In this document: piece by piece, positions 1 through 64,000 of the stretch | How positions within the stretch are numbered: the first letter of the stretch is position 1 | Layout: each line of letters starts with the position of its first letter | DNA from: an uncultured virus (IMG/VR IMGVR_UViG_3300049791_000126) | Taxonomy: Duplodnaviria > Heunggongvirae > Uroviricota > Caudoviricetes | Reading direction: 5' to 3' (one strand) | IMG/VR virus record: IMGVR_UViG_3300049791_000126 | Length of the DNA stretch: 64,000 nt | The notes under the pieces: generated by a model | Database searches by the model: none | What the model saw: the letters and a program-made list of their open reading frames with translations, nothing else | Told to the model about the DNA's origin: nothing | Position numbers and translations under genes: made by a program

Positions 1-228
1 TGGGCCGGATGGAAAACCAGCGCTACTGATCTCCTGCAGTAATTCTGCGGATTGTATTCGTGATGCAGCGAAGAGTTGCCCGAATGGTTATTCGCTGGCG
101 TCGCAGCAGCAAGAGAAGGGATCATCAACGGTGTTCGTGGGGGGAGGTGACGCGCCATTGGTTCCGTTGACGAACCAGACCTGGGAAGGATCGATGCTGA
201 TTCGCTGTCGAGCAGAGAAGGCAGCGCC

Positions 229-2971
229 ATGAACTACGCACTAGTGTTTCTATTTGGAGCGTGTTGCAGCGCGGCTGGCATCTGGATGCTCTGGCGCCGC
301 GCCCTGTCCGAGGATCTTGTCATCACCTTTCTTCACGGTTTCTTCTTGGCTCGCCCCGACATGATCAATGCTTGTCGAAACATGCTGTCTGCGGTCGAGA
401 GGGCAAATAAAAAGGACTTAGATGACTGACAAGACAGAATCACAACTCGAGCAAGCCCTCATCGACGCCGCCCTCAACTGGGCGAGCGCACAGCGCGCTC
501 AGGTACCACCTGAGCAGAAGCGAGAGCTGGAGGAGTTGATCTCGGCTTCCTCACTCGGTACGCCGGAGGCGATAGCGATCCGGGCGCAAGCTGATCCGGA
601 AGTCGTGAAGCAGGCGCTGCGCCGCGCTGACGAGATCGAGGCCGAGGCGGCATACTGGGAGATCAGAAATCAAGAAAATAGCAGCTGGAACTATGAAGAC
701 GAAGAGGCGTGCTTCGTGGCGGGTTTTTTGAAGGCGCGTGGCCATGGCTGATACGCTGAACATCTCCGTCACGGATCACTTTCTTGAGTACGGTAAGCGC
801 TCCAGTCTCGAGCTATTCAATCAATTCGAAGTGCTGCTCGTGAGCGCCGATACTGGCGGCGTGACATTGACGGTATGTGAGACTTCCGACCAAACGAAAA
901 TGGAGTTTTGGTTCCATGTGGTCCAGGCGCCTTTCGTGATGGATAACCCGACTTGGCGGAAATGGTGGATGATCGGGAGCGCGATGGGAGTAATGGGATC
1001 GCTCCATGTATTTTACGAGATCCCTACTGAGGGAAAACGCTGATGGCCGCCTGCGCTGATCCGTCGAGGTCGTGGTTTGGGGTTGATTTCCTGACCTGGA
1101 GTCCGCCACCGAAGCCTGTTCAGTACTGCGAATGCTGCGGACTCCTGGACGACGACTGGATGAGCGTACGCGCTCAGCAGGTGTTCGTGGGGGGCGAGCG
1201 CCGTATCTGGCCATTCACGGTGTGCGCGACGTGCGCTGAGTTGCCCTATGATTACCTCGCGACGCGAGCGGAGGTTTATTTTTCGCTCGTGCTTGGGAGA
1301 TGCCTGACGTGAAGCGCCACATTCCAGGCGACTACCCGAAGACGCTCTGCGGTCGAGCCGAGCTCACCGTGATCTGCATCTCGCACGAGGGGGAGATCGG
1401 GATCGGTCGCGACATTTGCAAATCTTGCGCGAGGCTTCATCAGAAAACGCTCGACCGGGATCGCGAGGACAAGGCGCGCTCTGCTCGCTTCGAGCGCACG
1501 CTCGCGAGCGTGGACAAGCTGCTCTCCGAGCCGTGCTGCGAAGGAAGGTGTGGATCATGAAAATCGCTCAATATGTCTTTCCGATTTCGGAAGAGCAGGT
1601 CCTGTGGCTGATTCCCGGCACCCAAGTGCTCGGCGCATCCAACGACGTACGCAGCGCAACGGGTACGATCCAGATCGCCCTCGGCGTCCTCGAGCCATCC
1701 ATCGTGTCAACGCGCATGATCCGGGTGTTTCAATGCTTCTACCCGAATCAAGAAGTGCCGGACGGCTATCAGTTTGTGTGCGTCGCGTCGGGCGGCTTCA
1801 CGGGCTACATCTTCGAGTTGACTGGATCTTGATGCGCACCGAGTGCCTCCTCTGCGAAGCGCCCGTCATCAGGCCGGGGAGCATCGCTCACTCCAAAGAG
1901 TGGTTACTCTGCCCGATGTGTCGCGCTGAGCTGCAGGCGAAGGTCAACTACGCCGTCAGGCGTATCGAACTCGAGATGGTCAACGGTCCTACGCGGCGAG
2001 TGAAGCGTCGCCGCTGGTACGATCCGGTGATGACGTTCGTGGTGGTTTTTCTGTTGGGGGTGGCGATGATGCTTTTTCTGTACGCAATAGGATGGTGGAA
2101 GTGATGGACCGAGTAACCAAAGTGTCGATCGTGTGCGCAGGTGGGGCACTGGTTCTGGCAGCGCTTACCCTTAAGCCGGCGCAAGCCGATCCGAAGCCTG
2201 GCCTCTGGCAAGAGGCGGTGACGCAGGCCGATGGCGTCACGGTGCGGGTCATCCGCGACACGACCGGCGGGAACTTCAACGTGTGCTACGTGGCGAGCCG
2301 AGTGAGCAATGTTGCGGAACAGTCGTACCCGGTGCCGCTGTCGGTCGCGATCTCTTGCGTGCCGGAGCGCAAACCGTGAGCACGGTCGCTGAGTTTTCAG
2401 CGGACGCCGCTGTGCTCGTGATCTATGTGTATGTACTACGGATGGGTAGGCGCCCTTGGCCGCTGTGCTTCCTGCCGGGGGTGCTGTTCTTTCTGGCTGA
2501 CACCCCGATCCTCTCGGGGCGCTCCCCGAGTTTTGGCGTACGCCTCCTAGCACTGACGGCGAGCCTCGCGTTGCTCTGGCTTTGGCCGGACGATGATCAA
2601 TGGAAGAAGCTCTGGGGGAAGCTCAAGAGCCAAGCGTTGACGGCCGTGAATGCCGCCCGTTTCAATCAACAAGTGAAGGAGGCGTCGACATGACGGACAT
2701 ATTTGCAGAGCTCGGATCGCGGCTGAATCCCGAGGTGCTGCGCGCGCTGAAGGTGATCCTGAGCGCGATCTTCGAGGAGCCAATGAGCTCGTGCCAGGAA
2801 GCGGAAGAGCTCCGATTCCGCCGAGAAGACCATGCGCGTCGAGAACGCATCGCGCGAGCTGAGCGCGGCGTCGAGACTCGTCGCAAGAATGCCAAAAATA
2901 AAAAGCAGGTGGGTGGCTTGAAGAAGAAGCGTCCGGTGCAGCACCGGACGAAGAAGGACAAGCGCAGATGA
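229..2971 (+). other. Run of about 10 small, translationally coupled hypothetical ORFs (229-429, 422-751, 738-1043, 1043-1312, 1300-1560, 1557-1832, 1832-2104, 2104-2379, 2376-2693, 2690-2971)
   Basis: Consecutive stop/start overlaps. Several have CxxC pairs or TM segments. Confidence 0.7.
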
Positions 2972-3516
2972 GGATCGCCATCGCAGGCGCGAGCGGTACC
3001 GGAAAAACTACGCTCGCCCGCGCCATCTCCGAAAAGTACAACATCCCCCTCAACCCCGTCGGCGCGCGCTCAGTCGCGCTCGCGATGGGCTTCGATAACC
3101 CATATGACGTGGACAAGGCCGGCCGTCGCGTGGAGTTTCAGCGGAGCCTCTTCGAAGCGAAGCGCGACTGGGAGCTCGCGCACGACGACTTCGTCACTGA
3201 TCGAAGCTACCTCGACAACCTCACCTACTGCGTGCTTCACATGGCGGAGCACTTGGAGGAGAGAGCGATCGAAACGTTTACCGATGCCATGGCGCGCTAC
3301 GATCTCGTTCTGATGTTACATCGCGAGACGTTCCAGAGCTTGGATGATGGGATCCGAAAAACCAACGTCGTCTACCATCAACTCTACGAGCATGTCCTAT
3401 GGAGCTTCATGATGTCGCCCTGGAACAAGGTGTGCATTCGATCGCCAGGAATCGGTGACATAAAAGATCGAGAGAAGAGCGCCTTTGGTTACATCGAAGA
3501 GGTGCGCGCTCGGTGA
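2968..3516 (+). CDS. P-loop NTPase, NadR/AAA_28-like nucleotide kinase
   Basis: N-terminal Walker A GASGTGKTT; DRSYLD motif typical of NMP-kinase-like proteins. Confidence 0.75.
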   Translation: MRIAIAGASGTGKTTLARAISEKYNIPLNPVGARSVALAMGFDNPYDVDKAGRRVEFQRSLFEAKRDWELAHDDFVTDRSYLDNLTYCVLHMAEHLEERAIETFTDAMARYDLVLMLHRETFQSLDDGIRKTNVVYHQLYEHVLWSFMMSPWNKVCIRSPGIGDIKDREKSAFGYIEEVRAR

Positions 3517-3583
3517 CGCCCATTGACGCCGTCGCGCTTCCACTCGGACTCGGGCTCCTCTACTGGATCTGGAAAAGAAACCG

Positions 3584-4560
3584 ATGACCGATCTCTCTGT
3601 CACCCACCCGAGCGCCTACGCCGCCATGACGGCCGCGTGCTGGGCCATCCCCGCCATTGCCATCGTGTGGGGGATGGTCCGCTTGGGGCGCTCGCTTCGG
3701 AGCCCGTGTAGCGAGCGTTGCCCGCTGCTCGGGCCGACGGTTTGGAAGACCTACCGCTGCGACCGTCGCCGACGCCATCTGGGCAATCACCGCTCGGGGA
3801 GCTTCGAATGGGTGCACGAGCATTACGAAGGAAGGTTCGTGCCTACCGAGCGTAAGCCTTCCTGACTGCAGCTCCTATTCACCAAAGGAAAAAACACCAT
3901 GCCTCGCATCAGCCTAGCCCTCTCAGAAATCATCAAGCGGAGCCTCTTCCGCATCCGTGAGCACCTCGGGTGCCTCACCCCGACAGAGATCGACAACCAT
4001 GCCGAGATGATCGCCATGCTGAGCTTCGAAGTCGCTCACGAGCTCGGTCTGCCGGCTGTGCGGAGCACCGCCCCGAACACCCCAGTCGAGTATCACGTCG
4101 CTGACGCGCTCCGGAATCTCACCACCATGATCGACTCCGATCTCCACGATTTGAACTTCTCCGGAGATCCAGAAGAGATCGTCAAAGCGTGCCGCGAGCT
4201 CCTCGCCGACGTGCACAAGATCCCGCTCCCAGCAGCACCTCCGGCCCGCACGGCATGACGACGGAAGAATTCCTCGAGAACCTCCTCTACTCGGCGACGT
4301 TTACCGAGATGGACAAATGGCGCCGCTTCTCGGCAGCGCCCGAGCCGAGCGAAGCGGTCATGCGCGTGTTCGTGTGCATGGAGATGCGACTCCAGCATCG
4401 CTACGGACTCGTCGAGCTGGAACGCCTCGTGACGACGATGCGAGCCCGGAGGTTTGCTCGAGAGCACCCCGGCATACTGTCTGCCGTCAGCATCGGTGTG
4501 GCGCTGTACGTGATGCTCGCCAAAGGCAAACACTTCGCGTCACCGTCCGCGCTCAACTAA
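3584..4560 (+). other. Three small hypothetical ORFs (3584-3865, 3899-4258, about 4255-4560)
   Basis: Co-oriented ORFs with plausible RBS or overlaps. Confidence 0.55.
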
Positions 4561-4596
4561 ACCTCGCCATCAGAAAAAAAGAAAGGCATTTTTCCT

Positions 4597-5568
4597 ATGT
4601 ATGAAGCCCGTATCGAACGAGATTCCATCACCCAGTACGGCGAGCGTGTCACCACGTGGGTCGTGACCCTGCCCCGCATCGTGCTCGCTGAGCTCAATAC
4701 CCACAAGATGATCAGCAAATCGAGCGCCAGCTCACGAGCGATCCCGGTGCAGAAGCAGATCGACCGACTCAAGGCGGACCCATTCTTGCCGGTCTATTGG
4801 GGAAAAAACCAGAAGGGCATGCAGGCCGAGCAGGAGCTCTCCTCGGATGAGATAGCGCTCGCCTCCGAGGTATGGATGCGCGCGATGCGAGGGAGCATTA
4901 CCGCTGCTGAGGAGCTGATGGGGATCGGGGTGCACAAGCAGATCGCCAGCCGCATCCTGGAGGCTTGGATGTGGCACACCGTGATCCTGTCGGCGACGGA
5001 CATGTCGAACTTCTTTCACTTGCGCGACAACAAGAAAGCGCAGCCGGAGATCGCGAAGGCGGCCGGCATGATGAGCGAGATCTTCCGTGCCTCACGTCCG
5101 AAGCTGCTCGGAGAAGACGATTGGCACCTGCCGTTCGTTGACACTGATGGGGAAGATCAGGATCTACCGAAGCACGAGGTGACCGGTACTCGGATCGAGA
5201 CCGCCGTAAACGTCGCCGTCGGGCGCAGCGCCCGCGTGAGCCACTTGAACCACGACGGGGTACGGGCGATCGAGGACGACGTGAGACTTTCAGCGCGGCT
5301 CTACGGCGACGGACATATGGCGCCGTACGAGCACGTGTGCCGCCCGATGGACGCTTCCGAGCGCGCTATATTTGAGCGCAGGCGTTTCGTCCCAAATCCA
5401 GAGCTGAAGACATTCACTGGGATCAAAAGCCCCAGTGGTTTTGACTACGAATCCTTGAGTCGTTGGGTTGAGGTGGGCAAGGACTACTACCTCGGCAACT
5501 TCAACGGCTGGGTGCAGGCCCGGAAACTCATCCACGGCGAGAGCGACATCCTCGCATTCGAGCGCTGA
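4597..5568 (+). CDS. thyX: FAD-dependent thymidylate synthase
   Basis: Phage ThyX-type motifs PRIVLAELNTHKMISKSSASSRAIP, HKQIASRILE, NFFHLR, AQPEI, SARVSH, GHMAPYEH. Confidence 0.9.
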   Translation: MYEARIERDSITQYGERVTTWVVTLPRIVLAELNTHKMISKSSASSRAIPVQKQIDRLKADPFLPVYWGKNQKGMQAEQELSSDEIALASEVWMRAMRGSITAAEELMGIGVHKQIASRILEAWMWHTVILSATDMSNFFHLRDNKKAQPEIAKAAGMMSEIFRASRPKLLGEDDWHLPFVDTDGEDQDLPKHEVTGTRIETAVNVAVGRSARVSHLNHDGVRAIEDDVRLSARLYGDGHMAPYEHVCRPMDASERAIFERRRFVPNPELKTFTGIKSPSGFDYESLSRWVEVGKDYYLGNFNGWVQARKLIHGESDILAFER

Positions 5569-6010
5569 TGGGACGCTGTCATCAGCCCGATCCGTGTGTC
5601 GAGTGTGAGCGGGCGGCCATTTGGTGGCGGTGCACGCAGTTCGCTGGCGATCATCCGTATTGCGAAGAGCACGCCCGCCAAGAAAAAGACTTCGGGACCG
5701 AGAAGGATGGTCAGTTTTACTGGACCCAAGTCGATCCCGCCAAGAAAAGGACCCCATGAACCCCCGAGCCCGCCGCATCCGTCGCCAACGAAGAAAAGAC
5801 CGCGTCCGAGACGCCGAAGCCGCCAAGGAGGAGGTGGAAGCGTTCATTCGAAGCGCGCGCGAGGCAGAGCGCGCTGCGGCGCGCCGTGCGGCGCATGTAG
5901 ATCGCAAGGCCGCGCCTCCCGATCCTAACCACGAGCTCCGCGTGGCATCGCCAATCAAAACCGGCGCAGGTCTCTTCGCTGAGATGACGCGCGCGCTACC
6001 GAAAATCTAG
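5568..6010 (+). other. Two small hypothetical ORFs (5568-5759 Zn-finger-like; 5756-6010 basic)
   Basis: Overlapping stop/start; CxxC and CxxH in the first. Confidence 0.5.
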
Positions 6011-6012
6011 CG

Positions 6013-6561
6013 ATGGCGATGCAGCGACAAACGTTTTCGTTCCTGAAGAAGATCGCGCACGCGATCCCCCCTGACCCCGACAGTGAGTACCGCTACGTGC
6101 TGTACCGATCGCTCGACGGAGAGGAGTGGGATCTGGAGCATGAGGACCGCTGCACGGTGCTCTTCATCCTGCTCAATCCATCGAAGGCCTCCGCCGACAC
6201 GACGGATCCGACGATCGACAAGCTGATGAAGTACGCCCGCGCCTGGGGCTACGAGCGCTTGGCCGTCGTCAACCTCTTCGCCTACCGCGAAACGGAATCG
6301 AAGAAACTCCGCTCACTCGCCAAGCGCCGCGATTTGGTCGGCCCAGAAAACGATCATTACATCTCGGGTGAGTCCCGCATGGCTCATCGCGTCGTTTGCG
6401 GTTGGGGTAACGAAGGCGACATCTGTAAGCGTGGCGCTCAGGTGCGTGAGCTGCTCGAGTCGTATTGCGTCGATCTCTACTGCTTCAATCAAAACCAAAA
6501 CGGCACACCCTGCCACCCGCTCTATCAGCGGGACGACGCTGAGCTCGTGAGGCTCAAGTGA
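6013..6561 (+). CDS. DUF1643 family protein
   Basis: YRYVLYR...FILLNPSKA...DPTI...VVNLFAYR...CGWG...PCHPLY signature. Confidence 0.85.
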   Translation: MAMQRQTFSFLKKIAHAIPPDPDSEYRYVLYRSLDGEEWDLEHEDRCTVLFILLNPSKASADTTDPTIDKLMKYARAWGYERLAVVNLFAYRETESKKLRSLAKRRDLVGPENDHYISGESRMAHRVVCGWGNEGDICKRGAQVRELLESYCVDLYCFNQNQNGTPCHPLYQRDDAELVRLK

Positions 6562-7001
6562 CCGAGCCCCTCATCCAAACGACGATTGAGGTCGTGGCCC
6601 GCTACTACGGCACCAGCCGGGATTCGATCTTGAGCGACGACCGCCACCAGTCGGTCATCGTGGCACGGCACACGGCGATTTACGTGAGTCGCCTAGCGGG
6701 AGACTTTTCGTACCCGCAGATCGGGGAAGGCTTCAGGCGCGACCACACGACCATCATGAATGCCTGCCAGCGCATGTCCTCGCGCGCGCTCCGCGACAAG
6801 AACTTCGCCCAGGCTGTCGATCTGCTCGTGCAACAGGTGCTCGGTCTCGGTAGCTTTTCGGGAGCACCCGTGCGAGTGAGAACAGAGCTCTTGGTCTTGA
6901 TCAAAGAACGCGTGAAGCTCGGCATCTTCGGCGGCAGCGTGGAAGACATCGTGGACCGCATCTTGTGTGAGCACTTTCAGCGCGAGCTTCAGAAACCGTG
7001 A
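6558..7001 (+). CDS. DnaA C-terminal (domain IV) HTH protein with RHH-like C-terminus
   Basis: ARHTAIYVSR...SYPQIGEGFRRDHTTIMNA matches the DnaA domain IV signature; no AAA+ domain. Confidence 0.85.
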   Translation: MTEPLIQTTIEVVARYYGTSRDSILSDDRHQSVIVARHTAIYVSRLAGDFSYPQIGEGFRRDHTTIMNACQRMSSRALRDKNFAQAVDLLVQQVLGLGSFSGAPVRVRTELLVLIKERVKLGIFGGSVEDIVDRILCEHFQRELQKP

Positions 7002-8455
7002 CAGACGCCAACAATCTTCCTGACCCGACTAGGATCGTTCCGGGGCGCGTGCCACCGAGCGATCTCGACGCGGAAGGAGCGATCTTGTGCGCGGTGATCC
7101 TGGAGCCAGGCTCGCTCGATCGTTGTCGCACGGTCGGCCTTGAAGCAATTCACTTCTACGCGGACTGTAACCGTCGCATCTACGAGTCCATCCTCAACCT
7201 CGATGAGGGACACGAAGCAATCGATCTCGTGGCGGTCGCGAGCGATCTGCGGCTCCACAAGCGCCTGGACCAAGTGGGCGGGACGCCCTACCTGGCGCAA
7301 CTCTGCGACGCCCCTGTCGTCGGGCCTGGTCTCGAGCAGCACTGCCGCACGGTTATCACCGCGTGGCGCGCTCGCCAAGCCATCTCCTTCACCCAAGTCA
7401 CCATGGCCCGGCTCTACGAGCCGCAGGGGATCCCGTACCAGGAGCTAATCGAACAGCACGAGCAACAGATCTGGGAGCTCGCCCACGAGCATCGCGAGTC
7501 GACCTACGAGCCAGCAGGTCAAATCGCCGGTCGCGCGCTCACTGAGCTCGCCGAAGCTCTCCGCAACGGCACGGGCCTCGGAGTGACGACTGGTTTCGAT
7601 GATCTCGACAAGAAGACGGGTGGCTACAGCGAGGGGCATCTCGTGGTCATTGCCGCTCGCACCGGCATGGGAAAATCTGCGCTCGGTACATCCAGCATCC
7701 GTCGCGCGACGCGCGTGCCGAAGGACGGCAGCTTGCCGGTCGCGGCCTACCTGCACACGCTTGAAATGCCGAAGGAAGAGTGTGCTCTACGGCTCGTTTG
7801 CGAAGAGGCGGGCGTGGAGTTTCAAAAGATGCGCCAGAATCAGCTCACGCGCGGCGACTGGGAGAAGCTCTTCGCCGCCGCGCGGATACTCGAGGGTCAG
7901 CCGATATTGATCGGCGACAAGCCAGGCCTCACCGTCGCGGAATTCCGATCCAACATCCGGAAGATCAAACGCGAGATCGAGATCGGTCGCATCCAAGCAA
8001 AAAATCTCGGCATCGCTGCGGTCGACTACCTGCAGTTGATGACGGGCGACAAGAGCGGTACGCGCGAGCTCGAGGTCTCTTCGTTGTCTCGAAATTTGAA
8101 AGCGACCGCGAAGAGCGAGCGCGTGTGCGTGATCGCGCTGGCTCAGGTGAATCGTGATCCTGAGAAAAAAGTCGGCGATCGTCGGCCAGGGCTTTCCACG
8201 CTCAGGGAATCGGGTGCGATTGAAAATGATGCCGATGCGATCTGGTTTATCTATCGCGAGAAGTACTACAATAAAGAAGCGAATGACGAGGCCGAGGTCA
8301 TCATCGCTAAACAGCGCGGTGGGGAGACGGGTACCGTGATGCTCGCCTTCGATGGCCCGACGATCAGCTTCAGGCCGCTCGCTCGTGGGTATGAAGAGTT
8401 TCATGACTTTGGCGACGATCCCCAAGCGGGAGAGCACTGGCAACCCGACAACTGA
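6998..8455 (+). CDS. dnaB: Replicative DNA helicase
   Basis: PPSDLDAE N-terminus, TGFDDLD, AARTGMGKS, LEM, VDYLQLM, LAQVNR, LRESGAIENDAD, IIAKQRGGETG. Confidence 0.95.
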   Translation: MTDANNLPDPTRIVPGRVPPSDLDAEGAILCAVILEPGSLDRCRTVGLEAIHFYADCNRRIYESILNLDEGHEAIDLVAVASDLRLHKRLDQVGGTPYLAQLCDAPVVGPGLEQHCRTVITAWRARQAISFTQVTMARLYEPQGIPYQELIEQHEQQIWELAHEHRESTYEPAGQIAGRALTELAEALRNGTGLGVTTGFDDLDKKTGGYSEGHLVVIAARTGMGKSALGTSSIRRATRVPKDGSLPVAAYLHTLEMPKEECALRLVCEEAGVEFQKMRQNQLTRGDWEKLFAAARILEGQPILIGDKPGLTVAEFRSNIRKIKREIEIGRIQAKNLGIAAVDYLQLMTGDKSGTRELEVSSLSRNLKATAKSERVCVIALAQVNRDPEKKVGDRRPGLSTLRESGAIENDADAIWFIYREKYYNKEANDEAEVIIAKQRGGETGTVMLAFDGPTISFRPLARGYEEFHDFGDDPQAGEHWQPDN

Positions 8456-8464
8456 AAGGAAAAT

Positions 8465-8797
8465 ATGAAAACCGTACTTCTTGCCCTAGGAGGGGTAGTG
8501 CTTGCTGCGCTGCTCGGCTCCGGAGCAATGCTCCTCGGCGTGTACTACGCCTTCTCAGGCGGCTACATCCTGTCCAAGCTTTGGGAGTGGAACGCTGTAC
8601 CGCTCGGCTTCGGCGCCCTCTCGTGGCGAGTATTCGCGGCGGCGATTCTCGCCGCTCAGTTGATTCTACCGAGTCGTCTCAAGGAAACTGACCCAGATAA
8701 AAAGAAGCCAGAAACGTCAGAAGCGATCGCAGTTGTCATCGGTGCGATGGCAGCTCCCTGGTTTACGTTCTTGGTGGGCTGGATGGTGAAGCCGTGA
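8465..8797 (+). CDS. Small membrane protein
   Basis: Three hydrophobic segments; RBS AAGGA. Confidence 0.7.
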   Translation: MKTVLLALGGVVLAALLGSGAMLLGVYYAFSGGYILSKLWEWNAVPLGFGALSWRVFAAAILAAQLILPSRLKETDPDKKKPETSEAIAVVIGAMAAPWFTFLVGWMVKP

Positions 8798-9207
8798 CGC
8801 TCATGTCAGCGGTCGACGACGTAGAAGACTTCCATCGCGTCACCGACACGCCTGTGCTGCTCGTTCCGGAGTGGCCCGCCGACGAGCGGGTCGATCTCCG
8901 CGTCGCGCTCATCGTCGAAGAGGTCGTCCGCGAACTCCTTACGGCCATCGCCAAGCGCGACATGGTCGGCACCTCCAATGGAATCGTGGACGGCATCTAC
9001 GTGCTCATCGGCGCCGCTCACGAATTCGGCGTCCCGATCGAAGCTGAATGGGCTGCTGTGCAGCTGAGCAACATGCAGAAGGCAGTCGAGCAGCCCGACG
9101 GCACGTTAAGGGTGATTCGCCGCCCCGACGGCAAGATCTTGAAGCCCGAAGGCTGGACGCCGCCCGACACCGAAGGCATCCTGCGCGCTCACGGATGGAA
9201 GGGCTGA
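8794..9207 (+). CDS. MazG-like / PRA-PH family nucleoside-triphosphate pyrophosphohydrolase
   Basis: VEDFH...LIVEEVVREL...DGIYVLIG...VQLSNMQK...RRPDGKILKPEGW. Confidence 0.85.
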   Translation: MTLMSAVDDVEDFHRVTDTPVLLVPEWPADERVDLRVALIVEEVVRELLTAIAKRDMVGTSNGIVDGIYVLIGAAHEFGVPIEAEWAAVQLSNMQKAVEQPDGTLRVIRRPDGKILKPEGWTPPDTEGILRAHGWKG

Positions 9208-9399
9208 AATTCCGATGCGAGACGAACTCAACGAAGCGCTTAAACGATTAGACCAGGTCGCGTATCAGAACGAGCGCGGCACCGACTTACGGGAGCACGT
9301 GGACCGAGCTCGATCCCAGATCGTGTCAGCGCTGCTCCTGGTGCTGAAGAGCGAGGCGGCAGACCTTCGCGAGTACTTGGCAGAAACGAGCGAGGACCC

Positions 9400-10176
9400 A
9401 TGATCCGGGCACTCTTCAACGCCGCGCAGGGCAAGCGTGGCACAGGATTCATTCACTCGCCGCTGCCCGCATCGACCGAGCCCCTGTCGACGCTCATCGG
9501 CTCATCTTCCGCGCTGCCGTCTTCGGGTACAGTGCGGAGCGCGCTCGTCGGCCCGAAGTGGCAGAGCGCGACCGACTCTTGCCTCGGCATGTCGGGCGCG
9601 CAAGCCTTCCGCATCGCCTGCCTCGCGCGCGGCATCCCCTGCCCCGATTTGTCCGGTCTCTTCCCGTACAAGCTCGGGCGCGCCGCCATGGGCATGGGCC
9701 TCGAAGACACGGACGCAGGCCTGAGCTTCGAAGGACTCCTGACGGCCGTGACGCGCTTCGGGTTTGCGTCTGAAGAGGCTTGGCCATTCAACCTGATGAA
9801 GGTCAATGCCCGCGTCTCGGGCACAGCGCTCCACGATGGCTATGACAGGCGCGGCGTCCGGAGCTACTACCGCATCGACTCGGACGACATCGACGGCGTG
9901 CGGCGCGCCATCGACAAAAAGATCCCGGTCATCGGCGCGTGGGCCGTGGACAAGATGTTCCAGATCGACTCGGGCCCCGAGCTCATCGACAAGCCGGATC
10001 GAGACATCGTCGGTAACCACGCCATGGTGATCGAGGACTTTGCCCCCGACGGCAGCTTCGGCCTCCTGAACCACTACGATCGCAGCTGGCGCAGCGATGG
10101 TCGCTGTCGATTCACCGAAGAATACACGCGCGCAAGCCTCGGCTTCGTTGCCTTCGACGTAGGACCCTCTCGATGA
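9400..10176 (+). CDS. Papain-like (C1) cysteine peptidase
   Basis: WQSATDSC (oxyanion Q, catalytic C), GNHAMVI (H), LLNHY..SW (N). Confidence 0.8.
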   Translation: MIRALFNAAQGKRGTGFIHSPLPASTEPLSTLIGSSSALPSSGTVRSALVGPKWQSATDSCLGMSGAQAFRIACLARGIPCPDLSGLFPYKLGRAAMGMGLEDTDAGLSFEGLLTAVTRFGFASEEAWPFNLMKVNARVSGTALHDGYDRRGVRSYYRIDSDDIDGVRRAIDKKIPVIGAWAVDKMFQIDSGPELIDKPDRDIVGNHAMVIEDFAPDGSFGLLNHYDRSWRSDGRCRFTEEYTRASLGFVAFDVGPSR

Positions 10177-10496
10177 TCCAGAAAATGCTGTTTGTATTTT
10201 TGATCCTCACCGCGAGCTGCTCGCCCGTCTCGCCTTGGCCCCCGCCTGCCGTCACACACAACGCGCCGATCAGCGCCGGCACGCCAGCCGACTGCCACGC
10301 GATGTGCGAAAACCTCCGCCGCCTTCATTGCGTCTCGGGCGAGCCCACGCCGAGGGGTGAGCCTTGCGAGGCCGTCTGCGAAAACACCGAGGCATCGGGC
10401 TACGCCACCGAGAATCCGATCTGCCAAGCGCACGTCAAGACGTGCGAGGCGGCGGACGCCTGCCCGGACGAGGCGTCGCCCGCGCCCGCGCCGTGA
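10173..10496 (+). CDS. Cys-rich putative lipoprotein
   Basis: Signal peptide with lipobox LTASC; multiple Cys. Confidence 0.7.
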   Translation: MIQKMLFVFLILTASCSPVSPWPPPAVTHNAPISAGTPADCHAMCENLRRLHCVSGEPTPRGEPCEAVCENTEASGYATENPICQAHVKTCEAADACPDEASPAPAP

Positions 10497-10767
10497 CGGG
10501 GGACATTGTCTGGCCGCGCCCCTGCTTGCGGTGCCGCCTCGGCGCGGCCAGACTGAATGGATGGCTCCCCGTTTCGCTCCCGATCTCGCGCGCTGCTACC
10601 GCTGCTTGGTTCTGCACCCGGCGGGGGCGCTCAAGCCGGTCGTCGCGCTGTGCGGCTGCGAGCACGACTACTGCGAGGAATGCATCCGGGACGAGCGCCT
10701 GGCGGCGTGGCTGCGGTTTGTGGGCTCGGTGTGCATGAAAAGCGCACGAGCGGCTTGACGATTTTGG

Positions 10768-10796
10768 TTGACCTGAAGAACCACTGAACGCACAAT
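10768..10796 (+). promoter_or_regulatory. Sigma70-like promoter for hicAB
   Basis: TTGACC-N17-CACAAT, 8 nt before the ATG at 10805 (near-leaderless). Confidence 0.55.
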
Positions 10797-10804
10797 CCGT
10801 ACCC

Positions 10805-11008
10805 ATGACGGGGAGAACGGTACGGAAGATCTTGAAAGACCTGGGCTGCGAGGAGTTGAGATGGGTCGGCTCGCACTTGAATGTGCGGTGCGGCGCGTGT
10901 CAGACTTCGGTCCCGATACACGGCGGCGAGGACATTGGATACGGCCTGCTGAAGAGCGTCGAGAAGGATCTCGCGCCTTGCTTGGGCAAGCGCTGGTTGG
11001 GAATATGA
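10805..11008 (+). CDS. hicA: HicA family toxin
   Basis: 67 aa, GSHL motif and VPIHGGEDIGYGLLKSV. Confidence 0.85.
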   Translation: MTGRTVRKILKDLGCEELRWVGSHLNVRCGACQTSVPIHGGEDIGYGLLKSVEKDLAPCLGKRWLGI

Positions 11009-11286
11009 CCATGGAATACGCAGTCAAATACGAGCTCGGTCGTGATGGTTGGTGGGTCACGTCGATTCCTGCTGTCCCAGGCTGCCATACGCAGGGCAAG
11101 ACCTTGCCGCAAGCCCGCGAGCGTATCCGGGAATGCCTGGGGCTGTACGATGACGACGCTGCCTCAGCTAAACTCATCGATAAGATCGAGTTGCCGCCGC
11201 AAATTAGCGAAGCGCTGCAGCGGATCTCGTCCTTCGGTCTCCACGGCGTGGACGTGGAGATCTTGCTCGACAGTCACCCGGCCTGA
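11005..11286 (+). CDS. hicB: HicB family antitoxin (short)
   Basis: WWVTSIPAVPGCHTQGKTLPQARERIRECL; ATGA overlap with hicA. Confidence 0.85.
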   Translation: MTMEYAVKYELGRDGWWVTSIPAVPGCHTQGKTLPQARERIRECLGLYDDDAASAKLIDKIELPPQISEALQRISSFGLHGVDVEILLDSHPA

Positions 11287-11301
11287 ATCGCCACTGCACG
11301 G

Positions 11302-11331
11302 TTGACGCCCCTAGGTCGAGGAGGCTACGCT
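11302..11331 (+). promoter_or_regulatory. Sigma70-like promoter
   Basis: TTGACG-N18-TACGCT upstream of 11369. Confidence 0.5.
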
Positions 11332-11368
11332 TCTCGACCAGAATGACCCGCGCGAGCCTGCGCCTGGA

Positions 11369-11914
11369 ATGATCGTCATCGGTGTCGCCCCCGGGTTGAA
11401 GGCGCTGACCTATTCAGTGCTCGAGATCCGCCCGAGCGCTCGTCCGACCGTCATCGACAAGGATGTGCTGCTCGGGCCGAAGCTCCCCGGGCGCGATGAC
11501 GAGATGGGGTTTCTCAAGGGTCTAGTAGAACTCGGCAAAAAGGCGTATGTCCATCACCTGATCATGGAAGTGGTGCTGGAACGAGCCCTAGTCCCGGTCG
11601 GGCATCGCATCGCGCGCCCCCGCGGCCTGCTCGTCATCGGCCCGGCGTGTAACCCGAAGGAGCCGCCCGAGCACGTCATGGCGGTGCGGGTGATGCTGCG
11701 CGCGCTCGCGGGCCAATTTGGGGCCCCGTCCGAGGACATGAATGAGTCGCAAATGCAGGAGCTCCTTGAGCCGACCCCGCGCGAGAGCTGGTTTCGGGTC
11801 GCCAACCGCACCATTGACGAGCCGCTCGACACGGACGACCGGAAGATCGTGCTCGCGGTCGCCGTCAGCCTCGCTGGCGCTCGGCGAGCTCACCGAGAGG
11901 GGAGGGCGCTGTGA
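11369..11914 (+). CDS. RuvC-like fold protein, probably catalytically inactive
   Basis: Starts MIVIGVAPG (RuvC has IGIDPG) and ends DDRKIVLAVAVSL (RuvC has DDxADALAIA); similar length. Confidence 0.5.
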   Translation: MIVIGVAPGLKALTYSVLEIRPSARPTVIDKDVLLGPKLPGRDDEMGFLKGLVELGKKAYVHHLIMEVVLERALVPVGHRIARPRGLLVIGPACNPKEPPEHVMAVRVMLRALAGQFGAPSEDMNESQMQELLEPTPRESWFRVANRTIDEPLDTDDRKIVLAVAVSLAGARRAHREGRAL

Positions 11915-12188
11915 CGGCCGACGAGGAGGCGTCCTTTCGACAGGCCGCCCGAGCCGCGCTCGAGACCGGTTGTGACGTGGTTATGGTTGGAACGGAAGAC
12001 GACGACGCGATGCCGCCCTTCACGGTGGCTCGGTTCGAGGGGCAGAATGCCGTCGCTATCGTGATCCCGCTCTCCTGGCATGAGACCGAAGGCATGGAAG
12101 AGCGCTGCCACGGGATCTTGCGGCAAGAGAGCAAGGCGCTAGCTGGCCAAGGGCTGGATTAGCCGACAAAACACACTGAACACTTTTA

Positions 12189-12791
12189 TTGTTTCACGTG
12201 CCACATAGGAAAACCTCGACGATGATTCAAATCGTAGCCATGACGATACTCAGCATCCTTGTTTTTGCGGGGATCCCGCTGACTTTTTGGCTCGGCCGCC
12301 GCCCGCTCCAGACAGCGCTCGCGAGCGAGCGTAATGAAGTCGGCGCCGCGAATAGCTTGGTCGAAGAGCTCACCCGGGCTCTTCAGAGCTCAAATGACTC
12401 GCGAGGCGAGTTCGAGCGCCAGGCGAAGAAAGCTGTCGCCGAAGAGCTCACCCAGGCGCGCTTCGCGGCCCAAGACTGGGAACGCCGCGCGACGGAGTAT
12501 CGCGACTCGATTGCAGGCATCCTCAAAGAGCGGGACGCCTGGAATCGCCTGTACGATGAGCAGTCGATCGCTCACGGCAATGCACAGGCCGTAATGATGG
12601 ACTCGATCGGCTACCTGGAACGAAAACTCAGAGATGCGGGTAGCCCGGTGATACTACCGAACGTGATCCGAGAGACGCAAGAACTGTACCGGGATCGGCA
12701 CATTGAGCCAGTTCTTCAGCGCACCGGGGGCAATTTAGTGGCGCCTCGTCTCAGTCAAGGCCAAACAATGTCCGACCAGGAACAAAAATGA
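12189..12791 (+). CDS. Membrane-anchored coiled-coil protein (start may be 12222)
   Basis: N-terminal TM followed by a heptad-rich helix. Confidence 0.7.
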   Translation: MFHVPHRKTSTMIQIVAMTILSILVFAGIPLTFWLGRRPLQTALASERNEVGAANSLVEELTRALQSSNDSRGEFERQAKKAVAEELTQARFAAQDWERRATEYRDSIAGILKERDAWNRLYDEQSIAHGNAQAVMMDSIGYLERKLRDAGSPVILPNVIRETQELYRDRHIEPVLQRTGGNLVAPRLSQGQTMSDQEQK

Positions 12792-13477
12792 CCGACGCTT
12801 TTAGCAAGTTCACGGCCCCGCGAGCGGATGAGGAGATCCATCAGGGGTCGGAAGTCCCGGTGACGTTCGGCATCGATCCGATCGACGGGCTCCCGGTACC
12901 GGCGATGCCGGACAATCAGGACCGGCCTCCGCCGCTCGCGGTCGACACGCTCGTGTGCATGGAGGACCGGCGGTCCTTCGTGATCCGCAATTCCGATGGG
13001 TCGGTGTGGGTGAGCTTCGAGCCGAGCGAGGTGCAGCGCCTGCCCAATGGTCAATATTTCGTGGAGCTAACCGTGCTCGAAGAGCATCGACCGGGGGTCA
13101 GTTTTGTGGTGCTCTCGGACAGGGGATTGCTACTGGAACGCGCGATCGATCACGTGATCCGCGTCGAGCCCATCCGTCCGATCTGCTGCCACTACCTCCG
13201 CATGCAGACCGACATCTCCGCTGACCGCGAGCGCCGTTACCTCACGCGCTCGTGCACGGCGCAGCGCTCCGAGACGGGCGAGTACTACTCGGTCGGGGAC
13301 GCGGCGATCTACGCCTGCAGCATGCGCATGCCGCGTCACGCCGAGACCGAGCAGATCTTGGAAGACTTTGACACGCTCAGCATGCAAAAGTCTCTCGAGC
13401 GCGCGGCAGCCAGTAGCTTCGATGTCGACGCCGAGCTTGCGGCTGAAGAGGGCCTCGGCGTGCTCGGTAGCAAGTAG
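12788..13477 (+). CDS. Hypothetical protein
   Basis: ATGA overlap; GC3-biased codons. Confidence 0.7.
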   Translation: MTDAFSKFTAPRADEEIHQGSEVPVTFGIDPIDGLPVPAMPDNQDRPPPLAVDTLVCMEDRRSFVIRNSDGSVWVSFEPSEVQRLPNGQYFVELTVLEEHRPGVSFVVLSDRGLLLERAIDHVIRVEPIRPICCHYLRMQTDISADRERRYLTRSCTAQRSETGEYYSVGDAAIYACSMRMPRHAETEQILEDFDTLSMQKSLERAAASSFDVDAELAAEEGLGVLGSK

Positions 13478-13508
13478 CCTCACCAAAAAAAAAGGAAAGC
13501 GATCCCCC

Positions 13509-14003
13509 ATGCCAGCAATCAAAGCAGTCCCTGCACAAGACAACGACGACGACGTGCTGAAGAGCATCCAGCTCCTGAAGGAGGATGCCAAGAGCGCCTA
13601 CGATTCGCTCGTGAAGAAGATCGCATCCGGCACGCTCGATCTCCCAGGCCTCGCCGCTGAGGTCAAAGAGATGGTGTCGCTCCAAGCCGACATCGCCGCG
13701 GCCCTCTTTCAGGCGACTTTCGAGAGCCTCGAGTGGGCAGCCGAAGTAGACGAAGACTTGGATGCTCTGAAGGAAGGGCTCGCCGGCACAACGATCTTGC
13801 CCGAGGACGCGCTGCGGTTGAAGAGCACGATCCTCTCTCTCGTCCAGAACCTGCGCGAGCCGACCGAGCCGGATGACGCAGCGCTCGCGGCGCTCAAGGC
13901 GCGCGCTGCTGAAGCGATTGCGTTCATCGACGAGTCGACCGAAGCGGGCGATGACGACGAGGAAGAAGAAGAGGAAGAAACCGAGACGCCCGAGAGCAAC
14001 TGA
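13509..14003 (+). CDS. Acidic helical hypothetical protein
   Basis: RBS AAAGGA; poly-D/E C-terminal tail. Confidence 0.75.
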   Translation: MPAIKAVPAQDNDDDVLKSIQLLKEDAKSAYDSLVKKIASGTLDLPGLAAEVKEMVSLQADIAAALFQATFESLEWAAEVDEDLDALKEGLAGTTILPEDALRLKSTILSLVQNLREPTEPDDAALAALKARAAEAIAFIDESTEAGDDDEEEEEEETETPESN

Positions 14004-16612
14004 TGCCGCCTCCGCCCACTGCTTCGAATCCGACGAACGAATCCGCTTCCGAGAAAAAGTCTCGGAAGCAGCGGCTCGTCCCGGATCTGTCTGATCAGAT
14101 CGAGGCCAGTGGGCAGCGCCTCACCCGCGTCATGCGCGTGTCGCGCGAGAACTCTCACGAGCTAGAGCCCGAGGCTCCGCCACCGAAGCTCACGCTCGAA
14201 GATATCGCGCGCAAGCACCTCGACCCGAAGCAGGCGCGCGTCATCGAAGAGAACGCCCATCTCCTCCGTGCACTTCAGGAGGCCAGCGACGAGCCCCAAG
14301 AGCCCTCCCACGCGCAAGCGATTGCTGAGCGGATGGAGCTGTTCACTGACGGCGCAGCGGTCGTGCCGCACCCCGAGCCCGACGCCGAAAAGCGCGAAGA
14401 GACGATGACGATGAGTCCGCTCGTCAGTCTCGACGACGCGCCGGACTTTCTTCTGGGCAAGGCTCCGCCGCAGACGATCCACGATTTGTTCAACCTGTTC
14501 CCGCAGCTCGATGGTGTGAACTGGTTCATCTACGTCCAGCGGATGCTCCCGAAGACCTACGGTGGCCGGAAGGTGGACGGGATGCTCCGTCAGATCTCCC
14601 GCCCGCTCACGCTGCCAGAATGGCAGTACTGGTATGGGGGCGGCACCTACAAGCTCATCGTGTACGGGCCGAGCAAACGCGCATCGGTCAACATGGCACT
14701 CGACGGCCGCGTGCAGCCCAAAGCGCTCACCGAAGCCATCACGGTCACGTTCCCTGGGGTTCCCAGTTTTGAAAGCGAAGTGTACGATGGAGACGACGAC
14801 ATGACACAAGGCGCCCCCCACGGTTTCCCGCCCTCATCGATCCCCATCCGTCGCGGGCCCGCCTCCATGGCGGACGCTCACATCGACAAGGCGCAGCTAG
14901 AAGTGACCGCGGCTCGTGAGATCCGGTCAGAGACCCGCGAAGAGAAGGAGCGCGCCAAGGCCGATCAGGCCTTGAAGGAAAAAGCTCAGACCGAGGCAAA
15001 CTTGATGCAGATGTTTATGACAGCGCAAAAAGACGCCGCTGCGCGCGAGGCCGCGCTCCGTGAGCAGATGATGAACCGTGAGCGTGAGATCGCCGATCAG
15101 CGTCTTGCTGACAAGGAAGAATTCGAAGAGCGCATGCGTTCCTTGGAGAGCCGTAAGCAGCCTGACGATCTGGATCGCGTCGCCAAGATCGCCGGCATCA
15201 TCGGGAAACCCGACAACTCGGAGGCCATCCGTGAGCAGCACGCGCGCGAGATCGAGCGCCTCCAAACTGCCGCTCGCGATGACGCCGCGCGCGCTGCGTC
15301 CCTCATCAAGGATGCCGAGGCGCGAGCCGATCTGCGGATTCGCGACGAGCAGGCGCGTTCGACCGAGCGGATTCGTGAAGTCGAAAAACGTTTCGAGACC
15401 CTCGAGCGAGATTTGCGGGATCGCACCGATCGCGAAGTCGCGCGGGCCAAAGAAGATGGCGAGCGCCGCGTGAGCGACATGCATCGCATCCACACCGATG
15501 CCATGGCCTCCGAAGCGCGTAACCACGTCCGTGATGTCGAGAGCCTCAAGGCTCAACATCAGATGGCGATGGACTCCCTCAAGAACACTTACGACATGCG
15601 CCTCGAGACGCAAAAATCGGAAGTGAAGCGGACAGCGCAGGATGTCGATCGCTGGAAGAAAGAAGCCGAGGAAAACAAAGATCCGCTCGGTCGCATCGAG
15701 AAGATCAAAGAGCAAGCAGAAGCCCTCGGCATGGTGCCAGCCGATCAGGCGGGTGCCGAGCCCCAGACCGTTCCCCAGATGCTGATGCAGATGGGTGGGG
15801 GCCTCGTGCAAAATCTCCCCGGCATCGTCCAGAACGTGGGTGAGCTATTCAAGACGCGAAATGCCCAAGAGCTCCAGGCCGCGCGCCTCGCGGGCCGTGC
15901 CGAGATGGTCGAGCAGGCTGGGCAATTCGGTGCCGATCGGCAACTGCCCCCCTCGCACGCGCGTCGGCGCGCGGCCCCACAGCTCGCCGCGGGGCCGGGC
16001 GCGGGTTACGTGCCGCGCCACATGTCGGAGGTCAACACGGCCCCCGTCGTGCAGCCGGGGATGGATCCCTACGCGATCCCCCCGCAGCCACAGTTTCAGC
16101 CGGCACAGGAGGTGCATGTCGATCACTCCCCGCAGGTTTTCGCGCCGGCCGTGTCACCGCAGATGCAGCCCCAACCCCAGATGCAACCGCTTGCTTCGGT
16201 CATGCCGATGCAGCAGCAACCACCGCCTCCGCCGCAATACGCGGCGCAGATCCCTCCTACGCTTGCCGCTCCGCCACCGAGCATCGCGCCTCCCGCGTCG
16301 GTCGCCCCGCCCGCGCCCCAATCGGCCGCCGAGCACCAGGCATTCGCCGAAGATCAGCAACTCCTGCAAGCCGAGCAAATGCTTGCGCCTCAGTACGCAG
16401 CTTCCGTGGCCGTGCCGATACTCGCCGAGCATTTGCTCACGCAATTCGGAGCAGAAGCCGTCACCGATCTCGTGAGCAAGGTGGACGCCGAGCGCGTGGT
16501 CCTCGCCATCACCCGATCGGGTCACCCCGACTCGCCCTTCCTCCGCCGAGACGGCAAAAAATACCTGCGCGCCCTATTCGACGAGCTGAAGAAGAAAGTC
16601 AGCGGCGCATGA
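14003..16612 (+). CDS. 869-aa coiled-coil protein with a Pro/Gln-rich linker
   Basis: Long central charged helical region and PQ-rich low-complexity C-terminal part. Confidence 0.85.
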   Translation: MPPPPTASNPTNESASEKKSRKQRLVPDLSDQIEASGQRLTRVMRVSRENSHELEPEAPPPKLTLEDIARKHLDPKQARVIEENAHLLRALQEASDEPQEPSHAQAIAERMELFTDGAAVVPHPEPDAEKREETMTMSPLVSLDDAPDFLLGKAPPQTIHDLFNLFPQLDGVNWFIYVQRMLPKTYGGRKVDGMLRQISRPLTLPEWQYWYGGGTYKLIVYGPSKRASVNMALDGRVQPKALTEAITVTFPGVPSFESEVYDGDDDMTQGAPHGFPPSSIPIRRGPASMADAHIDKAQLEVTAAREIRSETREEKERAKADQALKEKAQTEANLMQMFMTAQKDAAAREAALREQMMNREREIADQRLADKEEFEERMRSLESRKQPDDLDRVAKIAGIIGKPDNSEAIREQHAREIERLQTAARDDAARAASLIKDAEARADLRIRDEQARSTERIREVEKRFETLERDLRDRTDREVARAKEDGERRVSDMHRIHTDAMASEARNHVRDVESLKAQHQMAMDSLKNTYDMRLETQKSEVKRTAQDVDRWKKEAEENKDPLGRIEKIKEQAEALGMVPADQAGAEPQTVPQMLMQMGGGLVQNLPGIVQNVGELFKTRNAQELQAARLAGRAEMVEQAGQFGADRQLPPSHARRRAAPQLAAGPGAGYVPRHMSEVNTAPVVQPGMDPYAIPPQPQFQPAQEVHVDHSPQVFAPAVSPQMQPQPQMQPLASVMPMQQQPPPPPQYAAQIPPTLAAPPPSIAPPASVAPPAPQSAAEHQAFAEDQQLLQAEQMLAPQYAASVAVPILAEHLLTQFGAEAVTDLVSKVDAERVVLAITRSGHPDSPFLRRDGKKYLRALFDELKKKVSGA

Positions 16613-17245
16613 AAGATCTCTCCGTTCGGCGACCGAATGTTGCGCGTGGTGAGGGGGTAGTGATCCCTCACCTTCTGGAGATCCCGCGTCCAAGGTAACG
16701 ACCGGTGGGTTTTCGCCTTTCCCAGCCGGAAACGGGCCGACATGAAACAAAGGAACCCGAACGGAGAGACTTCTTTGGGTGATCTCGCCGCCGCCCTCTG
16801 GCGCGGCCTACCGCTGCTCTGGCAAGAAGAGCTCCGGCTCTTCGAGCTCTACGAGGCCCACGTGGGGCAAGAGCTCACCCGAGAGGGCCTCGAGCTGTGG
16901 ATGACGCGGGTGCAGGCAGGAGAGTGCCCGGTGGCAGGGAGCGCCTGCGACAAGCCGAGGGGGAGCCGTTTCTGCGCGCATCATCGCCCCGGCGCGTTGC
17001 CCGGGATGTAGGGTCACCAGTAGCGGAAGAGGATGTTTCTGGGGTAACGGTTCGGTAAGATCGGCTCGAACCCAGCGCGGAGTCGCGCGACGGCTTCACG
17101 CTCACGCGCTCGCCGTTGCCCGGAGGCGACGCGCTTTTCCGCCCGAAGCCCGATCCCTGGCCCATTGAACGGCACCCGACGCGGTGGTTTATGCGTGCGG
17201 CTCATGACCCGGAGGAGCTTAGCATCCTCCTCTCGACCCGAAAAG

Positions 17246-17275
17246 TTGCGAAGGATCCCATAGCCCGGGTAGGCT
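17246..17275 (+). promoter_or_regulatory. Putative promoter of the virion/protease operon
   Basis: TTGCGA-N18-TAGGCT; same -10 hexamer as the promoter at 27980. Confidence 0.5.
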
Positions 17276-17335
17276 TGTCCTCACAGACTGTTCGCGGCGT
17301 GTGAGCGATTCAGGCAGGTCTGCGTAGGCCGACCC

Positions 17336-17872
17336 ATGCCCGCACTCGCCATCGCCTCCACCTATCCGACCCAGATCGCGCCCTTTCATGGGCCAGAAGA
17401 CACGATCAAAATGATGGTGTCGATGACGGTCGGCCCGCGCGGTGAGCAGTCGACGCTCGTTCGGTCGCTCAAGGACCACATCATCCGGGACATCGCGCCT
17501 AAGGACTATTTCTCGGAAATCCTGGCCGTCCGTAACTTCGTCGCTGAAAAAGTCAAGTACTCGAACGACGCCTCCGCCGTCGAGCAGGTCCAAGATCCCG
17601 AGCGCATGTGCGAGGAAATCGTGCAGCGCGGCAAGGCCGTCGCCGATTGCGACGAAATCGCGCTCCTCATCGGCACCCTCTGCCGCCAGCTGGGGCGTGA
17701 CGTGACGTACGTGACCGTAGGCTTCGGGAGGCCGGGATCCTTTGCGCACGTGTTTGCGCGGGCCCTGGAGCCCAAAAGCAACAAGTGGATCATCGTCGAT
17801 CCGGTGGCGGGCACGGATGAAGCCTCGATGCTGAAGCGCGTCACCACCTACAAGATCTGGAGTATCGGATGA
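17336..17872 (+). CDS. Transglutaminase-like cysteine protease (candidate maturation protease)
   Basis: Catalytic triad motifs ADCDE (C), FAHVF (H), WIIVDP (D). Confidence 0.8.
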   Translation: MPALAIASTYPTQIAPFHGPEDTIKMMVSMTVGPRGEQSTLVRSLKDHIIRDIAPKDYFSEILAVRNFVAEKVKYSNDASAVEQVQDPERMCEEIVQRGKAVADCDEIALLIGTLCRQLGRDVTYVTVGFGRPGSFAHVFARALEPKSNKWIIVDPVAGTDEASMLKRVTTYKIWSIG

Positions 17873-18633
17873 GCTACGTCTTGTCGGGAAAGCTTGCTGG
17901 CATGGGCGATGCATCGGGCGTGTACGCTAGCCTGATGGTCGCCTATCAAAACGACCACGAGGCCTGGCTCAAGGAAAAAGCCGCCTATGATCGCGCAGTG
18001 CAGGGCTACGCTGCGCAATCGGCCGGCGCGTCCTCGAGTTACGCCGCCGCGATGGCCGCCTACAACGCCCAAAACGCCGCGCGCGCGGCGGCCCTCGTCG
18101 CCGTCAATCAGCAAAATGCCGCCAAGGCCAAGGCAAACTCCGCCGCGGTGGCTCAAGGCGTGGTGCTCCCAGCGGGCTATCCGGGCTGCATCTCGCAGGC
18201 CCAGCACAACGCCTGGCAGGCCGACTGCGCCCGCCTCTCTGCAACCGTCAAGGGACTCGGCGCCGACCCCGCGGGCTCCCCTTGCGCGCTCGCGTTGCTT
18301 GCTGTCTGCCCGCCCCCAATCAGCGTCCCGCCTTCGCTTGGCCCGCCTCCCGTCAAGCCCGCCATGCCTCCGCCGCCGCCGCTTCGCCCTGAGCCCAGGC
18401 CTCCGACGCCACCCCCCGCGAGCGTTCCGCCGCAATCCACGGGGCCGTTTTCGGTGCCGACTCCGGCACCTTCCATCCCCACAGCAAGCTCCATTCCCCA
18501 AGCGAGCACGCCCGCAACCGTCCCTGCATCGACCAAGAGCGCGGGACTCGTCAAAAACGGGCTCATCCTGGTCGTGATCGCGGGCGGCAGCTACGCCCTC
18601 TACCGCACCTTCAAGAAGCCGAAAGCATCCTAA
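17869..18633 (+). CDS. Tail-anchored Pro/Ala-rich putative virion membrane protein
   Basis: LAGMG and VKGLG motifs; C-terminal TM plus KKPK. Confidence 0.75.
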   Translation: MSYVLSGKLAGMGDASGVYASLMVAYQNDHEAWLKEKAAYDRAVQGYAAQSAGASSSYAAAMAAYNAQNAARAAALVAVNQQNAAKAKANSAAVAQGVVLPAGYPGCISQAQHNAWQADCARLSATVKGLGADPAGSPCALALLAVCPPPISVPPSLGPPPVKPAMPPPPPLRPEPRPPTPPPASVPPQSTGPFSVPTPAPSIPTASSIPQASTPATVPASTKSAGLVKNGLILVVIAGGSYALYRTFKKPKAS

Positions 18634-19005
18634 ATGGCAGCCTGCATCGACAACAAGGTTTGGAACGCCGCGAGAGCCGCCTGCGCCGCTCGCGCCGCAT
18701 CCGTCAAGGGACTCGGCTACGTGGAGATGGGCCGCGTCAACCTGCGCGCTCTTCGTGGCCTGGGCGATCTCAACATCAACACGGCCGCCGCAGACCCAAA
18801 CGATCCCTGTGTGATCGCGAGCCAGACGCCCTGCCCGGTGTTCTCGACGCCCATCCCCTACGTGCCTACAACTCCGGGCAACACCACCCCGACCACGACT
18901 GCATCGACTGTCACCGCGGGCGGGTTCAGCCGCTGGGGCCTGCTCGCGGCGCTCGCCGCTGGCGGCGCAGCGCTCTACTTCGCGACGAAGAAGAAATCGT
19001 CATAA
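18634..19005 (+). CDS. Tail-anchored putative virion membrane protein
   Basis: VKGLG and LRGLG; DPNDPC; TM plus KKK. Confidence 0.75.
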   Translation: MAACIDNKVWNAARAACAARAASVKGLGYVEMGRVNLRALRGLGDLNINTAAADPNDPCVIASQTPCPVFSTPIPYVPTTPGNTTPTTTASTVTAGGFSRWGLLAALAAGGAALYFATKKKSS

Positions 19006-19010
19006 CCCGA

Positions 19011-19508
19011 ATGAGTTATTCACCGGCCTTCCATCCTCGATCGATCGCGAGCCTCGGCGCTTCAGCGACGGGGTCGCTCTGCCCCCAGGGCTACAAGGTC
19101 TCGTGCTCGGATCCGAGCACCTGCACGTGCCTCGAATGCCTCGAGCCGAAGGCCTGGTCGGCCTCCCAGAAGGCCTGCAACGCGCAAGGCGGAAAGCCCA
19201 TCTCCACGGACCCGAGCGATCCCTGCACGCTCGCGGATGCGATCCTGACCGCGCCCGGGAAGATCTGCTTTCCTCCGTCGTCGGCTCCCTCGCAGTACCC
19301 GCCCGATCCGTGCCCCTCGGGCCAGACGCTCCTGAGTGAAAAGGTGCCCCGACAATCGACGACCGGCGCCTGGGGAACGGTATCAGTCAGCTACTGCGCC
19401 TCGTCGCTTTCCCCCGCGGTCGCGGCGCAGGCCTACCAGAGAAATTGGGGCCTCATCATTGGCCTCGGCGTCGCAGCAGTCGTTGTCTACAAAATCGCGA
19501 CTGGCTAA
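19011..19508 (+). CDS. Cys-rich tail-anchored protein
   Basis: ATG at 19011; DPSDPC; C-terminal TM. Confidence 0.7.
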   Translation: MSYSPAFHPRSIASLGASATGSLCPQGYKVSCSDPSTCTCLECLEPKAWSASQKACNAQGGKPISTDPSDPCTLADAILTAPGKICFPPSSAPSQYPPDPCPSGQTLLSEKVPRQSTTGAWGTVSVSYCASSLSPAVAAQAYQRNWGLIIGLGVAAVVVYKIATG

Positions 19509-19530
19509 AGAGCAAGAAGAAAAATCCCCC

Positions 19531-20241
19531 ATGCCGAATTACCCCCGCTACCCTGCGCAACCATACACGGGCGATCTACCGTCCATGGTCGCGGTCGGCC
19601 CGAGCGACACGCGTTACTCATCGGGCACGAGCGAGGCGTACAGCGCGCCCTTCGATCGTCGCTATGGCCGCCGCCTTGCCGGCACTGACATGGATGTGTC
19701 CGATGAGTCCTCCGATCCCGGCTGGGCATCGAACGAGCTCAACCTACTCGCCGAGATGGACGACATCCAATCGAACGGCGTCTTCGATCCCCCGGGCACC
19801 CACCCGAACGTGCACCCCGACGCGGGCGTCTTCGCCGCGCGCTATTCCCTACCGGGCTACCACGCTCGCGAGGTGCCCTTCAGCCTGACTGAGGTCGTGG
19901 ACGCGACGACCGGCCGCCGCGTCGTCGGCGTGCCGTCGGGCGCCGTGTCGCTCGATTCGGCAGCGCAGATCGCTTTCATCGAGCAGGGTCGCTACTCCAC
20001 TCCCGAGAACGTCGTGCGCTGGCAGGAAGCGGCTCCCATGCCGGGCGTCAACATCGCCGACTGGATGCAGAATCCCCAAGGCATCCGCCAAGGGATCCAC
20101 GGGCTAGGTAGTCGCGGAATGGGCGGCTACGGTGATGCGCCCGCGCCCGTCCCGACGAACACCGCCGCGACCGTCGGCAAAGTGCTGCTCGTGGGCGCTG
20201 CAGCCGGCGCCCTCTACGCGCTCTTCAAGAAGAAGAAATAA
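19531..20241 (+). CDS. Tail-anchored putative virion protein
   Basis: ATG at 19531 after an A-rich leader; IHGLG; TM plus KKKK. Confidence 0.75.
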   Translation: MPNYPRYPAQPYTGDLPSMVAVGPSDTRYSSGTSEAYSAPFDRRYGRRLAGTDMDVSDESSDPGWASNELNLLAEMDDIQSNGVFDPPGTHPNVHPDAGVFAARYSLPGYHAREVPFSLTEVVDATTGRRVVGVPSGAVSLDSAAQIAFIEQGRYSTPENVVRWQEAAPMPGVNIADWMQNPQGIRQGIHGLGSRGMGGYGDAPAPVPTNTAATVGKVLLVGAAAGALYALFKKKK

Positions 20242-20249
20242 AAAATCCC

Positions 20250-20816
20250 ATGTTTGATTATTCAGACGAAGAAGACGAGCAAAGCGTGACCGTAGCGTCG
20301 GGCCCTTCCCAGGGTCAGGAGCTACCGGTGCGCCACAGCGACATGGTGCAAGCCAACGCCGGCTATGGCAATGCGCCGTACAACGCTGCTTCGTACCCGC
20401 TGGCGCCACTCGGCCGCGGGATGGCGGGATCGCCCGACGGCATCGGCGCGTACTCGCGCCTCTACGGCATGCCCACTCCGGGAGCGACGCGCTCCGGCGT
20501 GCTCGGGAGCTTCTTCACGGGCTCGCCGCTCGTGAGCGGCATCCGCGCGGTCAGTGGCCTCGGCGATGACGCCGCGAGCGCCGCGAGCGCGACGACCGGC
20601 CAAGCTGTGCAGGCTGCGAGCGGCATCCTCGTTGCGGCCGTCGCGGTCGGCCTCGTGCTGACGGGCGTGGGCTCGTACTACGTCGGGAAAGCCGTCGCGC
20701 CGAGCCGCGACAAAGAGATGACCTACGCCTGGTGGGGCGTGGTCGCTGGTCTCGTGGGCGGTCCCATCGGTCTCGGCATCGAGTCGATGATCGCGCTCAA
20801 CCACAAGGGTCGGTAA
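20250..20816 (+). CDS. Membrane protein with two C-terminal TMs
   Basis: VSGLG; two hydrophobic helices. Confidence 0.75.
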   Translation: MFDYSDEEDEQSVTVASGPSQGQELPVRHSDMVQANAGYGNAPYNAASYPLAPLGRGMAGSPDGIGAYSRLYGMPTPGATRSGVLGSFFTGSPLVSGIRAVSGLGDDAASAASATTGQAVQAASGILVAAVAVGLVLTGVGSYYVGKAVAPSRDKEMTYAWWGVVAGLVGGPIGLGIESMIALNHKGR

Positions 20817-21544
20817 TGAAGAACCCCGGATACCCCGCTGGCGTCCCGACGCCCTACGTGGCGCACGTCAATCCGTACCCCACGCGCTTCCACGGCGGGC
20901 TCTGGGACAGGCCCGTCTTCGGCATGCCGCAGATCCAGCAACCGACCACCGTTTTCCTTCCACCGCGAGACATCGACATGATCCCCGACAAACCCTACTC
21001 AGGCCTCGGTAACGCGGGCAACAACCCGATCGACGCGGGGGAAGGGATCTTTCGCCCGGGCGGCTACGGCGGCGGCGTCTTCGACGGGAATCTCGCCGGC
21101 GCGCCGAGTCTCGGCCGCGCCCGTACGCTCGGCGATGCGACGAGCGACCAAGCCAACTACCCCTGGGGGAAATACAGCGCGCAGACGCTCGCCCTCCAGA
21201 ACAAGATCAACCAGAACCTCATCGCTGCCGGGCTCTGCCCGATCATCGCGGACGGCAAACTCGGTCCCGCGACGTGCGGCGGGTCCGTCATCGCAGGCCC
21301 CGCTGGACTGCAGGCGATGCCATCGACCTGTCAAGACGTGAAGACGGTGCAGGACGCGAGCAAAGGCTGCGGAACGGGACCCGCGGCGCCCAATACGAAG
21401 CCCATCCCGATGACGGCTTCGATGACGCCCGTGACGAGTTCGATGCCGATGGTGAGCTCGGGCACGAAGAAAGTCTTGGGCTTCGTGGGCGGCGGGCTCC
21501 TCGCCATCGGCGCCGTGTACTTCATCAAGAAACGACGAGGCTAA
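20816..21544 (+). CDS. Peptidoglycan-binding-domain tail-anchored protein
   Basis: ALQNKIN...ADGKLGPAT (PG_binding_1-like); YSGLG; TM plus KKRR. Confidence 0.75.
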   Translation: MKNPGYPAGVPTPYVAHVNPYPTRFHGGLWDRPVFGMPQIQQPTTVFLPPRDIDMIPDKPYSGLGNAGNNPIDAGEGIFRPGGYGGGVFDGNLAGAPSLGRARTLGDATSDQANYPWGKYSAQTLALQNKINQNLIAAGLCPIIADGKLGPATCGGSVIAGPAGLQAMPSTCQDVKTVQDASKGCGTGPAAPNTKPIPMTASMTPVTSSMPMVSSGTKKVLGFVGGGLLAIGAVYFIKKRRG

Positions 21545-21547
21545 GTC

Positions 21548-22660
21548 ATGAGCATTTTCAACCCCAAGAGCAAGAACGCGACGCCGCTCAGCGGCAGCGT
21601 CATGCCGAACTACACGCCAATCAACGGGATGCGAGGCTTTTCCGGGAGCATCCTCCCGAACTACACGCCCATCGCGCGCTACCAGCAAAACCAGATGGGC
21701 GAGTATTTCACGAATGGCGCCGTGCAAGGCCTCGGATCGTCGGCTGCGCCGGGGGAAATTCCCTGGCAGTGCTGGAACGTGCAGGCCTTTCAGGATTGCC
21801 ACGCGGCGCAATGGGCAGCGGCTCACGACGACTGCGTCAAGAACGCCGCGCAATATGGCATGTCGGTCGACGACTGCACGACGGCGTACTCGGCGGGCAA
21901 TGACGGCTCGGTCTGCGTGCCGAAATACTGTGGTCAGTACGCGGCCGTCGCGGCGACCACTGCAGCGCTCGACGCGGCGACCGTGAAGAAAGCGCAGACG
22001 CAGCTGAACGCCGACCTCAGTCGAAACGGCTACAAGACGATCTCGGTCGACGGAAAGCTCGGTCCTGCCACGTGCGGCGCGGCGTTCTATCTGTATGGCA
22101 CGAACCCTCGTCAATCGACGGTGTGGACCGACTACAACATCTACGCCTACTGCGGCAACGTTGCAGGCACCAACCCCACCCTCGTCGGCGCATCGAAGCC
22201 CCTCACGACATACGTCGCGCCGACGGTCAACATCGTGCAGGGCCAACAGGTTGCAGCCGCCATCACGCATCAATGGGGCGTCGAAGACGCGGAGATAGCG
22301 GCCCTTCAAGGGAACATCAACCGCATCCTCGACAGCTACGGGTATTTGTCGATCCCCATCACGAACAAACTCGACGCGCAGACGTGCGGCGCGATGAAGT
22401 GGATCGGGGACAACACCGGCAACAACCTCCTGACCATGAACGGGCAAAATTGCCAGGCCTACACGCTGCCGACGAAGAAGCCCGCAGCGCAGTTGCCGTC
22501 GACCGCGCCGAAAGGCTCGACCCCACCGGGCGTGGCGCCGCCCGCGCCGACGCCTCCCGGGACGCACCCGCTCACGAGCGCCTCCATGCTCGTCGGCGGA
22601 CTAGCGCTCGCAGTGGCAGGCGTCGGCTACTACTACGCCAAGAAAAAAGGCATGGTCTGA
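21548..22660 (+). CDS. Tail-anchored protein with two peptidoglycan-binding-like domains
   Basis: AQTQLN...VDGKLGPAT and ALQGNIN...NKLDAQT; VQGLG; TM plus KKK. Confidence 0.75.
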   Translation: MSIFNPKSKNATPLSGSVMPNYTPINGMRGFSGSILPNYTPIARYQQNQMGEYFTNGAVQGLGSSAAPGEIPWQCWNVQAFQDCHAAQWAAAHDDCVKNAAQYGMSVDDCTTAYSAGNDGSVCVPKYCGQYAAVAATTAALDAATVKKAQTQLNADLSRNGYKTISVDGKLGPATCGAAFYLYGTNPRQSTVWTDYNIYAYCGNVAGTNPTLVGASKPLTTYVAPTVNIVQGQQVAAAITHQWGVEDAEIAALQGNINRILDSYGYLSIPITNKLDAQTCGAMKWIGDNTGNNLLTMNGQNCQAYTLPTKKPAAQLPSTAPKGSTPPGVAPPAPTPPGTHPLTSASMLVGGLALAVAGVGYYYAKKKGMV

Positions 22661-22663
22661 TCA

Positions 22664-23074
22664 ATGACTCGCCGCACATACGTCGAAGTCGCCAACTCCT
22701 ACGCCCCTTTCACGCAGGCAGTGCTCCAGGGGCTAGGGGAAGAGACGCAACTTCAAAACGGCTGGCCCGCGGGGCGGAGCTACATCGGCATCGCGCACTT
22801 CCGCGCGCCGTATGACGAGTTCGGGTACTTCCAGGACGGGACGCTCCAAGGACTCGGCGCGGTCGCATCGAACGAGATGTTGGCGATCGACAACCGTGCG
22901 CCGGGCGCGGTCAAGCGTTTCCTCCTCGCCGGAGATCCGGTCTCGTCGCTGCGCGCGGACGTGACGCTCCCCTTCAATCAGATCCACCCGTACGTGTACG
23001 GCGTGCTCGCCGTCGCCGCGGCGGCCACGAGCTACGTCAGCTACAAGCGCTGGAAGAAGAGCCACGGAACCTGA
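22664..23074 (+). CDS. Tail-anchored protein
   Basis: LQGLG twice; TM plus KRWKK. Confidence 0.75.
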   Translation: MTRRTYVEVANSYAPFTQAVLQGLGEETQLQNGWPAGRSYIGIAHFRAPYDEFGYFQDGTLQGLGAVASNEMLAIDNRAPGAVKRFLLAGDPVSSLRADVTLPFNQIHPYVYGVLAVAAAATSYVSYKRWKKSHGT

Positions 23075-23080
23075 GGCCTG

Positions 23081-23971
23081 ATGTTTACTGCCACGATCTA
23101 CGATCTCGCTGGGCTCGCAGTGACCAAATTCGGTCTCCGCGGCATCGACTGGGCCGCGCTCACGACCCAAGGGCGAGGGAGCGTGTGGGATCGGGACTAC
23201 ATCACGGGCTACATGGCCCCCGCGCAAGCCGCGATGGTAGCCGCGATCGGCGGCATGGCCTTCGATGTGGGCGGCGATCCGGTGATGGTGCAGAAGAGCT
23301 ACTCGGTCAACGAAGAGGCCCTGCGATCGATCGCCTCCTCCGTCTTGCCGATCGTCAATGGCCCGAACCCCGCGCTCGGTCAAGTCGAAGTCGGGCTGTC
23401 ACGCGAAGCGATCCGTTACCTCGTGAGCCACGCCTACCAGGCGTCCTTGTACGCATTCATGCTGCACGCCGATGAGACCATTCATCACTCGGGCCTGTCG
23501 GACGCGGAGATCGCCTCCCACGCCAACACGGCAGTCGGCACCATGAACGCCCTCGTCATGATGCGGAACCTCGGTCTCTACAAAGTGCTCGGGATCGACC
23601 AGACCCAGAGCTCCCAAAAGGGCCTCGGTATTGCGCCAGCGATCGTCATCGGCGCCGTCGTCGTTTTGGTGGCGGCGCTTTGCCTAGTCGCTTGGGTCAT
23701 CGTGAGCGCGATCGATCTGACGAAGAAGAACGCCATCGTCGCCAAGGTCTGCGAGAACGCTCAGACCGCAGGGGACGCAGCGACGACGCAGCAGTGCGTC
23801 GCGACGCTGACCGATCCCAGCAAGAACGCCGCTACGACCGTCCCGAAGCTGGTCAAGGATACCCTGCTCGGGCTCGTCCCCTACGCATTCGGGGGCATCG
23901 CGATCTATGCGATGTATCTCGCCGCGCCCTACGTCATCAAGAACCTGCTCACCAAGAAGGCTTCGGCCTGA
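23081..23971 (+). CDS. Membrane protein with two TMs
   Basis: QKGLG directly before a TM; C-terminal TM plus KK. Confidence 0.75.
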   Translation: MFTATIYDLAGLAVTKFGLRGIDWAALTTQGRGSVWDRDYITGYMAPAQAAMVAAIGGMAFDVGGDPVMVQKSYSVNEEALRSIASSVLPIVNGPNPALGQVEVGLSREAIRYLVSHAYQASLYAFMLHADETIHHSGLSDAEIASHANTAVGTMNALVMMRNLGLYKVLGIDQTQSSQKGLGIAPAIVIGAVVVLVAALCLVAWVIVSAIDLTKKNAIVAKVCENAQTAGDAATTQQCVATLTDPSKNAATTVPKLVKDTLLGLVPYAFGGIAIYAMYLAAPYVIKNLLTKKASA

Positions 23972-23984
23972 AGAGAGATCTCCC

Positions 23985-24464
23985 ATGCCTGATCTTGCAT
24001 TGCTCGATATTCACAAGCGCTACACCGTCGTCACCCGCATTGGCGACGGCACCGATGGAGATTCGCTCTCCGGCCAAAACGTCAACAACTTCCCTGCGGG
24101 CGCCCTCTTCTACGTCGCCGAATCAAACCGGCTCTACGCTCTCCGCAAAGGCATCCCTGACGCAGTCGGCGAGCAAAACGGACTCAACGTCGTCGATGGC
24201 ATCGGATCGTCAGCAGCGGCGGGACGCTTCGTCGCCGTGCAGCAGTTTGCGACGGGCGTACTTTCGGCAGGGTCAGCCATCATGACGGGTTTCGATCTCT
24301 CCGCCGGCGGACACTTCCTCGTGGGCTACGTCACCCCTGGCGGCACGCAGGGTTTCCTCCGCGCCGCCAAGACCGCGGACAACGTCGTGACGGTCACGAG
24401 TTCGTCAGGATCGGACACGTCGACTGTGACCGTGCTCTATCTCGAAGATCCGACCGCAGTCTGA
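23985..24464 (+). CDS. Beta-rich putative spike/decoration protein, paralogue A
   Basis: GDSLSGQNVNNFPAGALFYV...AGRFVA...SDTSTV shared with the next gene. Confidence 0.7.
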   Translation: MPDLALLDIHKRYTVVTRIGDGTDGDSLSGQNVNNFPAGALFYVAESNRLYALRKGIPDAVGEQNGLNVVDGIGSSAAAGRFVAVQQFATGVLSAGSAIMTGFDLSAGGHFLVGYVTPGGTQGFLRAAKTADNVVTVTSSSGSDTSTVTVLYLEDPTAV

Positions 24465-24505
24465 TTCAGACACAAAAAAAACCCACAAAAAAAGAGAGTA
24501 GCAAC

Positions 24506-25018
24506 ATGGCAGACAATGCACCCACGACAATTGGCGTCGGAAAACGGACCGTCATCCTCAACTCGATCGGCACGCAGGGCGACAAGTCCGACGGTCAATC
24601 GCTCCGCGGCCAGAACGTCAACGCCTTCCCAGCGGCGACGCTCTTCTACGTCCGCGACTCGGATCGGATGTACCGCCTCAAGAAGAACATGGCCGTCGCC
24701 ATCGCCGAAGACACGAGCGGCATGGACAACGTCATCAACGGCCTCGGATCTGATGCAACCGCGGGCCGCTTCGTCGCGCTCGTGCAGATGGGCATCGGGA
24801 CATTTACTGGCGGCGAAGGCACGAGCATCGTCGATATCGCCGGATGGGATGTCAATCCGGGAGGCTGGTTTCACGTCTCGTATTCGGTGATCGGCGGATC
24901 TCCCAGCATCATCAGCGCAGAGGCGATCAGCGAGACCACGGTCCGTGTGACTTCCCAGAGCGGCACCGATACGAGCACCGTATTCGTGACGTACTATCAG
25001 ACGCCGAGCGCTGAGTAA
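24506..25018 (+). CDS. Beta-rich putative spike/decoration protein, paralogue B
   Basis: GQSLRGQNVNAFPAATLFYV...AGRFVA...TDTSTV. Confidence 0.7.
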   Translation: MADNAPTTIGVGKRTVILNSIGTQGDKSDGQSLRGQNVNAFPAATLFYVRDSDRMYRLKKNMAVAIAEDTSGMDNVINGLGSDATAGRFVALVQMGIGTFTGGEGTSIVDIAGWDVNPGGWFHVSYSVIGGSPSIISAEAISETTVRVTSQSGTDTSTVFVTYYQTPSAE

Positions 25019-25033
25019 ACGAGTCCCGCTTCC

Positions 25034-25363
25034 ATGATCTATTCGCGCTGGCGCCCGGACACGGGCGGGTATGATTACTTCGACAGCCCGAGCACCCGCT
25101 ACGGGCTCGGCGATGATCTGCCCGTCCCGCGCCTCACGGATACCACCGAGCTTGGTGTGGCGTCGACCGACATCGGTCGCCAGACGCCGAGCGACGCGGT
25201 GCTCGTCGGATCCGGACCCATCGCTCGCGGCATGATTACGCCCATGAGCACCTCGGGCCTGAAGGGCTTGGGACTCGATTTTTCATCCGAAGGGGTGAAG
25301 CTAGGCGCCGCGATCTTGGTCGCGCTGGGGCTTGGGTTTCTGCTAGGAAAATCTCGTCGCTGA
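25034..25363 (+). CDS. Tail-anchored protein
   Basis: RYGLG and LKGLG; TM plus KSRR. Confidence 0.7.
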   Translation: MIYSRWRPDTGGYDYFDSPSTRYGLGDDLPVPRLTDTTELGVASTDIGRQTPSDAVLVGSGPIARGMITPMSTSGLKGLGLDFSSEGVKLGAAILVALGLGFLLGKSRR

Positions 25364-25381
25364 TCGACTACCAGTAACCTC

Positions 25382-25948
25382 ATGGGCCGTCGCCTCCTCA
25401 TCAACCGATCCGATCTCGACTCCGCCAAGCGGATCCGGGAGACCTTCGTCGATCGCAAGATGGAGAAAAAAGTCCCCATCCACTGGTCGTGGCCGAGGAA
25501 GATCTACTGCGTGGGGCAGTCGGAGGCGGTCAAATACACGAGCGACAAATGGAAGAAACGCGGCGACTACCAAGACTACAAGCATGTCGCTGAGGGTCCG
25601 CAGCAGCTCTTCGTGAGGGAAGGCTTCCTCGTCGACTACACGTCGCGCAAACGCCTCGACTTCCCCTGCGAAGAAGTGATTCTGCCTGCCCGCATGCCGA
25701 CGGTCATCGCCGAGCTCGCGCCGATCTTGGGGCTCGAGTTCCAGCCGTACGCAGAGCCCGAAGATGACGATGCCGAGCTCGTGCTGTCGGAAACGTACCG
25801 AGCCATCGACATCACGCGCGCGTACGTGGGCGCTGCCGTGCATCCCGAAACCCACCAGACATTCCTCATCGTCTACACACGGAGCGAACTCTGCGCGATC
25901 ATTACGGGCGACATCTTGGGCGTAGAAAAAGACGGGATCATCGGCTGA
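25382..25948 (+). CDS. Hypothetical soluble protein
   Basis: Open frame with GC3 bias inside the operon. Confidence 0.7.
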   Translation: MGRRLLINRSDLDSAKRIRETFVDRKMEKKVPIHWSWPRKIYCVGQSEAVKYTSDKWKKRGDYQDYKHVAEGPQQLFVREGFLVDYTSRKRLDFPCEEVILPARMPTVIAELAPILGLEFQPYAEPEDDDAELVLSETYRAIDITRAYVGAAVHPETHQTFLIVYTRSELCAIITGDILGVEKDGIIG

Positions 25949-25951
25949 GCC

Positions 25952-27532
25952 ATGGCCTACACACGCATCCCGCAAGGCAGAGGCTACGCGGGCTACAATG
26001 ATTTGCCGGGAACGGCCGCTTCCAAGGTCGTAACCGATTACCGCAACCAAGCGACAGCGGCCGGGGCTGGCATCGCCGATCAATCCAAAGCGGGCGCCAT
26101 CGCCTTCGCTCAGCAGCAACTCGATAACTACCCGTCAGTCGCCCAAGTGCTGATGGAGTACGACACGTACTCGAGCTACCTGAAGTCGATCGCCGGATTC
26201 AACCCGGCAGATCTCCAAGATCCGAGCAAGGTCGTCGATCTGATGAAGCAGGCGCTCATCGCCTATGCCAAGGACAATGGGATCCCGACCAACACGAAAG
26301 AGTTCGAGGCGTACGTGGCCTCCGTCGCCTCGTCCGAGCTGGGCGTCCCGATCCCGTCGAGTTGGCCTTCCAACGTCAAGGAGCTCAAATCGGTCGCAGT
26401 CGATTTGGCCTGCACCGCAGTCGTGATGTACACGGGCGTCGATCCGAAGGCCATCGTAGTCACGGTCGATGCGCTCATGGATGGAAAACTCAGCCCCGAG
26501 GAATGCGAAGCGATCGGTGCCGCAGCGGGCGCCATCGCGGGCGCTGTCATCGGACAAGCGGTCGGCATACCCGCGCCCATCGGGGCATTCATCGGCGGCC
26601 TCATCGGTCAAGACATCGGTGGCACCCTCGGTCAGATTTTCGGCGCAGGCCCATCTGGCACCGAAGAGATGAATGCACGTATCAACGCTGCCAAGTCCTG
26701 GGCGCAAGCGAAGCTCGATCAGGCGAACGCAGCCTGCTCACAATCGCGCTCGGTGTACTGGGAGACCTTCGATACCCTGATCCTCGCAACCGAGCTCCAG
26801 TGGGAAGCAGCCGAAACGCAGATCGGTTGGCGCTTCGGCATCCGCTGGTTTGGGATTGAGACCTACGCCGCGCGCGGACAGGCGTTTTCGCATACCTGGG
26901 ATCCGGCGAAGAAGACATTCACCGGCGCGCTCACGAGCGCTTGGCGCGCGACGCAACTCGGCCCAGGCAAACCGATGGAGACGTACTATTCGGATAATGG
27001 GGTCGACAAGATCGCCCGCTCGATGTTGTACACCTACAATTGCCCGTTCGATTTCGGCTGCCCTTATCCGGTCGTGTCTAACTTGCCGATGCCGGAGGGC
27101 AGTGCTGCCCGAGTGGGGCAAGCGTTTCTGGCGCGCGGCGCGTTGTGGCTTCCGCCGGGTCAGCGGAATTACCAGTGCAGCTATCCGCCCCCGAACCTCG
27201 ATCAGCTCTTCAATGAGGCGAAGTACGCGTGGATCGAAGCGATGCAGCGCGACCTCAATTACGAGCAGGCCGCGATCAGGGCCCTCCAGATCTTGTCGGT
27301 CACCGTCGTCGGCGATTTAGTGAAGACGACGGCGGTCGTCGCAACCGAAAAGAAAATGAACGACATCCTGAAGGCTTCGCAGCTCGATCTCAACCGATCT
27401 GCGATCCAGCGTGCGCAGGCGATCGGTACCGCTCAACGCACTGGAAAAAATCTCTCTGACCTCTGCAACTACGGCATGCTGGCCCTCGGCGTCGGCGCGC
27501 TCGGGGCGCTTGCCTGGAAGAGGAACCGATGA
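25952..27532 (+). CDS. 526-aa membrane protein with glycine-zipper helices (possible DNA-delivery protein)
   Basis: GAAAGAIAGAVIG...GAFIGGLIG glycine zippers; C-terminal TM plus KRNR. Confidence 0.75.
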   Translation: MAYTRIPQGRGYAGYNDLPGTAASKVVTDYRNQATAAGAGIADQSKAGAIAFAQQQLDNYPSVAQVLMEYDTYSSYLKSIAGFNPADLQDPSKVVDLMKQALIAYAKDNGIPTNTKEFEAYVASVASSELGVPIPSSWPSNVKELKSVAVDLACTAVVMYTGVDPKAIVVTVDALMDGKLSPEECEAIGAAAGAIAGAVIGQAVGIPAPIGAFIGGLIGQDIGGTLGQIFGAGPSGTEEMNARINAAKSWAQAKLDQANAACSQSRSVYWETFDTLILATELQWEAAETQIGWRFGIRWFGIETYAARGQAFSHTWDPAKKTFTGALTSAWRATQLGPGKPMETYYSDNGVDKIARSMLYTYNCPFDFGCPYPVVSNLPMPEGSAARVGQAFLARGALWLPPGQRNYQCSYPPPNLDQLFNEAKYAWIEAMQRDLNYEQAAIRALQILSVTVVGDLVKTTAVVATEKKMNDILKASQLDLNRSAIQRAQAIGTAQRTGKNLSDLCNYGMLALGVGALGALAWKRNR

Positions 27533-27915
27533 GGGCATTTGTTTTCCCGAAGACGACCCCGCCCCCTGTGCAGCCGGCTATCGCCCCAGCCCCCGCAGCC
27601 CCGAGCCCTGCCGATCTGTACGCAGCTCAAGCGGCGCGCGTGCGGGCCTACAAAGATGCGCTCGCGCGTCTGTACCCCGCTTGGTCGACGCTCCCGACGG
27701 CCCCCTACCCGCCGAGCAGCGATACCACGAATTTCCCCCGCACGGGCAGCCCCGAGCTCATCGTGAGCCGGTCCGGCATCAACGCAGCTCAGCTCGCCGA
27801 GCCTGGAAAAATCACCCAAGCGCTCAACCAAGAGGCGGTCCTACGCCGCCCGAAGCTGAACGCCTACTTCCTCGTCGGCGCCGCGTGCCTCACGGTATAC
27901 CTCGTCATCCGCTGA
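27529..27915 (+). CDS. Tail-anchored Pro-rich protein
   Basis: ATGA overlap; C-terminal TM. Confidence 0.7.
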   Translation: MRAFVFPKTTPPPVQPAIAPAPAAPSPADLYAAQAARVRAYKDALARLYPAWSTLPTAPYPPSSDTTNFPRTGSPELIVSRSGINAAQLAEPGKITQALNQEAVLRRPKLNAYFLVGAACLTVYLVIR

Positions 27916-27979
27916 AGGCCTTATTTTCAGGCTGAATCGTGCGCGCTCGAGAAAAACCGTCAGCTCTCACCTCAAAAAG

Positions 27980-28008
27980 TTGACGAAGATCCCCGGGTCT
28001 TTTAGGCT
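27980..28008 (+). promoter_or_regulatory. Sigma70-like promoter of the core/capsid operon
   Basis: TTGACG-N17-TAGGCT with an A-tract just upstream. Confidence 0.6.
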
Positions 28009-28088
28009 TCCATTCACCGCAACGGTTTAGCCGGGTTCGTCAGGACCGCTAGAGCGCTCTGAAGGGAGCGCAGAGGTCTGTCCTGACG

Positions 28089-30188
28089 ATGGCTACTGGT
28101 CGCGTATACCGCATCAAAAAGTCCGCTGTAAAAGGGTATGGCTATACCAGCCCGCGCTCGGCGAAGAAGCGTGGCTTGAAGCGCAACGGCCCGCGCTTCG
28201 CCGCCAACGGCTCAGTGACGCACATCGCGGCCATCAATGGTCGGGGATCCTACCGCACGGCGCGCCGTACGATGAGCGGTCTCTCTGCCAATCGCCGCCC
28301 CGCCGCTGCTCGCTCGAGTCTGAGCGCCGCGAAGAAGGCAGCGTTCGCGAAGCGAATGCGCGCGGCCAAGGGCAAGCTGTCGCCGAAACGGCGATCGGGG
28401 CCTCAGCGCAAGCTTTCCCGTCGCCTCTCGCATTCCTCGCTCCGGCGCAACGACGTGTCCCCCGCCCAAGAGCGGATCTGGGAGCGTGCGGCCTCTCGTC
28501 ACACCGATCCCTGGGGCACGCCGAAGAAAAAGCGTCGCGCCAAAAAGAAGACTGCCGCTCCAAAATCTCGCCGTCGCAAGACGGTCTCGAAAGCAACAAG
28601 GAAGAAACCCATGGCTCGTAAAGTTCGTCGCCGTAAAGCGGGCGCCAAGCGCACCGCCCCGAAGCGCCGGGTGGCCAAGCGCCGCACGGTCAAGCGTCGT
28701 CGCAAGGCGGCGAAGAAGACGGTAGCTGCTCCGAAACGTCGGAAGCGCCGTAAGGCCAAGACCACGCTGAAGGCCAACCGCCGCCGATCGCGTCGTCGGC
28801 TGAAGCGCAACAAGGGTACCAGTGTCGGCGCGAAGCGCGGCTGGCGCGTACGCAAGCGAAAGTACGCGGCCACAAGCTACGTGAAACCGGGCACCAAGCG
28901 GAAGCGTCGCAAGTCTCGCCGCAAGGCATCGGCGGTCGCTCCGAAGCGAAAGCGTCGTCGGTCCGCAAAACGGAAGACGGCTCGCCGCGGCAAGCGGAAG
29001 CTTTCCATGAAGAAGTCTGCCGTTGCAGCGCGTCGTCGTCGCCGGGCCGCAGCCAAGGGCCTCAAGCCCAATCGTCGCCGGTCACGTCGATCTCGTCGCA
29101 AGATGAGTACGAACCGCCGTCGTCACCGGAGTAATCGCCGCCGGGCCCTCAGTCCGAATCGTCGTCGCCGGCACTCGCGCCGACGCATGTCCTCGAACCG
29201 CCGCCGTCATCGGCGTAACGGTCGCCGCCTCTTCAAGAAGAACGGCGTGGGCGACACCCTGAAGTTCATTGCGGTCACGGGCGGTCTCGCGCTCGTCGGT
29301 CTCGTCGGTCAGAAGGTGCTCACGAACCTCTTGGTGAACAACGTGTTCAACAAGATCTTCGGAGCCCCAGCGGTCGTCGTCGCCACTTCCCCGGCCACGA
29401 GCGCGCTCGTCGCTCCGGCAACTTCGGGTCTCGGTGGGCTTTCACTCGATCCGCAGTACCAGAAGCTCGGCGCTGCTGCCATCGTCGCGGGCTTGGGCGT
29501 CTTCGCCTCGACGAAGCTCATCAAGGATGCGGGAACGCGCAACACCGTGATGACCGGCATCGCGGTCGGCTTCACCCACACCCTGCTCACGGCGGTTTTG
29601 GCCAAATTCATGCCGAGCCACGCAGACATGCTGAACGGTGATGGGACCGCAGCGCGCCTCAGCGCGATGTATGGTCTCGGCGCCGGGACGAGTCTGCAGC
29701 CGCGGTACCAGAGCATCGGGCGACCGATGGGCGAGTACTTCAGCTCAGGCGTGAACGGTCTCGGGGAGTACTTCTCCTCGGGCACGGCAGGCCTCGGTGA
29801 GTACTTCTCGAGCGGCGTGAACGGTCTCGGGCTCCCTGCGTACGAAGCCGCTGCCGGCTACGGCGCGAACCCCGACTTTGCGGAAGCGGCGGCCGGCATG
29901 GGCGCTCGCGAACTGCAAGACACCAACCACGTCGATCCGCACGGCGACCTCGATCGTGAACTGACGATCGCGGAAGCAGCGGCGGGCGTCGGCTCGCTCC
30001 CGAGCTACGAGGCCGCGGCCGGCTTCGGCAACGTGAACACTCTTCCCACCACTTCGACCTGGATCCCCGGGACGAGCGACGGGCAGATCTGGGCCGGGAC
30101 CCGGTCCATCTCGCAGCCGCAAAGTGCGACCGAGATGGTGCCGGCCGGCATCCTGCAGACCGACGGCGGTCAAGGCGTGTTCGGCTGA
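28089..30188 (+). CDS. Arg/Lys-rich (protamine/histone H1-like) putative DNA-condensing core polyprotein with TM segments
   Basis: About 380 N-terminal aa dominated by R/K, then hydrophobic helices, then GLGEYFSS and EAAAG repeats. Confidence 0.8.
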   Translation: MATGRVYRIKKSAVKGYGYTSPRSAKKRGLKRNGPRFAANGSVTHIAAINGRGSYRTARRTMSGLSANRRPAAARSSLSAAKKAAFAKRMRAAKGKLSPKRRSGPQRKLSRRLSHSSLRRNDVSPAQERIWERAASRHTDPWGTPKKKRRAKKKTAAPKSRRRKTVSKATRKKPMARKVRRRKAGAKRTAPKRRVAKRRTVKRRRKAAKKTVAAPKRRKRRKAKTTLKANRRRSRRRLKRNKGTSVGAKRGWRVRKRKYAATSYVKPGTKRKRRKSRRKASAVAPKRKRRRSAKRKTARRGKRKLSMKKSAVAARRRRRAAAKGLKPNRRRSRRSRRKMSTNRRRHRSNRRRALSPNRRRRHSRRRMSSNRRRHRRNGRRLFKKNGVGDTLKFIAVTGGLALVGLVGQKVLTNLLVNNVFNKIFGAPAVVVATSPATSALVAPATSGLGGLSLDPQYQKLGAAAIVAGLGVFASTKLIKDAGTRNTVMTGIAVGFTHTLLTAVLAKFMPSHADMLNGDGTAARLSAMYGLGAGTSLQPRYQSIGRPMGEYFSSGVNGLGEYFSSGTAGLGEYFSSGVNGLGLPAYEAAAGYGANPDFAEAAAGMGARELQDTNHVDPHGDLDRELTIAEAAAGVGSLPSYEAAAGFGNVNTLPTTSTWIPGTSDGQIWAGTRSISQPQSATEMVPAGILQTDGGQGVFG
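29727..29831 (+). repeat. Three 33-bp coding tandem repeats (GEYFSSGxxGL)
   Basis: MGEYFSSGVNGLGEYFSSGTAGLGEYFSSGVNGLG. Confidence 0.9.
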
Positions 30189-30222
30189 TTGAAGAAAACC
30201 GCCCGCTAGGGTGATTCGCTCC

Positions 30223-30259
30223 GAGCCCGGTATCTCTGGAAAACCAGAGACCCGGGCTT
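30223..30259 (+). other. Intergenic stem-loop upstream of the putative major capsid gene
   Basis: GAGCCCGG-TA-TCTCTGG-AAAA-CCAGAGA-C-CCGGGCTT. Confidence 0.7.
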
Positions 30260-30331
30260 GGGGTGTTGTTCGGGCCAATGAGGAACCAGCCTCAATAAAA
30301 ATGGAAGCCCGCGCAAAAGGAAGATCTCATC

Positions 30332-31087
30332 ATGGCCAAAGTAGTCTCGATTCGTGAGCGCGTTCATCAGCCCTTCTTCGACACCCTGATTCGGACCGGC
30401 GGTTATTCCGCGGGCACCGTGCAGGACGGCACGGACTTGTTCGGCGGCAACGGCGCTGTCCGCACGCCGGCAACGACCAACCTCCTGAACGGCTCGACGC
30501 TCCCGAGCGATCAGTCGCACGTCGTTCTGGCGCTGCGCGTGTTCAGCTGGTACCGAAACAGCATACTGCGCGTCGCGGGCGGCGTGGACGGCGAACTCGC
30601 CCTCAACGGCGACTACGGCAACTTGGCCCTGTGGACTGGTTCAGGCGCTGGCGTCGGTCAGGCCCCCGGCCAGATCGAAGACGTGTTCCGCCTGCACTGG
30701 CAGACGGAAGAGCAACTTCACTGGAGCTTCGGCACCGGCGAGAAGTTCTCGATCACGAACATGCCGACTTGGTACTTCCCCACGGGCGGCGGCCTCTCGG
30801 CCCAGCTCGGCGGCGCGACGGACCTCATCCACATGCAGAACTCCGGCACGGACGGCCACTCGGGTATCTTGCGGCTCGCCCGCGCGATCCTGATCCCCCC
30901 GCGCCAGAACATCAAGTGCACGGCGAACATCTACGCCCTGCCGACGGACGCCAACTCGCAGATCGCGGCGACCAGCCAAGGTCAGCGCAACATGTTGAGC
31001 CTCCGCGACAACTTGAACGCCATCGACGCGATCAACAAGGTCGTGACGTTCACGTTCGACGGGCTCTTCAGCCGAGACGTGCAGTAA
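30332..31087 (+). CDS. Putative major capsid protein, single jelly-roll-like
   Basis: Strong RBS (AAAAGGAAG), very high GC3, beta-rich; QPFFDT...TNLLNGSTLP pattern recalled from tailless-virus capsid proteins; flanked by hairpins; not HK97-like. Confidence 0.55.
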   Translation: MAKVVSIRERVHQPFFDTLIRTGGYSAGTVQDGTDLFGGNGAVRTPATTNLLNGSTLPSDQSHVVLALRVFSWYRNSILRVAGGVDGELALNGDYGNLALWTGSGAGVGQAPGQIEDVFRLHWQTEEQLHWSFGTGEKFSITNMPTWYFPTGGGLSAQLGGATDLIHMQNSGTDGHSGILRLARAILIPPRQNIKCTANIYALPTDANSQIAATSQGQRNMLSLRDNLNAIDAINKVVTFTFDGLFSRDVQ

Positions 31088-31129
31088 CGATTCGCTCCGC
31101 TCGGGGTCTGCGCCTGAGCGGGTTGAACC

Positions 31130-31180
31130 AACCCAGAGCAGCGGCTCGCTCTTCTTGAGCTGAGCCGCTGAATCTGGGTT
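31130..31180 (+). terminator. Long stem-loop (terminator, attenuator or processing site) after the putative MCP
   Basis: AACCCAGA-G-CAGCGGCTC-GCTC-TTCTT-GAGC-T-GAGCCGCTG-AA-TCTGGGTT followed by TCTGT. Confidence 0.6.
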
Positions 31181-31244
31181 TCTGTAGGCACCCGCCCTTC
31201 GCGGGGTACTTCATCCGCAGCGCGGAGAAGGCACTCGAAGTATC

Positions 31245-32165
31245 ATGAGCAACCCGATCGATCCGACCCGACTGATGCAGTCGGTCAACTATGCCTCCGG
31301 TGCCGCGCGTGAGGCGCTTGCACAAACGCAAGCCATCCAGAAGCGCTTGGACGACATCCAGGCGAGCTTCAAGGTGCAGCAGGGCAACCGCGAGCGCACC
31401 CCGAACTTGATGTACATCGAGAATATCCCCGGGCGCCGCGTGCCCTTCGATATGCTCGTCAACATCCCCATCGGCGCCAACGATAATGGCGTCAAGCAGG
31501 GCACGATCTTGGTGAGCCAAGAGGGCCCCTTCGTCGCCGTCAGCCGCGTCGCGACCTTCGTGAGTCAGCTGCAGCTGCAGCGTGTCGATCCCGAATCGGG
31601 TGCGAAAGCGAACTTCTTCGGCCGATCCTTCGGCCGCTACCGTCCGATCCACTCCGCCTGGGATCTGATGGACGGCATGCCGCGCCAGCAAGCGGAGCAG
31701 CAGCAAGCGTTCCCCGGCACGGGCGCCCCCCACATCCTCTCCCCCTCGAACGGCTCCCCCTTCCGATCGATGGAGGCCGACTACACGATTCAGTTCTTGA
31801 ACGCCGGCTCCTCTTTCCCACGCTCGAACATCCCCGTCCCCTCGAGCTTCTGGACCCCGCAAATCAACGCCCCATTTGCTCTCGGAGCCTTGGACGTGTT
31901 CGAGAGAGGCGAGACGCTGCAGTTCAATGTGCTGCCGCAGCACGTGAACAACCCCTCGTACGGCAACATCCAGTCCTTCGCCGGCGGCGGCGCGGGGTCC
32001 TTCCCGTTCATTGCATCCGGATGGGACTACGTCGAAGGCATCAACGACGAGGCGGATGCCGCAGCGGGCGCGACCGATCCCATCACGCGCCTTCCCGACG
32101 GCATCCTGACGATCGGTTTTCACGGTTATCGCATCGTGCAGCCCCCAGGCGCTGGCCCGTACTGA
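31245..32165 (+). CDS. Putative second capsid or vertex protein
   Basis: Beta-rich, no TM, directly after the putative MCP; ends LTIGFHGYRI. Confidence 0.5.
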   Translation: MSNPIDPTRLMQSVNYASGAAREALAQTQAIQKRLDDIQASFKVQQGNRERTPNLMYIENIPGRRVPFDMLVNIPIGANDNGVKQGTILVSQEGPFVAVSRVATFVSQLQLQRVDPESGAKANFFGRSFGRYRPIHSAWDLMDGMPRQQAEQQQAFPGTGAPHILSPSNGSPFRSMEADYTIQFLNAGSSFPRSNIPVPSSFWTPQINAPFALGALDVFERGETLQFNVLPQHVNNPSYGNIQSFAGGGAGSFPFIASGWDYVEGINDEADAAAGATDPITRLPDGILTIGFHGYRIVQPPGAGPY

Positions 32166-32179
32166 TACACTAGAGGCCA

Positions 32180-33019
32180 ATGAACCAGCCTCTGTTCAAC
32201 CCCGCGCAGCGCGCCGCCTTCGGCCAGATCCAGCAGGCGAACCCGAATCTCGCCTTCGGGCAAGGATTCGGTTCCTCGCAAGAGGGCGGCAGCATGACGG
32301 CATGCACGGCCGATCGCGTGCTGCTCGCTGGCGGTCAGCTCGTGAGCTACTTGAAGCCCGAGTCGATCATCCCGCTCGAGTATGTCTTTCGGCGCCTGCC
32401 CATCGACGGTATTTTCCAAGCGACGCCGAGCACGCCGTGCCAGTTCGAGATGGGGAGCATCAAGGTCCCGCAGCTGATGGGCTTCGTCGTGCTCGACTAC
32501 CGCTTTGCGATTTACCGCCCGAGCGGGATCGTGGCGGGCGAGTTCGTGGAGCTCGAACAGAATCGTCTTCCAACCCAGGTGGGTTGGAACCTCGAAGCCG
32601 ACAACAATCGGCAGGGCAACTTTCGCTACGAGCTGAACCCCGTCCCGCCCTTCGAAAAATCGAACCCCGCCTACCAACCCCCCCCGAATCCCGGCTACAT
32701 CCCGGGCACCCCGGTGGCAGTCCCCGCGAGTGACGATCAATTCATGCAGGCGCGCTTCACCGCAGCGCAATCGGGCACGGGCGATTTGTCGCTCATGCCG
32801 CAACGCCACCATCGCCAGGGACTGCTGCACGTCCCGGCGCCCTGGATCCTCCACTCGACCCAGACCCTCATCCCGAGCTGCCACATTTTCCGCGCGGTCA
32901 CGATCCCGATCGCGTTTTTCGAGGTCGAGATCTTCGGCTTCATGCTGCCTGACGGGCAGCTCGATGCGATGCAGCGAGCCATCGCGCCCTGCATCGAAAA
33001 GCCGGGTGGGATCGTCTGA
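32180..33019 (+). CDS. Putative third capsid or penton-like protein
   Basis: Beta-rich, no TM; late strand FEVEIFGFML resembles the terminal strands of the two preceding proteins. Confidence 0.45.
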   Translation: MNQPLFNPAQRAAFGQIQQANPNLAFGQGFGSSQEGGSMTACTADRVLLAGGQLVSYLKPESIIPLEYVFRRLPIDGIFQATPSTPCQFEMGSIKVPQLMGFVVLDYRFAIYRPSGIVAGEFVELEQNRLPTQVGWNLEADNNRQGNFRYELNPVPPFEKSNPAYQPPPNPGYIPGTPVAVPASDDQFMQARFTAAQSGTGDLSLMPQRHHRQGLLHVPAPWILHSTQTLIPSCHIFRAVTIPIAFFEVEIFGFMLPDGQLDAMQRAIAPCIEKPGGIV

Positions 33020-33164
33020 TCCGCCCGCAACACCTTCCCGAAGGAATAACCGTGTCCACCCCCGAACCCTCTCACTCCAACCGAGGACCAAACAACCTCA
33101 AGCGGCAGTGGGTTGTCCTGACAGGTGGGCACGGTTGTTCCCTCGTGATTCGATCTGAGATCCA

Positions 33165-33983
33165 ATGAAATTCGGTCCCTCTTTTTACCGCAACGACGTG
33201 TCCGGCCTCGGCGCCGATGACGCATCGCTGCCGTTTGCGGACCAGGCGCTCATCAGCATCGTGAGCCCGCAGGGGTCGCTCGTGTACAGCGAGTGGGCGC
33301 GCCAAACGAGCGACAACTCCTGGCAAGAGGTGACGCCCCAGAAGGACTACCAGGCCTTCGCGGTCAGTGACTTCCAACTCGTCGCCGTCGCCAACACGAC
33401 GAGCTCTGAAGTGCAATCGCTCGCGGTCATCTCGCCCGTGCTCACGCGAGCGAGCGCAGTGGCCGCCACCTTCGAGGGCACGCCATTCGCGTACGACCAC
33501 ACCGAAGCCGTCTACGCGCAGCTCGACACGCAGTCGACGCCGCAGATCTATTTCCTGTACTGGCTCAGGCTCCGCGATCAAACCGATCCGAAAACGGGCC
33601 CGACCTCGCTCAACTACGCGGCCACCGTCGTGGGCGGCGTGCTCGCGTACATCTTGGCGATCCCGCGCGCGGGCTCTGGCCGCGCCGCGCCGCCCTCGGG
33701 ATCATTCCCGGGCGCGTTGAGCGCGCAAGCCGCGCGCGCGCCGCTCAGCATCCCGCAAACGCCTGCGGTGCAGACCACGATCCCAGCGACGCCCGCTACC
33801 TCGCCGACCGCGCCCGTGACGGCGCTGCCGAGCGTGCCGACGATGCCCCAGACGCAAGCCCAGCAAGCGTCGATGGTCTCGCCCGCCCAAGCCAACATGA
33901 AGGCGCTGCTCTGGGTCGGTCTCGGGACGGCGGCGGCCATCGGGAGCTACCGACTCATCCAACGCTACCGGAGCGCGTCGTGA
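33165..33983 (+). CDS. Tail-anchored protein
   Basis: N-terminal VSGLG; P/T/A linker; C-terminal TM plus RYR. Confidence 0.75.
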   Translation: MKFGPSFYRNDVSGLGADDASLPFADQALISIVSPQGSLVYSEWARQTSDNSWQEVTPQKDYQAFAVSDFQLVAVANTTSSEVQSLAVISPVLTRASAVAATFEGTPFAYDHTEAVYAQLDTQSTPQIYFLYWLRLRDQTDPKTGPTSLNYAATVVGGVLAYILAIPRAGSGRAAPPSGSFPGALSAQAARAPLSIPQTPAVQTTIPATPATSPTAPVTALPSVPTMPQTQAQQASMVSPAQANMKALLWVGLGTAAAIGSYRLIQRYRSAS

Positions 33984-34192
33984 GCTCCGGACTCGGAATC
34001 ATCGCGCTCCGCGGCGTCGATGGCGGCGCGGACTGCGGATGCAGCGGCATGGGGGCTGATGCCGCCGTGCCGAATCCCGTGCTCACCCCGATACCAACCA
34101 GCACGAAGGTCTTCTGGGCGCTCGCCATCGGCGCCGTGGGCTTGATCTTCTGGGCCACGCTTCAACCTCCCAAACGGAGGCTCGTGAGCTGA
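33980..34192 (+). CDS. Small membrane protein
   Basis: SSGLG and CSGMG; TM plus KRR. Confidence 0.65.
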   Translation: MSSGLGIIALRGVDGGADCGCSGMGADAAVPNPVLTPIPTSTKVFWALAIGAVGLIFWATLQPPKRRLVS

Positions 34193-34407
34193 TGGACTTC
34201 GTGATGTCCCCGGCCGATCTCGAAAAGCTCGCCGCGGCCGCCATGAAGATCGACGCGAACCCACTGAAGCTTGCCGGGCGCGCGGTTGGTCTCGGCGACG
34301 CGGAGATGAAAGCGGGCGTTCCCACGTGGGCCTGGATTGGTCTCGCGCTCGGCGCCGGCGCCCTGATCGGGATCAAATACGGACACCATGTGTCCAAGCA
34401 CTTCTGA
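34192..34407 (+). CDS. Small membrane protein
   Basis: AVGLG; C-terminal TM. Confidence 0.7.
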   Translation: MDFVMSPADLEKLAAAAMKIDANPLKLAGRAVGLGDAEMKAGVPTWAWIGLALGAGALIGIKYGHHVSKHF

Positions 34408-34420
34408 ACGGAGAACGCAC

Positions 34421-34807
34421 ATGGGACTTGGAAAAGCATTGTTGATCGGCGGCGTGGGCATCGGCGCCGTCGTGCTCCTGGTGAAACACTCGCAAGCCGC
34501 GAGCGGTGGCGCTGCTCCCGCGAACGCGGGCCCGCCCACTCCCGGCCCCGGCGCAGCCTCCCTCACCGTCCCGCCAGGCCCCAAGAACCCCACGACGCTG
34601 ACCCTGACCATCACAGAGTGGCAGCAGCAGGCCGATGCCTCGGGAAAGCAAGCCGGCCTCTGGGCGCTCGTGCAAAACGCTGCCAACCCCCAGAACGACT
34701 TCGTCGTCGTGTTTGGAAACGGAACCTCGGCGGGGATCATTCAGCAGGGCACCACGCCGAATTCTGGGCTGATTGCCCAGGCGTTCGTGGCTGGATTGAT
34801 GAAGTGA
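34421..34807 (+). CDS. N-anchored membrane protein
   Basis: RBS GGAG; MGLG then a TM. Confidence 0.7.
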   Translation: MGLGKALLIGGVGIGAVVLLVKHSQAASGGAAPANAGPPTPGPGAASLTVPPGPKNPTTLTLTITEWQQQADASGKQAGLWALVQNAANPQNDFVVVFGNGTSAGIIQQGTTPNSGLIAQAFVAGLMK

Positions 34808-34811
34808 TCCG

Positions 34812-35831
34812 ATGCGTCGTTTGCGCCGAAACAGCCTGACGCTTAGCGCGCCGGAACCATCAAAGGCACCCGAGAATTTCTCCCTCTCAGGCCTGACGGT
34901 CATCGGGATCGTCGCCAATCCGAAGACGCACGAGCCCGCGCTCGTCGTAACAGATGGCGAGTACGTGAGCCTCCGCGGACTCAAGGAAGCGAGCCCTCTT
35001 CAGCGTCTCGGCCGTGGCTACTACGAAGAGCACTCGAACGAGCCCTCCCAATTCACGGGTCTGCCCCGCTCACACACGCCGGACGGCGTGCTGATCAAGG
35101 GCAAGGGCTGGGGCACGGCGCTCTACACGGCTCTCGCTCTCGGCGCTCACCAATGCAACGAAGATCTGGTCGAGATCGAGATGTACAAACCCGGCGACGG
35201 GATCTGCTCTTGGACCGACAATCGCAGCGCGGAGGCCGACAAGTGGTGGGCGGCAGCAGTCAAGATCGGCCTGGCCGATCAGCATGTCGAGGAAGAGACC
35301 GAGCAAGACGAGGGCGTCGATCTCGAAGTATCGCCGAGCGATCTCGACCGCTTCGTGGATGAAGGCGCGGTAGTCTACGTGAACCGCGTCAACGTCGACA
35401 TCGAAAAAACGATCGAAAAAACGGTGGAGACCTACTCCTACAACGAAGCCGCCGATCGACGCCACCTTGCACTCGTCGCCATGAATGTCGAAATCCCAAA
35501 AGGCATCGGTGTCCCCGCCTCACTCGATTTTCTCTGGCGCGCTATCCGTGAGGACTCAGATCTTGTGACCGAAGCCGACGCCACAGGTCTTTTTGCTCTC
35601 GACGTGCGCGCCCTGGACCGTTCGGCCATCCACCTGCTCTCGCTCTGCTTCGGCGAAGCCGGGCTCAGTAATGCCCAGTGCGACGAGATGTACCTCCGCT
35701 ACGAGCGCGGACTGGATCCGGGCATGGCAAGTGGCCAGAGCAGGCTCTTTCAGGCCAACCAGAGCGGTCTCGGCGACGTGGAAGCCGCCCGGGAAGCCTC
35801 CGGCTGGAGCGACCTTGAGTCTCTGCCTTGA
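34812..35831 (+). CDS. Acidic protein with a GNAT-like acetyl-CoA-binding motif
   Basis: IKGKGWGTALY resembles GNAT motif A; N-terminal MRRLRRN. Confidence 0.5.
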   Translation: MRRLRRNSLTLSAPEPSKAPENFSLSGLTVIGIVANPKTHEPALVVTDGEYVSLRGLKEASPLQRLGRGYYEEHSNEPSQFTGLPRSHTPDGVLIKGKGWGTALYTALALGAHQCNEDLVEIEMYKPGDGICSWTDNRSAEADKWWAAAVKIGLADQHVEEETEQDEGVDLEVSPSDLDRFVDEGAVVYVNRVNVDIEKTIEKTVETYSYNEAADRRHLALVAMNVEIPKGIGVPASLDFLWRAIREDSDLVTEADATGLFALDVRALDRSAIHLLSLCFGEAGLSNAQCDEMYLRYERGLDPGMASGQSRLFQANQSGLGDVEAAREASGWSDLESLP

Positions 35832-35896
35832 CTCACCTCAGAAGTTTGCGCCCCTAAGCCCCCCTCCGGTACCATCGAGCGCTAGGTAACAGACCG

Positions 35897-36094
35897 ATGA
35901 CGCACCCGCTCGACGTATTCCGGAGCCAAGCCTCGCTGCAAGCGAGTTGCGCGGCGCTCTATCCGGATGAGTCGGAAGCGAGCTCGTGCTCCCAGCTTCG
36001 CTCCGCGTGCGCGCAAGGAGAAATTTTCGGCCTCCTCGTGGGAGGCGCCATCGGGCTTTTGATTGGGCGCTTCGTGCTCAGCGGTCGTCGGTAA
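35897..36094 (+). CDS. Small tail-anchored protein
   Basis: C-terminal TM plus GRR; upstream TTGCGC-N18-TACCAT (35846-35875). Confidence 0.65.
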   Translation: MTHPLDVFRSQASLQASCAALYPDESEASSCSQLRSACAQGEIFGLLVGGAIGLLIGRFVLSGRR

Positions 36095-36115
36095 AGAAAG
36101 ACAAAAGGGATCATC

Positions 36116-36571
36116 ATGTACAAAGGCATCGGAGAATCGGCTTACAACGATGGGCTGTTCTCGCAAGCAGCGCCATTCCAAGAGTACCAAGCGAGCGTGA
36201 GTCAATTCGGCGATGGTGCACTGGGGGCGTTCTCGCGCCTCGCTCCTCCGGGGCTCGTCAGCACCAATGTGCGCCGGCGTGCCTCCCACCGACCGGGAAC
36301 CCTCCCTCCTCGTGGCGGGCATTCGCTGGTCGGCATGGGGAACGCCTACCACGATGGCGTGCTCGGTCACACCTTCCTGCCCGCCTTCAGTCCGCAAGAG
36401 ATGCGCGGGCTCGGGTACGCGTACCGCGACGGCGTGCTCGGTGCCGATCCGAGCGCGACGATCCAGATCGGTCCGCCAATTCAGACCGCCCCATCGTGGA
36501 AACCCGATCTCGCCAGCGCCGGTATCGGCGTGATGGCTGGCGCGCTGCTCTTTTACGTACTGAAGCTCTGA
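36116..36571 (+). CDS. Tail-anchored protein with internal AYxDGVLG repeats
   Basis: YKGIG, LVGMG and MRGLG; C-terminal TM. Confidence 0.75.
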   Translation: MYKGIGESAYNDGLFSQAAPFQEYQASVSQFGDGALGAFSRLAPPGLVSTNVRRRASHRPGTLPPRGGHSLVGMGNAYHDGVLGHTFLPAFSPQEMRGLGYAYRDGVLGADPSATIQIGPPIQTAPSWKPDLASAGIGVMAGALLFYVLKL

Positions 36572-36619
36572 GCCCGGTCCTCGTTGGATCCCCATGCCCC
36601 AGGTGTTACCCTCCGCTGA

Positions 36620-37291
36620 ATGGCGAAAGAAGGCTTTCTCGGCGCCCTCGGGCGCATCGCGAGTCAATTCGCGGACGGCGCCCCCGAAGGCCCGCGCAAT
36701 GTCCTCTTTGCCATCGGTCCCTGGATCAATGATCTCACCCGCAACGCAACCCAGCATTGGCTCCCGCAGCTGCTCCTCGGCATCCCGTGCGAGGTCATCT
36801 ACCGCGACGCGCAGACGCAGATCGGTGTCCCCTGCTCGAGTCCTGCGATTGCCGCCTGCAGCATCTGTCGGAAGCCCGTGTGCCTCGACCACAGCTTCGT
36901 CTCCCGCATGGGGCAAGCCGCTTGCTTCGGCTGCATCCAGCAAGGCATCTCCGATCACGCCCCCAAAATTCCATGGCCAGCGGGCACGCGTGGTAATCCG
37001 TCCGATCCTCGATCGACACCCGGCGGACAGGCGTCCTCGCCCGGGCCTCAGCCGAGAGAGCCGCCGCCCCCAGCGACTCCTCCGCCGAATCCGATGGACG
37101 TGCGCATCGCTGCCGCCCGCAAGGTGCTCCGAGTCAAGCGCAGCGCGACCTTCGTTGAGGTGCAAGTCGCCTACAAGCGCGAAGCCCTCAAGTGGCACCC
37201 CGATCGCAACGGGGGAAGCCATGACGCGAAACAGCGATTCATCGCGGCAACGGCCGCCTACGATCTCCTGAAAAAGGCCTACGACCAATGA
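36620..37291 (+). CDS. Zn-finger (B-box-like) plus C-terminal J-domain protein
   Basis: CSICRKPVCLDH...CFGC; VLRV...AYKREALKWHPDRN...F...AYDLL. Confidence 0.9.
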   Translation: MAKEGFLGALGRIASQFADGAPEGPRNVLFAIGPWINDLTRNATQHWLPQLLLGIPCEVIYRDAQTQIGVPCSSPAIAACSICRKPVCLDHSFVSRMGQAACFGCIQQGISDHAPKIPWPAGTRGNPSDPRSTPGGQASSPGPQPREPPPPATPPPNPMDVRIAAARKVLRVKRSATFVEVQVAYKREALKWHPDRNGGSHDAKQRFIAATAAYDLLKKAYDQ

Positions 37292-37749
37292 GCTACGCCG
37301 AAATCAAGCCGCAGTACTACCGGATGCATCAACCGGATTCGCCGTGGCACGCGGGCTCTCCCGGCTGGTCGACGGCGCCCTGGCCGTCGTTCATGCCGAA
37401 CCCCAACCTCGTCGGTCCCCCGCGGCTCGCGGTGGAAGGGCTCGGGGCGTACTTCAAGCCGGTGTACGAAAAGCCGATTGCAGGGCTGGGGATGTTCCCG
37501 CAGAAGAGCACGTACCGCCCGGTCGACGGCGTCGGTGAGTATTCTCGGACAGGGCTCGGGGCGTACTTCAAGCCGGTGTACGAGAAGCCGATCGCGGGTC
37601 TCGGTTGCCCCTGCGCTGCGCGCGGCGTCGGTGACGGTGCGGATCCGCTCACCACGAATTCCGGCGCGATGCGCTACGACGTAGTCGTCCCGGTCGCGAT
37701 CATCGGAGCCATCACCGGCTTCGCTGTCTGGGTATCGCTCCAGAAGTGA
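37288..37749 (+). CDS. Tail-anchored protein with GLG-delimited repeats
   Basis: Six GLG/GVG motifs; C-terminal TM. Confidence 0.75.
   Translation: MSYAEIKPQYYRMHQPDSPWHAGSPGWSTAPWPSFMPNPNLVGPPRLAVEGLGAYFKPVYEKPIAGLGMFPQKSTYRPVDGVGEYSRTGLGAYFKPVYEKPIAGLGCPCAARGVGDGADPLTTNSGAMRYDVVVPVAIIGAITGFAVWVSLQK
37438..37605 (+). repeat. 54-bp coding direct repeat (37438-37491 and 37552-37605)
   Basis: Both copies encode GLGAYFKPVYEKPIAGLG. Confidence 0.9.
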
Positions 37750-37752
37750 CCC

Positions 37753-38016
37753 ATGAGCTACGCCCGCTCCATCCGAGGACTCGGAGCCGATTGCGGCCCG
37801 TGCACGATCGCCGCCGGTGATGCCTGTGAGATCTGTCCCGACGGTGTGAGCGATGACTTCCCCGAGTGCGCGGGCTGCGTCAACGGCATGCGCCAGACAG
37901 TCATCTCGGCCGCCGAGCAGAGCCTGATCTTCCCCATCGTCGCAGGCGTCGTGACGACCCTCGCGGTTGCCTGGCTCTCGACGAAGCTGCTCGGGCGAGG
38001 CAAGAAAGCCGCGTAA
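37753..38016 (+). CDS. Small Cys-rich tail-anchored protein
   Basis: IRGLG at the N-terminus; three CxxC; TM plus RGKK. Confidence 0.75.
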   Translation: MSYARSIRGLGADCGPCTIAAGDACEICPDGVSDDFPECAGCVNGMRQTVISAAEQSLIFPIVAGVVTTLAVAWLSTKLLGRGKKAA

Positions 38017-38077
38017 TCGCGCTCGGCGCGGATCGGCATTGCGAATCCTGACAGCAGCGTGCTATCACGCTGCTTGC

Positions 38078-38677
38078 ATGAGTGACGACGCCAAGCCAGT
38101 AGCTTCCCCGCCCACCGCCCCCGCCCCCGCTCCCGAGCGGAGCGTTTCGGCCCCGATGACCTCCTTCGTGCGCGGGGGGTCAGTGACCGCCGCCTACGAG
38201 CAAGCGCAACAGCAAAAGCGCGCTGCGGCCGAGCAGCGGCGGAAGGAGGAAGCCGAGCGTCAAAAAGTCGCGCGGCTCGATCCGACCGCAAACCTGTCGA
38301 CGACGAAGCTCGGCGGCGCGAGCTCGCACGCCGCCATCGTGCTCGAGATCAGAAACTCTGACGGCAAGGCGGAGGAGTTCATTGTCTGCGAGCTGACGGT
38401 GGACCGCGATCATGCCGATGGCTTGATGCTGATCGTGTGCTGCCCGTTCTGCGCGGTGAGGCATGGGTCGGACGAAGCGCAGATGACCATCCGGTCGAAG
38501 CACAGAAAATTCGAGCTCGACACGCGGCGCCAGGGAGAGCTCTGGGTCAACCCCAATAAGCCGGAGGAGTTCGTGCACCTCGCGGGAACGATTCATCTGA
38601 CCGAGCCCGTGACGTGTCCTGGGCTCGGATGCGGCAAGCGGTTCGTGATCGACAACTCGGTGTTGAGGTGGCTGTGA
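38078..38677 (+). CDS. Zn-binding hypothetical protein
   Basis: CCPFC and CPGLGC; upstream TTGCGA-N18-TATCAC (38039-38068). Confidence 0.7.
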   Translation: MSDDAKPVASPPTAPAPAPERSVSAPMTSFVRGGSVTAAYEQAQQQKRAAAEQRRKEEAERQKVARLDPTANLSTTKLGGASSHAAIVLEIRNSDGKAEEFIVCELTVDRDHADGLMLIVCCPFCAVRHGSDEAQMTIRSKHRKFELDTRRQGELWVNPNKPEEFVHLAGTIHLTEPVTCPGLGCGKRFVIDNSVLRWL

Positions 38678-39357
38678 AAGCGAATGATCGCGCTGGCCTA
38701 GGAGGCGTTGGGATTTTCAACGGGGATGGAGACGGAATTTTGGGGCAGCCGGATCCGCTTGGAGGCGTTGCCTCGCCATTGCCCAGCAAAGAAGAGACGA
38801 GGAGAGCCGTCACCTGCGATGAGCCTGAGTGCAAGGTGTTCTTCGTTCTGGTGGACGACTTTCTCTCTCTGCCGAAAGGCTGGACCAAACAGCTGGGGAA
38901 AGATTATTGCCCGCGCCATAGTGACGGTCATGTCAACGACGCGGGTCTCGACGCTGAACTCGAAAAAGCGGAACGAGTGGCTGGATTTGGCGATTTTCCT
39001 GCGCATGAACCTGACTTTAGTCAACCCGACAACCCCGTCGCGCATCCTCTCCCCGCGCCTCCGCGGTTCCCAGCTATCAATGGCTGGTGGTTCGCGCTCT
39101 TCGCGCTGCTCATCCTCGTGATCACCGGCCTCGTGCTGTACGCGGATGTGCTGAGGCACAAGATCTCGAACTACGAATTCTCGCTCGCGCTGGAGAACGC
39201 TTCGAGCTTCGAGCATCGCGTGTCGATCCAGTCTCTCGACTGCACAGGCCACGAAGTGCGGCGCTGCTCGGGTCTCATCATCAATGACGGCGAGAAGCGC
39301 CCCGTGCGCTACATCTGTGACAGCACGCATTGCGCGTTCGAGTGCGGGGGCAAGTAA
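38674..39357 (+). CDS. Zn-finger plus TM hypothetical protein
   Basis: CDEPEC...GW...YCPRH; central TM; GTGA overlap with the previous gene. Confidence 0.65.
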   Translation: MKANDRAGLGGVGIFNGDGDGILGQPDPLGGVASPLPSKEETRRAVTCDEPECKVFFVLVDDFLSLPKGWTKQLGKDYCPRHSDGHVNDAGLDAELEKAERVAGFGDFPAHEPDFSQPDNPVAHPLPAPPRFPAINGWWFALFALLILVITGLVLYADVLRHKISNYEFSLALENASSFEHRVSIQSLDCTGHEVRRCSGLIINDGEKRPVRYICDSTHCAFECGGK

Positions 39358-40719
39358 GTGGCGGACGACGAGCTCCCCGATCACCTGCCCGAGATCCCCT
39401 TTGCTCGCCCCATCGCGAGGGACGCGTACTTCGCTCCGCCAAGCACCAACTCATCCGAGCGCCACTACAAGGCCGCGGTCCTCTACCAGGGTGAGTACGA
39501 GACGCTCTGGGACGGCACCGCCGTCGCCGTCCGCGCGCACGCGCGCGCTCTCCACGAAGCCGGGATCCCCGTCTTCCTGAAGTCCTTCACGGGACAGGTC
39601 ACCGACGAGCACGGCGCCATCCAGCCGCGGCACGCCGCCGGTCTGCCGCCTCAAGTCGAGCGCGAGGTCGGTCACCTCGAGCTGACTCGTGCGCGCGCCT
39701 ACTTCCCGACGATCAAGCACCTCGTCATCCGAGACGCCGAGCACCTGAAGCGCGCGGTCATCCCCCACGGCGTGGTCGGTGGCGACATCGAAGAGCAGGC
39801 GAAGCTTCGCCAAACGATCTACGACTCCACCATCGTCTACAGCGTCTGGGAGCGTGACCGCGTCGATCCTGCGATCGTCAAAACGCTCAACCGCGTCGCT
39901 CAATGCTGGGTGCCGTCGTGCGCCAACGCACGCATGCTGATCAATTCCGGCGTGCACTCGCCCAAGGTCTTCGTGGTGCCGCACCCGTACGATCCGGAAG
40001 ACCTGATTCTCAAACTCCGTCGCCGGAAGACGGACACCACATGGCGTAAATTCTACTCGATCGGGCGCTGGGAGCCGAGGAAAGGCTACGCGGAGCTCGT
40101 GAGAGCGTTCCTGTACGCCTTCACGCCGCAGGACAACGCGATCCTCACCATCAAGTACACGGGCGGGCAATGGCCCGGATACCCGACGCCCGAGCAAGTG
40201 GTCGTCGACTGCTACGAGGACCCCGCTATCGCAGTGAAGGGCTGGACGTTCGCGCGCATCAAAGAACGCGTGAAGCTCATCGAGGGGCGCTTCCCGCGCC
40301 AAGCCATTCTCGAGCTCCATTACAGGAACAATATCTATGTTTCTTCCTCCCACGGCGAAGCCTGGAACCTCCCCGCCTTTGAGGCCGCGCTCGCCGGGAA
40401 CACCGTGTGCTATGCGCCATCGGGAGGCGTCGAAGACTACCTGAAGGAAGGCCACGTCGCGGTCGCAGCCGATGGCGATGAGCCCGTGCCGAAGTCCTAC
40501 GGCTGGGAGTCGGATGCGCGCTGGGTTTGGTACCCCATCGGTGCACTCGAAAGCGCGCTTCAGCGCTCGTGGCCGCCCGATTCACACGCGGGCGAGGAGA
40601 AGATTTATTCAGGTCGCTTCACGACGGAAGCGGTCGGTCAGCTCATGCGCCAGCGCGTGCTCGAGGTGGCGGGCGCGCGCGGCGTGTCGGCTGAAGCGTA
40701 CGTGCCGGTGGACCCGTGA
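39358..40719 (+). CDS. GT-B (family 4) glycosyltransferase
   Basis: IGRWEPRKG, YVSSSHGEAWNLPAFEA. Confidence 0.85.
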   Translation: MADDELPDHLPEIPFARPIARDAYFAPPSTNSSERHYKAAVLYQGEYETLWDGTAVAVRAHARALHEAGIPVFLKSFTGQVTDEHGAIQPRHAAGLPPQVEREVGHLELTRARAYFPTIKHLVIRDAEHLKRAVIPHGVVGGDIEEQAKLRQTIYDSTIVYSVWERDRVDPAIVKTLNRVAQCWVPSCANARMLINSGVHSPKVFVVPHPYDPEDLILKLRRRKTDTTWRKFYSIGRWEPRKGYAELVRAFLYAFTPQDNAILTIKYTGGQWPGYPTPEQVVVDCYEDPAIAVKGWTFARIKERVKLIEGRFPRQAILELHYRNNIYVSSSHGEAWNLPAFEAALAGNTVCYAPSGGVEDYLKEGHVAVAADGDEPVPKSYGWESDARWVWYPIGALESALQRSWPPDSHAGEEKIYSGRFTTEAVGQLMRQRVLEVAGARGVSAEAYVPVDP

Positions 40720-41813
40720 CCCTCGCTCGGATCTACGGCCGCGAAACTGGCAACGGATCGCTCGCCGTAGTCTCGCGCGGCTTCGAGCGCGCCTTCAAGC
40801 AAGCGGGGATCTTCGCCGGCTTCTATGGCATCGACACCGCTGACAGCTACACCGACGGTGAGGTCCCGAGTGATGGGTCGAACGCGCGCCATGGCGTCTT
40901 CACGGGCCCGCTCGGCGCTGTCGGGAAGATGTTCGAGGCGGGGCGGCACGAGCACCACTGGGTGATGATCGCCCCGAACTCCGATCAGCTCCCGCGCGCG
41001 CTCGTCGCCGATCTCAAGCGTTACCGGGAAAAGCACTCGCTCCGCTTCCTTGCTCCAAGCAAGTGGGCGGCTGGCATCGTGCGAGGCTTCCTGGGCGAGT
41101 GCACGTCCGTGCCGCACGGCGTGATGCCGGCGTTCAAGGCGGACGCAGCTGCAGCGGACGAGGTCCGGATGCTCTATCGCGCGGGCACCTTCCGCGTGCT
41201 GCATTTCTCGACCAGCGACAGGCAGCGGAAGGGCACCATCGAGCTCCTGCAGGCCTGGCCGATCTTGCACCGGCAAGGCGCGCTCCGCGGCGCGCGGCTT
41301 CTGTGCGTGCTTGACTACGCCGCCAAGCTCGCGCTCGACGAGGCGCTGTCGGAAGGCGAAGTGGAAGATTGGCCGTCGTGCCGGCAAACCGTGACGATCA
41401 CAGATCGCGGAGATCTCAGCCCCGAGGCCATGGCCCGCACGCTTGCCCTCGCGCACGTCGTCTGCCAGCCATCCCGCGGCGAAGGATTCGGACTCATCCC
41501 GCTCGAGGCCCTGTGCTCGGGCACGCCGATTGTTGCCACGACTGCGACGGGACATTCGGAGTACCTCAGTTTAGAACGACCCCCGCAGGGGTCTGTGCTC
41601 ATCACGCCAGGCCTCGATGCTCCGATCGATGATTTGCCGGGCAGTCAGGCTCCCTTCGTGACACCTGCGAGCATCGCGCACGCGCTCAAGAAGTCACGTG
41701 ATAACTGGCCTGCACTGCATGCGGAAGCGCAGGCGAACGCTCAATCTTGGGGCAGAAATTGGGCCTGGGAAGCTTCTCTCGCGGACTTCGTATCCTTGCT
41801 GAGGAAACCATGA
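40716..41813 (+). CDS. GT-B (family 4) glycosyltransferase
   Basis: VPHGV, RKG, QPSRGEGFGLIPLEALCSGTP. Confidence 0.9.
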   Translation: MTLARIYGRETGNGSLAVVSRGFERAFKQAGIFAGFYGIDTADSYTDGEVPSDGSNARHGVFTGPLGAVGKMFEAGRHEHHWVMIAPNSDQLPRALVADLKRYREKHSLRFLAPSKWAAGIVRGFLGECTSVPHGVMPAFKADAAAADEVRMLYRAGTFRVLHFSTSDRQRKGTIELLQAWPILHRQGALRGARLLCVLDYAAKLALDEALSEGEVEDWPSCRQTVTITDRGDLSPEAMARTLALAHVVCQPSRGEGFGLIPLEALCSGTPIVATTATGHSEYLSLERPPQGSVLITPGLDAPIDDLPGSQAPFVTPASIAHALKKSRDNWPALHAEAQANAQSWGRNWAWEASLADFVSLLRKP

Positions 41814-42703
41814 GCGCATTGATCGATCCGGTGGACGAGTTTGGGCACTACGTCATGCGCGCCAAGCCCGTGCTCAAGTGGGCCGGGGGCAAGGCGCAGC
41901 TCGAAGAGCCGATCCTGAAGGCGATCGACCGCCTGCACCCGAAGGTGATCAAGCACTACTACGAGCCCTTCGCAGGTGGCTTAGCGATCTTCTTCGCGCT
42001 CCGGCGCCGTTTCAAGATCCGCCGAGCGACCCTCTCCGACACGAACGCCGAACTGATCAACTTCTACCTCCAGATCCAGAACGAGCCTGAGGCGCTGATC
42101 GGAGCGCTCCGCAAACTGAAGAAGCAGGGCTTCAGCGAGAAGCGTTACTACGAGGTGCGCGCTTCCAAGCCACGCTCAGATGCCGCCCGCGCGGCGCGTT
42201 TCAAGTACATCAATGCGTGTGGCTTCAACGGCCTATGGCGCGTCAACAAGCAGAACATCTGCAATGTGCCCTACGGGCATCGGAAGACGCCGCCCGAGAT
42301 CTGTGACGAGGAGGCGCTCTGGGCCGCGCACCATGCGTTCGAGGTGGCGGAGATCGTGCGGGCGGACTACCAGGCAATCTGTTCTGAGATCCGTGAAAAC
42401 AAGAAGCAGAGGTTCGTGTACCTCGACCCGCCTTACTGGCCTACGCGGCCAACGGCTAACTTTACCTCATATACAGAAGCAGATTTCGGAGAACGGGATC
42501 AGAAGAATCTCGAGGGGGAGTTTCATTTTTTGGCGACGTTCGGGATCTCGGCCTTGCTCTCGAATTCCGATGTGCCCGCCACTAGGGCCCTTTATTCCGA
42601 TTACAAAAAGCAAAAACTCCAAGCGTGCCGCAACATCAACTCCGACGCCGCCAAGCGCGGCGCCGTCTCAGAATTGCTCGTCGAGAGCACCTTTCGAAAG
42701 TAG
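41810..42703 (+). CDS. dam: Dam-family (D12 class) DNA adenine methyltransferase
   Basis: KWAGGK, YYEPFAGG, FNGLWRVN, YLDPPY. Confidence 0.9.
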   Translation: MSALIDPVDEFGHYVMRAKPVLKWAGGKAQLEEPILKAIDRLHPKVIKHYYEPFAGGLAIFFALRRRFKIRRATLSDTNAELINFYLQIQNEPEALIGALRKLKKQGFSEKRYYEVRASKPRSDAARAARFKYINACGFNGLWRVNKQNICNVPYGHRKTPPEICDEEALWAAHHAFEVAEIVRADYQAICSEIRENKKQRFVYLDPPYWPTRPTANFTSYTEADFGERDQKNLEGEFHFLATFGISALLSNSDVPATRALYSDYKKQKLQACRNINSDAAKRGAVSELLVESTFRK

Positions 42704-42706
42704 CTC

Positions 42707-43102
42707 ATGGAAATAGCCCAACTAGAATCCTTCTACGGCGTCCCCGTCGTCATCCAGCTGCGCTTTCCGATCGCGGCCATTAAGCTCGGCGCAGGTGACA
42801 ATGGCAAGGTCCCCTACGCCGCCGAGCGGGACAAGTCGCACTGGATCCCGACGCCGCTCATGGAAGGTGGATCTCCATCGGGCACGCAGCTCGTGGCGTT
42901 TGCAGTGCTGCACCCGGTAGAAGGATCGGCGCTGCTCGAAATGGTCTGGTCGTCTGTGCCCGATGCTCCAGCCGAAGGCTCCGGATCGCTCATCGGTCCG
43001 GTCGCAACGCTCGCGACCTTGCTCGACGCTCGCGACATCGTGGCGGTCACCCGCGTGGTAAATGTTCATGAGCCGTCGCCGCTGATTCTATCCGGGCGAT
43101 GA
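42707..43102 (+). CDS. Hypothetical protein
   Basis: In-operon ORF. Confidence 0.65.
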   Translation: MEIAQLESFYGVPVVIQLRFPIAAIKLGAGDNGKVPYAAERDKSHWIPTPLMEGGSPSGTQLVAFAVLHPVEGSALLEMVWSSVPDAPAEGSGSLIGPVATLATLLDARDIVAVTRVVNVHEPSPLILSGR

Positions 43103-43743
43103 CCGAGATCCGAAACCCGCACGCTGACCAGCTGAAGTTTCGCACCTGGCTCGTCAAGCAACTCACCCTGACCCGCTGGTCACTGCCGATTGACCTGGAT
43201 GAAAAAGAGCAGGCCAAGCGCCTCGGTGTGCAGGTGGACGTGATCCGCGAGGCGCAGCAGGCGCGCGACAGCGAGCTCAAGCACCGCGGCAATGGCGGCA
43301 TCGCGCGCGGGCGCCGCCGCTACATTGGGAGCGACTACTGCTCGATCTACGTCCGGATCCCGCCCGCCATTCGGAAAGATTGGGTCGAGATGTGCGCCGC
43401 GCTCAAACTCGAGCCGAGCACCGTGCTCCGGAGCCTCATCCATCAATTCCTCTCGAACCCGCTGCGGCCTCAGCTCACGTCCAGCACCTGGCTCTATCGA
43501 GGCGCGGTGCAGAGGGTGAAGAAGGGGCATGAGTGCCCCATGGTGCGGACGCGCATCACGCGCGGCGCGCAGCAGGCGCTCGACACGCACGCAGACAACT
43601 GGAGCGTGACGCCGACCGGCATCATCCGCGGACTCCTGACGGACTTTTTAGAAGGCCGCACGAAGAAGTTGAAAATCGTGAGCTTCGCTGAGCTGTGGGG
43701 CGATCCCGATCGCTACCTTCACCCGGAGAATTTCCATTCATGA
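43099..43743 (+). CDS. Putative DNA-binding protein with tandem RHH-like motifs
   Basis: IYVRIPPAIRKDW...STVLRSLIHQFL and VRTRITRGAQQAL...TGIIRGLLTDFL. Confidence 0.55.
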   Translation: MTEIRNPHADQLKFRTWLVKQLTLTRWSLPIDLDEKEQAKRLGVQVDVIREAQQARDSELKHRGNGGIARGRRRYIGSDYCSIYVRIPPAIRKDWVEMCAALKLEPSTVLRSLIHQFLSNPLRPQLTSSTWLYRGAVQRVKKGHECPMVRTRITRGAQQALDTHADNWSVTPTGIIRGLLTDFLEGRTKKLKIVSFAELWGDPDRYLHPENFHS

Positions 43744-44567
43744 ACATTCGCGACCTCTTCACAAACCTCGACCGCTCCGCCATCGAGAAATGGTGCCGAG
43801 CCCAGACGCAGGTCGTCTACCTCGGCGACCACCGAGCGCTCTGTCGCGTGCTCGGCAAATACCTGATGTACGTCGACACGCGCGATCTCTCGCTTGCTCC
43901 CCACATGATGATGAACGGGTTTTGGGAGATGTGGGTGACGCAAGCGATCGTCGACTACGTGAAGCCCGGGATGCGCTGCATCGACGTGGGCGCGAATTGC
44001 GGATACTACACGCTGCTCCTCGCTGATCTCGTGGGAGACAAAGGCAGCGTGCATGCCTACGAGCCGCAAACCGCTGCGGAGAAGTTACTCGCTCCGACAT
44101 TGGTCATCAATGGGTTTGGAGACGGTCCAGTAACTGTTCAGCGCGGGGCGGCCTCCGACACTACGGGTCAGGTGCGTAAGTTGTACGTGATGACAGAATT
44201 CATGGGGAGCGCAGCACTGGAGCCCAGCGGCGTGCTCAAGGCGCAGGAAAAAACAGTCATGACTTGCCGCGTTGACGACCATCAGGATGTGGTTCACTTC
44301 GTGAAGATCGACGTGCAGGGACACGAGTTGAGAGTACTCGCTGGAATGCAGAAGACCATCGAACGAAGCCCCAAAATCGCCATCGCCATGGAGTTCTCGC
44401 CGAGCGAGCACGAGAGCCCAGCCGCCGCGCTCGAGACCATCCGCGGGAGGGGGCTGAAAATCCAAGCCATCGGCACCGATGGCCAGGTGCGCCCCATCTC
44501 ACTCGAGGAGGCGGCCAAGCCCGACACGGGCGACCACCGGATGCTCTGGCTCACGAGGGAAGCGTGA
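43740..44567 (+). CDS. FkbM family SAM-dependent methyltransferase
   Basis: IDVGANCGYYT, AYEP, FVKIDVQGHELRVLAGM. Confidence 0.9.
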   Translation: MNIRDLFTNLDRSAIEKWCRAQTQVVYLGDHRALCRVLGKYLMYVDTRDLSLAPHMMMNGFWEMWVTQAIVDYVKPGMRCIDVGANCGYYTLLLADLVGDKGSVHAYEPQTAAEKLLAPTLVINGFGDGPVTVQRGAASDTTGQVRKLYVMTEFMGSAALEPSGVLKAQEKTVMTCRVDDHQDVVHFVKIDVQGHELRVLAGMQKTIERSPKIAIAMEFSPSEHESPAAALETIRGRGLKIQAIGTDGQVRPISLEEAAKPDTGDHRMLWLTREA

Positions 44568-44770
44568 CTGCTCGGTGCCCCCATTGCGGGCAGCGCGTCA
44601 CCCCAGAGTTCATACGCGCGGAGCGTCGGGCCTGGTGGTGGATGCTGTGCGCGCTGGCGGTCTTTTTCTTGGGGACCTTAAGTTGGGCCGCGTTCGTGCG
44701 GCCTGATGAATGTAGCCCGAAGAGTCCTTGCATGTGGTTTAGGCATCTATTCGTATCAGAGCCCAAGAAC

Positions 44771-44800
44771 TTGACCCCGCCCACCGATCCCCGGTAGCCT
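44771..44800 (+). promoter_or_regulatory. Sigma70-like promoter
   Basis: TTGACC-N18-TAGCCT, 8 nt before the ATG at 44809. Confidence 0.55.
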
Positions 44801-44808
44801 TCCCGTCG

Positions 44809-45189
44809 ATGGCCATTGCAATCGCAAGTCGTGTCGCTCTGAAGGTAACCGGTAGTAACCTCGTGCTCGGCCAGGTGACAGCCCAGCCGCCGGTGTTCGG
44901 GGTGAGCGAGACCGCGGGCGGCGGCCCGTACGTCATCGACTGGGAGAACGGCAAGCAGAGCACGGTACCGCTCGGGGTGCTTGACGAGCTCTTCGCAGCC
45001 GACGTGACGACGCTCGGCCTGATGGGCAAGGTCGTGGTCGTGACGGACGCTTCCTCGTCCTACAACGCGGTCGTGGTCGACGCCTACAACCGCAACGCCA
45101 CCAAAGAGTGCGTGCTCGTCAAGACACTCCAGAACGGCACGTACTACGAGCTCGACGCGACGACAGTCGAGCTCGTTACGGGTCTCTGA
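44809..45189 (+). CDS. Hypothetical beta-rich protein
   Basis: Own promoter; GC3 bias. Confidence 0.75.
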   Translation: MAIAIASRVALKVTGSNLVLGQVTAQPPVFGVSETAGGGPYVIDWENGKQSTVPLGVLDELFAADVTTLGLMGKVVVVTDASSSYNAVVVDAYNRNATKECVLVKTLQNGTYYELDATTVELVTGL

Positions 45190-45201
45190 TCCGTCTCAGG
45201 C

Positions 45202-45543
45202 ATGGATCTCGACGCCCGCAGCTCGTGCCTGAGGGCCGTGCGGCTCGTCGCGCGGAGCGCGCGCTTGTGCTCGGCGATTGAACGCGGCTCGGAGCAGTAC
45301 AAGACGGCTGCCGACTCTGCTGAGCGGATGCTCGGTCGCGCGGACGGCTACTTCACTGAGATGCGCGTGGGGCACGCAGCGCATGAGCGTGTGGTGCGCG
45401 TGGTGCTCGCGGCGCTCGTCGAGGCGCGGACGGTCGTGACGTGGCTCACGAAGGAGACGCCGCACCCCGACGATCTGTCGCTGCAGGCGGAGAAGATCGA
45501 GCGGGCGATCGAGCGGGCACAGGTAGTGCAGGGTGTAGAGTAA
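45202..45543 (+). CDS. Hypothetical helical protein
   Basis: Co-oriented ORF. Confidence 0.55.
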   Translation: MDLDARSSCLRAVRLVARSARLCSAIERGSEQYKTAADSAERMLGRADGYFTEMRVGHAAHERVVRVVLAALVEARTVVTWLTKETPHPDDLSLQAEKIERAIERAQVVQGVE

Positions 45544-45715
45544 CGCCTCGGAAAAGCGAGTGCCGATCCAGATAGACGGACAAGTAGACGCGCGCATTAC
45601 GGGCAAAGAGATCGGCCCCTTCCTCACCCAGCTCCCAGATTTGCTCAGCGATAGCATCGAAAGACGCCTCATCGGTAGAGGCATCGATCTCGATTGAGAA
45701 TTCTTGGGTCATGGG

Positions 45716-46000
45716 TCAGTTCGCCGCGAGGTGGTAGGCCTCGTAGAGGCCCTCGCTCTTGAGCCACGCATCGTAGCGATCTTGGGCAGAGATCCAGAAA
45801 TCAGCATCGATCCCGAGCGCTGCGGCTAGGCGATGAGCGAGATCCGTGGTGCATGGAATTTCTTCGTCAATGAAGCGATGGACCTCAGTTACGTCTATGT
45901 TCATAGAATGGGCAAGTTCGCTGACCGTGATGTCACGTGGCAGCAAGAACCCTTTGACAAGAAATATTCCAGGATGCGGAGGTTGAGGGGGGTTAGCCAT
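45716..46000 (-). CDS. higA: HigA family antitoxin (HTH)
   Basis: PPHPGIFL...ITVSELA...LAAALGIDADFWISAQDRYD. Confidence 0.9.
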   Translation of the reverse strand: MANPPQPPHPGIFLVKGFLLPRDITVSELAHSMNIDVTEVHRFIDEEIPCTTDLAHRLAAALGIDADFWISAQDRYDAWLKSEGLYEAYHLAAN

Positions 46001-46005
46001 GGCTT

Positions 46006-46314
46006 TTAGTCTCCATAGTGATCGGGGCTGATGGTTACGTCGTAGGGCTCATTGCGAATCGGGTCATACCGAAACAGCAAGCGGGCTCGGCTAGAAATGT
46101 CCATGGAGAACCACCCGGCAAGCTTGCCTTTCAGTTTATGCAAGCGGAAAAACTGGAAGGCGCGAACCTGGTCGAGGTTGGTGGAGTTCTGCAAGGTCTG
46201 CAGAGCGAATTTTGCGTTAGCCCAGTGCTTGGGCGGGAGCAATTTACGGGCTCGGTCGCTATTTATTCCGGCCAATATGTCAGCGGCCCCTAAGTCAACA
46301 TACGATTGAATCAT
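46006..46314 (-). CDS. higB: HigB/RelE family toxin
   Basis: GGAGG RBS before ATG at 46314; FRLHKLKGKLAGWFSMDISSRARLLFRY...DHY; upstream of higA. Confidence 0.85.
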   Translation of the reverse strand: MIQSYVDLGAADILAGINSDRARKLLPPKHWANAKFALQTLQNSTNLDQVRAFQFFRLHKLKGKLAGWFSMDISSRARLLFRYDPIRNEPYDVTISPDHYGD

Positions 46315-46797
46315 GACGGATCTCCCTCCCTGGGTCGAGGAAGACGTCATACTGAACCAACGTATAGTAGTCAAGCAAGCAAGATCTGTCGACTCACCCT
46401 CGCTTTTCACCTTCGCGAACCGCTTGTGCAACCTCGCGATCCATGCCTCCTGCCAGACCCGCTTTCGCTCCTTGTCCCAACCCTGGAAGAAGCCCGTCCC
46501 CGCATGGAACTGCCGGTGGTGCCGCGGGCACTTTGGGATCGTGAGCCGGTCGTGCACCCGGATCCCCATGCCGCCCCGGCGCTCGCCGCGTCCGTGCTTC
46601 AGGTGATGAGCCTGCGTCCGGTCATCGAGCGGGCACACGCAGCAGGGGAGCGTGCGGATCCAGGCGACGTACTCTTCGTCTGCGAGGCCGAGCTTCGCGC
46701 GCTTCTCAGCGATCTTCTTTTTGCTCGCGGGACGGAGCGGCGTGTAGCGCTTGAGGTAGCCGCCGGGGGCGAGCTTGGTTTTGCGCTTGATGGTCAA
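46315..46797 (-). CDS. DUF968/HNH-like Zn-binding domain, in frame with higB (no stop between)
   Basis: EYVAWIRTLPCCVC...QAHHL...IPKCPRHHRQFH. Confidence 0.75.
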
Positions 46798-47085
46798 GCT
46801 CGGGGCTCCTTCCTGTGCGTGCGTACGAACTGTTTTTTATTTTGCCAGTCACGCATCACGCCGTAGTCATCGATAGTGGACACCGCGCACCACCCCACGT
46901 GAGTGATGCGTTGCTTCACGTGGGGGAACCGCCTGGCGATCCACAGGTCACCGATTCTCAGATCTGAAGCCGAAGCTTGGCGCGACGTGTAGCGCGCGTG
47001 GCGCTTGGATTTTGTCGTGTTCTGTGTCGGGTCTCGATTGACAGCAAAGGGATGAAAGCGCTCAGCGCGAAAGCCCAGGTGGAGG

Positions 47086-47772
47086 TCAGATCCGTCGGCG
47101 ACGAAATGAATTCCCGCCCCCCTTGCGGCGCTTTTGATGCGGCCAAAAACGAGGAGCGCTTCGGCTGGAAGGAATATCTCCGTTGCCACCAGCCGCTGAA
47201 GGTGTCGGATCAGTACCGTGTAGTTGAACGGGCTCTTGTTGAGAGTTTTCTGGATCGAAAAATTCATAGGGAACGTGTTTCCTGTCGAGGTTAGTCAGCT
47301 GGAAACCGGCAAAACGGTCAGCAAAAGAACGAAGGCGACGGACCGATCGGTCGATTTCTACTGCGGTGACGAAGCCTCGCTCGGCGAGGTTTACGACGAA
47401 TCGTAGGAGCGCGTTGTAACCAACGAGCCTTCGCCCGCGATCTCCACGTGCCCTGAACACCTGAGAAGGATACAGCGGAGGCGCGATCTCTGCGGGAGAC
47501 TCGGCGTACTGCTTTTGGAGACGAGCGGCCATGCTCGTCACCCATGCCGCCCGCATGTCGGTGGTCCAGCCTTCGAAGTAAGCTCGTCCGACTTGCCAGT
47601 GCTCCAGATGCAAGCGACAAAGAGGGAGCGTGTTCTCAGCCTGAGAAGCGACCAGTACCCGAGGGCGATGTTTCGCGGTAGACGTGACGACATTGCAGAC
47701 TAAGCAGGGCAGGCGCCGCACCCAGGCTAAATAGTTGAGCTCTGCGCGCGAGCGTTTGGTTTGGAGGTGCAT
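47086..47772 (-). CDS. Second, degenerate DUF968-like protein
   Basis: YLAWVRRLPCLVC...LPLCRLH...FEGW. Confidence 0.6.
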   Translation of the reverse strand: MHLQTKRSRAELNYLAWVRRLPCLVCNVVTSTAKHRPRVLVASQAENTLPLCRLHLEHWQVGRAYFEGWTTDMRAAWVTSMAARLQKQYAESPAEIAPPLYPSQVFRARGDRGRRLVGYNALLRFVVNLAERGFVTAVEIDRSVRRLRSFADRFAGFQLTNLDRKHVPYEFFDPENSQQEPVQLHGTDPTPSAAGGNGDIPSSRSAPRFWPHQKRRKGGGNSFRRRRI

Positions 47773-47776
47773 GGGG

Positions 47777-48505
47777 CTATTCGGCTTCGCCAGCCGAAGG
47801 AGCCAAGGCGACCTTGATCTGCCGCTTGAGATCTCGGATGTGAGCGATCAGACGAAGGGTGTTCAGGGGGCTCATGGCGGCAATGAATCGCACGTCGGCT
47901 TCGGCTTGCTCGACAGAACGATCATCCGCGTCGCCGCCGTCATCGCCGTCGCGCAGGTACACATCAGGCTCGATCTCGAACAGCTGGAAGCCGCCCTTGG
48001 CGAGTGCGGTATGTCCGGGTTTGTCCACGCACACGAATCCCACGTGCACGATCGCGCCGCAACCAGTCGTCGAAGACCAGGGGCCAGGGGTTGCGCGCTT
48101 GCAGAGCGTTTCGATGCTATTGAGTTCGGAGTCAGTGGGAGAGAGGTTCGGGGATGGCGCCTGGCGGCCATCGGGAAACAGGGCCTGGTTTGGATCGAAC
48201 CCATGCTCGCGGAGCATGATCGCGTAGGCATCGGCGCGCCGCTGGTTGCTTTCGGCTTCGCGCACGAGGCAAGCCACCTGGTAAGGCGACATGAGCGTCG
48301 TGAATTTCGCATCGGCGTCCGTGATCCAGGTCACGTCGTGCTCGCTCCCCGAGCACAGGGGGAGATCTTGGCCCTCGATGCGGATGCATCCAGTGAATTC
48401 GAGCTCGCGCCAGCCACCGGTCGCGGCGTGGCAGAGACGAAGAATGTCCTCGTAGGAGAGGAGCGGGTGAGTTTTTGTGTCGACGCCCTGTAGACTTGTT
48501 GCCAT
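47777..48505 (-). CDS. Protein with an Ead/Ea22-like C-terminal domain
   Basis: KRATPGPW...ADVRFIAAMSP..TLRLIAHIRDL. Confidence 0.6.
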   Translation of the reverse strand: MATSLQGVDTKTHPLLSYEDILRLCHAATGGWRELEFTGCIRIEGQDLPLCSGSEHDVTWITDADAKFTTLMSPYQVACLVREAESNQRRADAYAIMLREHGFDPNQALFPDGRQAPSPNLSPTDSELNSIETLCKRATPGPWSSTTGCGAIVHVGFVCVDKPGHTALAKGGFQLFEIEPDVYLRDGDDGGDADDRSVEQAEADVRFIAAMSPLNTLRLIAHIRDLKRQIKVALAPSAGEAE

Positions 48506-48556
48506 CACGGTGATAGTAAACTGATGGCAATGGAAGTCCAGCCAGAAAGAGGCGCT

Positions 48557-49054
48557 ATGACGATCTGGGCATTCGATACGGAATTCGATGAGGATGGCAA
48601 AACCATCGAGCTCATCAGCATCGGCCTCGTCTCGAACGAAGGCCATGAGTACTACGCCGTCAGTCGAGAGTTCGATCCGCTGCACTGTAACGACTGGGTG
48701 CGCTCGAACGTCCTCGGGAAACTCCCGCCAGCCGGCGACCCGCTCTGGAAGCCGCGCGCTCAGATCCGCGACGACATCGTCGCGATCGTCCGAGCTAGTT
48801 CGTTGCCCCCGAAATTCTGGGCGTACTACGCGGACTACGACTGGATCGTGCTCTGCCAGCTATTCGGGAGGATGGTCGCCCTGCCACCCGACTGGCCGAG
48901 ATACTGCCGAGATCTCCAGCAACGCCTCGATGACCTCGACTTTCGCTCGTCGGATTTGCCCGATCAGCCAGCGGGCACCGAGCACAACGCGCTCTACGAC
49001 GCCCGCTGGGTGATGAGCGGGCTTTTGTATTTGGACAGGTTCTTCAGCCGATGA
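48557..49054 (+). CDS. DEDD 3'-5' exonuclease (RNase AS/DUF5051-like)
   Basis: FDTEF...LISIGLV...WAYYADYDW...HNALYDARW. Confidence 0.85.
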   Translation: MTIWAFDTEFDEDGKTIELISIGLVSNEGHEYYAVSREFDPLHCNDWVRSNVLGKLPPAGDPLWKPRAQIRDDIVAIVRASSLPPKFWAYYADYDWIVLCQLFGRMVALPPDWPRYCRDLQQRLDDLDFRSSDLPDQPAGTEHNALYDARWVMSGLLYLDRFFSR

Positions 49055-50515
49055 ATCCGTCCCCCAAGACGCGCTTCTATCAGGTACGAGTTCCGAAGCG
49101 GAGCGAGTGGGCTCGGATCTGGATCACCGACGATGGGTGCATTTCGATCCTAAGCGACTACGGTGATTTTGGGTACTGGTTCGGGTCGCCGGGCTGCGAG
49201 TTCAGGAGGTTCCTGACGCGCTGCGGGCCGGACTACCTGATGAGCAAGTTCAAGAATGGCGAGGAAGAGTTCGACGAGAACGCCACGCGACGCAACGCTC
49301 AAGAGATGGTCCTTCGTGCCCGCCGAGAGCGAGAGATCGATAAGGAGACCGCGCGTGACGAGTGGGATGCCGTCTGCAACGTCGATTGGTCGGACGAGTA
49401 TTCGCGCTCGAGGTGGTACTTCGAAGAGACGAAGCTAGTGGATTGCGCGACGAGCGACGTGCTTGAGTTTTGCGTGCCGATGCAGGTGCAGATGTTCGTG
49501 AAGGAGATCTGGCCGCTCTTCGTCGCTCAGCTGCAGGCTGAGCTCGACGCCGAGTCTGCGAGCGCTCACCCAGGATTTACCGACTGACTTTTCCCAGACC
49601 TAACAGGATCCCCGAATGAACGTCTCCCAGCTGAAAGCCCTGCTCGCCAAAGTCTCCGACGAAACCGAGATCGAGGTACACCTCGACATGCTCGACGACG
49701 AAGATCCCATCATCGGGACCGTGAAGAGCGCTTCCCTTCAACTTTCAGTCGACAAGGAGTCGGTGCTCGTGATCGGAGCGGTCGACGCGCACCCGGAAGA
49801 CAGTGACGAGGAGGAGGAATAAATATGGCCGATCGAATTCGATTCAAGTGCCCGTGCTGCGCCTCCGGGCACGACCGTGGATTTGTTGACGGCGTGAACA
49901 CATTCCGCTGCCTCGGGTGCGGATACATCGGGCACGGGTTTCACCCGGACCCAGAGACGGACCGTTCGTTGCTTGCGGAGCACGAAGCCAATAACGCTTT
50001 GAATCGGAAGCTGGGGGTGCCCGAGGTACCGCTCGGCGTAGATCCACTGAGCTTTGGTTGTTAAAAATGAAGCCCCGAGTTTGGATCAGGTTCGACGAAG
50101 AGTTGCCGCCGGAGGGTGTGATGGTGATGACGAAGATCGATGATGCGCGCGGAGTCCGCAACGAGCAGCGGCTGCGCCGCAGCGGTTCGATGCTGCTTGG
50201 AGGCGGCATGTACGTCTACTACCAACCGACGCATTGGTGTCACCTGGACGAGGAAGAATGAAGCCCCGCGTTCCGACGCGGAAAGAGCGCGCCGTACTCC
50301 GCGCCCGCGACGCCCTCAAGCGGAACGAATCCCGTCTCCTCGAGCGCTTGCAGTCAGCTCAGGAGGCCCTCGGCGACGACTGCTCGCACCCGGTGATCTT
50401 TCGCTACCAGTGGCAAACGAAAGGCTCCCAAGCGAACTTCGTCACCGGCGAGCGCTGCGTGCTATGCGACAAGCGCCGGTCCTTCGCGGGGCGCGGACGG
50501 TGGAAGAAGGGCTGA
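49051..50515 (+). other. Five small hypothetical ORFs (49051-49587, 49616-49822, 49825-50064, about 50067-50261, about 50258-50515)
   Basis: Co-oriented, closely spaced or overlapping. Confidence 0.65.
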
Positions 50516-50529
50516 CTCACCCCTAGAAA

Positions 50530-50559
50530 TTGACCCGACCTCGCCCGCTCAGGTACCCT
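50530..50559 (+). promoter_or_regulatory. Sigma70-like promoter
   Basis: TTGACC-N18-TACCCT, 7 nt before the ATG at 50567. Confidence 0.5.
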
Positions 50560-50566
50560 TCATGGC

Positions 50567-51676
50567 ATGCCCCGTCCCCGCCATCGCCCCAACCGCCTCC
50601 CGGTCGCCCCCCCTCCGCTACGCCACCGGGTGCACTCGCCAGTGAGCGCTGGTGCTGGTCGGGAGAGTTCCTTGGACCGCGTGCGGCGCTTGGCGCGCGA
50701 GCATCGAGTGGCGGAGAAACCGTTCGATCCGGAGAGGCGGGGGACGTGGCGGGGTAGCTCCCGGGATCTCGTCGTGAATCCACGTCAACGGCGCAATGGC
50801 AAGGGGTCAGCGTCGGCGCAAGACCTCTTGGGCGACGTAACGGCTGTGCTGGACACGGCTCTGTCCCCCGATCACGACAAGAAAGAAATCGTGACGGGAT
50901 CGATTCTTGTGGGATGGGACCGTAGCCCCGATGACTCGTCGCTCGTCATCGCCGTCATACCGTCATACACGCGCCCGAACGAAGCCGAAGCGATCGAGAT
51001 CGCTACCGACTATGCGGTGGAGATGAAGTGGTTGCGCTCGAAGGACCCGCGCCAGCCAGATTACGTGGTCGAAGTAACTGGACGAGACATAGCTGCCCGA
51101 GAGCGCTTCGAGGGCATCCAGCAAGGCAGCTTCTACAGTATCGACGGCTCGTCGTACCGAGATGTTCATCGGGACGATGGCGGTGACTGGTGGGGATCAG
51201 ACTACGCGCAGGGCAGCGATTATTCAGGCGGCACCGTCACCCTGAACAACTACAACCAGCTCCTCGAAATGGCCAATGAGTCGGGATGCGACTGCTATGA
51301 GACCATGTCTAGCGGTCATGGCGGATACCACATCTTCTTCAACGTCTATACGACGCCCGACGAGATCGTGGAAGCGTTAGCCGCGCTCGATGACTACCCA
51401 TCCATAGACGACGAGTCCCTCTCTGAACTCGAGCAAGAGCAATCAGAAGAAGCCTGGAACAACTGGGCAGAGAGTGAATTTCGTAAGGGCCTGGAAGCGA
51501 AGTTTACGGGGGACGCGAGCGAGGTATCTGATGAAGATCTGTATGCCTGCTTCCACGAAGCCATGGAAGACTCCAACTCCTACTGGGAAGATCAGCAGAG
51601 AAGCGGCATGTGGGTCGACATCAAGCGCGTGCTCGCGAAAGTGACCGAGCCTCCGTCTGGTTTCGTCGAGGAATAG
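50567..51676 (+). CDS. Protein with a basic N-terminus and an acidic body
   Basis: MPRPRHRPNR...NPRQRRNG, then a D/E-rich domain. Confidence 0.75.
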   Translation: MPRPRHRPNRLPVAPPPLRHRVHSPVSAGAGRESSLDRVRRLAREHRVAEKPFDPERRGTWRGSSRDLVVNPRQRRNGKGSASAQDLLGDVTAVLDTALSPDHDKKEIVTGSILVGWDRSPDDSSLVIAVIPSYTRPNEAEAIEIATDYAVEMKWLRSKDPRQPDYVVEVTGRDIAARERFEGIQQGSFYSIDGSSYRDVHRDDGGDWWGSDYAQGSDYSGGTVTLNNYNQLLEMANESGCDCYETMSSGHGGYHIFFNVYTTPDEIVEALAALDDYPSIDDESLSELEQEQSEEAWNNWAESEFRKGLEAKFTGDASEVSDEDLYACFHEAMEDSNSYWEDQQRSGMWVDIKRVLAKVTEPPSGFVEE

Positions 51677-52225
51677 ATGAAGCAGCGTGACGCAGAGAAG
51701 CTCGGCAAGGCTACCGAAGCGCTGCTGGCGCGCTTCCGCGCCGCTGTCGACAAGCTCAGCGCGCGCGAAAAGATTGCCCTAGCCGCCCTCGATCCCCTCG
51801 CGACCATCAACGAAGGGCTGGAGAAGGATGTCGAGAAATGGAATGAGCTCGCGAGCGATCTCGACCCGGACGCAGAAGTCGCTCCCGTCATGGATGCCCC
51901 AGCGATCGATCTCGATGATCTGACCACCACGATTGAAGGCGCCTTCGAGGCGGCTCATTCTACGTTGGAAGAGTCGATCGATCTCTTCGAGGACCTCGCC
52001 TCCCGCGCGAGCGACTATGAAGAGTCTGAGGAAGAGGAAGAGGACGACGGGGAGGTGGTCTACGCGTGCTCTTGCGATCACCCGCGCTGCGCGGCGGAAG
52101 GTCCAGAAAGACCGACCGACTCCGGGGCGCAGCAGGCTGCTCGTGACGCGGGCTGGTTAGTGGTTGACGAGGGAAACTACTGCCCGAAGCATCGGGACCA
52201 GGCGCGGTCGGTGCCACTGGACTGA
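51677..52225 (+). CDS. Acidic coiled-coil protein with a C-terminal Zn finger
   Basis: CSCDHPRC...GW...YCPKH, similar to the finger in 38674-39357. Confidence 0.75.
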   Translation: MKQRDAEKLGKATEALLARFRAAVDKLSAREKIALAALDPLATINEGLEKDVEKWNELASDLDPDAEVAPVMDAPAIDLDDLTTTIEGAFEAAHSTLEESIDLFEDLASRASDYEESEEEEEDDGEVVYACSCDHPRCAAEGPERPTDSGAQQAARDAGWLVVDEGNYCPKHRDQARSVPLD

Positions 52226-52229
52226 CGCG

Positions 52230-52807
52230 GTCTCAGCTTACATCGGCGCTGAGCTGCCTCGTCGCGCGCTGCCTGAGGCTTCGTCTCGGCTTCCATCGGC
52301 GCCGAGCAGCCTCCACACGCTTGACGCCGTTGATCTTCGCAACGAACGGCGCGACTGGTCTCGGTTTCCATCGGCGCCGAGCAGCCTCCACACCCAGCTC
52401 GCCCACGGCATACTGGGCGCCATAACGGGTGTCTCGGTTTCCATCGGCACCGAGCAGCCTCCACACCTCACAACGACCCCTCAGAATGAACGCGAGCTGA
52501 GTCGTCTCAGTTTCCATCGGCACCGAGCAGCCTCCACACTTGCTGCCGCTTGTCGTGCAGGTGCTTGGGTATTTGGTCTCAGTTTCCATCGGCACTGAGC
52601 TGCCTCCACACGTGCAAAAGTAGATCCATCACCAAATACCGAGGGAACCCGTCTCAGTTTCCATCGGCACTGAGCTGCCTCCACACCTCAGGCCTCGTCT
52701 CAGTTTCCATCGGCACTGAGCTGCCTCCACACCCTCCAGCGTCAGGGCGCTCGCAGGCAGTTCGTCTTCGTGTCTCAGTTTCCATCGGCACTGAGCTGCC
52801 TCCACAC
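52230..52807 (-). CRISPR. CRISPR array, 9 repeats and 8 spacers, no cas gene in window
   Basis: 36-bp repeats (+ consensus GTCTCAGTTTCCATCGGCACTGAGCTGCCTCCACAC) start at 52230 (degenerate), 52283, 52358, 52431, 52504, 52576, 52651, 52697 and 52772. Spacers are 17, 39, 37, 37, 36, 39, 10 and 39 bp. The degenerate end at low coordinate implies minus-strand transcription. Confidence 0.95.
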
Positions 52808-52968
52808 AGGTCTAGTTGTCACAGAACAATTCCGCCTACTTACATGGCGGTTTGCGAGCGGTTCGAAAATCTACCCTGCCCATTCGCGTCGGGCATCGGA
52901 TTTCCCGGTTTATTTGCATCTAGTTCCCCATCGGCACCGCGGCTCTCGCGATCACGGTGCAGACGCAG
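52808..52968 (-). promoter_or_regulatory. Putative CRISPR leader
   Basis: Lower-GC non-coding 160 bp next to the conserved end of the array. Confidence 0.6.
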
Positions 52969-54081
52969 TTAGCCAATCCTAAACACCGTATCCGGCGGCA
53001 CGACGAGCGAGCCCCCAGCAGTCAGCGTGCCCGAGAACTCACCGAGTCGCCCCTTGCCGTGATAGCTGATGGCCTCTACCTGCCCGAATCCCCAGAGCTC
53101 GGTCAGGACTTCGAAGGCAAGCGGTTTGTCTTTCTCAACTCGGAAGTGGATGTCGTTGATGGTGATGGTCATCAGCTCGGGCGGCGGAGTCGGCTGCGCC
53201 GCGGCTTTGAGCTGCGCTACTTCCGCGAGAAGCGATTCAGCTAGGTCAAGCGCGCTGCTTATTTGGTCACGGCAATGACCAGCGCGGGCGTAGGATATGT
53301 GTCCAAGCCCCGCCTTAGTGAGGTACTCGGCCTGCTTCATCGCGTCCCGGAGAGTACCCGTGAGAAGCGAGTGATCGCTGGCAGGTTTCGACTCCGCAGC
53401 GGCCGTGAGCTGCGCTACTTTTTCGAGCAACGCGAGCACCCCCGTATCGTACTCGGTGCCGTTCAGGCGCACGAAGAGCATGCGGCCGGCGGAATCGATG
53501 AGCAAGCCCGTCGGCGCGCGCAGCATGGCGCGGAGGGCTTCGGCTTCGGGGTGGGCGGAGAGATCGACCTCGGCGACGGCGAAGAGCTGCCATAGATCGA
53601 CATTGAGTCGATCGATGAGGGCGTCCAGGTGCCGGCCTAGGTGGTTTAGTGGGCCGTGTTGCAGCTCACCAGTGCGGAGCGTGGTGACGAGCGCCTTCAC
53701 GGTCAGGAGCGCGTCGCGGAATCCTTGGTCGTAGCCGTGGTCTTTTTCCAACCGGCGGCGCGTCAGCAGCTCGGTTCTCATCGCATCGTATTTCGATCGA
53801 ATGCGCCCGAATGCCTCGAGAGCATTCTCATATAAATTCGAGAGTGCGTAGGTGACGAGCTCGAAGTCTTCGGGGGTGGATGTGGCTGTGGTGTGTTCGA
53901 CGGGCTGAATTTCAGCCGCACGATCGCGTTGTTTATGTTCAGCGTGAATGACGCGCGCGTCCTCGACGGGCACATCCTCCGCCCATGCGGTGTGGAGGTA
54001 CCCGTGCAACCTCTTCGGGAGCTCATGGAGTTCGTGGTTCGTCACCTCGACGACCCACTTATCGAATGGAGTTCTGGTCAT
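52969..54081 (-). CDS. Helical protein with a C-terminal multi-ubiquitin-like (beta-grasp) domain
   Basis: ATGA overlap at 54078-54081; last 67 aa MTITIND...LAFEVL...ISYHGKG...SGTLTAGGSLVV...FRIG. Confidence 0.6.
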   Translation of the reverse strand: MTRTPFDKWVVEVTNHELHELPKRLHGYLHTAWAEDVPVEDARVIHAEHKQRDRAAEIQPVEHTTATSTPEDFELVTYALSNLYENALEAFGRIRSKYDAMRTELLTRRRLEKDHGYDQGFRDALLTVKALVTTLRTGELQHGPLNHLGRHLDALIDRLNVDLWQLFAVAEVDLSAHPEAEALRAMLRAPTGLLIDSAGRMLFVRLNGTEYDTGVLALLEKVAQLTAAAESKPASDHSLLTGTLRDAMKQAEYLTKAGLGHISYARAGHCRDQISSALDLAESLLAEVAQLKAAAQPTPPPELMTITINDIHFRVEKDKPLAFEVLTELWGFGQVEAISYHGKGRLGEFSGTLTAGGSLVVPPDTVFRIG

Positions 54082-55588
54082 TTGGTGGCTAGCTTCAAGT
54101 GGGGTGGAGGAGCGGGCTCGGTGTCCCGAGCGCGGAGGTCGGCGAGTTGTTGTTCGAGTTCGCAGATACGGGTGATGTCTTCTGCGGCGTGGGGGTATTC
54201 GGTGCCCCAATCTACAGTGCCTTTGGTTACGATCTCTAGCCCAAGTGGAGCAAGCAGAGATCTCAGATCCTGCAACGTTGCAGGCCTCGTTTCGGTTTCT
54301 GTTCGGACGACTAGGTTACTTTGCGCTAAGCGCGCCGAGATCTCCTCGGCAAGTGGAAGTGAAGACAAGATTGCGGGCCTTTCATACGCTGCCTTTCGCT
54401 CGGTACTGAGCTCGCGGCAGAACGCCTATCGCCCCCTCACTCCCCTCCACGAGTCCGTCGTAAACCTCCCAGCCGATCGAGATCACCCGAGGTGAACCGA
54501 GCGCTTCCACGTCGCCATTGTCGCTGACCTTCCCGCGCGTCGCCCCGCACTCGCAGATCCGCACCGATTCGACGAGCTTCACCACGTCGTCGCAACGCGT
54601 GCAGTTGAGCAGCAGCATGGGCCGGCGGGTCATGGCGTCACCGGAGCCTCGTGCATTCAGCCGAGAGCCGTCCATACGCGCGCTCACGCCGTCCGAGATC
54701 GGGGATCTGGCCGATGCGGTTGTAGGTCCCGACCACGCTCTCCCGCGCGAACCACAGCTGCCGTTCGTGGGGCTTCAGCGCTTCGATCGATCCACCGTGG
54801 AGCGCCACCAAGCGCTTGAGCCAGCCGAAGCGCTCGTCGATACGGGTGAGGCACTCGCGCCGCGCTTCCTCGGCTTTGAGCAGGGCGCTTTGCGGCGCGG
54901 AGAGGATGCGGGCGTTCATGGGTCGGGCACCAGATGCGGGTACACTGGCACGATTCTCCCGAAAACTTCAGCCATGCAATGGGTATCCGGCTTCGCAAAG
55001 CAAACGGAACCGATATTCTCCAGCAGGAAAGCTTATCGGGTGATCCAGTGCGTCCGCGAGCGCGCGTTCGCGTGGACCCTTGCGCTCTTCGTGGCTCACC
55101 GAAGCTTCTCCCGCCTCGAGCAGTACCGATCCACCAAGTCCGAAACCTCCTGGATCGGATCTCCGTGCTCGACCTGCAGCTCGTCGCAGGCAGCCGCCTC
55201 GAGCATGCGGAGCTTTCCGGGAGCGAAAGCTTCCATGGTCAGGAGCACGGCTTCGATCTCGTGGAGGTTCAGGAGGATGCTCTTCCAGAGGCGGCGATCG
55301 GGGTGCGTCGAGAATGGCGCAAAGTGCGCCAAGGCCTCGATGGCATTGCCGATGTCGGTCGTGATCGCTGCTTTAGCCACGGCGCCTCTGAAGCGCGCGG
55401 CGCTGCGCGCGGAGATCGTAGAAGAAGTTCTGGGTCACGTAGCCGAGGAGCACCGGCCAGACGATCATGCCCCGCACGAACTCCATCCGGGTCATGCAGC
55501 CAGAGAGGCACTCGTTGGCGGCGAGCATGAGCAGGCAACCGACGAGCAGGTAGGCGGGGATGATCATGTAGACGAGGGTGATGGGCAT
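54078..55588 (-). other. Small hypothetical ORFs (54078-54368, about 54382-54633, 54638-54919, 55096-55380, 55373-55588)
   Basis: Co-oriented and closely spaced. Confidence 0.55.
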
Positions 55589-55596
55589 GGTGGGTG

Positions 55597-55881
55597 TTAC
55601 AGGTGAGTTGACAAAATTCTTCCCACGAGTTGGATGGTTTTTCCAGATTTGACGACGGCCGTCAGCCGATGCTGGCCATCGATCAATTGGCCTTCGCCGT
55701 CAAAACAGATCCCCTGATGAGTGAGTCGCCATTCCCCTGCCAACATGTCGGCCGTAAAGGCATCCACGAGGCGCAGTGAGATGTTCCTGTTTCGCGGGTG
55801 GTTCTTTGCGAGCCACTTTTCGGCTTGCGAAGGCGTGACAGATTGGGGACCAATTTTCAGAGCTGATTGAGCGCGCGCCAT
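55597..55881 (-). CDS. Short ParB/Srx-like (DGQHR) domain protein, possibly truncated
   Basis: VTPSQAEKWL...NRNIS...W...QGICFD...LIDGQHRLTAVV; only 94 aa. Confidence 0.7.
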   Translation of the reverse strand: MARAQSALKIGPQSVTPSQAEKWLAKNHPRNRNISLRLVDAFTADMLAGEWRLTHQGICFDGEGQLIDGQHRLTAVVKSGKTIQLVGRILSTHL

Positions 55882-55915
55882 GTGGGGTGATTCCTTTGGA
55901 ACGGGATACCGGCTG

Positions 55916-55944
55916 ACACTACGCTAGTGGCACACCGCTGTCAA
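55916..55944 (-). promoter_or_regulatory. Sigma70-like promoter
   Basis: Minus strand TTGACA-N17-TAGTGT; RBS AAGGA before 55881. Confidence 0.65.
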
Positions 55945-57226
55945 CGCTCCGGATCTGCCGGCTTTCCGCGGCGAAGCTCCGCTGACAGCTTCGCCGCATG
56001 CGCGCACTTTCGAAGAAAGTCCTGCTCGGCGCGCGCGAGCGCCACCTCGGGCTTGCCCCCCACGCCATTGCCCCCTTCGTACAGGCTCTCGCCGTGCCCC
56101 TCCTCGAGCCCCTGGAAGTGAATGAACGCCGTCCACTCCGGAGGCACCTCAGTATCTTGCGTGTCGCGATAGATGAGCCGCACGCGGAGCTTCGGGAGCC
56201 GCATCTCCCAGTGCACCTCTTTGCTCGTCGCGTGCGACTGCCGAAACTCCCAGCCGCGCCAGAGGAACTTCTCGCGCGCTGCGATGCGACTCACTCGGGG
56301 AGCTCGGAAATGGTCCCGTCCGTGCTCTTGAAGATCAGTACGATGGAAGAAGTGGCTCCATGAAAGAGAGCCGCGTAGGCGCCTTCCACGCGGCTCGATT
56401 GAGCGACCTCGACTCGATACAAAATCAGTCCCTCCGTGTCGGGCGGCAGATTGAACTCAACGACGTTGCCAGCGCCGACCCCGAACGATCGCCGCATTCC
56501 ATCTTGGAAGACGAAGGTAACGCTCGCCTTGTCAGCAGGAGTGTGAGCGTGAGCGAGGGGTTTGTCGAACATGTTGGAAAAGTCGATCATGGTGACTCCT
56601 GGATGCGTTGGGGACGATATTTGGGTTTGCGCTTGAGGCGGCGCTGCTGGTTGCAGTGCGCGCACCGGCACGAACCATACTCTTGGCCGCGCTCGCCGCA
56701 CAAGAGACAGGGAGAGGCCTTGATCTCGAAGCCCGGAGGGGAGGCGTTGCGGGAGGGAGCTCGAGCCAGATTTTTCGACCGAGGCCGCTCGCGCACGGCT
56801 CTCCTGAACACGCTCATCGAGCCGCTGGGGCCGAGTAGGCTCGCCACGCGCTTGAAGGTCGACACCGACCCCTGCGCTTCCTCGAAGATCTCGGTGACCC
56901 AGTCCTCGGGCTCGTCCTCGAAGCTCATGGCGTCTTGATCTGGGTGGAGTCTCTCTCGCCGGTCACGAAAGATACTTCGGTCCAGATAAATTCGCAGTCG
57001 CTGTCGTCTTCGTGGCCTGCCGGTAGGAAAGGCGCCGTGATGACGTAGCCATTTCGGGCGAAGTCGAATTCGATGCGAATAGGCCGCGCCGCGCGTACGC
57101 AAATGAGGTCGACCTCGACCCTCACCGGATGATCGAGCGTGCGATCGGGGTCTTGGGTTCTGGGGTACCAGAGACACGTCGAGAGCATCTCCCCATCGAA
57201 CGACAGATCTCCAATGGCGGCGGGTT

Positions 57227-58243
57227 TCATAATAGTCCTCGTCCCGGGTTGTCCTGAAACAAATTCGCGCGCCGGATGTAGCCCCGGAAGCTCTCGTAGC
57301 TCTTGTGTCGCGAGTGACTCATGATCTGCCACTCAGGCCGCCCTGCGCGCGCCGCTTCCGTGATGAAGCCTGCCCGGAGCGAGTGCCCGCTGAACTCCAC
57401 GCCCGGTTGGTCGGGGGAGATGTTCGACTTGCGCGCCCACTTCTTCACCACGTCGTTTACTTCCCATTCGGGGATGCGATCGAGCACTAAGCCGCCGTAG
57501 TAGGTGCGCGGAAAGAGCGCTCCCACGATCTCCAGCACATCAGGGCTGGCATCGATCCACGCGCGGAGCGCTGCTACCGGGCAGAGATCGGGGTTCCCAG
57601 CAGGCTCGATGGGGATGAGCTCGCCCTGGCCTTCCTGGTCGGTCTTCGACGACGCAATGGTGAGCTGCACTCCTTCCGGCGTGAACACCGCATGCTTCCG
57701 GTCGAGCGCCGCGATCTCGCTCCTTCGGAGGGCGCCAGCCCAACCGACGAGCAAGAGCGCCTTGTCGCGGATGGCGAGGGGATCGGTCGCGGGCATGCGT
57801 GCCACGATTTTTTCCAAGTGCCGCACGAGCAGCGGGGGCGCCTGCTCGGGGGCCATCTTGAGCGCGTTCTTGATCTTTCGGATATGCTGCTGCACGTGGA
57901 TCGATTGCCGGGGCGGCACGTAGCCCCGCACCTTGTGGTAGTGCGAGAGGGCCGCCATGGCCCGCTCGATGGTGGCGGGCTTCTGGGAGCCGCCTGGACG
58001 CTCGGGATCGGCCAAGTAGGTGACGTAGAGGATCACGACCTGAGGGGAGGCGGGGAGCGCGCGGTGGCCCCAAGCCGTGCACCAGGCATCAAAGCGCTTC
58101 CAGTCGCCCTCGTAGGCGCGCTTGGTGTTGGCAGGCGTCCCTTCCCGTTCGAAGCGGAGCGCGCGCACGTAGAGGCGCTCGGCCTCCACCCGCTGGAGTG
58201 GAGAGAGATGTAAGGGATCGGGGCGGCCGAGAAAATCGCTCAC
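57227..58243 (-). CDS. Cre-like tyrosine recombinase
   Basis: N-terminal NTKRAYEGDW; RDKALLLVGWAGALRRSE, SKTDQ, HSLRAG, SRHKS, YIR. Confidence 0.95.
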   Translation of the reverse strand: MSDFLGRPDPLHLSPLQRVEAERLYVRALRFEREGTPANTKRAYEGDWKRFDAWCTAWGHRALPASPQVVILYVTYLADPERPGGSQKPATIERAMAALSHYHKVRGYVPPRQSIHVQQHIRKIKNALKMAPEQAPPLLVRHLEKIVARMPATDPLAIRDKALLLVGWAGALRRSEIAALDRKHAVFTPEGVQLTIASSKTDQEGQGELIPIEPAGNPDLCPVAALRAWIDASPDVLEIVGALFPRTYYGGLVLDRIPEWEVNDVVKKWARKSNISPDQPGVEFSGHSLRAGFITEAARAGRPEWQIMSHSRHKSYESFRGYIRRANLFQDNPGRGLL

Positions 58244-60515
58244 TACGGGGTAGGATAGCTCTCTTCAGCGCACTCGTCTGCCCGGAACACCACCACCACT
58301 TGGTGATCCATCACAATGACCGGCAGCGTATTGGTCATGGAGCGCAGCTTGAGGGCCTCCTCTGGATCGACCAACTCGAGGATGCCCTGCATCCCCTCAC
58401 GGTCCGCCAGGCCTCGTGCGAATGGGACCTGGCCCTGATCTCGATAGGCTTGCCAGTCGTGGCCAGGCATGAGTATCGCAGCGAGTTCACCGCCGATCAG
58501 GTCATCGACGTTGAGGATCAACAGCGCGCAGGAATCGCTTTTGCCGAGATCGGATGCGCGTTTTTGGAAGTGTGCGATCCGTTCGGCATTTTGATGGAGC
58601 GTAGTCCAGCAATTGTGCTTGCTCACGGCCGTGAGCACCGCGAGCGCTTCGGGGTCATCCAAGATGATGTCGATAGCGGGCATCAGGGTTTCTCCGGGTG
58701 CTCTTCGAGTAGCATCTGCATCACAGTGGTTGCTTGACAGAGGGCGTCGAAGTGGTTGACGCCGAAGGAACAGGACAAGAGCCAATTGGTACCGTCGCTG
58801 TGGACATAGGTCACGCGAACTTTGTCGTCCAGGATCTTGCCGATCGCGGAATACTTCCAGCCGCGCTTCGTCCATTGCTCCAAGATCTCGAGCACGTGGA
58901 CGGCTTGTTCTGGGGTCGGGGTGGGGGTCATACACTGAACCTTTCCCCCGCTATGAGTGCTTCCAGGTGATCGTCGAGCCACTGCTGAGCCCAGTGCTCC
59001 GACCAATTCTCCGCTTCACGACATTCCAGCAGGTAAGGGCCGCCAAAGCTGAACTTCGCAATGCGAGGAACGTGCTGATGGGTTGGATCTTCTGGTCGAA
59101 CGCTGCCGCTCGTCACGCCCAGCGTGACCCCGGGACGCAGATACAGAAACAGCTCCCAATGACCCGGGGACTCCTCGAATAGAGCAATGCGCAAGACGCC
59201 CAAGTTTTGTTTACGCCCGAGTTTGCTGTCGGACCAGGTCATGGCTTCACCAGCCTGAGCTTGCGCCGTAAGATCTGCCCGACCTGCCTCACGCGCGCGA
59301 CGTAGTCGCCGTCGCACTCCTGCTCGTCATCCTCCCAGCCGAGTTCTTCGTCGATCAGCATGCGAAGCTCGCCGAGCGATTTCGAGTCATCCGCGTCGTA
59401 CCCGAATGCCCCGAGCACCTCGTCGCCTTCTGCCTCGTCGGCGGCGTAGAGCACCTCGATCGCGTGAGCGCGCGCTTCTGTCGGCGTCATGGTCTTGTCG
59501 CCGCGCACGGTCACGCGCACGTGGTGAGCGTCTGGGATGAACAGGAGCGCGAGCAATGGGCGGAGATGGTGGAAGTTGTCTTTTGGGTGGGGCATTTAGC
59601 GGTACTCCGGACTTCGCCCCGACCAATGCGCGCCGCACTTTCGACAGGTCGCGCCGTTCGTGGAGTGGCACCAGTCGTGACCGTTGTGGCAGGCGTTAGA
59701 TCCGTAGCTGGAGACAACACCGCACTGACGACATACTCGTCGGTCAGCTGAGTGACACCAATCGTGGCCCTGGAGGCAGCTCAGGGGTGCATTCTCGAGT
59801 TCATAGAGTTCGTCGGTTCTTCTGTACTCATCGGCCATTCAGATCACCACCACTCGGAGTTTGAAATCAGTCACGAGACCTTGCCCGCCTTTGAATACGG
59901 CGAGGTCACTGCTCACGAATACGACGCCGGCGGAGGTTCCTTCCTTGAGCATGCTGGCGATCATCGTCGGCGGCCACTCGGAGATCTCACGCCTCCCGAA
60001 CTTCTCCGCTACGAACAGCTGCGCGCGCCCGCGCTCTGCCCGCCTGAAGAGATATTGCTCCTGCACGTACTCGGGCAAGCCCTTGGCTAGGTCCTGGGAC
60101 TGAGCTTCCCGATCGGTGGTCCACCAGATGAGGAGCTCACGGCGGGGCTTGGGGGAGTCGCTCATCGTTCGGTCGCCTCGAGCGCACCGATCTCAATGAA
60201 CGGCATTTTGACTCGGCACCTTTTCTGCGTACAGGTCACCTCGTGGCCCTGGAGCTTGGCGAAGTAATCACCGATGGCTTCTTCGGGGGATGAGCCTTGG
60301 CCGTATCGGATGTCGCCAGGGCCGCCCTCGCGGCCGCTCACCACGACGCCACCTTTGCCGTTGGTCACGTCGATTCCGGTCAGGCGCGCCGAGAATCGGT
60401 GGCCGCCGATCTTCTCCTCGACGATCAAACTGCAGTCATATACCTCGCAGAACGCCTCCAGTGTCATGTGCGTCAGGCGGGGAGCTTCAGGCAAACGGTA
60501 CAACGTATACTTCAT
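58243..60515 (-). other. Run of small hypothetical ORFs (about 58243-58683, 58683-58930, 58928-59242, 59239-59595, 59596-59838, 59839-60165, 60162-60515)
   Basis: Consecutive overlaps; 59596-59838 has a duplicated GHDWCHS..CxxC motif. Confidence 0.65.
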
Positions 60516-61687
60516 GATGCTTGGCTCTCTTCTTTGGCTTCAACCGGCTTCCAGGTCACTCGCGCGAGCTCCGCCTGCTGCGCGTACTTGCCCTGCGCGG
60601 GCTTGTGGCTCTTGCAGCGCCCTTTGATCTGAAAGCGCATGCCCTGCATATCGGGCTTCGGGGCGACACCGGAGGCAAACCAGACGAGGTCGTGGCCTTC
60701 GTCGGTGCGGAAGGTGCAGATCGCTTTCGAGCCGAAGTCGTTTTGCATGAGGTAGTGGCGGACGAGGGTCACTTCCCCCTTGAACACCATGTGTTTTTCT
60801 ACGGCATAGCCCTCGGCGCGCTTCTCGGGCAACTTCTTTGCGACTAGCTTGCCGAGCTCGCGGTTGTAGGCTGCAGGCGCGCTCGCGAGCAGCCCCGCGT
60901 GCTTGCCGACGCCTGAAACCTTGACGGCCAGCGACAGATTCCAGCGGTACTCAGACGGGTTTTCTCCGGGGTTCGCGCACCAGGCGAGGACGGCGTGCGC
61001 GGTCTCGATGTGGTCTTCGTTCGGTTGACCAGCGAGCCAGCGCGCGTGGGCATCGGCGCTGCCCGGAGATCCCTGACTGAGCCAGGTCGCCACGACGTGC
61101 GTCGGGGTGCGGGACGGGTCCTTCGACTTGACGAAGCCGTCGCGCTCAGTCGTCGCTACGGCGCACGCCAAGTACGCGATCGGGGCGACATCCCAGAAGC
61201 CGCCGTAGCCGCCCCAGTGCTCGTCCGAACCCTCTTCGGAGATGGCTTTGACGAGCTCGGCGAGCGCGATCATTTGCGCGGGATCGACCATCAGGAAGTC
61301 GGCGAGGCAGTTGCGCCCGATCTGTATGAGCCGCATGCCGTACTGCCGAAGCAAGAACGTCTCCTTGCGGCGGCGGTTCGTGTTGCAGTGCTCGCAGTGT
61401 GGCGCGGCCATGCGCCAGGAGGTGTCGAGGGCCTCGGTCTCCTTCGGGCCGCGGGCGATGACGTTGCCATCTTTCCCGTGCTCGATGCGCGCTGCGAACT
61501 CGTAACCACCGACGCTCGGGAGATCGCCGATCGTGATGCGCGCGCAGGTCAAGACAGTCTTCTTGCGGATGAGCGTCGTCGTGCCGGGCACTTCCTCGAT
61601 CAGGACGCCGGCCGTGCGGGCGAGCTTGTCCAAGCGCTTCCAGACCTTCGGGAGGGCTTCTTGGGGGACGAGGAGCGAGAGGGTCAT
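60512..61687 (-). CDS. Phage-type Zn-finger protein with a C-terminal OB-like region
   Basis: HCEHCNTNRRRKETF...QIGRNCLADFL; C-terminal DFG...LVWFAS...IKGRCKSH. Confidence 0.7.
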   Translation of the reverse strand: MTLSLLVPQEALPKVWKRLDKLARTAGVLIEEVPGTTTLIRKKTVLTCARITIGDLPSVGGYEFAARIEHGKDGNVIARGPKETEALDTSWRMAAPHCEHCNTNRRRKETFLLRQYGMRLIQIGRNCLADFLMVDPAQMIALAELVKAISEEGSDEHWGGYGGFWDVAPIAYLACAVATTERDGFVKSKDPSRTPTHVVATWLSQGSPGSADAHARWLAGQPNEDHIETAHAVLAWCANPGENPSEYRWNLSLAVKVSGVGKHAGLLASAPAAYNRELGKLVAKKLPEKRAEGYAVEKHMVFKGEVTLVRHYLMQNDFGSKAICTFRTDEGHDLVWFASGVAPKPDMQGMRFQIKGRCKSHKPAQGKYAQQAELARVTWKPVEAKEESQAS

Positions 61688-61695
61688 GGTCGATG

Positions 61696-63919
61696 TTACG
61701 CGCGGGTGCGGAAGTTCTTCCCCCGGGTCACATAAAGTTCGGTCGAGCGGAAAAAGCCACCCGGCGCGCCGTCCTCGAATTCCACAAACGTGATCACGTA
61801 GTCGGTCTCCGGGCGGATGATGGCGCCCTTCCGTAACAAGCGCTGCAAGGTCTGTGAGATGATTCGGGTATGCCACATACGGTTTCCGTTCCAGGGGCAC
61901 TTGCCCTCCGCGACCCGGAGCAAGATCTTGATCTCGAGATCGGTTAGCTTCATGGGTACTGCTTCAGGAACTCTCGTCCCTTGTCGGTGAGCTCCGCGAG
62001 CCACCGGTCGTCATTGGGAGCTAACCGGATAAGCATGGTTCGATCCTACGCCCGGTAGTCGACTTTCTTCCCCGGCACCACGTCGCGAATTTCGCTGTGT
62101 TCCTCGTACCCATCCCGCCGCGGGTCCCCAAACCGACCCGTCACGACCTCTTCGGTCACGAGCGCGAGCGTGCCCTTCTTCGGGCGCGCCTTCGGCGTGG
62201 CATCGCGGAGGGCGAGCGTGCTCTCGATCTCAGCGATTTTCTCGGTCGCTTCGCGCAGATCGAGCGCCATGCGGAGGACCGCGTGCTGCCCGATGGGGCT
62301 GTCCTTGAGGCGGCCGTCGTTGTCGATGATTTCTTTCAGGAAGTGAGCGGCGATTCTCATGGGGGTTACTTTCGTTGGTCGCGTTCGTAGTCGACATCCC
62401 ACTCTTCAGCGAGCGGGGAGAGGATCACGGTGTCTCCCGTCACGTCGCACTCGATGTCGAGGGCTTCGTTTAGGAGGATGCGGGCTTCGGGGAGGTTCCC
62501 GGCGAGGTGCTCGGCCATGGCGCGCTCGACGAGCCTTGCGCATTCCTGGAACTTCCAGCCGATCTGACGGATCAAGTTTTTGCACTCGGCGTCGAGGGCG
62601 GCTGCGAGGTCTTGGGCTTGGCTCATCGCCGTCCCGCGTCCTGATGGATGCCCGCGATGCGGAGGTGGTGGTAGACCTGATCCAATAGACCGACCGCGAG
62701 GCAAAAGTGCTGCTCGGCAAGTGGCCCAAGCCCGGTCGTCTTCGACTCGAATAACAAATCCGCACGCAGTAGTTCGACGTGGCGTGCGATCTGGTTGAGA
62801 TCGTCCGGTTTCGAAAGATCTAGGGTGCTTAGGTCAGGGCAGGTGAGGCCGTTCGGGACCTCTGTCTTGCGCACTGGGATGCCTTCGGGGACCGAGTCGA
62901 GGATCGCTTCGGTTAGGGTCTGCTGGATTTCGGATACGAGGCTCATGGGCGGCTCAGTACAGGGGGTGGGCGAGCAAGCTCGCAGGTACCGCGCCAGGGG
63001 CGCGGAGGTAGGCGTCGCGGTCGATGATGGGGAAGTAGAGCTCGAGGCCGGGGGCGCGGTCGCTGAAGGCCTCCGGGCGGCGCGTGGGCGCTTCGTCGGC
63101 GGTCGGTAGGCCAGCGCGGCGGAGCACGTCGTCGATGTCTCCTTGGGTGACGGTAATAGAAGTCATCAGAACTCCAGCACCACGAAGCTGCTGTTCTTGT
63201 CGGGCACCGCAGCAACCCATACTCGCCGAGGGGATAGCCCCCGTTGCGCATAGTGACCGAAGCCGGAGCTGCCATTCGGCAGCTCTGTCCAGAGAAGATG
63301 GGACCCGACGAGTTCGTGGGCCTCGTCCTGGGCTCCCTTCGTGCCGAAGTAGTGCCCGATGAATTCTCGAGGACCTGGCATCGTGGGAAGCACGATGGAG
63401 ATCAGCAGAGTCGCTCCGTTCAGCCTTTTCTTCGGGCTCACCTCGACGCCAGCTCTGCCGCCGGGGAACACGTCGTGGTGGTCGGGGTCATTGTGCGTTG
63501 CCATCGTCTTGTCCTACGGAATTGGGGTGGGAGATCTTCCTTACTCAGACGGCCAAGCGATTGGCTTGGCGTACGCCGCACTCGCGGACGAAGTGATGGT
63601 GGAGAGCCACGTCGCACTCGACGTAGGCGTGGCAGAGACCGCAGTGCGCCTTGCTGTACGGCGAGCGCTCAGGGTGCGTGCAGCGCGCCTGGAGGGCCTC
63701 GCAGACGCGGCAGGCCTTGCGGTACGCCGACTCGAGCGCGCGGCGCTTGGGGCTCGCCTTCGGCAGCTCGCGCCAGCCCTTCCCCGCCTTCACGAACCGC
63801 CCCGAGAGAGCGTCCCGAGCTTCTCGCTCCGCATTGCCAGCAAGGCGGCACTCTTCGCGGAAGGCGGCGTCCGTCGGCGCATCGAAGCGGAAGGCGATGA
63901 CGACGCCCGGGGCGGCCAC
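61696..63919 (-). other. Small hypothetical ORFs
   Basis: Co-oriented short ORFs (for example 62623-62946, 63166-63504). Confidence 0.5.
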
Positions 63920-64000
63920 GTAGGGACCGTAGGCGCGGGCGGAGCAGGTGCACCAGGGGGCGGGCTCGTCACCGCTTTGCGGGTCGTAGAGGCCGGTCTT

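Follow-up and report, generated by a model that had tools for sequence, protein, structure and literature searches.

An undescribed large bacterial virus encodes about 20 otherwise unrelated, mostly membrane-anchored proteins that carry a common hydrophobic-x-Gly-Leu-Gly tag, which, judging from sequence, resembles a code for the maturation or assembly of the particle. The tagged proteins are encoded in a block at positions 17336-38016 of the window, by which we mean the whole 64,000-nucleotide stretch analyzed here (IMG/VR record IMGVR_UViG_3300049791_000126).

Results

GLG is concentrated in one block of genes

Our own gene set for the counts comprised 110 genes, 29 in the block, all on the plus strand, and 81 outside it, and expected counts were derived from 1000 within-protein shuffles. 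In the block, GLG was observed 34 times against 5.0 ± 2.3 expected (shuffle maximum 13), in 20 of the 29 proteins; the enrichment over a Gly-rich background on which a preliminary description of this DNA had staked its proposal is thus present. Elsewhere in the window, where GLG had been called rare, it was found 7 times (5.4 ± 2.4 expected), in 7 of the 81 proteins. The longer pattern [LIVMFYW]-x-G-L-G occurs 23 times inside the block (1.5 expected) and once outside it (1.7 expected), and no other tripeptide is as over-represented in the block as GLG (rank 1, z 12). All of the pentapeptides originally listed were recovered from the genes to which they had been assigned (LAGMG, VKGLG twice, LRGLG, IHGLG, VSGLG twice, YSGLG, VQGLG, LQGLG twice, LKGLG, MYGLG, VNGLG twice, LVGMG, MRGLG, VEGLG, IAGLG twice and IRGLG), and IIGLG, INGLG, VAGLG and WVGLG can be added.

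Block proteins are richer in Gly than those of the rest of the window, as might be expected if the motif were an artefact of composition, of a DNA-level repeat or of shared ancestry. We give this explanation next to no credence, and it was rejected by the shuffle, codon and paralogy tests. No shuffle exceeded 13 copies, and capsid candidates of similar Gly content have GLG at chance level. The 34 sites comprise 18 different 9-mers, use all four Gly codons and lie in the coding frame, whereas the same nucleotide pattern is seen 1-6 times per other frame or strand; selection of GLG therefore acts at the protein level. Only two paralogous pairs exist among the 29 proteins, neither aligned via the motif; the carriers are mutually unrelated, and paralogy does not account for the tag.

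Residue preferences extend to both sides of the motif (-3 G/A/S, -2 M/I/L/V, -1 S/N, +1 A/E, +2 Y/D, +3 F/P/E), and the signal usually takes the form [hydrophobic]-x-[G/S]-[L/M/F]-G, mostly followed by A, D, E or S. It is often placed directly after a Met-Ser-Tyr start, or ahead of a C-terminal membrane anchor, at a distance of a few to about 40 residues (Table 1).

Table 1. Genes of the block and the upstream protease candidate (TM, transmembrane segment; MSY, Met-Ser-Tyr)
Position	Strand	Product	Features
9400-10176	+	candidate C1-like protease, 258 aa	Gln/Cys/His/Asn order papain-like by eye
17336-17872	+	transglutaminase-like Cys-His-Asp enzyme, 178 aa	first block gene; no GLG
17869-18633	+	254-aa protein	MSY start; LAGMG at 9, VKGLG at 127; Pro-rich linker; C-terminal TM, basic tail
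18634-19005	+	123-aa protein	VKGLG at 24, LRGLG at 40; C-terminal TM, then KKKSS
19011-19508	+	165-aa Cys-rich protein	MSY start; ASLGA near N-terminus; IIGLG within C-terminal TM
19531-20241	+	236-aa protein	IHGLGSRGMG about 20 residues ahead of C-terminal TM, then KKKK
20250-20816	+	188-aa protein, two TM	VSGLG at 101 ahead of TM 1; PIGLG in TM 2
20816-21544	+	242-aa protein	YSGLG at 61; DGKLGPATCG peptidoglycan-binding-like repeat; C-terminal TM
21548-22660	+	370-aa protein	GEYFTNGAVQGLG at 49-63; weak PG_binding_1-like repeats; C-terminal TM
22664-23074	+	136-aa protein	LQGLG at 21 and 61
23081-23971	+	296-aa membrane protein	QKGLG immediately ahead of TM
23985-25018	+	two paralogous beta-rich proteins, 159 and 170 aa	VDGIG and INGLG at equal position; weak K1-lyase_C match
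25034-25363	+	109-aa protein	RYGLGDDLPVP at 22, LKGLG at 76; C-terminal TM
28089-30188	+	699-aa protein	residues 1 to about 395, 42% Lys+Arg; TM segments; then six GLG, including three GLGEYFSSG repeats
30332-33019	+	three capsid candidates, 251, 306 and 279 aa	no GLG; conserved in 22/22 related loci
33165-33983	+	272-aa protein	variable N-terminal leader ending in VSGLG, conserved body after
33980-34807	+	three small membrane proteins, 70, 71 and 128 aa	MSSGLG plus CSGMG; AVGLGDAE; MGLG
34812-35831	+	339-aa soluble protein	QSGLGD 20 residues from C-terminus; present in few relatives
36116-36571	+	151-aa protein	MYKGIG, LVGMG, MRGLG, each then x-A-Y-x-D-G-[VL]-[LF]; C-terminal TM
36620-37291	+	J-domain protein	DnaJ domain at residues 168-219; no GLG
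37288-37749	+	153-aa protein	MSY start; four GLG; repeats of GLGAYFKPVYEKPIAGLG (15 aa); C-terminal TM
37753-38016	+	87-aa Cys-rich protein	starts MSYARSIRGLGAD; C-terminal TM, basic tail

The motif is conserved in related viruses

A complete, circular IMG/VR virus of 135 kb (G001) is related to the window, and its GLG excess is restricted to the corresponding 20 kb (31 observed and 5.1 expected at 110-130 kb; 21 observed and about 21 expected in the other 115 kb). Over 25 related loci, the excess is at least 3-fold in 16, 2-3-fold in 8 and 1.6-fold in 1, although these loci are not all independent (L001/L004 and L003/L005 share genomes, and L006 is nearly identical to L007). Conservation in homologues had been named as a second test of the proposal, and the motif is retained family by family in relatives whose capsid candidates are as little as 36% identical, while the flanks of the carrier families diverge. 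GLG is found in 6/6 members of the 22664-23074 family (0.5 expected), where both LQGLG sites persist in orthologues between diverging flanks, in 8/9 of the 20816-21544 family (2.4 expected), in 14/15 of the 699-aa family (5.9 expected), and in 12/15 (2.4 expected) and 6/7 (1.0 expected) of two further families. The architecture of the 699-aa protein is retained in 15 further loci, with a conserved C-terminus. In the 33165 family, leader length varies and conservation begins right after the motif; GLG is present in 11/15 members (1.7 expected), and distant orthologues have SLG or HLG.

Families that lack GLG remain free of it (0/15 and 0/16). The matches to the J-domain protein in 15 counted loci have no GLG. 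The absence of GLG from the three capsid candidates (30332, 31245 and 32180), part of the original account, was borne out, and their orthologues have it at chance level (6/21, 2/21 and 7/21; 5.2, 3.6 and 3.8 expected). A fold model of candidate 31245 was too poor for use (pLDDT 47). Terminase, portal and HK97 capsid families were found neither in the window (Pfam, PHROGs) nor, by Pfam, among 83 further G001 proteins, and Terminase_6N was absent from three records. The block is best explained as the module for the membrane and core of the particle in an undescribed bacterial virus family, whose genomes span 110-180 kb and lack tailed-phage hallmark genes; the block products are probably virion proteins.

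A transglutaminase-like enzyme heads the block

The 17336-17872 protein matches Pfam Transglut_core (E 6e-6; 26.9 bits, cut-off 23). Its Cys-His-Asp triad, already described as intact, consists of C105, H138 and D155, which are invariant in an alignment of 28 sequences (A2) and at least 90% conserved in one of 85 (A3). The AF2 model (pLDDT 96.1) has Foldseek matches to 3isr, 3kd4, PNGase, TglA, LapG and PeiW/PeiP, and on the strength of this model we are confident in a predicted papain/transglutaminase-type, protease-type fold. In BFVD, the top fold match is a viral protein of 304 aa, equal in length to gp34 of Salisaeta phage SSIP-1, the sole relative of the enzyme from a cultured virus (tblastn E 3e-3; blastp 2.6e-8, 23% identity over 116 residues).

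The enzyme gene belongs to the universal core of the group, being present as a single copy in 22/22 related records, and in 18/22 it shares the strand of the capsid gene and precedes that gene by 12-21 kb. Tag-like sequences also occur in the enzyme family itself: among the 9 homologues of A2 with an N-terminal extension, 7 have h-x-G-[LIF]-[GA] or G-x-L-G immediately ahead of the conserved core; 10 of the 17 long-leader rows among the 85 of A3 contain [GSA][LMFIV]G, with 3.6 expected; and four divergent loci have [FM]-L-G within an enzyme leader that must be translated.

Discussion

We tentatively propose, at a probability of roughly 40%, that the transglutaminase-fold enzyme from the head of the block is carried as a particle component, where it would recognize the hydrophobic-x-Gly-Leu-Gly signal on block proteins and trim these precursors at or adjoining the signal during particle maturation. 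In some relatives, the enzyme may also take off its own N-terminal leader. Perhaps the tag additionally serves incorporation into the particle, like the T4 capsid-targeting sequence. We count in favor of this proposal the variable-length leaders that end at the motif ahead of a conserved body in the 33165 family, the tag on the enzyme family's own leaders, and the structural annotation of gp34 in SSIP-1, the nearest cultured relative of the enzyme.

An uncut tag for docking or assembly fits nearly as well, and we regard it as a serious, though somewhat less favored, possibility. Unrelated membrane and core proteins would bind one common partner, which might be a scaffold, one face of a capsid protein or the membrane patch, and would thereby be recruited into the particle; the enzyme would be either packaged through the tag or unrelated to it, and tags on enzyme leaders are equally compatible with packaging. 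The tandem GLG-EYFSSG (11 aa) and GLGAYFKPVYEKPIAGLG (15 aa) repeats, which vary in copy number (that of 37288-37749 differs in a 61%-identical orthologue), count against trimming and look more like multivalent binding sites, because cutting would give tiny peptides. Tandem GLG-EYF/AYF units and the two-sided residue preferences fit docking, as do the extreme N-terminal copies (MSY-x-GLG, MGLG, MSSGLG), from which only 3-6 residues could be removed. In the 71-aa family (15 sequences), G33 of GLG is invariant, L34 is nearly so, and the motif is part of a longer stretch of conservation, G-L-G-x-x-E-x-x-A-G-[VI]-P-x-W-x-W, as expected of an element with a structural or binding role. Also counting against trimming are four G[LM]G copies situated within predicted TM helices, as do two sites that are not maintained: the first GLG of the 25034 family, which becomes NIN in distant orthologues while the adjoining DDLP stays, and the GVG that closes the basic domain of the 699-aa protein. 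Against docking, however, the partner is only hypothetical, highly variable leaders with conservation right after the motif are more typical of propeptides, and a universally conserved protease-fold enzyme heads the module.

The transglutaminase fold also includes wall isopeptidases, PNGases, acyltransferases and cross-linkers, which counts against maturation. The protein could be an entry or wall enzyme borne by the particle, or a transglutaminase that forms cross-links; either would be unconnected to a motif that something else reads. By analogy with PeiW/PeiP of methanogen viruses, which act on pseudomurein, an entry enzyme might attack the host envelope as an endo- or isopeptidase. Its fold matches to these endoisopeptidases, to phage psiM2 PeiP, to TglA and to TGases, the peptidoglycan-binding-like repeats within the block, and the annotation of SSIP-1 gp34 as structural, like entry enzymes, are in line with such a role. 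We nevertheless consider it unlikely, as the protein consists of a catalytic domain alone (178 aa) and lacks both a wall-binding module and a TM, G001 has separate SLT, CHAP and lysozyme genes elsewhere, and the enzyme's own leaders bear the tag.

The preliminary description had the motif read, in the manner of the adenovirus protease, either by the 17336 enzyme or by a C1 peptidase at 9400-10176. Enrichment, conservation, the universal protease-fold enzyme and its tagged leaders lend partial support to the idea of an enzyme that reads the motif; the 17336 enzyme is no adenain homologue, and the 9400 gene is an unlikely partner because it occurs in only 3/22 related records (1/9 of those at least 90% complete; a single-sequence search, which very distant homologues could escape). 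Although the latter gene is located 8 kb upstream with matching orientation and its order of candidate catalytic residues resembles papain by eye, the C1 label drew no match in Pfam, PHROG or PDB, and GLG is enriched in records without it (L009, 22 versus 3.9 expected; L014, 17 versus 4.4; L021, 22 versus 6.3), so that we judge its involvement very improbable. For the 17336 enzyme, co-occurrence cannot show dependence, since every record with the capsid gene also has the enzyme; the lack of an enzyme-free natural control among the 22 records is counted against the maturation proposal.

Comparison with known systems

The adenovirus protease (adenain, AVP) cuts core and cement precursors at (M/I/L)XGX-G and (M/I/L)XGG-X. 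As in adenovirus, one short Gly-centered signal, with a hydrophobic residue four positions ahead of the last Gly, marks many unrelated particle proteins (putative ones in our case), among them a very basic one that would condense DNA; the gene of a cysteine enzyme accompanies theirs, and the capsid proteins themselves (here, candidates) are untagged. The enzyme here, however, has a transglutaminase/papain-type fold with the order Cys-His-Asp, whereas adenain belongs to clan CE; the virus infects bacteria, the carriers are for the most part membrane proteins with a tail anchor, and cleavage is a proposal. As the enzyme is not an adenain homologue, the likeness would be convergent.

LapG, a bacterial transglutaminase-like cysteine protease, frees the adhesin LapA through cleavage at a motif of small residues (Ala-Ala). 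It shares with our enzyme the fold class (Foldseek with 4u65_E and 4fgq_A, E 9e-4 to 3e-3, TM about 0.5), size (181 versus 178 aa), the Cys-His-Asp triad and a substrate site (in our case a proposed one) of small residues close to a membrane-retention element. LapG itself is periplasmic and calcium-dependent with one substrate, and no relation was found at the sequence level.

The capsid-targeting sequence of T4 is a short N-terminal leader of unrelated internal proteins that serves incorporation and ends at a gp21 prohead protease site. Prohead proteases of giant phages (SPN3US/phiKZ) are described as cutting many head proteins at one short motif (PMC5694885; PMC7411985). A short shared leader and, as proposed here, one enzyme for many head proteins are common to these systems and ours; those phages, in contrast, are tailed, their capsids have the HK97 fold, and their proteases are serine enzymes of the herpesvirus-assemblin type.

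SSIP-1 is described as a tailless phage with an internal membrane, in which gp34 is annotated as a structural protein (PMC6356626). It differs in its 44-kb genome; it has no overall GLG excess (5 versus 5.9 expected), and eight block families, including the three capsid candidates, showed no profile similarity to the SSIP-1 proteins compared (best probability 8%). G-[LM]-G does occur within the first 45 residues of 4 of the 24 proteins of SSIP-1 ORFs 34-57, as against 0 of its 33 other ORFs.

A Gly-Leu-Gly motif concentrated in one gene block

The preliminary description listed hydrophobic-x-Gly-Leu-Gly (GLG) pentapeptides from one block of genes, and each of them was found in the block proteins. 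Genes were called with a codon-usage model trained on the long ORFs of the window, giving 110 genes, 29 in the block, every one of these on the + strand, and 81 outside. The block proteins hold 34 GLG tripeptides, in 20 of the 29 proteins, against 5.0 +/- 2.3 expected from 1000 rounds of within-protein shuffling (maximum 13), so that the motif is enriched over the glycine-rich background. Outside the block GLG is rare, as had been claimed (7 in 7 of 81 proteins, 5.4 expected). A hydrophobic residue stands two places before the first glycine at 23 sites inside the block (1.5 expected) and at 1 outside (1.7 expected), and the wider pattern [LIVMFYW]-x-G-[LMIV]-G occurs at 31 sites in 17 of the 29 block proteins (4.1 expected). 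Among all tripeptides of the block, GLG is the most over-represented (z 12).

Selection on GLG acts on the peptide and not on the DNA, because the 34 sites are encoded by 18 different 9-mers using all four glycine codons and the corresponding nucleotide pattern is in excess only in the coding frame (34 occurrences vs 1-6 per frame in the five others). When the 29 block proteins were compared all against all by BLAST, two paralogous pairs emerged, neither aligned through the motif. With regard to codon choice, GGC makes up 24 of 68 glycine codons inside GLG vs 383 of 645 in the block overall, a weaker bias within the motif, and the leucine is CTC at 26 of 34 sites.

Conservation of the motif in related viruses

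Retention in homologues, on which the preliminary description also depended, was likewise observed: carrier families keep GLG far above expectation with diverging flanks (see table). GLG is in excess at least 3-fold in 16, 2-3-fold in 8 and 1.6-fold in 1 of 25 related loci, among which the two loci of each of the pairs L001/L004 and L003/L005 share a genome and L006 hardly differs from L007. In the related record G001 only the stretch at 110-130 kb shows the excess (31 vs 5.1 expected), the other 115 kb holding 21 vs about 21. Non-carrier families remain without the motif, including a J-domain protein and its matches in the 15 loci counted, and the three capsid-candidate families have it at chance level.

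Coordinates of the features discussed, with the family members carrying at least one GLG and the number expected
Coordinates	Strand	Length (aa)	Feature	Members with GLG	Expected
9400-10176			C1-like gene		
14003-16612		869	Coiled-coil-like protein just upstream of the block		
17336-38016	+		Block of 29 genes		
17336-17872	+	178	Transglutaminase-like enzyme, first block gene		
20816-22660	+		Two adjacent DGKLGPATCG-repeat proteins		
20816 (start)	+		Carrier family	8/9	2.4
22664 (start)	+		Carrier family	6/6	0.5
25382 (start)	+		Non-carrier family	0/15	
25952-27532	+		Block gene, tblastn query		
28089-30188	+	699	Lys/Arg-rich protein, carrier family	14/15	5.9
30332-31087	+	251	Capsid candidate, tblastn query		
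31245-32165	+	306	Capsid candidate		
32180 (start)	+	279	Capsid candidate		
33165 (start)	+		Carrier family	11/15	1.7
34192-34407	+	71	Tagged protein, carrier family	12/15	2.4
36620-37291	+		J-domain (DnaJ) protein, non-carrier family	0/16	
37288 (start)	+		Carrier family	6/7	1.0
45716-46797; 11005-11286	-; +		DUF968/HNH domain fused to HigB-like toxin domain, adjoining small HTH antitoxin-like gene; HicB-like antitoxin gene elsewhere in the window		
57227-58243	-		Tyrosine integrase		
L028:11032-19123; L029:2822-5104 (G001, outside window)		468, 472, 761, 1452	Four collagen-repeat proteins (lengths given) and two sigma-factor genes		

In the family alignments the motif stays as its flanks vary. 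In the 22664 family the LQGLGEE position reads FQGLGAA, FAGFGAD or FAGLGAA in relatives, and in the 33165 family N-terminal leaders of very different length stop at the motif, after which the conserved body begins. As variants, one set of loci has SLG, and other loci have GFG, GMG or GYG. Modest preferences emerged from a logo of 355 non-identical GLG contexts (-3 G/A/S, -2 M/I/L/V, -1 S/N, +1 A/E, +2 Y/D, +3 F/P/E). In addition, proteins of the block and related loci start with Met-Ser-Tyr more often than with any other tripeptide (50 of 564 proteins); within the window, this tripeptide begins 4 of 29 block proteins (17869, 19011, 37288, 37753) and 0 of 81 others. In many cases x-G-[LVM]-G comes straight after this start, and G[LMF]G lies within the first 28 residues in 20 of 50 such proteins vs 79 of 514 without it.

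Gene content and the virus group

Pfam and PHROGs assign almost no names within the block. Upstream they identify ThyX, DUF1643, a DnaA C-terminal domain, DnaB and MazG, which are functions of replication and nucleotide metabolism, and downstream glycosyltransferases, a Dam methylase and an integrase. Terminase, portal and HK97-fold capsid had no Pfam or PHROG family match among the 110 window proteins, nor a Pfam family match among another 83 proteins of G001 (from genes of 90 aa or more outside the part covered by the window and clear of six 20-kb cut points), and Terminase_6N was absent from the three related records searched. Judged by these predicted proteins, the virus does not appear to encode the terminase, portal and HK97-fold capsid that mark the head module of a tailed phage (Caudoviricetes).

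G001, rated complete in IMG/VR (135,429 bp, terminal direct repeat), is collinear with the window at 73-89% nucleotide identity. Its 83 scanned proteins include collagen-repeat fibre-like proteins, which may indeed be fibres, two sigma factors, which may serve the virus's own transcription control, and the products of SLT, CHAP and lysozyme genes. Homologues of the 306-aa capsid candidate number 696 (E <= 0.001), on contigs of up to ~138 kb and without any annotation; 22 IMG/VR records (38-182 kb) encode one at 36-94% identity. A sequence search of the PDB with the capsid-candidate profile gave no match, and the AF2 model of this protein (25 sequences, pLDDT 47) was too poor for a fold search. 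The two block genes used as tblastn queries had no match in 50,697 phage records, and our literature search found no description of this virus group or of the motif.

Because we found no paper describing the group, we infer the role of the block from its content: three conserved beta-rich proteins, proteins with C-terminal TM segments and the Lys/Arg-rich 699-aa protein suggest that it encodes particle proteins. By a hydropathy rule, 17 of the 29 proteins have a C-terminal TM segment, in most cases with a Lys/Arg-rich tail at the end. The first ~395 residues of the 699-aa protein are 42% Lys+Arg (protamine-like); after them come TM segments, then GLG repeats and a conserved C-terminus (...PAGILQTDGGQGVFG), an architecture kept in 15 further loci. 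Apparently "split" orthologues of this protein were rejected as gene-caller truncations, their reading frames continuing upstream; five orthologues were shortened in this way because Arg-rich stretches score poorly in the gene caller. The GVG with which the basic domain ends was rejected as a conserved release site, since orthologues carry [FY]-[RK]-[RK]-N-x-[FVI] there.

Several other genes deserve mention. The J-domain protein, which has CxxC pairs, is encoded within the putative particle module, and 17 related loci hold a match to it. The module has many disordered, tail-anchored proteins, to whose aid it may bring host Hsp70. The two proteins with common DGKLGPATCG repeats have a weak PG_binding_1 match and may be particle-borne cell-wall binders. 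The 869-aa protein, without family match, combines a long charged coiled-coil-like middle with a Pro/Gln-rich C-terminal part and could be a scaffold or ruler protein. The window also carries a HicB-like antitoxin gene apart from the HigB-like fusion. The window has a tyrosine integrase and its relative G001 is a complete 135-kb circle, so the virus may be temperate or live as an episome. Contigs of the virus family also occur in five genome-collection bins (L056-L060), labelled Pseudomonadota, Pseudomonadales, Pirellulales, Gemmatimonadota and Methanomicrobiales; they are probably mis-binned viral contigs, because the labels are inconsistent and name unrelated taxa, one of them archaeal.

A transglutaminase-like enzyme heads the block

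The intact Cys-His-Asp triad reported for the first block gene was borne out, with C105, H138 and D155 invariant in an alignment of 28 sequences (A2) and at least 90% conserved in one of 85 (A3; down to 25% identity). The protein matches Transglut_core PF01841 (E 6.1e-6, 26.9 bits, curated cut-off 23), as do most of its homologues in precomputed annotation, and its AlphaFold2 model from the 85-sequence alignment has a pLDDT of 96.1. Foldseek matched the model at probability 1.00 to 3isr and 3kd4, both transglutaminase-like putative proteases, and to PNGase, TglA and LapG (TM 0.43-0.54), as well as to the pseudomurein isopeptidases PeiW/PeiP (probability 1.0, TM ~0.45-0.54). Profile match, triad order and modelled fold agree in placing the predicted enzyme in the transglutaminase-like superfamily. 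Its fold neighbours span peptidase, amidase, acyltransferase and cross-linking activities, and its assignment as a peptidase is a prediction. A PDB sequence search with the enzyme profile gave six matches, all at E >= 0.5, and an exhaustive profile search 3276 representatives at E <= 0.001.

The enzyme is present once in each of the 22 related records. The expected co-occurrence of motif and protease is therefore seen, and it shows only that the enzyme is a core gene because no record lacks it. In 18 of the 22 its gene lies 12-21 kb upstream of the capsid gene and on the same strand as it; the four records that diverge most (G015, G016, G017, G019) have it on the opposite strand. The C1-like gene, proposed as an alternative reader of the motif, fared worse: it was found in 3 of 22 records, and records in which it was not found still show the motif excess. 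Its product had no family match in Pfam or PHROGs and no PDB match.

In the alignments, the enzyme family itself carries the tag. In A2, h-x-G-[LIF]-[GA] or G-x-L-G directly adjoins the start of the conserved core in 7 of 9 N-extended enzymes, and it is exactly here that the shorter forms begin. In A3, 17 of 85 enzymes have long leaders, 10 of which contain [GSA][LMFIV]G (3.6 expected from shuffles), and in four divergent loci start codons occur only upstream of an [FM]-L-G.

What the motif may do

Our preferred reading, to which we give a probability of about 0.4, is that the enzyme reads the motif and trims the tagged proteins. It is supported by the protease-type fold and triad, by the universality of the enzyme and its position at the head of the module, by variable leaders that end at the motif, and by the tags on the enzyme's own leader. 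Two observations speak against the motif being strictly required: distant orthologues of the 25034 family have lost its first GLG, and the GVG at the basic-domain end of the 699-aa protein is not conserved. A complex predicted between the enzyme (A3) and the first 45 residues of the tagged 71-aa protein (from its alignment, A4), with a score of 0.00 and no controls, speaks neither for nor against the reading.

Perhaps, instead, the motif is an uncut docking tag that the enzyme has in common with the other proteins for its own packaging. This explanation, which also fits the data and which we rate only a little below trimming, draws on tandem 11- and 15-residue GLG-EYF/AYF repeats of variable copy number, on GLG lying within a longer conserved block in the 71-aa family, on motif copies at the very N-terminus and on four G[LM]G copies inside TM helices. 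A role of the enzyme unrelated to the motif, reading by the C1-like peptidase and artefact divide among them what probability trimming and docking leave.

If trimming is accepted, it is tempting to go further, to a scenario that we consider doubtful as a whole: an undescribed, widespread group of tailless, membrane-containing bacterial viruses of 110-180 kb would have independently evolved an adenovirus-style code combining a packaged self-activating protease, tag trimming and a particle address. A cysteine protease of transglutaminase fold, itself packaged, would gain activity by shedding its own tagged leader and would then trim about 20 membrane-anchored and core precursors at hydrophobic-x-Gly-Leu-Gly, one of them being a roughly 400-residue protamine-like DNA-condensing protein. 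The tag would also address proteins to the particle.

We know of no bacterial membrane-containing virus that uses a maturation protease. A cutting code would be the first one-enzyme, many-substrate maturation system in a bacterial virus outside the tailed phages; it would use another protease fold than the systems of adenoviruses and of giant viruses of eukaryotes, with which it would be convergent. A docking signal would amount to an address label, simple and portable, with which proteins are loaded into a capsid that contains a membrane. Under either reading, the motif allows the particle proteins of a large virus family that is uncultivated to be recognised from sequence alone, and it offers precise and cheap experiments.

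Comparison with known systems

The only relative of the enzyme in the 50,697 phage records is gp34 of SSIP-1 (Salisaeta icosahedral phage 1; tblastn E 3e-3, and 2.6e-8 by blastp against the SSIP-1 proteome), annotated as a structural protein. SSIP-1 has no tail and contains an internal membrane (PMC6356626). In BFVD, the enzyme's best match by fold is an unnamed 304-aa viral protein (TM 0.73), which we guess to be gp34 from its equal length. G-[LM]-G occurs in the first 45 residues of 4 of 24 SSIP-1 ORFs in the range 34-57 vs 0 of 33 other ORFs (Fisher's test, p ~0.03, hand calculation); in the structural proteins gp37 and gp53 it occupies residues 34-36 and 31-33, respectively. A comparison by hhalign of eight block families against SSIP-1 proteins reached a best probability of 8%.

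The suggestion of adenovirus-like maturation holds for the pattern and fails for the enzyme. The pattern equals the adenain consensus (M/I/L)-X-G-X-G, found on several adenovirus precursors, and the likeness stands at this level only. Adenain, of clan CE, has the order His, Glu/Asp, (Gln), Cys, whereas the present enzyme has Cys-His-Asp on a transglutaminase-like fold; clan CE families had no match in the window or among the 83 scanned G001 proteins. Because the enzyme is not of clan CE, any adenovirus likeness would be convergent. Double-glycine leader export differs as well, as it relies on a C39 peptidase fused to an ABC exporter, and in the window neither a C39 match nor an ABC transporter above threshold was found, the sole ABC_tran match being a weak P-loop match on a kinase-like protein.

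By fold and size, LapG is the nearest characterised protease. The nearest functional models for tag and enzyme together are the capsid-targeting sequence of T4 with gp21 and the prohead proteases of giant phages. The latter are described as cutting many head proteins at one motif (PMC5694885, PMC7411985).

What the first reader, a model, noticed from the sequence alone, without database searches (positions are those of the whole stretch)
52230..52807. Virus-borne CRISPR array without cas genes, with a type V-like repeat
Seen: the minus-strand repeat GTGTGGAGGCAG-CTCAGT-GCCGATGGAA-ACTGAG-AC has a 6-bp stem ending 2 nt before the spacer. No cas1, cas2, cas6 or effector gene is recognisable in the window. 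Known: a 3'-terminal hairpin in a 36-nt repeat is typical of tracrRNA-independent type V systems, whereas class 1 repeats leave an 8-nt handle after the stem. From memory it resembles Cas12m/Cas12j repeats (unverified). Inference: the virus supplies guides to a host or distant effector, for inter-virus competition or host gene silencing.
Basis: partly seen in the sequence, partly recalled or inferred. Interest (0 to 1): 0.8.

Follow-up and report, generated by a model that had tools for sequence, protein, structure and literature searches.

The report
Second Cas12m CRISPR array in phage
A soil phage carries an extra CRISPR guide array that was copied, together with a stub of its Cas12m gene, to a new spot in the genome; the gene itself most likely lies just beyond the stretch examined, so this is one more example of a recently recognised kind of phage-borne, DNA-binding CRISPR system.

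Summary
The array is real: 9 repeats of 36 nt on the minus strand (52230-52807), leader at the high-coordinate end, 3' hairpin kept by compensatory changes. No cas gene lies in the window. Two related IMG/VR phages (G001, complete, 135 kb; G002) have the same leader and near-identical repeats directly downstream of a 488-514 aa Cas12m gene (type V-M; PDB Cas12m E 3.8e-36, PADLOC Cas12u1 5e-48).

The array is not simply cas-less. About 90 nt of decayed cas12m 3' end sit upstream of the leader. The whole ~763-nt block (stub, leader, array) is inserted between two convergent genes that abut in G001. G001's own locus maps about 7-10 kb beyond the window's end. In the one run that holds the window, equal-depth contigs continue the window and carry a cas12m about 82% identical to G001's.

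Best reading: a second, ectopic type V-M array serving the phage's own non-cutting (N-E-D) Cas12m against rival phages. No spacer target was found. This scan found phage Cas12m loci before on other DNA (19 notes), and a 2026 preprint describes one.

The parts
52230..52807 (-). CRISPR array: 9 repeats of 36 nt and 8 spacers (39, 10, 39, 36, 37, 37, 39, 17 nt). The newest end is at 52807 and the degenerate terminal repeat at 52230-52265.
52808..52875 (-). Leader, homologous to the leaders downstream of cas12m in G001 and G002. The core is 48/60 identical to G001 and 50/60 to G002.
52832..52850 (-). Conserved leader hairpin (CCGCC-loop-GGCGG). The stem changes compensatorily in G002 (CCGCG/CGCGG).
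   Evidence: read from the alignment; not tested further
52876..52965 (-). Decayed stub of the 3' end of a cas12m gene (last ~26 codons). Both zinc-finger Cys codons are now Arg and the stop is lost.
   Evidence: compared with L001 10623-10700 and L003 7465-7545
52206..52968 (-). The whole inserted block (stub + leader + array + ~24 nt trailer) between two convergent genes that abut with 0 nt between them in G001.
52969..54210 (-). Upstream gene of unknown function (P0001; true start perhaps at 54081), same strand as the array, so read-through could transcribe the array. Homologue of G001 7724-8494.
51677..52225 (+). Convergent downstream gene (P0002). Its last 6 codons and stop lie in the inserted block. 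Homologue of G001 6998-7723.
63931..63964 (+). Protospacer-like site matched 31/34 by spacer 8 of the relative G001. It lies in a conserved Cys-rich gene on the minus strand.

Best explanation
The feature is a second, ectopic CRISPR array of a phage-encoded type V-M (Cas12m) system.

Origin. An ancestor of this ~135-kb soil phage copied a block from its canonical locus into the gap between two convergent genes. The block held the last ~90 nt of cas12m, the leader and the array. The gene stub has since decayed, while leader and repeats were kept (shown).

Proposed working (inferred). The array is transcribed from its leader or by read-through from the upstream gene on the same strand. The pre-crRNA is cut into guides that keep the 3' hairpin of the repeat. 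These guides load the phage's own compact Cas12m, encoded 15 kb or more away, just outside the window. The relatives' effectors have an N-E-D RuvC triad, so by analogy with tested Cas12m proteins this one probably binds PAM-flanked DNA without cutting it and silences it. The likely targets are competing phages of the same family.
For: Type and relatives. G001 and G002 have the same leader and a repeat identical at 35/36 (G001) or 28/36 (G002) positions, directly downstream of a 488 or 514 aa gene. That gene matches solved Cas12m (23vw_A, E 3.8e-36) and PADLOC Cas12u1 (5.2e-48 and 1.2e-52).

Repeat geometry. A G.A pair closes a 6-bp helix that ends 2 nt before the spacer, as described for the Cas12m2 crRNA (passages of PMC10442227). 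Covariation supports the helix.

Ectopic copy. The window is collinear with G001: 1-44567 with G001 89900-135415, and 44752-64000 with G001 377-18453. G001's locus is at 25755-29122. At the window's site, G001's two convergent genes abut stop to stop.

Stub. Window 52876-52965 aligns to the cas12m 3' end, 57/80 identical to G001 and 51/80 to G002, against 66/80 between the two intact genes. The leader core is 48/60 and 50/60, against 42/60 between G001 and G002.

Effector in the same genome. In run X1 (0.96 of the words of window:51600-54300), a 7868-nt contig at depth 12.1 runs in register with the window's end and stops where G001's array begins. A 23352-nt contig, also at depth 12.1, covers the cas12m gene (171 differences in 953 nt) and ends in the leader or first repeat. 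A repeat-spacer-repeat contig at depth 12.1 holds a spacer that is absent from the window's array.

Family habit. One search found 86 homologues; six lie on contigs of 126-136 kb. All 49 compact ones aligned (435-520 aa) are N-E-D.

Kin targeting in relatives. G001 spacer 8 matches the window at 31/34. G002 spacer 3 matches cas12m genes at 36/38 and 33/38.
Against: The effector gene of the window's own genome was not read. Linking the cas12m contig to the window rests on equal depth and synteny in a metagenome that also holds relatives; 3 of 74 laid contigs are 99% or more like G001. Whether its reading frame is intact is unknown.

No sigma-70-like promoter was found in 52000-53300.

No target was found for any window spacer.

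One spacer is only 10 nt, and the last repeat and spacer are truncated, which are signs of erosion.

The contrast between stub and leader conservation rests on small counts and is not significant on its own.

Binding without cutting is inferred from N-E-D and from other Cas12m proteins; it was not tested.
Confidence: 0.6

Rival explanations
1. The array is a decaying relic: a stray copy of part of the CRISPR locus that is no longer transcribed or used and persists only because too little time has passed.
For: The effector gene is truncated to a stub with Cys-to-Arg changes. There is a 10-nt spacer and a truncated terminal unit. No promoter-like site was found. No spacer target was found.
Against: 8 of 9 repeats keep all 6 stem pairs (the repeat at 52358-52393 has a C.A at pair 18-29), and differences between repeats follow G-C, G-U, A-U compensatory paths. 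The four leader-proximal repeats are identical. The leader is at least as conserved against G001 and G002 as those two are to each other, while the adjacent stub has diverged more. The upstream gene on the same strand can supply transcription.
Confidence: 0.2
2. The array supplies guides to an effector that is not the phage's own: a host Cas12m, or the Cas12m of a co-infecting related phage.
For: Repeats are 35/36 identical between the window and G001, so crRNAs should be interchangeable between relatives. Contigs 99% or more like G001 occur in the same run (3 of 74).
Against: No array with this repeat or its hairpin pattern exists in one genome each of 185,579 bacterial and archaeal species: 0 matches, then 2 single chance matches inside coding-like sequence. 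A cas12m contig of equal depth is present in the run.
Confidence: 0.1
3. The array acts as an RNA decoy (an RNA anti-CRISPR of the solitary-repeat kind, recalled from the literature) that soaks up a rival's Cas12m rather than guiding it.
For: Phage-borne repeats without an adjacent effector; one unit has a 10-nt spacer that is useless as a guide.
Against: 6 of 8 spacers have normal length (36-39 nt) and are unique. A homologous leader and array polarity are kept. No solitary repeats occur elsewhere in the window.
Confidence: 0.05
4. The placement is an assembly artefact: the assembler put repeat-containing sequence from the canonical locus at the wrong place.
For: Arrays break assemblies; the Logan contigs of run X1 stop at the canonical array.
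Against: Both junctions are unique sequence. The stub differs from intact cas12m genes by many non-synonymous changes, so it is not a piece of the canonical gene. An independent set of contigs holds 0.96 of the sampled words across 51600-54300.
Confidence: 0.03

Closest known systems
Type V-M CRISPR-Cas12m (MmCas12m2, PmCas12m; PMC10442227, bioRxiv 10.64898/2026.03.26.714355; passages read)
   Same: 36-nt repeat with a 3' 6-bp helix closed by a G.A pair, 2 nt before the spacer. Single-RNA design: no anti-repeat was found on either strand. The relatives' effector is homologous to solved Cas12m. The N-E-D triad is one of the triads listed for Cas12m clades 3 and 4.
   Different: The loop is 10 nt, not 8. 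The effector clade is smaller (435-520 aa against 577-614 aa for the solved ones) and phage-borne. In the window the array stands apart from the gene and carries only a stub of it. PAM and activity are untested; the flanks seen are CGT, CGT, TTC and CTC, against 5'-TTN or YTN in tested proteins.
MV-1 myxophage type V-M locus (bioRxiv 10.64898/2026.09.14.751636; passages read)
   Same: A phage-encoded Cas12m next to an array, without cas1, cas2 or cas4 and without tracrRNA. No protospacers were found. The phage also has DnaJ, glycosyltransferases, methyltransferases and an integrase, like the window.
   Different: MvCas12m has 610 aa and a D-E-D triad. That report describes one locus, with no ectopic array and no gene stub. 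Whether MV-1 is related to the window's phage was not tested.
Orphan or remote arrays in large phage genomes (PMC12607003, passages read; CasPhi huge phages, recalled)
   Same: Arrays separated from any cas gene on a viral genome, with the suggestion that they serve an effector encoded elsewhere in the virus or the host.
   Different: Here the origin of the remote array can be traced to a copy of the canonical locus that took a stub of the effector gene with it.
Virus-borne mini-CRISPR arrays that use host Cas proteins in inter-viral conflict (portogloboviruses SPV1/SPV2; recalled, not read here)
   Same: A viral array with no adjacent cas genes. Spacers in this phage family match relatives.
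   Different: Those arrays copy the host's repeats. Here no cellular genome with the repeat was found, and the family carries its own effector.

Membership tests
CRISPR array (generic) | Three or more direct repeats of 23-50 nt separated by unique spacers of similar length | tested here: met
   9 repeats of 36 nt. 6 of 8 spacers are 36-39 nt and all are unique; two are short, 10 and 17 nt.
CRISPR array (generic) | Polarity: a leader at one end and a degenerate repeat at the other | tested here: met
   The leader is homologous to those of G001 and G002. The terminal repeat 52230-52265 is degenerate.
Type V-M (Cas12m) CRISPR-Cas | A Cas12m effector gene beside the array | tested here: not met
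   In the window only a ~90-nt stub remains and there is no homologue elsewhere (tblastn best E 1.2; PADLOC 0 of 91 ORFs). Met in the relatives G001 and G002. Probably met elsewhere in the same genome, but that was not read.
Type V-M (Cas12m) CRISPR-Cas | crRNA scaffold: a 3' helix of 6 bp closed by a G.A pair, with 2 nt before the guide | tested here: met
   G12.A35 and pairs 13-18 with 29-34, compared with the description in PMC10442227. The loop is 10 nt, not 8.
Type V-M (Cas12m) CRISPR-Cas | No tracrRNA or anti-repeat | tested here: met
   The covariance model finds the repeat only on the array strand: the 9 repeats in the window and 26 matches in G001. A divergent anti-repeat could be missed.
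Type V-M (Cas12m) CRISPR-Cas | A RuvC triad of one of the Cas12m types, and a zinc finger in the TNB domain | tested here: met
   Relatives only: N-E-D in 49 of 49 compact homologues aligned, with CxxC...CxxC invariant. N-E-D is listed for clades 3 and 4. The window's stub has lost both Cys of the second CxxC.
Type V-M (Cas12m) CRISPR-Cas | Binds target DNA without cutting it; processes its own pre-crRNA | not testable with these tools
   Needs biochemistry.
Virus-borne arrays that borrow a host effector | The repeat matches arrays of the host | tested here: not met
   0 arrays in genome contigs with the strict or the loose repeat pattern. The host itself is unknown, so absence from the collection is not proof.
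RNA anti-CRISPR (solitary repeat units; recalled) | Solitary repeats, or repeats without usable guides | tested here: not met
   A regular array with 6 full-length spacers. No solitary copies in the window.

The most novel reading that the evidence does not exclude
The ectopic block is a selected, separately expressed guide cassette. It sits behind a gene on the integrase side of the genome, so it may be transcribed at another time (for example in lysogens) than the canonical locus.

The clade of ~135-kb soil phages would then wage a silencing war with a non-cutting N-E-D Cas12m, aimed at each other's conserved genes and even at each other's cas12m. The stub shows how phages that lack Cas1-Cas2 multiply and redistribute arrays by recombination instead of adaptation.
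Probability: 0.2. Interest if true: 0.65.

Novelty: new member of a known kind. Interest (0 to 1): 0.4.

Why it matters
The result turns an apparent cas-less viral array into a traceable event: part of a phage CRISPR locus was copied to a second site and kept. That shows one way arrays spread inside genomes that have no adaptation genes.

It also points to a clade of very small Cas12m proteins (435-520 aa) with a conserved N-E-D site on ~135-kb soil phages. This clade could be of use for compact DNA-binding tools and for studying phage-against-phage conflict.

It is also a caution for window-based scans: 'no cas gene in view' can be an edge effect.

Tried and rejected
Whole genome of the window: none held.

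Cluster look-up of ten window proteins, meant to link the window to a contig of known length: the query was not sent because the database is switched off. This could not be done.

RNA evidence: no RNA holder was listed; the only run is DNA kept as contigs.

Rfam: no family matches 51900-53100 at E up to 1.

Promoter scan: 0 sigma-70-like sites in 52000-53300. The host's promoter type is unknown.

Spacer targets:
- INPHARED phages: none for window:52100-53100.
- PLSDB plasmids: one 37-nt match, E 0.04, across a repeat-spacer border, taken as chance.
- The first 22 nt of 3 of the 6 full-length spacers (S1, S3, S4) in IMG/VR: 0 hits each. S5, S6 and S7 were not scanned there.
- All spacers of 15 nt or more against the window, G001 and the G002 pieces: nothing above 14 nt.

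PAM: only 4 protospacer flanks, all from relatives' spacers (CGT, CGT, TTC, CTC), too few and mixed to derive a motif.

Outgroup for the insertion site: G002 has no homologue of the upstream gene, and IMG/VR holds only G001. Polarity therefore rests on the stub alone.

Further family members through the leader pattern: only G001 and G002.

Solitary repeats (a lead from earlier notes): none in the window or in G001.

Cas12j: never returned by any search.

Host: not determined. Polyangiales is only a lead from the MV-1 preprint.

Full report
**Observation.** The stretch 52230-52807 holds nine 36-nt direct repeats on the minus strand, with start-to-start spacing 53, 75, 73, 73, 72, 75, 46 and 75.
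The older ones differ at up to 4 positions, and the last (52230-52265) is degenerate at its 5' end.
- Spacers are 39, 10, 39, 36, 37, 37, 39 and 17 nt, all unique.
- A covariance model built from 31 distinct repeats of the family finds only these nine in the window, plus one 16-nt partial at E 0.07.
- The stem 13-18 with 29-34 pairs in 96.2% of 186 cells. Three of six pairs change on both sides (G-C, G-U, A-U paths). 0 of 500 shuffles reach the covariation score, and slid partners pair in at most 40.9% of cells.
- Folding energy of single repeats is unremarkable.

**What the window is.**
- Pfam and PHROGs name DnaB, ThyX, a tape-measure-like protein, Dam and FkbM methyltransferases, glycosyltransferases, a DnaJ-domain protein and an integrase.
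- The window is collinear, at 55-95% amino-acid identity, with G001, a 135,429-bp IMG/VR record with direct terminal repeats rated 100% complete. Window 1-44567 matches G001 89900-135415, and 44752-64000 matches G001 377-18453.
- The window is therefore about half of a phage genome, permuted relative to G001.

**The system it belongs to.**
- A degenerate form of the repeat hits one IMG/VR record, G001.
- In G001, 23 repeats (25755-27409) follow a leader and a 488-aa gene (27479-28945). Three worn repeats lie upstream of the gene at 28975-29122.
- The protein matches solved Cas12m: 23vw_A E 3.8e-36, 23vu_A E 2.7e-10. It matches PADLOC Cas12u1 at E 5.2e-48, with a model labelled Cas12f at a similar score. 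Pfam and NCBIfam give only weak TNB or TnpB tails.
- A second record, G002 (110.7 kb, 82% complete), has a 72% identical 514-aa protein, the same leader and a variant repeat.
- The protein collection holds 86 homologues at E up to 1e-5, six of them on contigs of 126-136 kb.
- I aligned 60 of the 86 with the query. The 26 dropped rows were the identical cluster, two fragments, P0052, P0065 and P0071-P0091.
- All 49 proteins of 435-520 aa have N-E-D at the RuvC positions. Of the 12 longer ones, 9 have D-E-D and 3 have N-G-D.
- N-E-D is listed among the Cas12m triads of clades 3 and 4 in PMC10442227 (passages).
- Neither Cas1 nor Cas2 is found in G001 or G002.

**The repeat against Cas12m crRNA.** PMC10442227 (passages) describes for Cas12m2 a 6-bp helix (-22..-17 with -8..-3) closed by a G(-23).A(-2) pair. 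The window's repeat has G12.A35 around pairs 13-18 with 29-34 and 2 nt before the spacer. The geometry is the same, with a loop of 10 nt instead of 8.

**The stub and the ectopic site.**
- Upstream of the window's leader, 52876-52965 aligns to the last ~26 codons of cas12m.
- Both Cys codons of the second CxxC are Arg codons, Trp is Gly, and the stop is lost.
- The stub is 57/80 identical to G001 and 51/80 to G002, while the two intact genes are 66/80 to each other. The leader core is 48/60 and 50/60, against 42/60 between G001 and G002. Repeat 1 is 35/36 to G001.
- The counts are small, but their direction fits a stub that drifts beside a leader and repeats that are kept.
- In G001 the homologues of the two genes flanking the window's array (6998-7723 plus strand, 7724-8494 minus strand) abut stop codon to stop codon. 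In the window they are separated by ~763 nt (52206-52968), which is exactly stub, leader, array and a short trailer.
- G001 has no repeat at that site or anywhere outside its one locus.
- The block is thus an ectopic copy of part of a canonical locus. The polarity rests on the stub, because no outgroup was available.

**Is there an effector in the same genome?**
- G001's locus corresponds to a place about 7-10 kb beyond the window's end.
- One public run (X1, soil metagenome, contigs) holds 0.96 of the sampled words of 51600-54300.
- Its contigs were laid on G001 16857-30856 at 80% likeness or more.
- Record 1 (7868 nt, depth 12.1) is in register with the window's last 3.8 kb. It runs on to within a few hundred bases of where G001's array begins.
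- Record 2 (23352 nt, depth 12.1) covers the cas12m gene (171 differences in 953 nt), and its end falls in the leader or first repeat.
- A repeat-spacer-repeat contig of depth 12.1 carries a spacer not present in the window's array.
- Other laid contigs have other depths (2.9 to 4.6).
- I take this as good but indirect evidence that the window's phage has its own cas12m and canonical array. I could not read the contig letters or check the reading frame.

**Function.**
- The array lies downstream of, and on the same strand as, gene 52969-54210, so read-through could transcribe it. No sigma-70-like promoter was found.
- No target was found for the window's spacers.
- The relatives' spacers do show kin targeting. 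G001 spacer 8 matches window 63931-63964 at 31/34 and G001's own copy at 30/34. G002 spacer 3 matches its own cas12m at 36/38 and G001's at 33/38.
- All four matches have a mismatch within the first 10 nt. In PmCas12m a single mismatch within 12 nt of the PAM abolishes activity (passage of bioRxiv 10.64898/2026.03.26.714355). The true targets are therefore probably other relatives, and these copies look like escapes.

**Rivals tested.**
- A host effector is not supported: there is no array with the strict or loose repeat pattern in 185,579 species genomes.
- The metagenome scan found only G001 again, a fragment of its array, and one further variant array on short contigs.

**What is known already.**
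- A September 2026 preprint reports a phage Cas12m locus (MV-1, 610 aa, D-E-D) as the first of its kind (passages).
- A landfill virome paper discusses orphan arrays that may serve effectors elsewhere in the viral genome (passages).
- This scan already holds 19 notes on phage Cas12m loci in at least 15 genomes. They include a second array far from the effector and a kin-aimed spacer at 30/34.
- The present case is therefore a new member of a known kind. Its own points are the gene stub that dates the copy and the uniformly N-E-D miniature clade.

**Limits.**
- The host is unknown.
- There are no RNA data.
- The effector of this genome was not read.
- The supplements of the bioRxiv preprints could not be seen and may list loci of this clade.

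Noticed in passing
L001 12119-12266 (G001 28975-29122), minus strand: Three worn repeats with short spacers (15 and 25 nt) lie between the upstream gene and the start codon of cas12m in G001. G002 has none at that place.
   Followed up: partly
L003 7794-7831 against L003 6110-6147 and L001 11943-11980: Spacer 3 of G002 matches the cas12m gene itself: its own copy at 36/38 and G001's at 33/38. The 5' flanks are TTC and CTC, which would fit a YTN PAM.
   Followed up: partly
window 63931-63964; L001 10185-10218 and 1561-1594: Spacer 8 of G001 fits the window's copy of a Cys-rich gene (31/34) slightly better than G001's own copy (30/34). Both have PAM-proximal mismatches.
   Followed up: yes
window 52919-52939: Inside the cas12m stub a 21-nt patch is 17/21 like the repeat (family D2), and closer to it by eye than the same patch of G001's intact gene (not counted in any call). 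Micro gene conversion or chance.
   Followed up: no
window 52832-52850; L001 about 10575-10600; L003 about 7570-7590: A leader hairpin with loop nTGTAAGTn is conserved in all three loci, with a compensatory stem change in G002. It is followed by a U-rich run, so it may be the cas12m terminator or a binding site.
   Followed up: no
window 52687-52696: A spacer of only 10 nt (GAGGCCTGAG) lies between two perfect repeats. It is too short to guide; probably an internal deletion.
   Followed up: no
window 44567-44752: The window runs straight across the place that corresponds to the ends (direct terminal repeats) of G001, so its source contig is permuted relative to G001.
   Followed up: partly
L009 1262-1603 and L005 59-525 (both ends of G002): G002 carries repeats at both contig ends, on opposite strands of the record. 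The assembly probably broke inside one array of a circularly permuted genome.
   Followed up: no
window 46006-46797, minus strand: One ORF combines a DUF968/HNH-like part (E 8.5e-12) with a HigB/RelE-like toxin part (E 1.8e-5, below the Pfam cut-off).
   Followed up: no
window 29733-29831: A tandem repeat of period 33 (3 copies, 65% matches) inside the 699-aa ORF 28089-30188.
   Followed up: no
L001 10255-10295 against G001 80771-80790: The PAM-distal 20 nt of G001 spacer 7 match G001's own genome exactly, while the PAM-proximal half does not match.
   Followed up: partly
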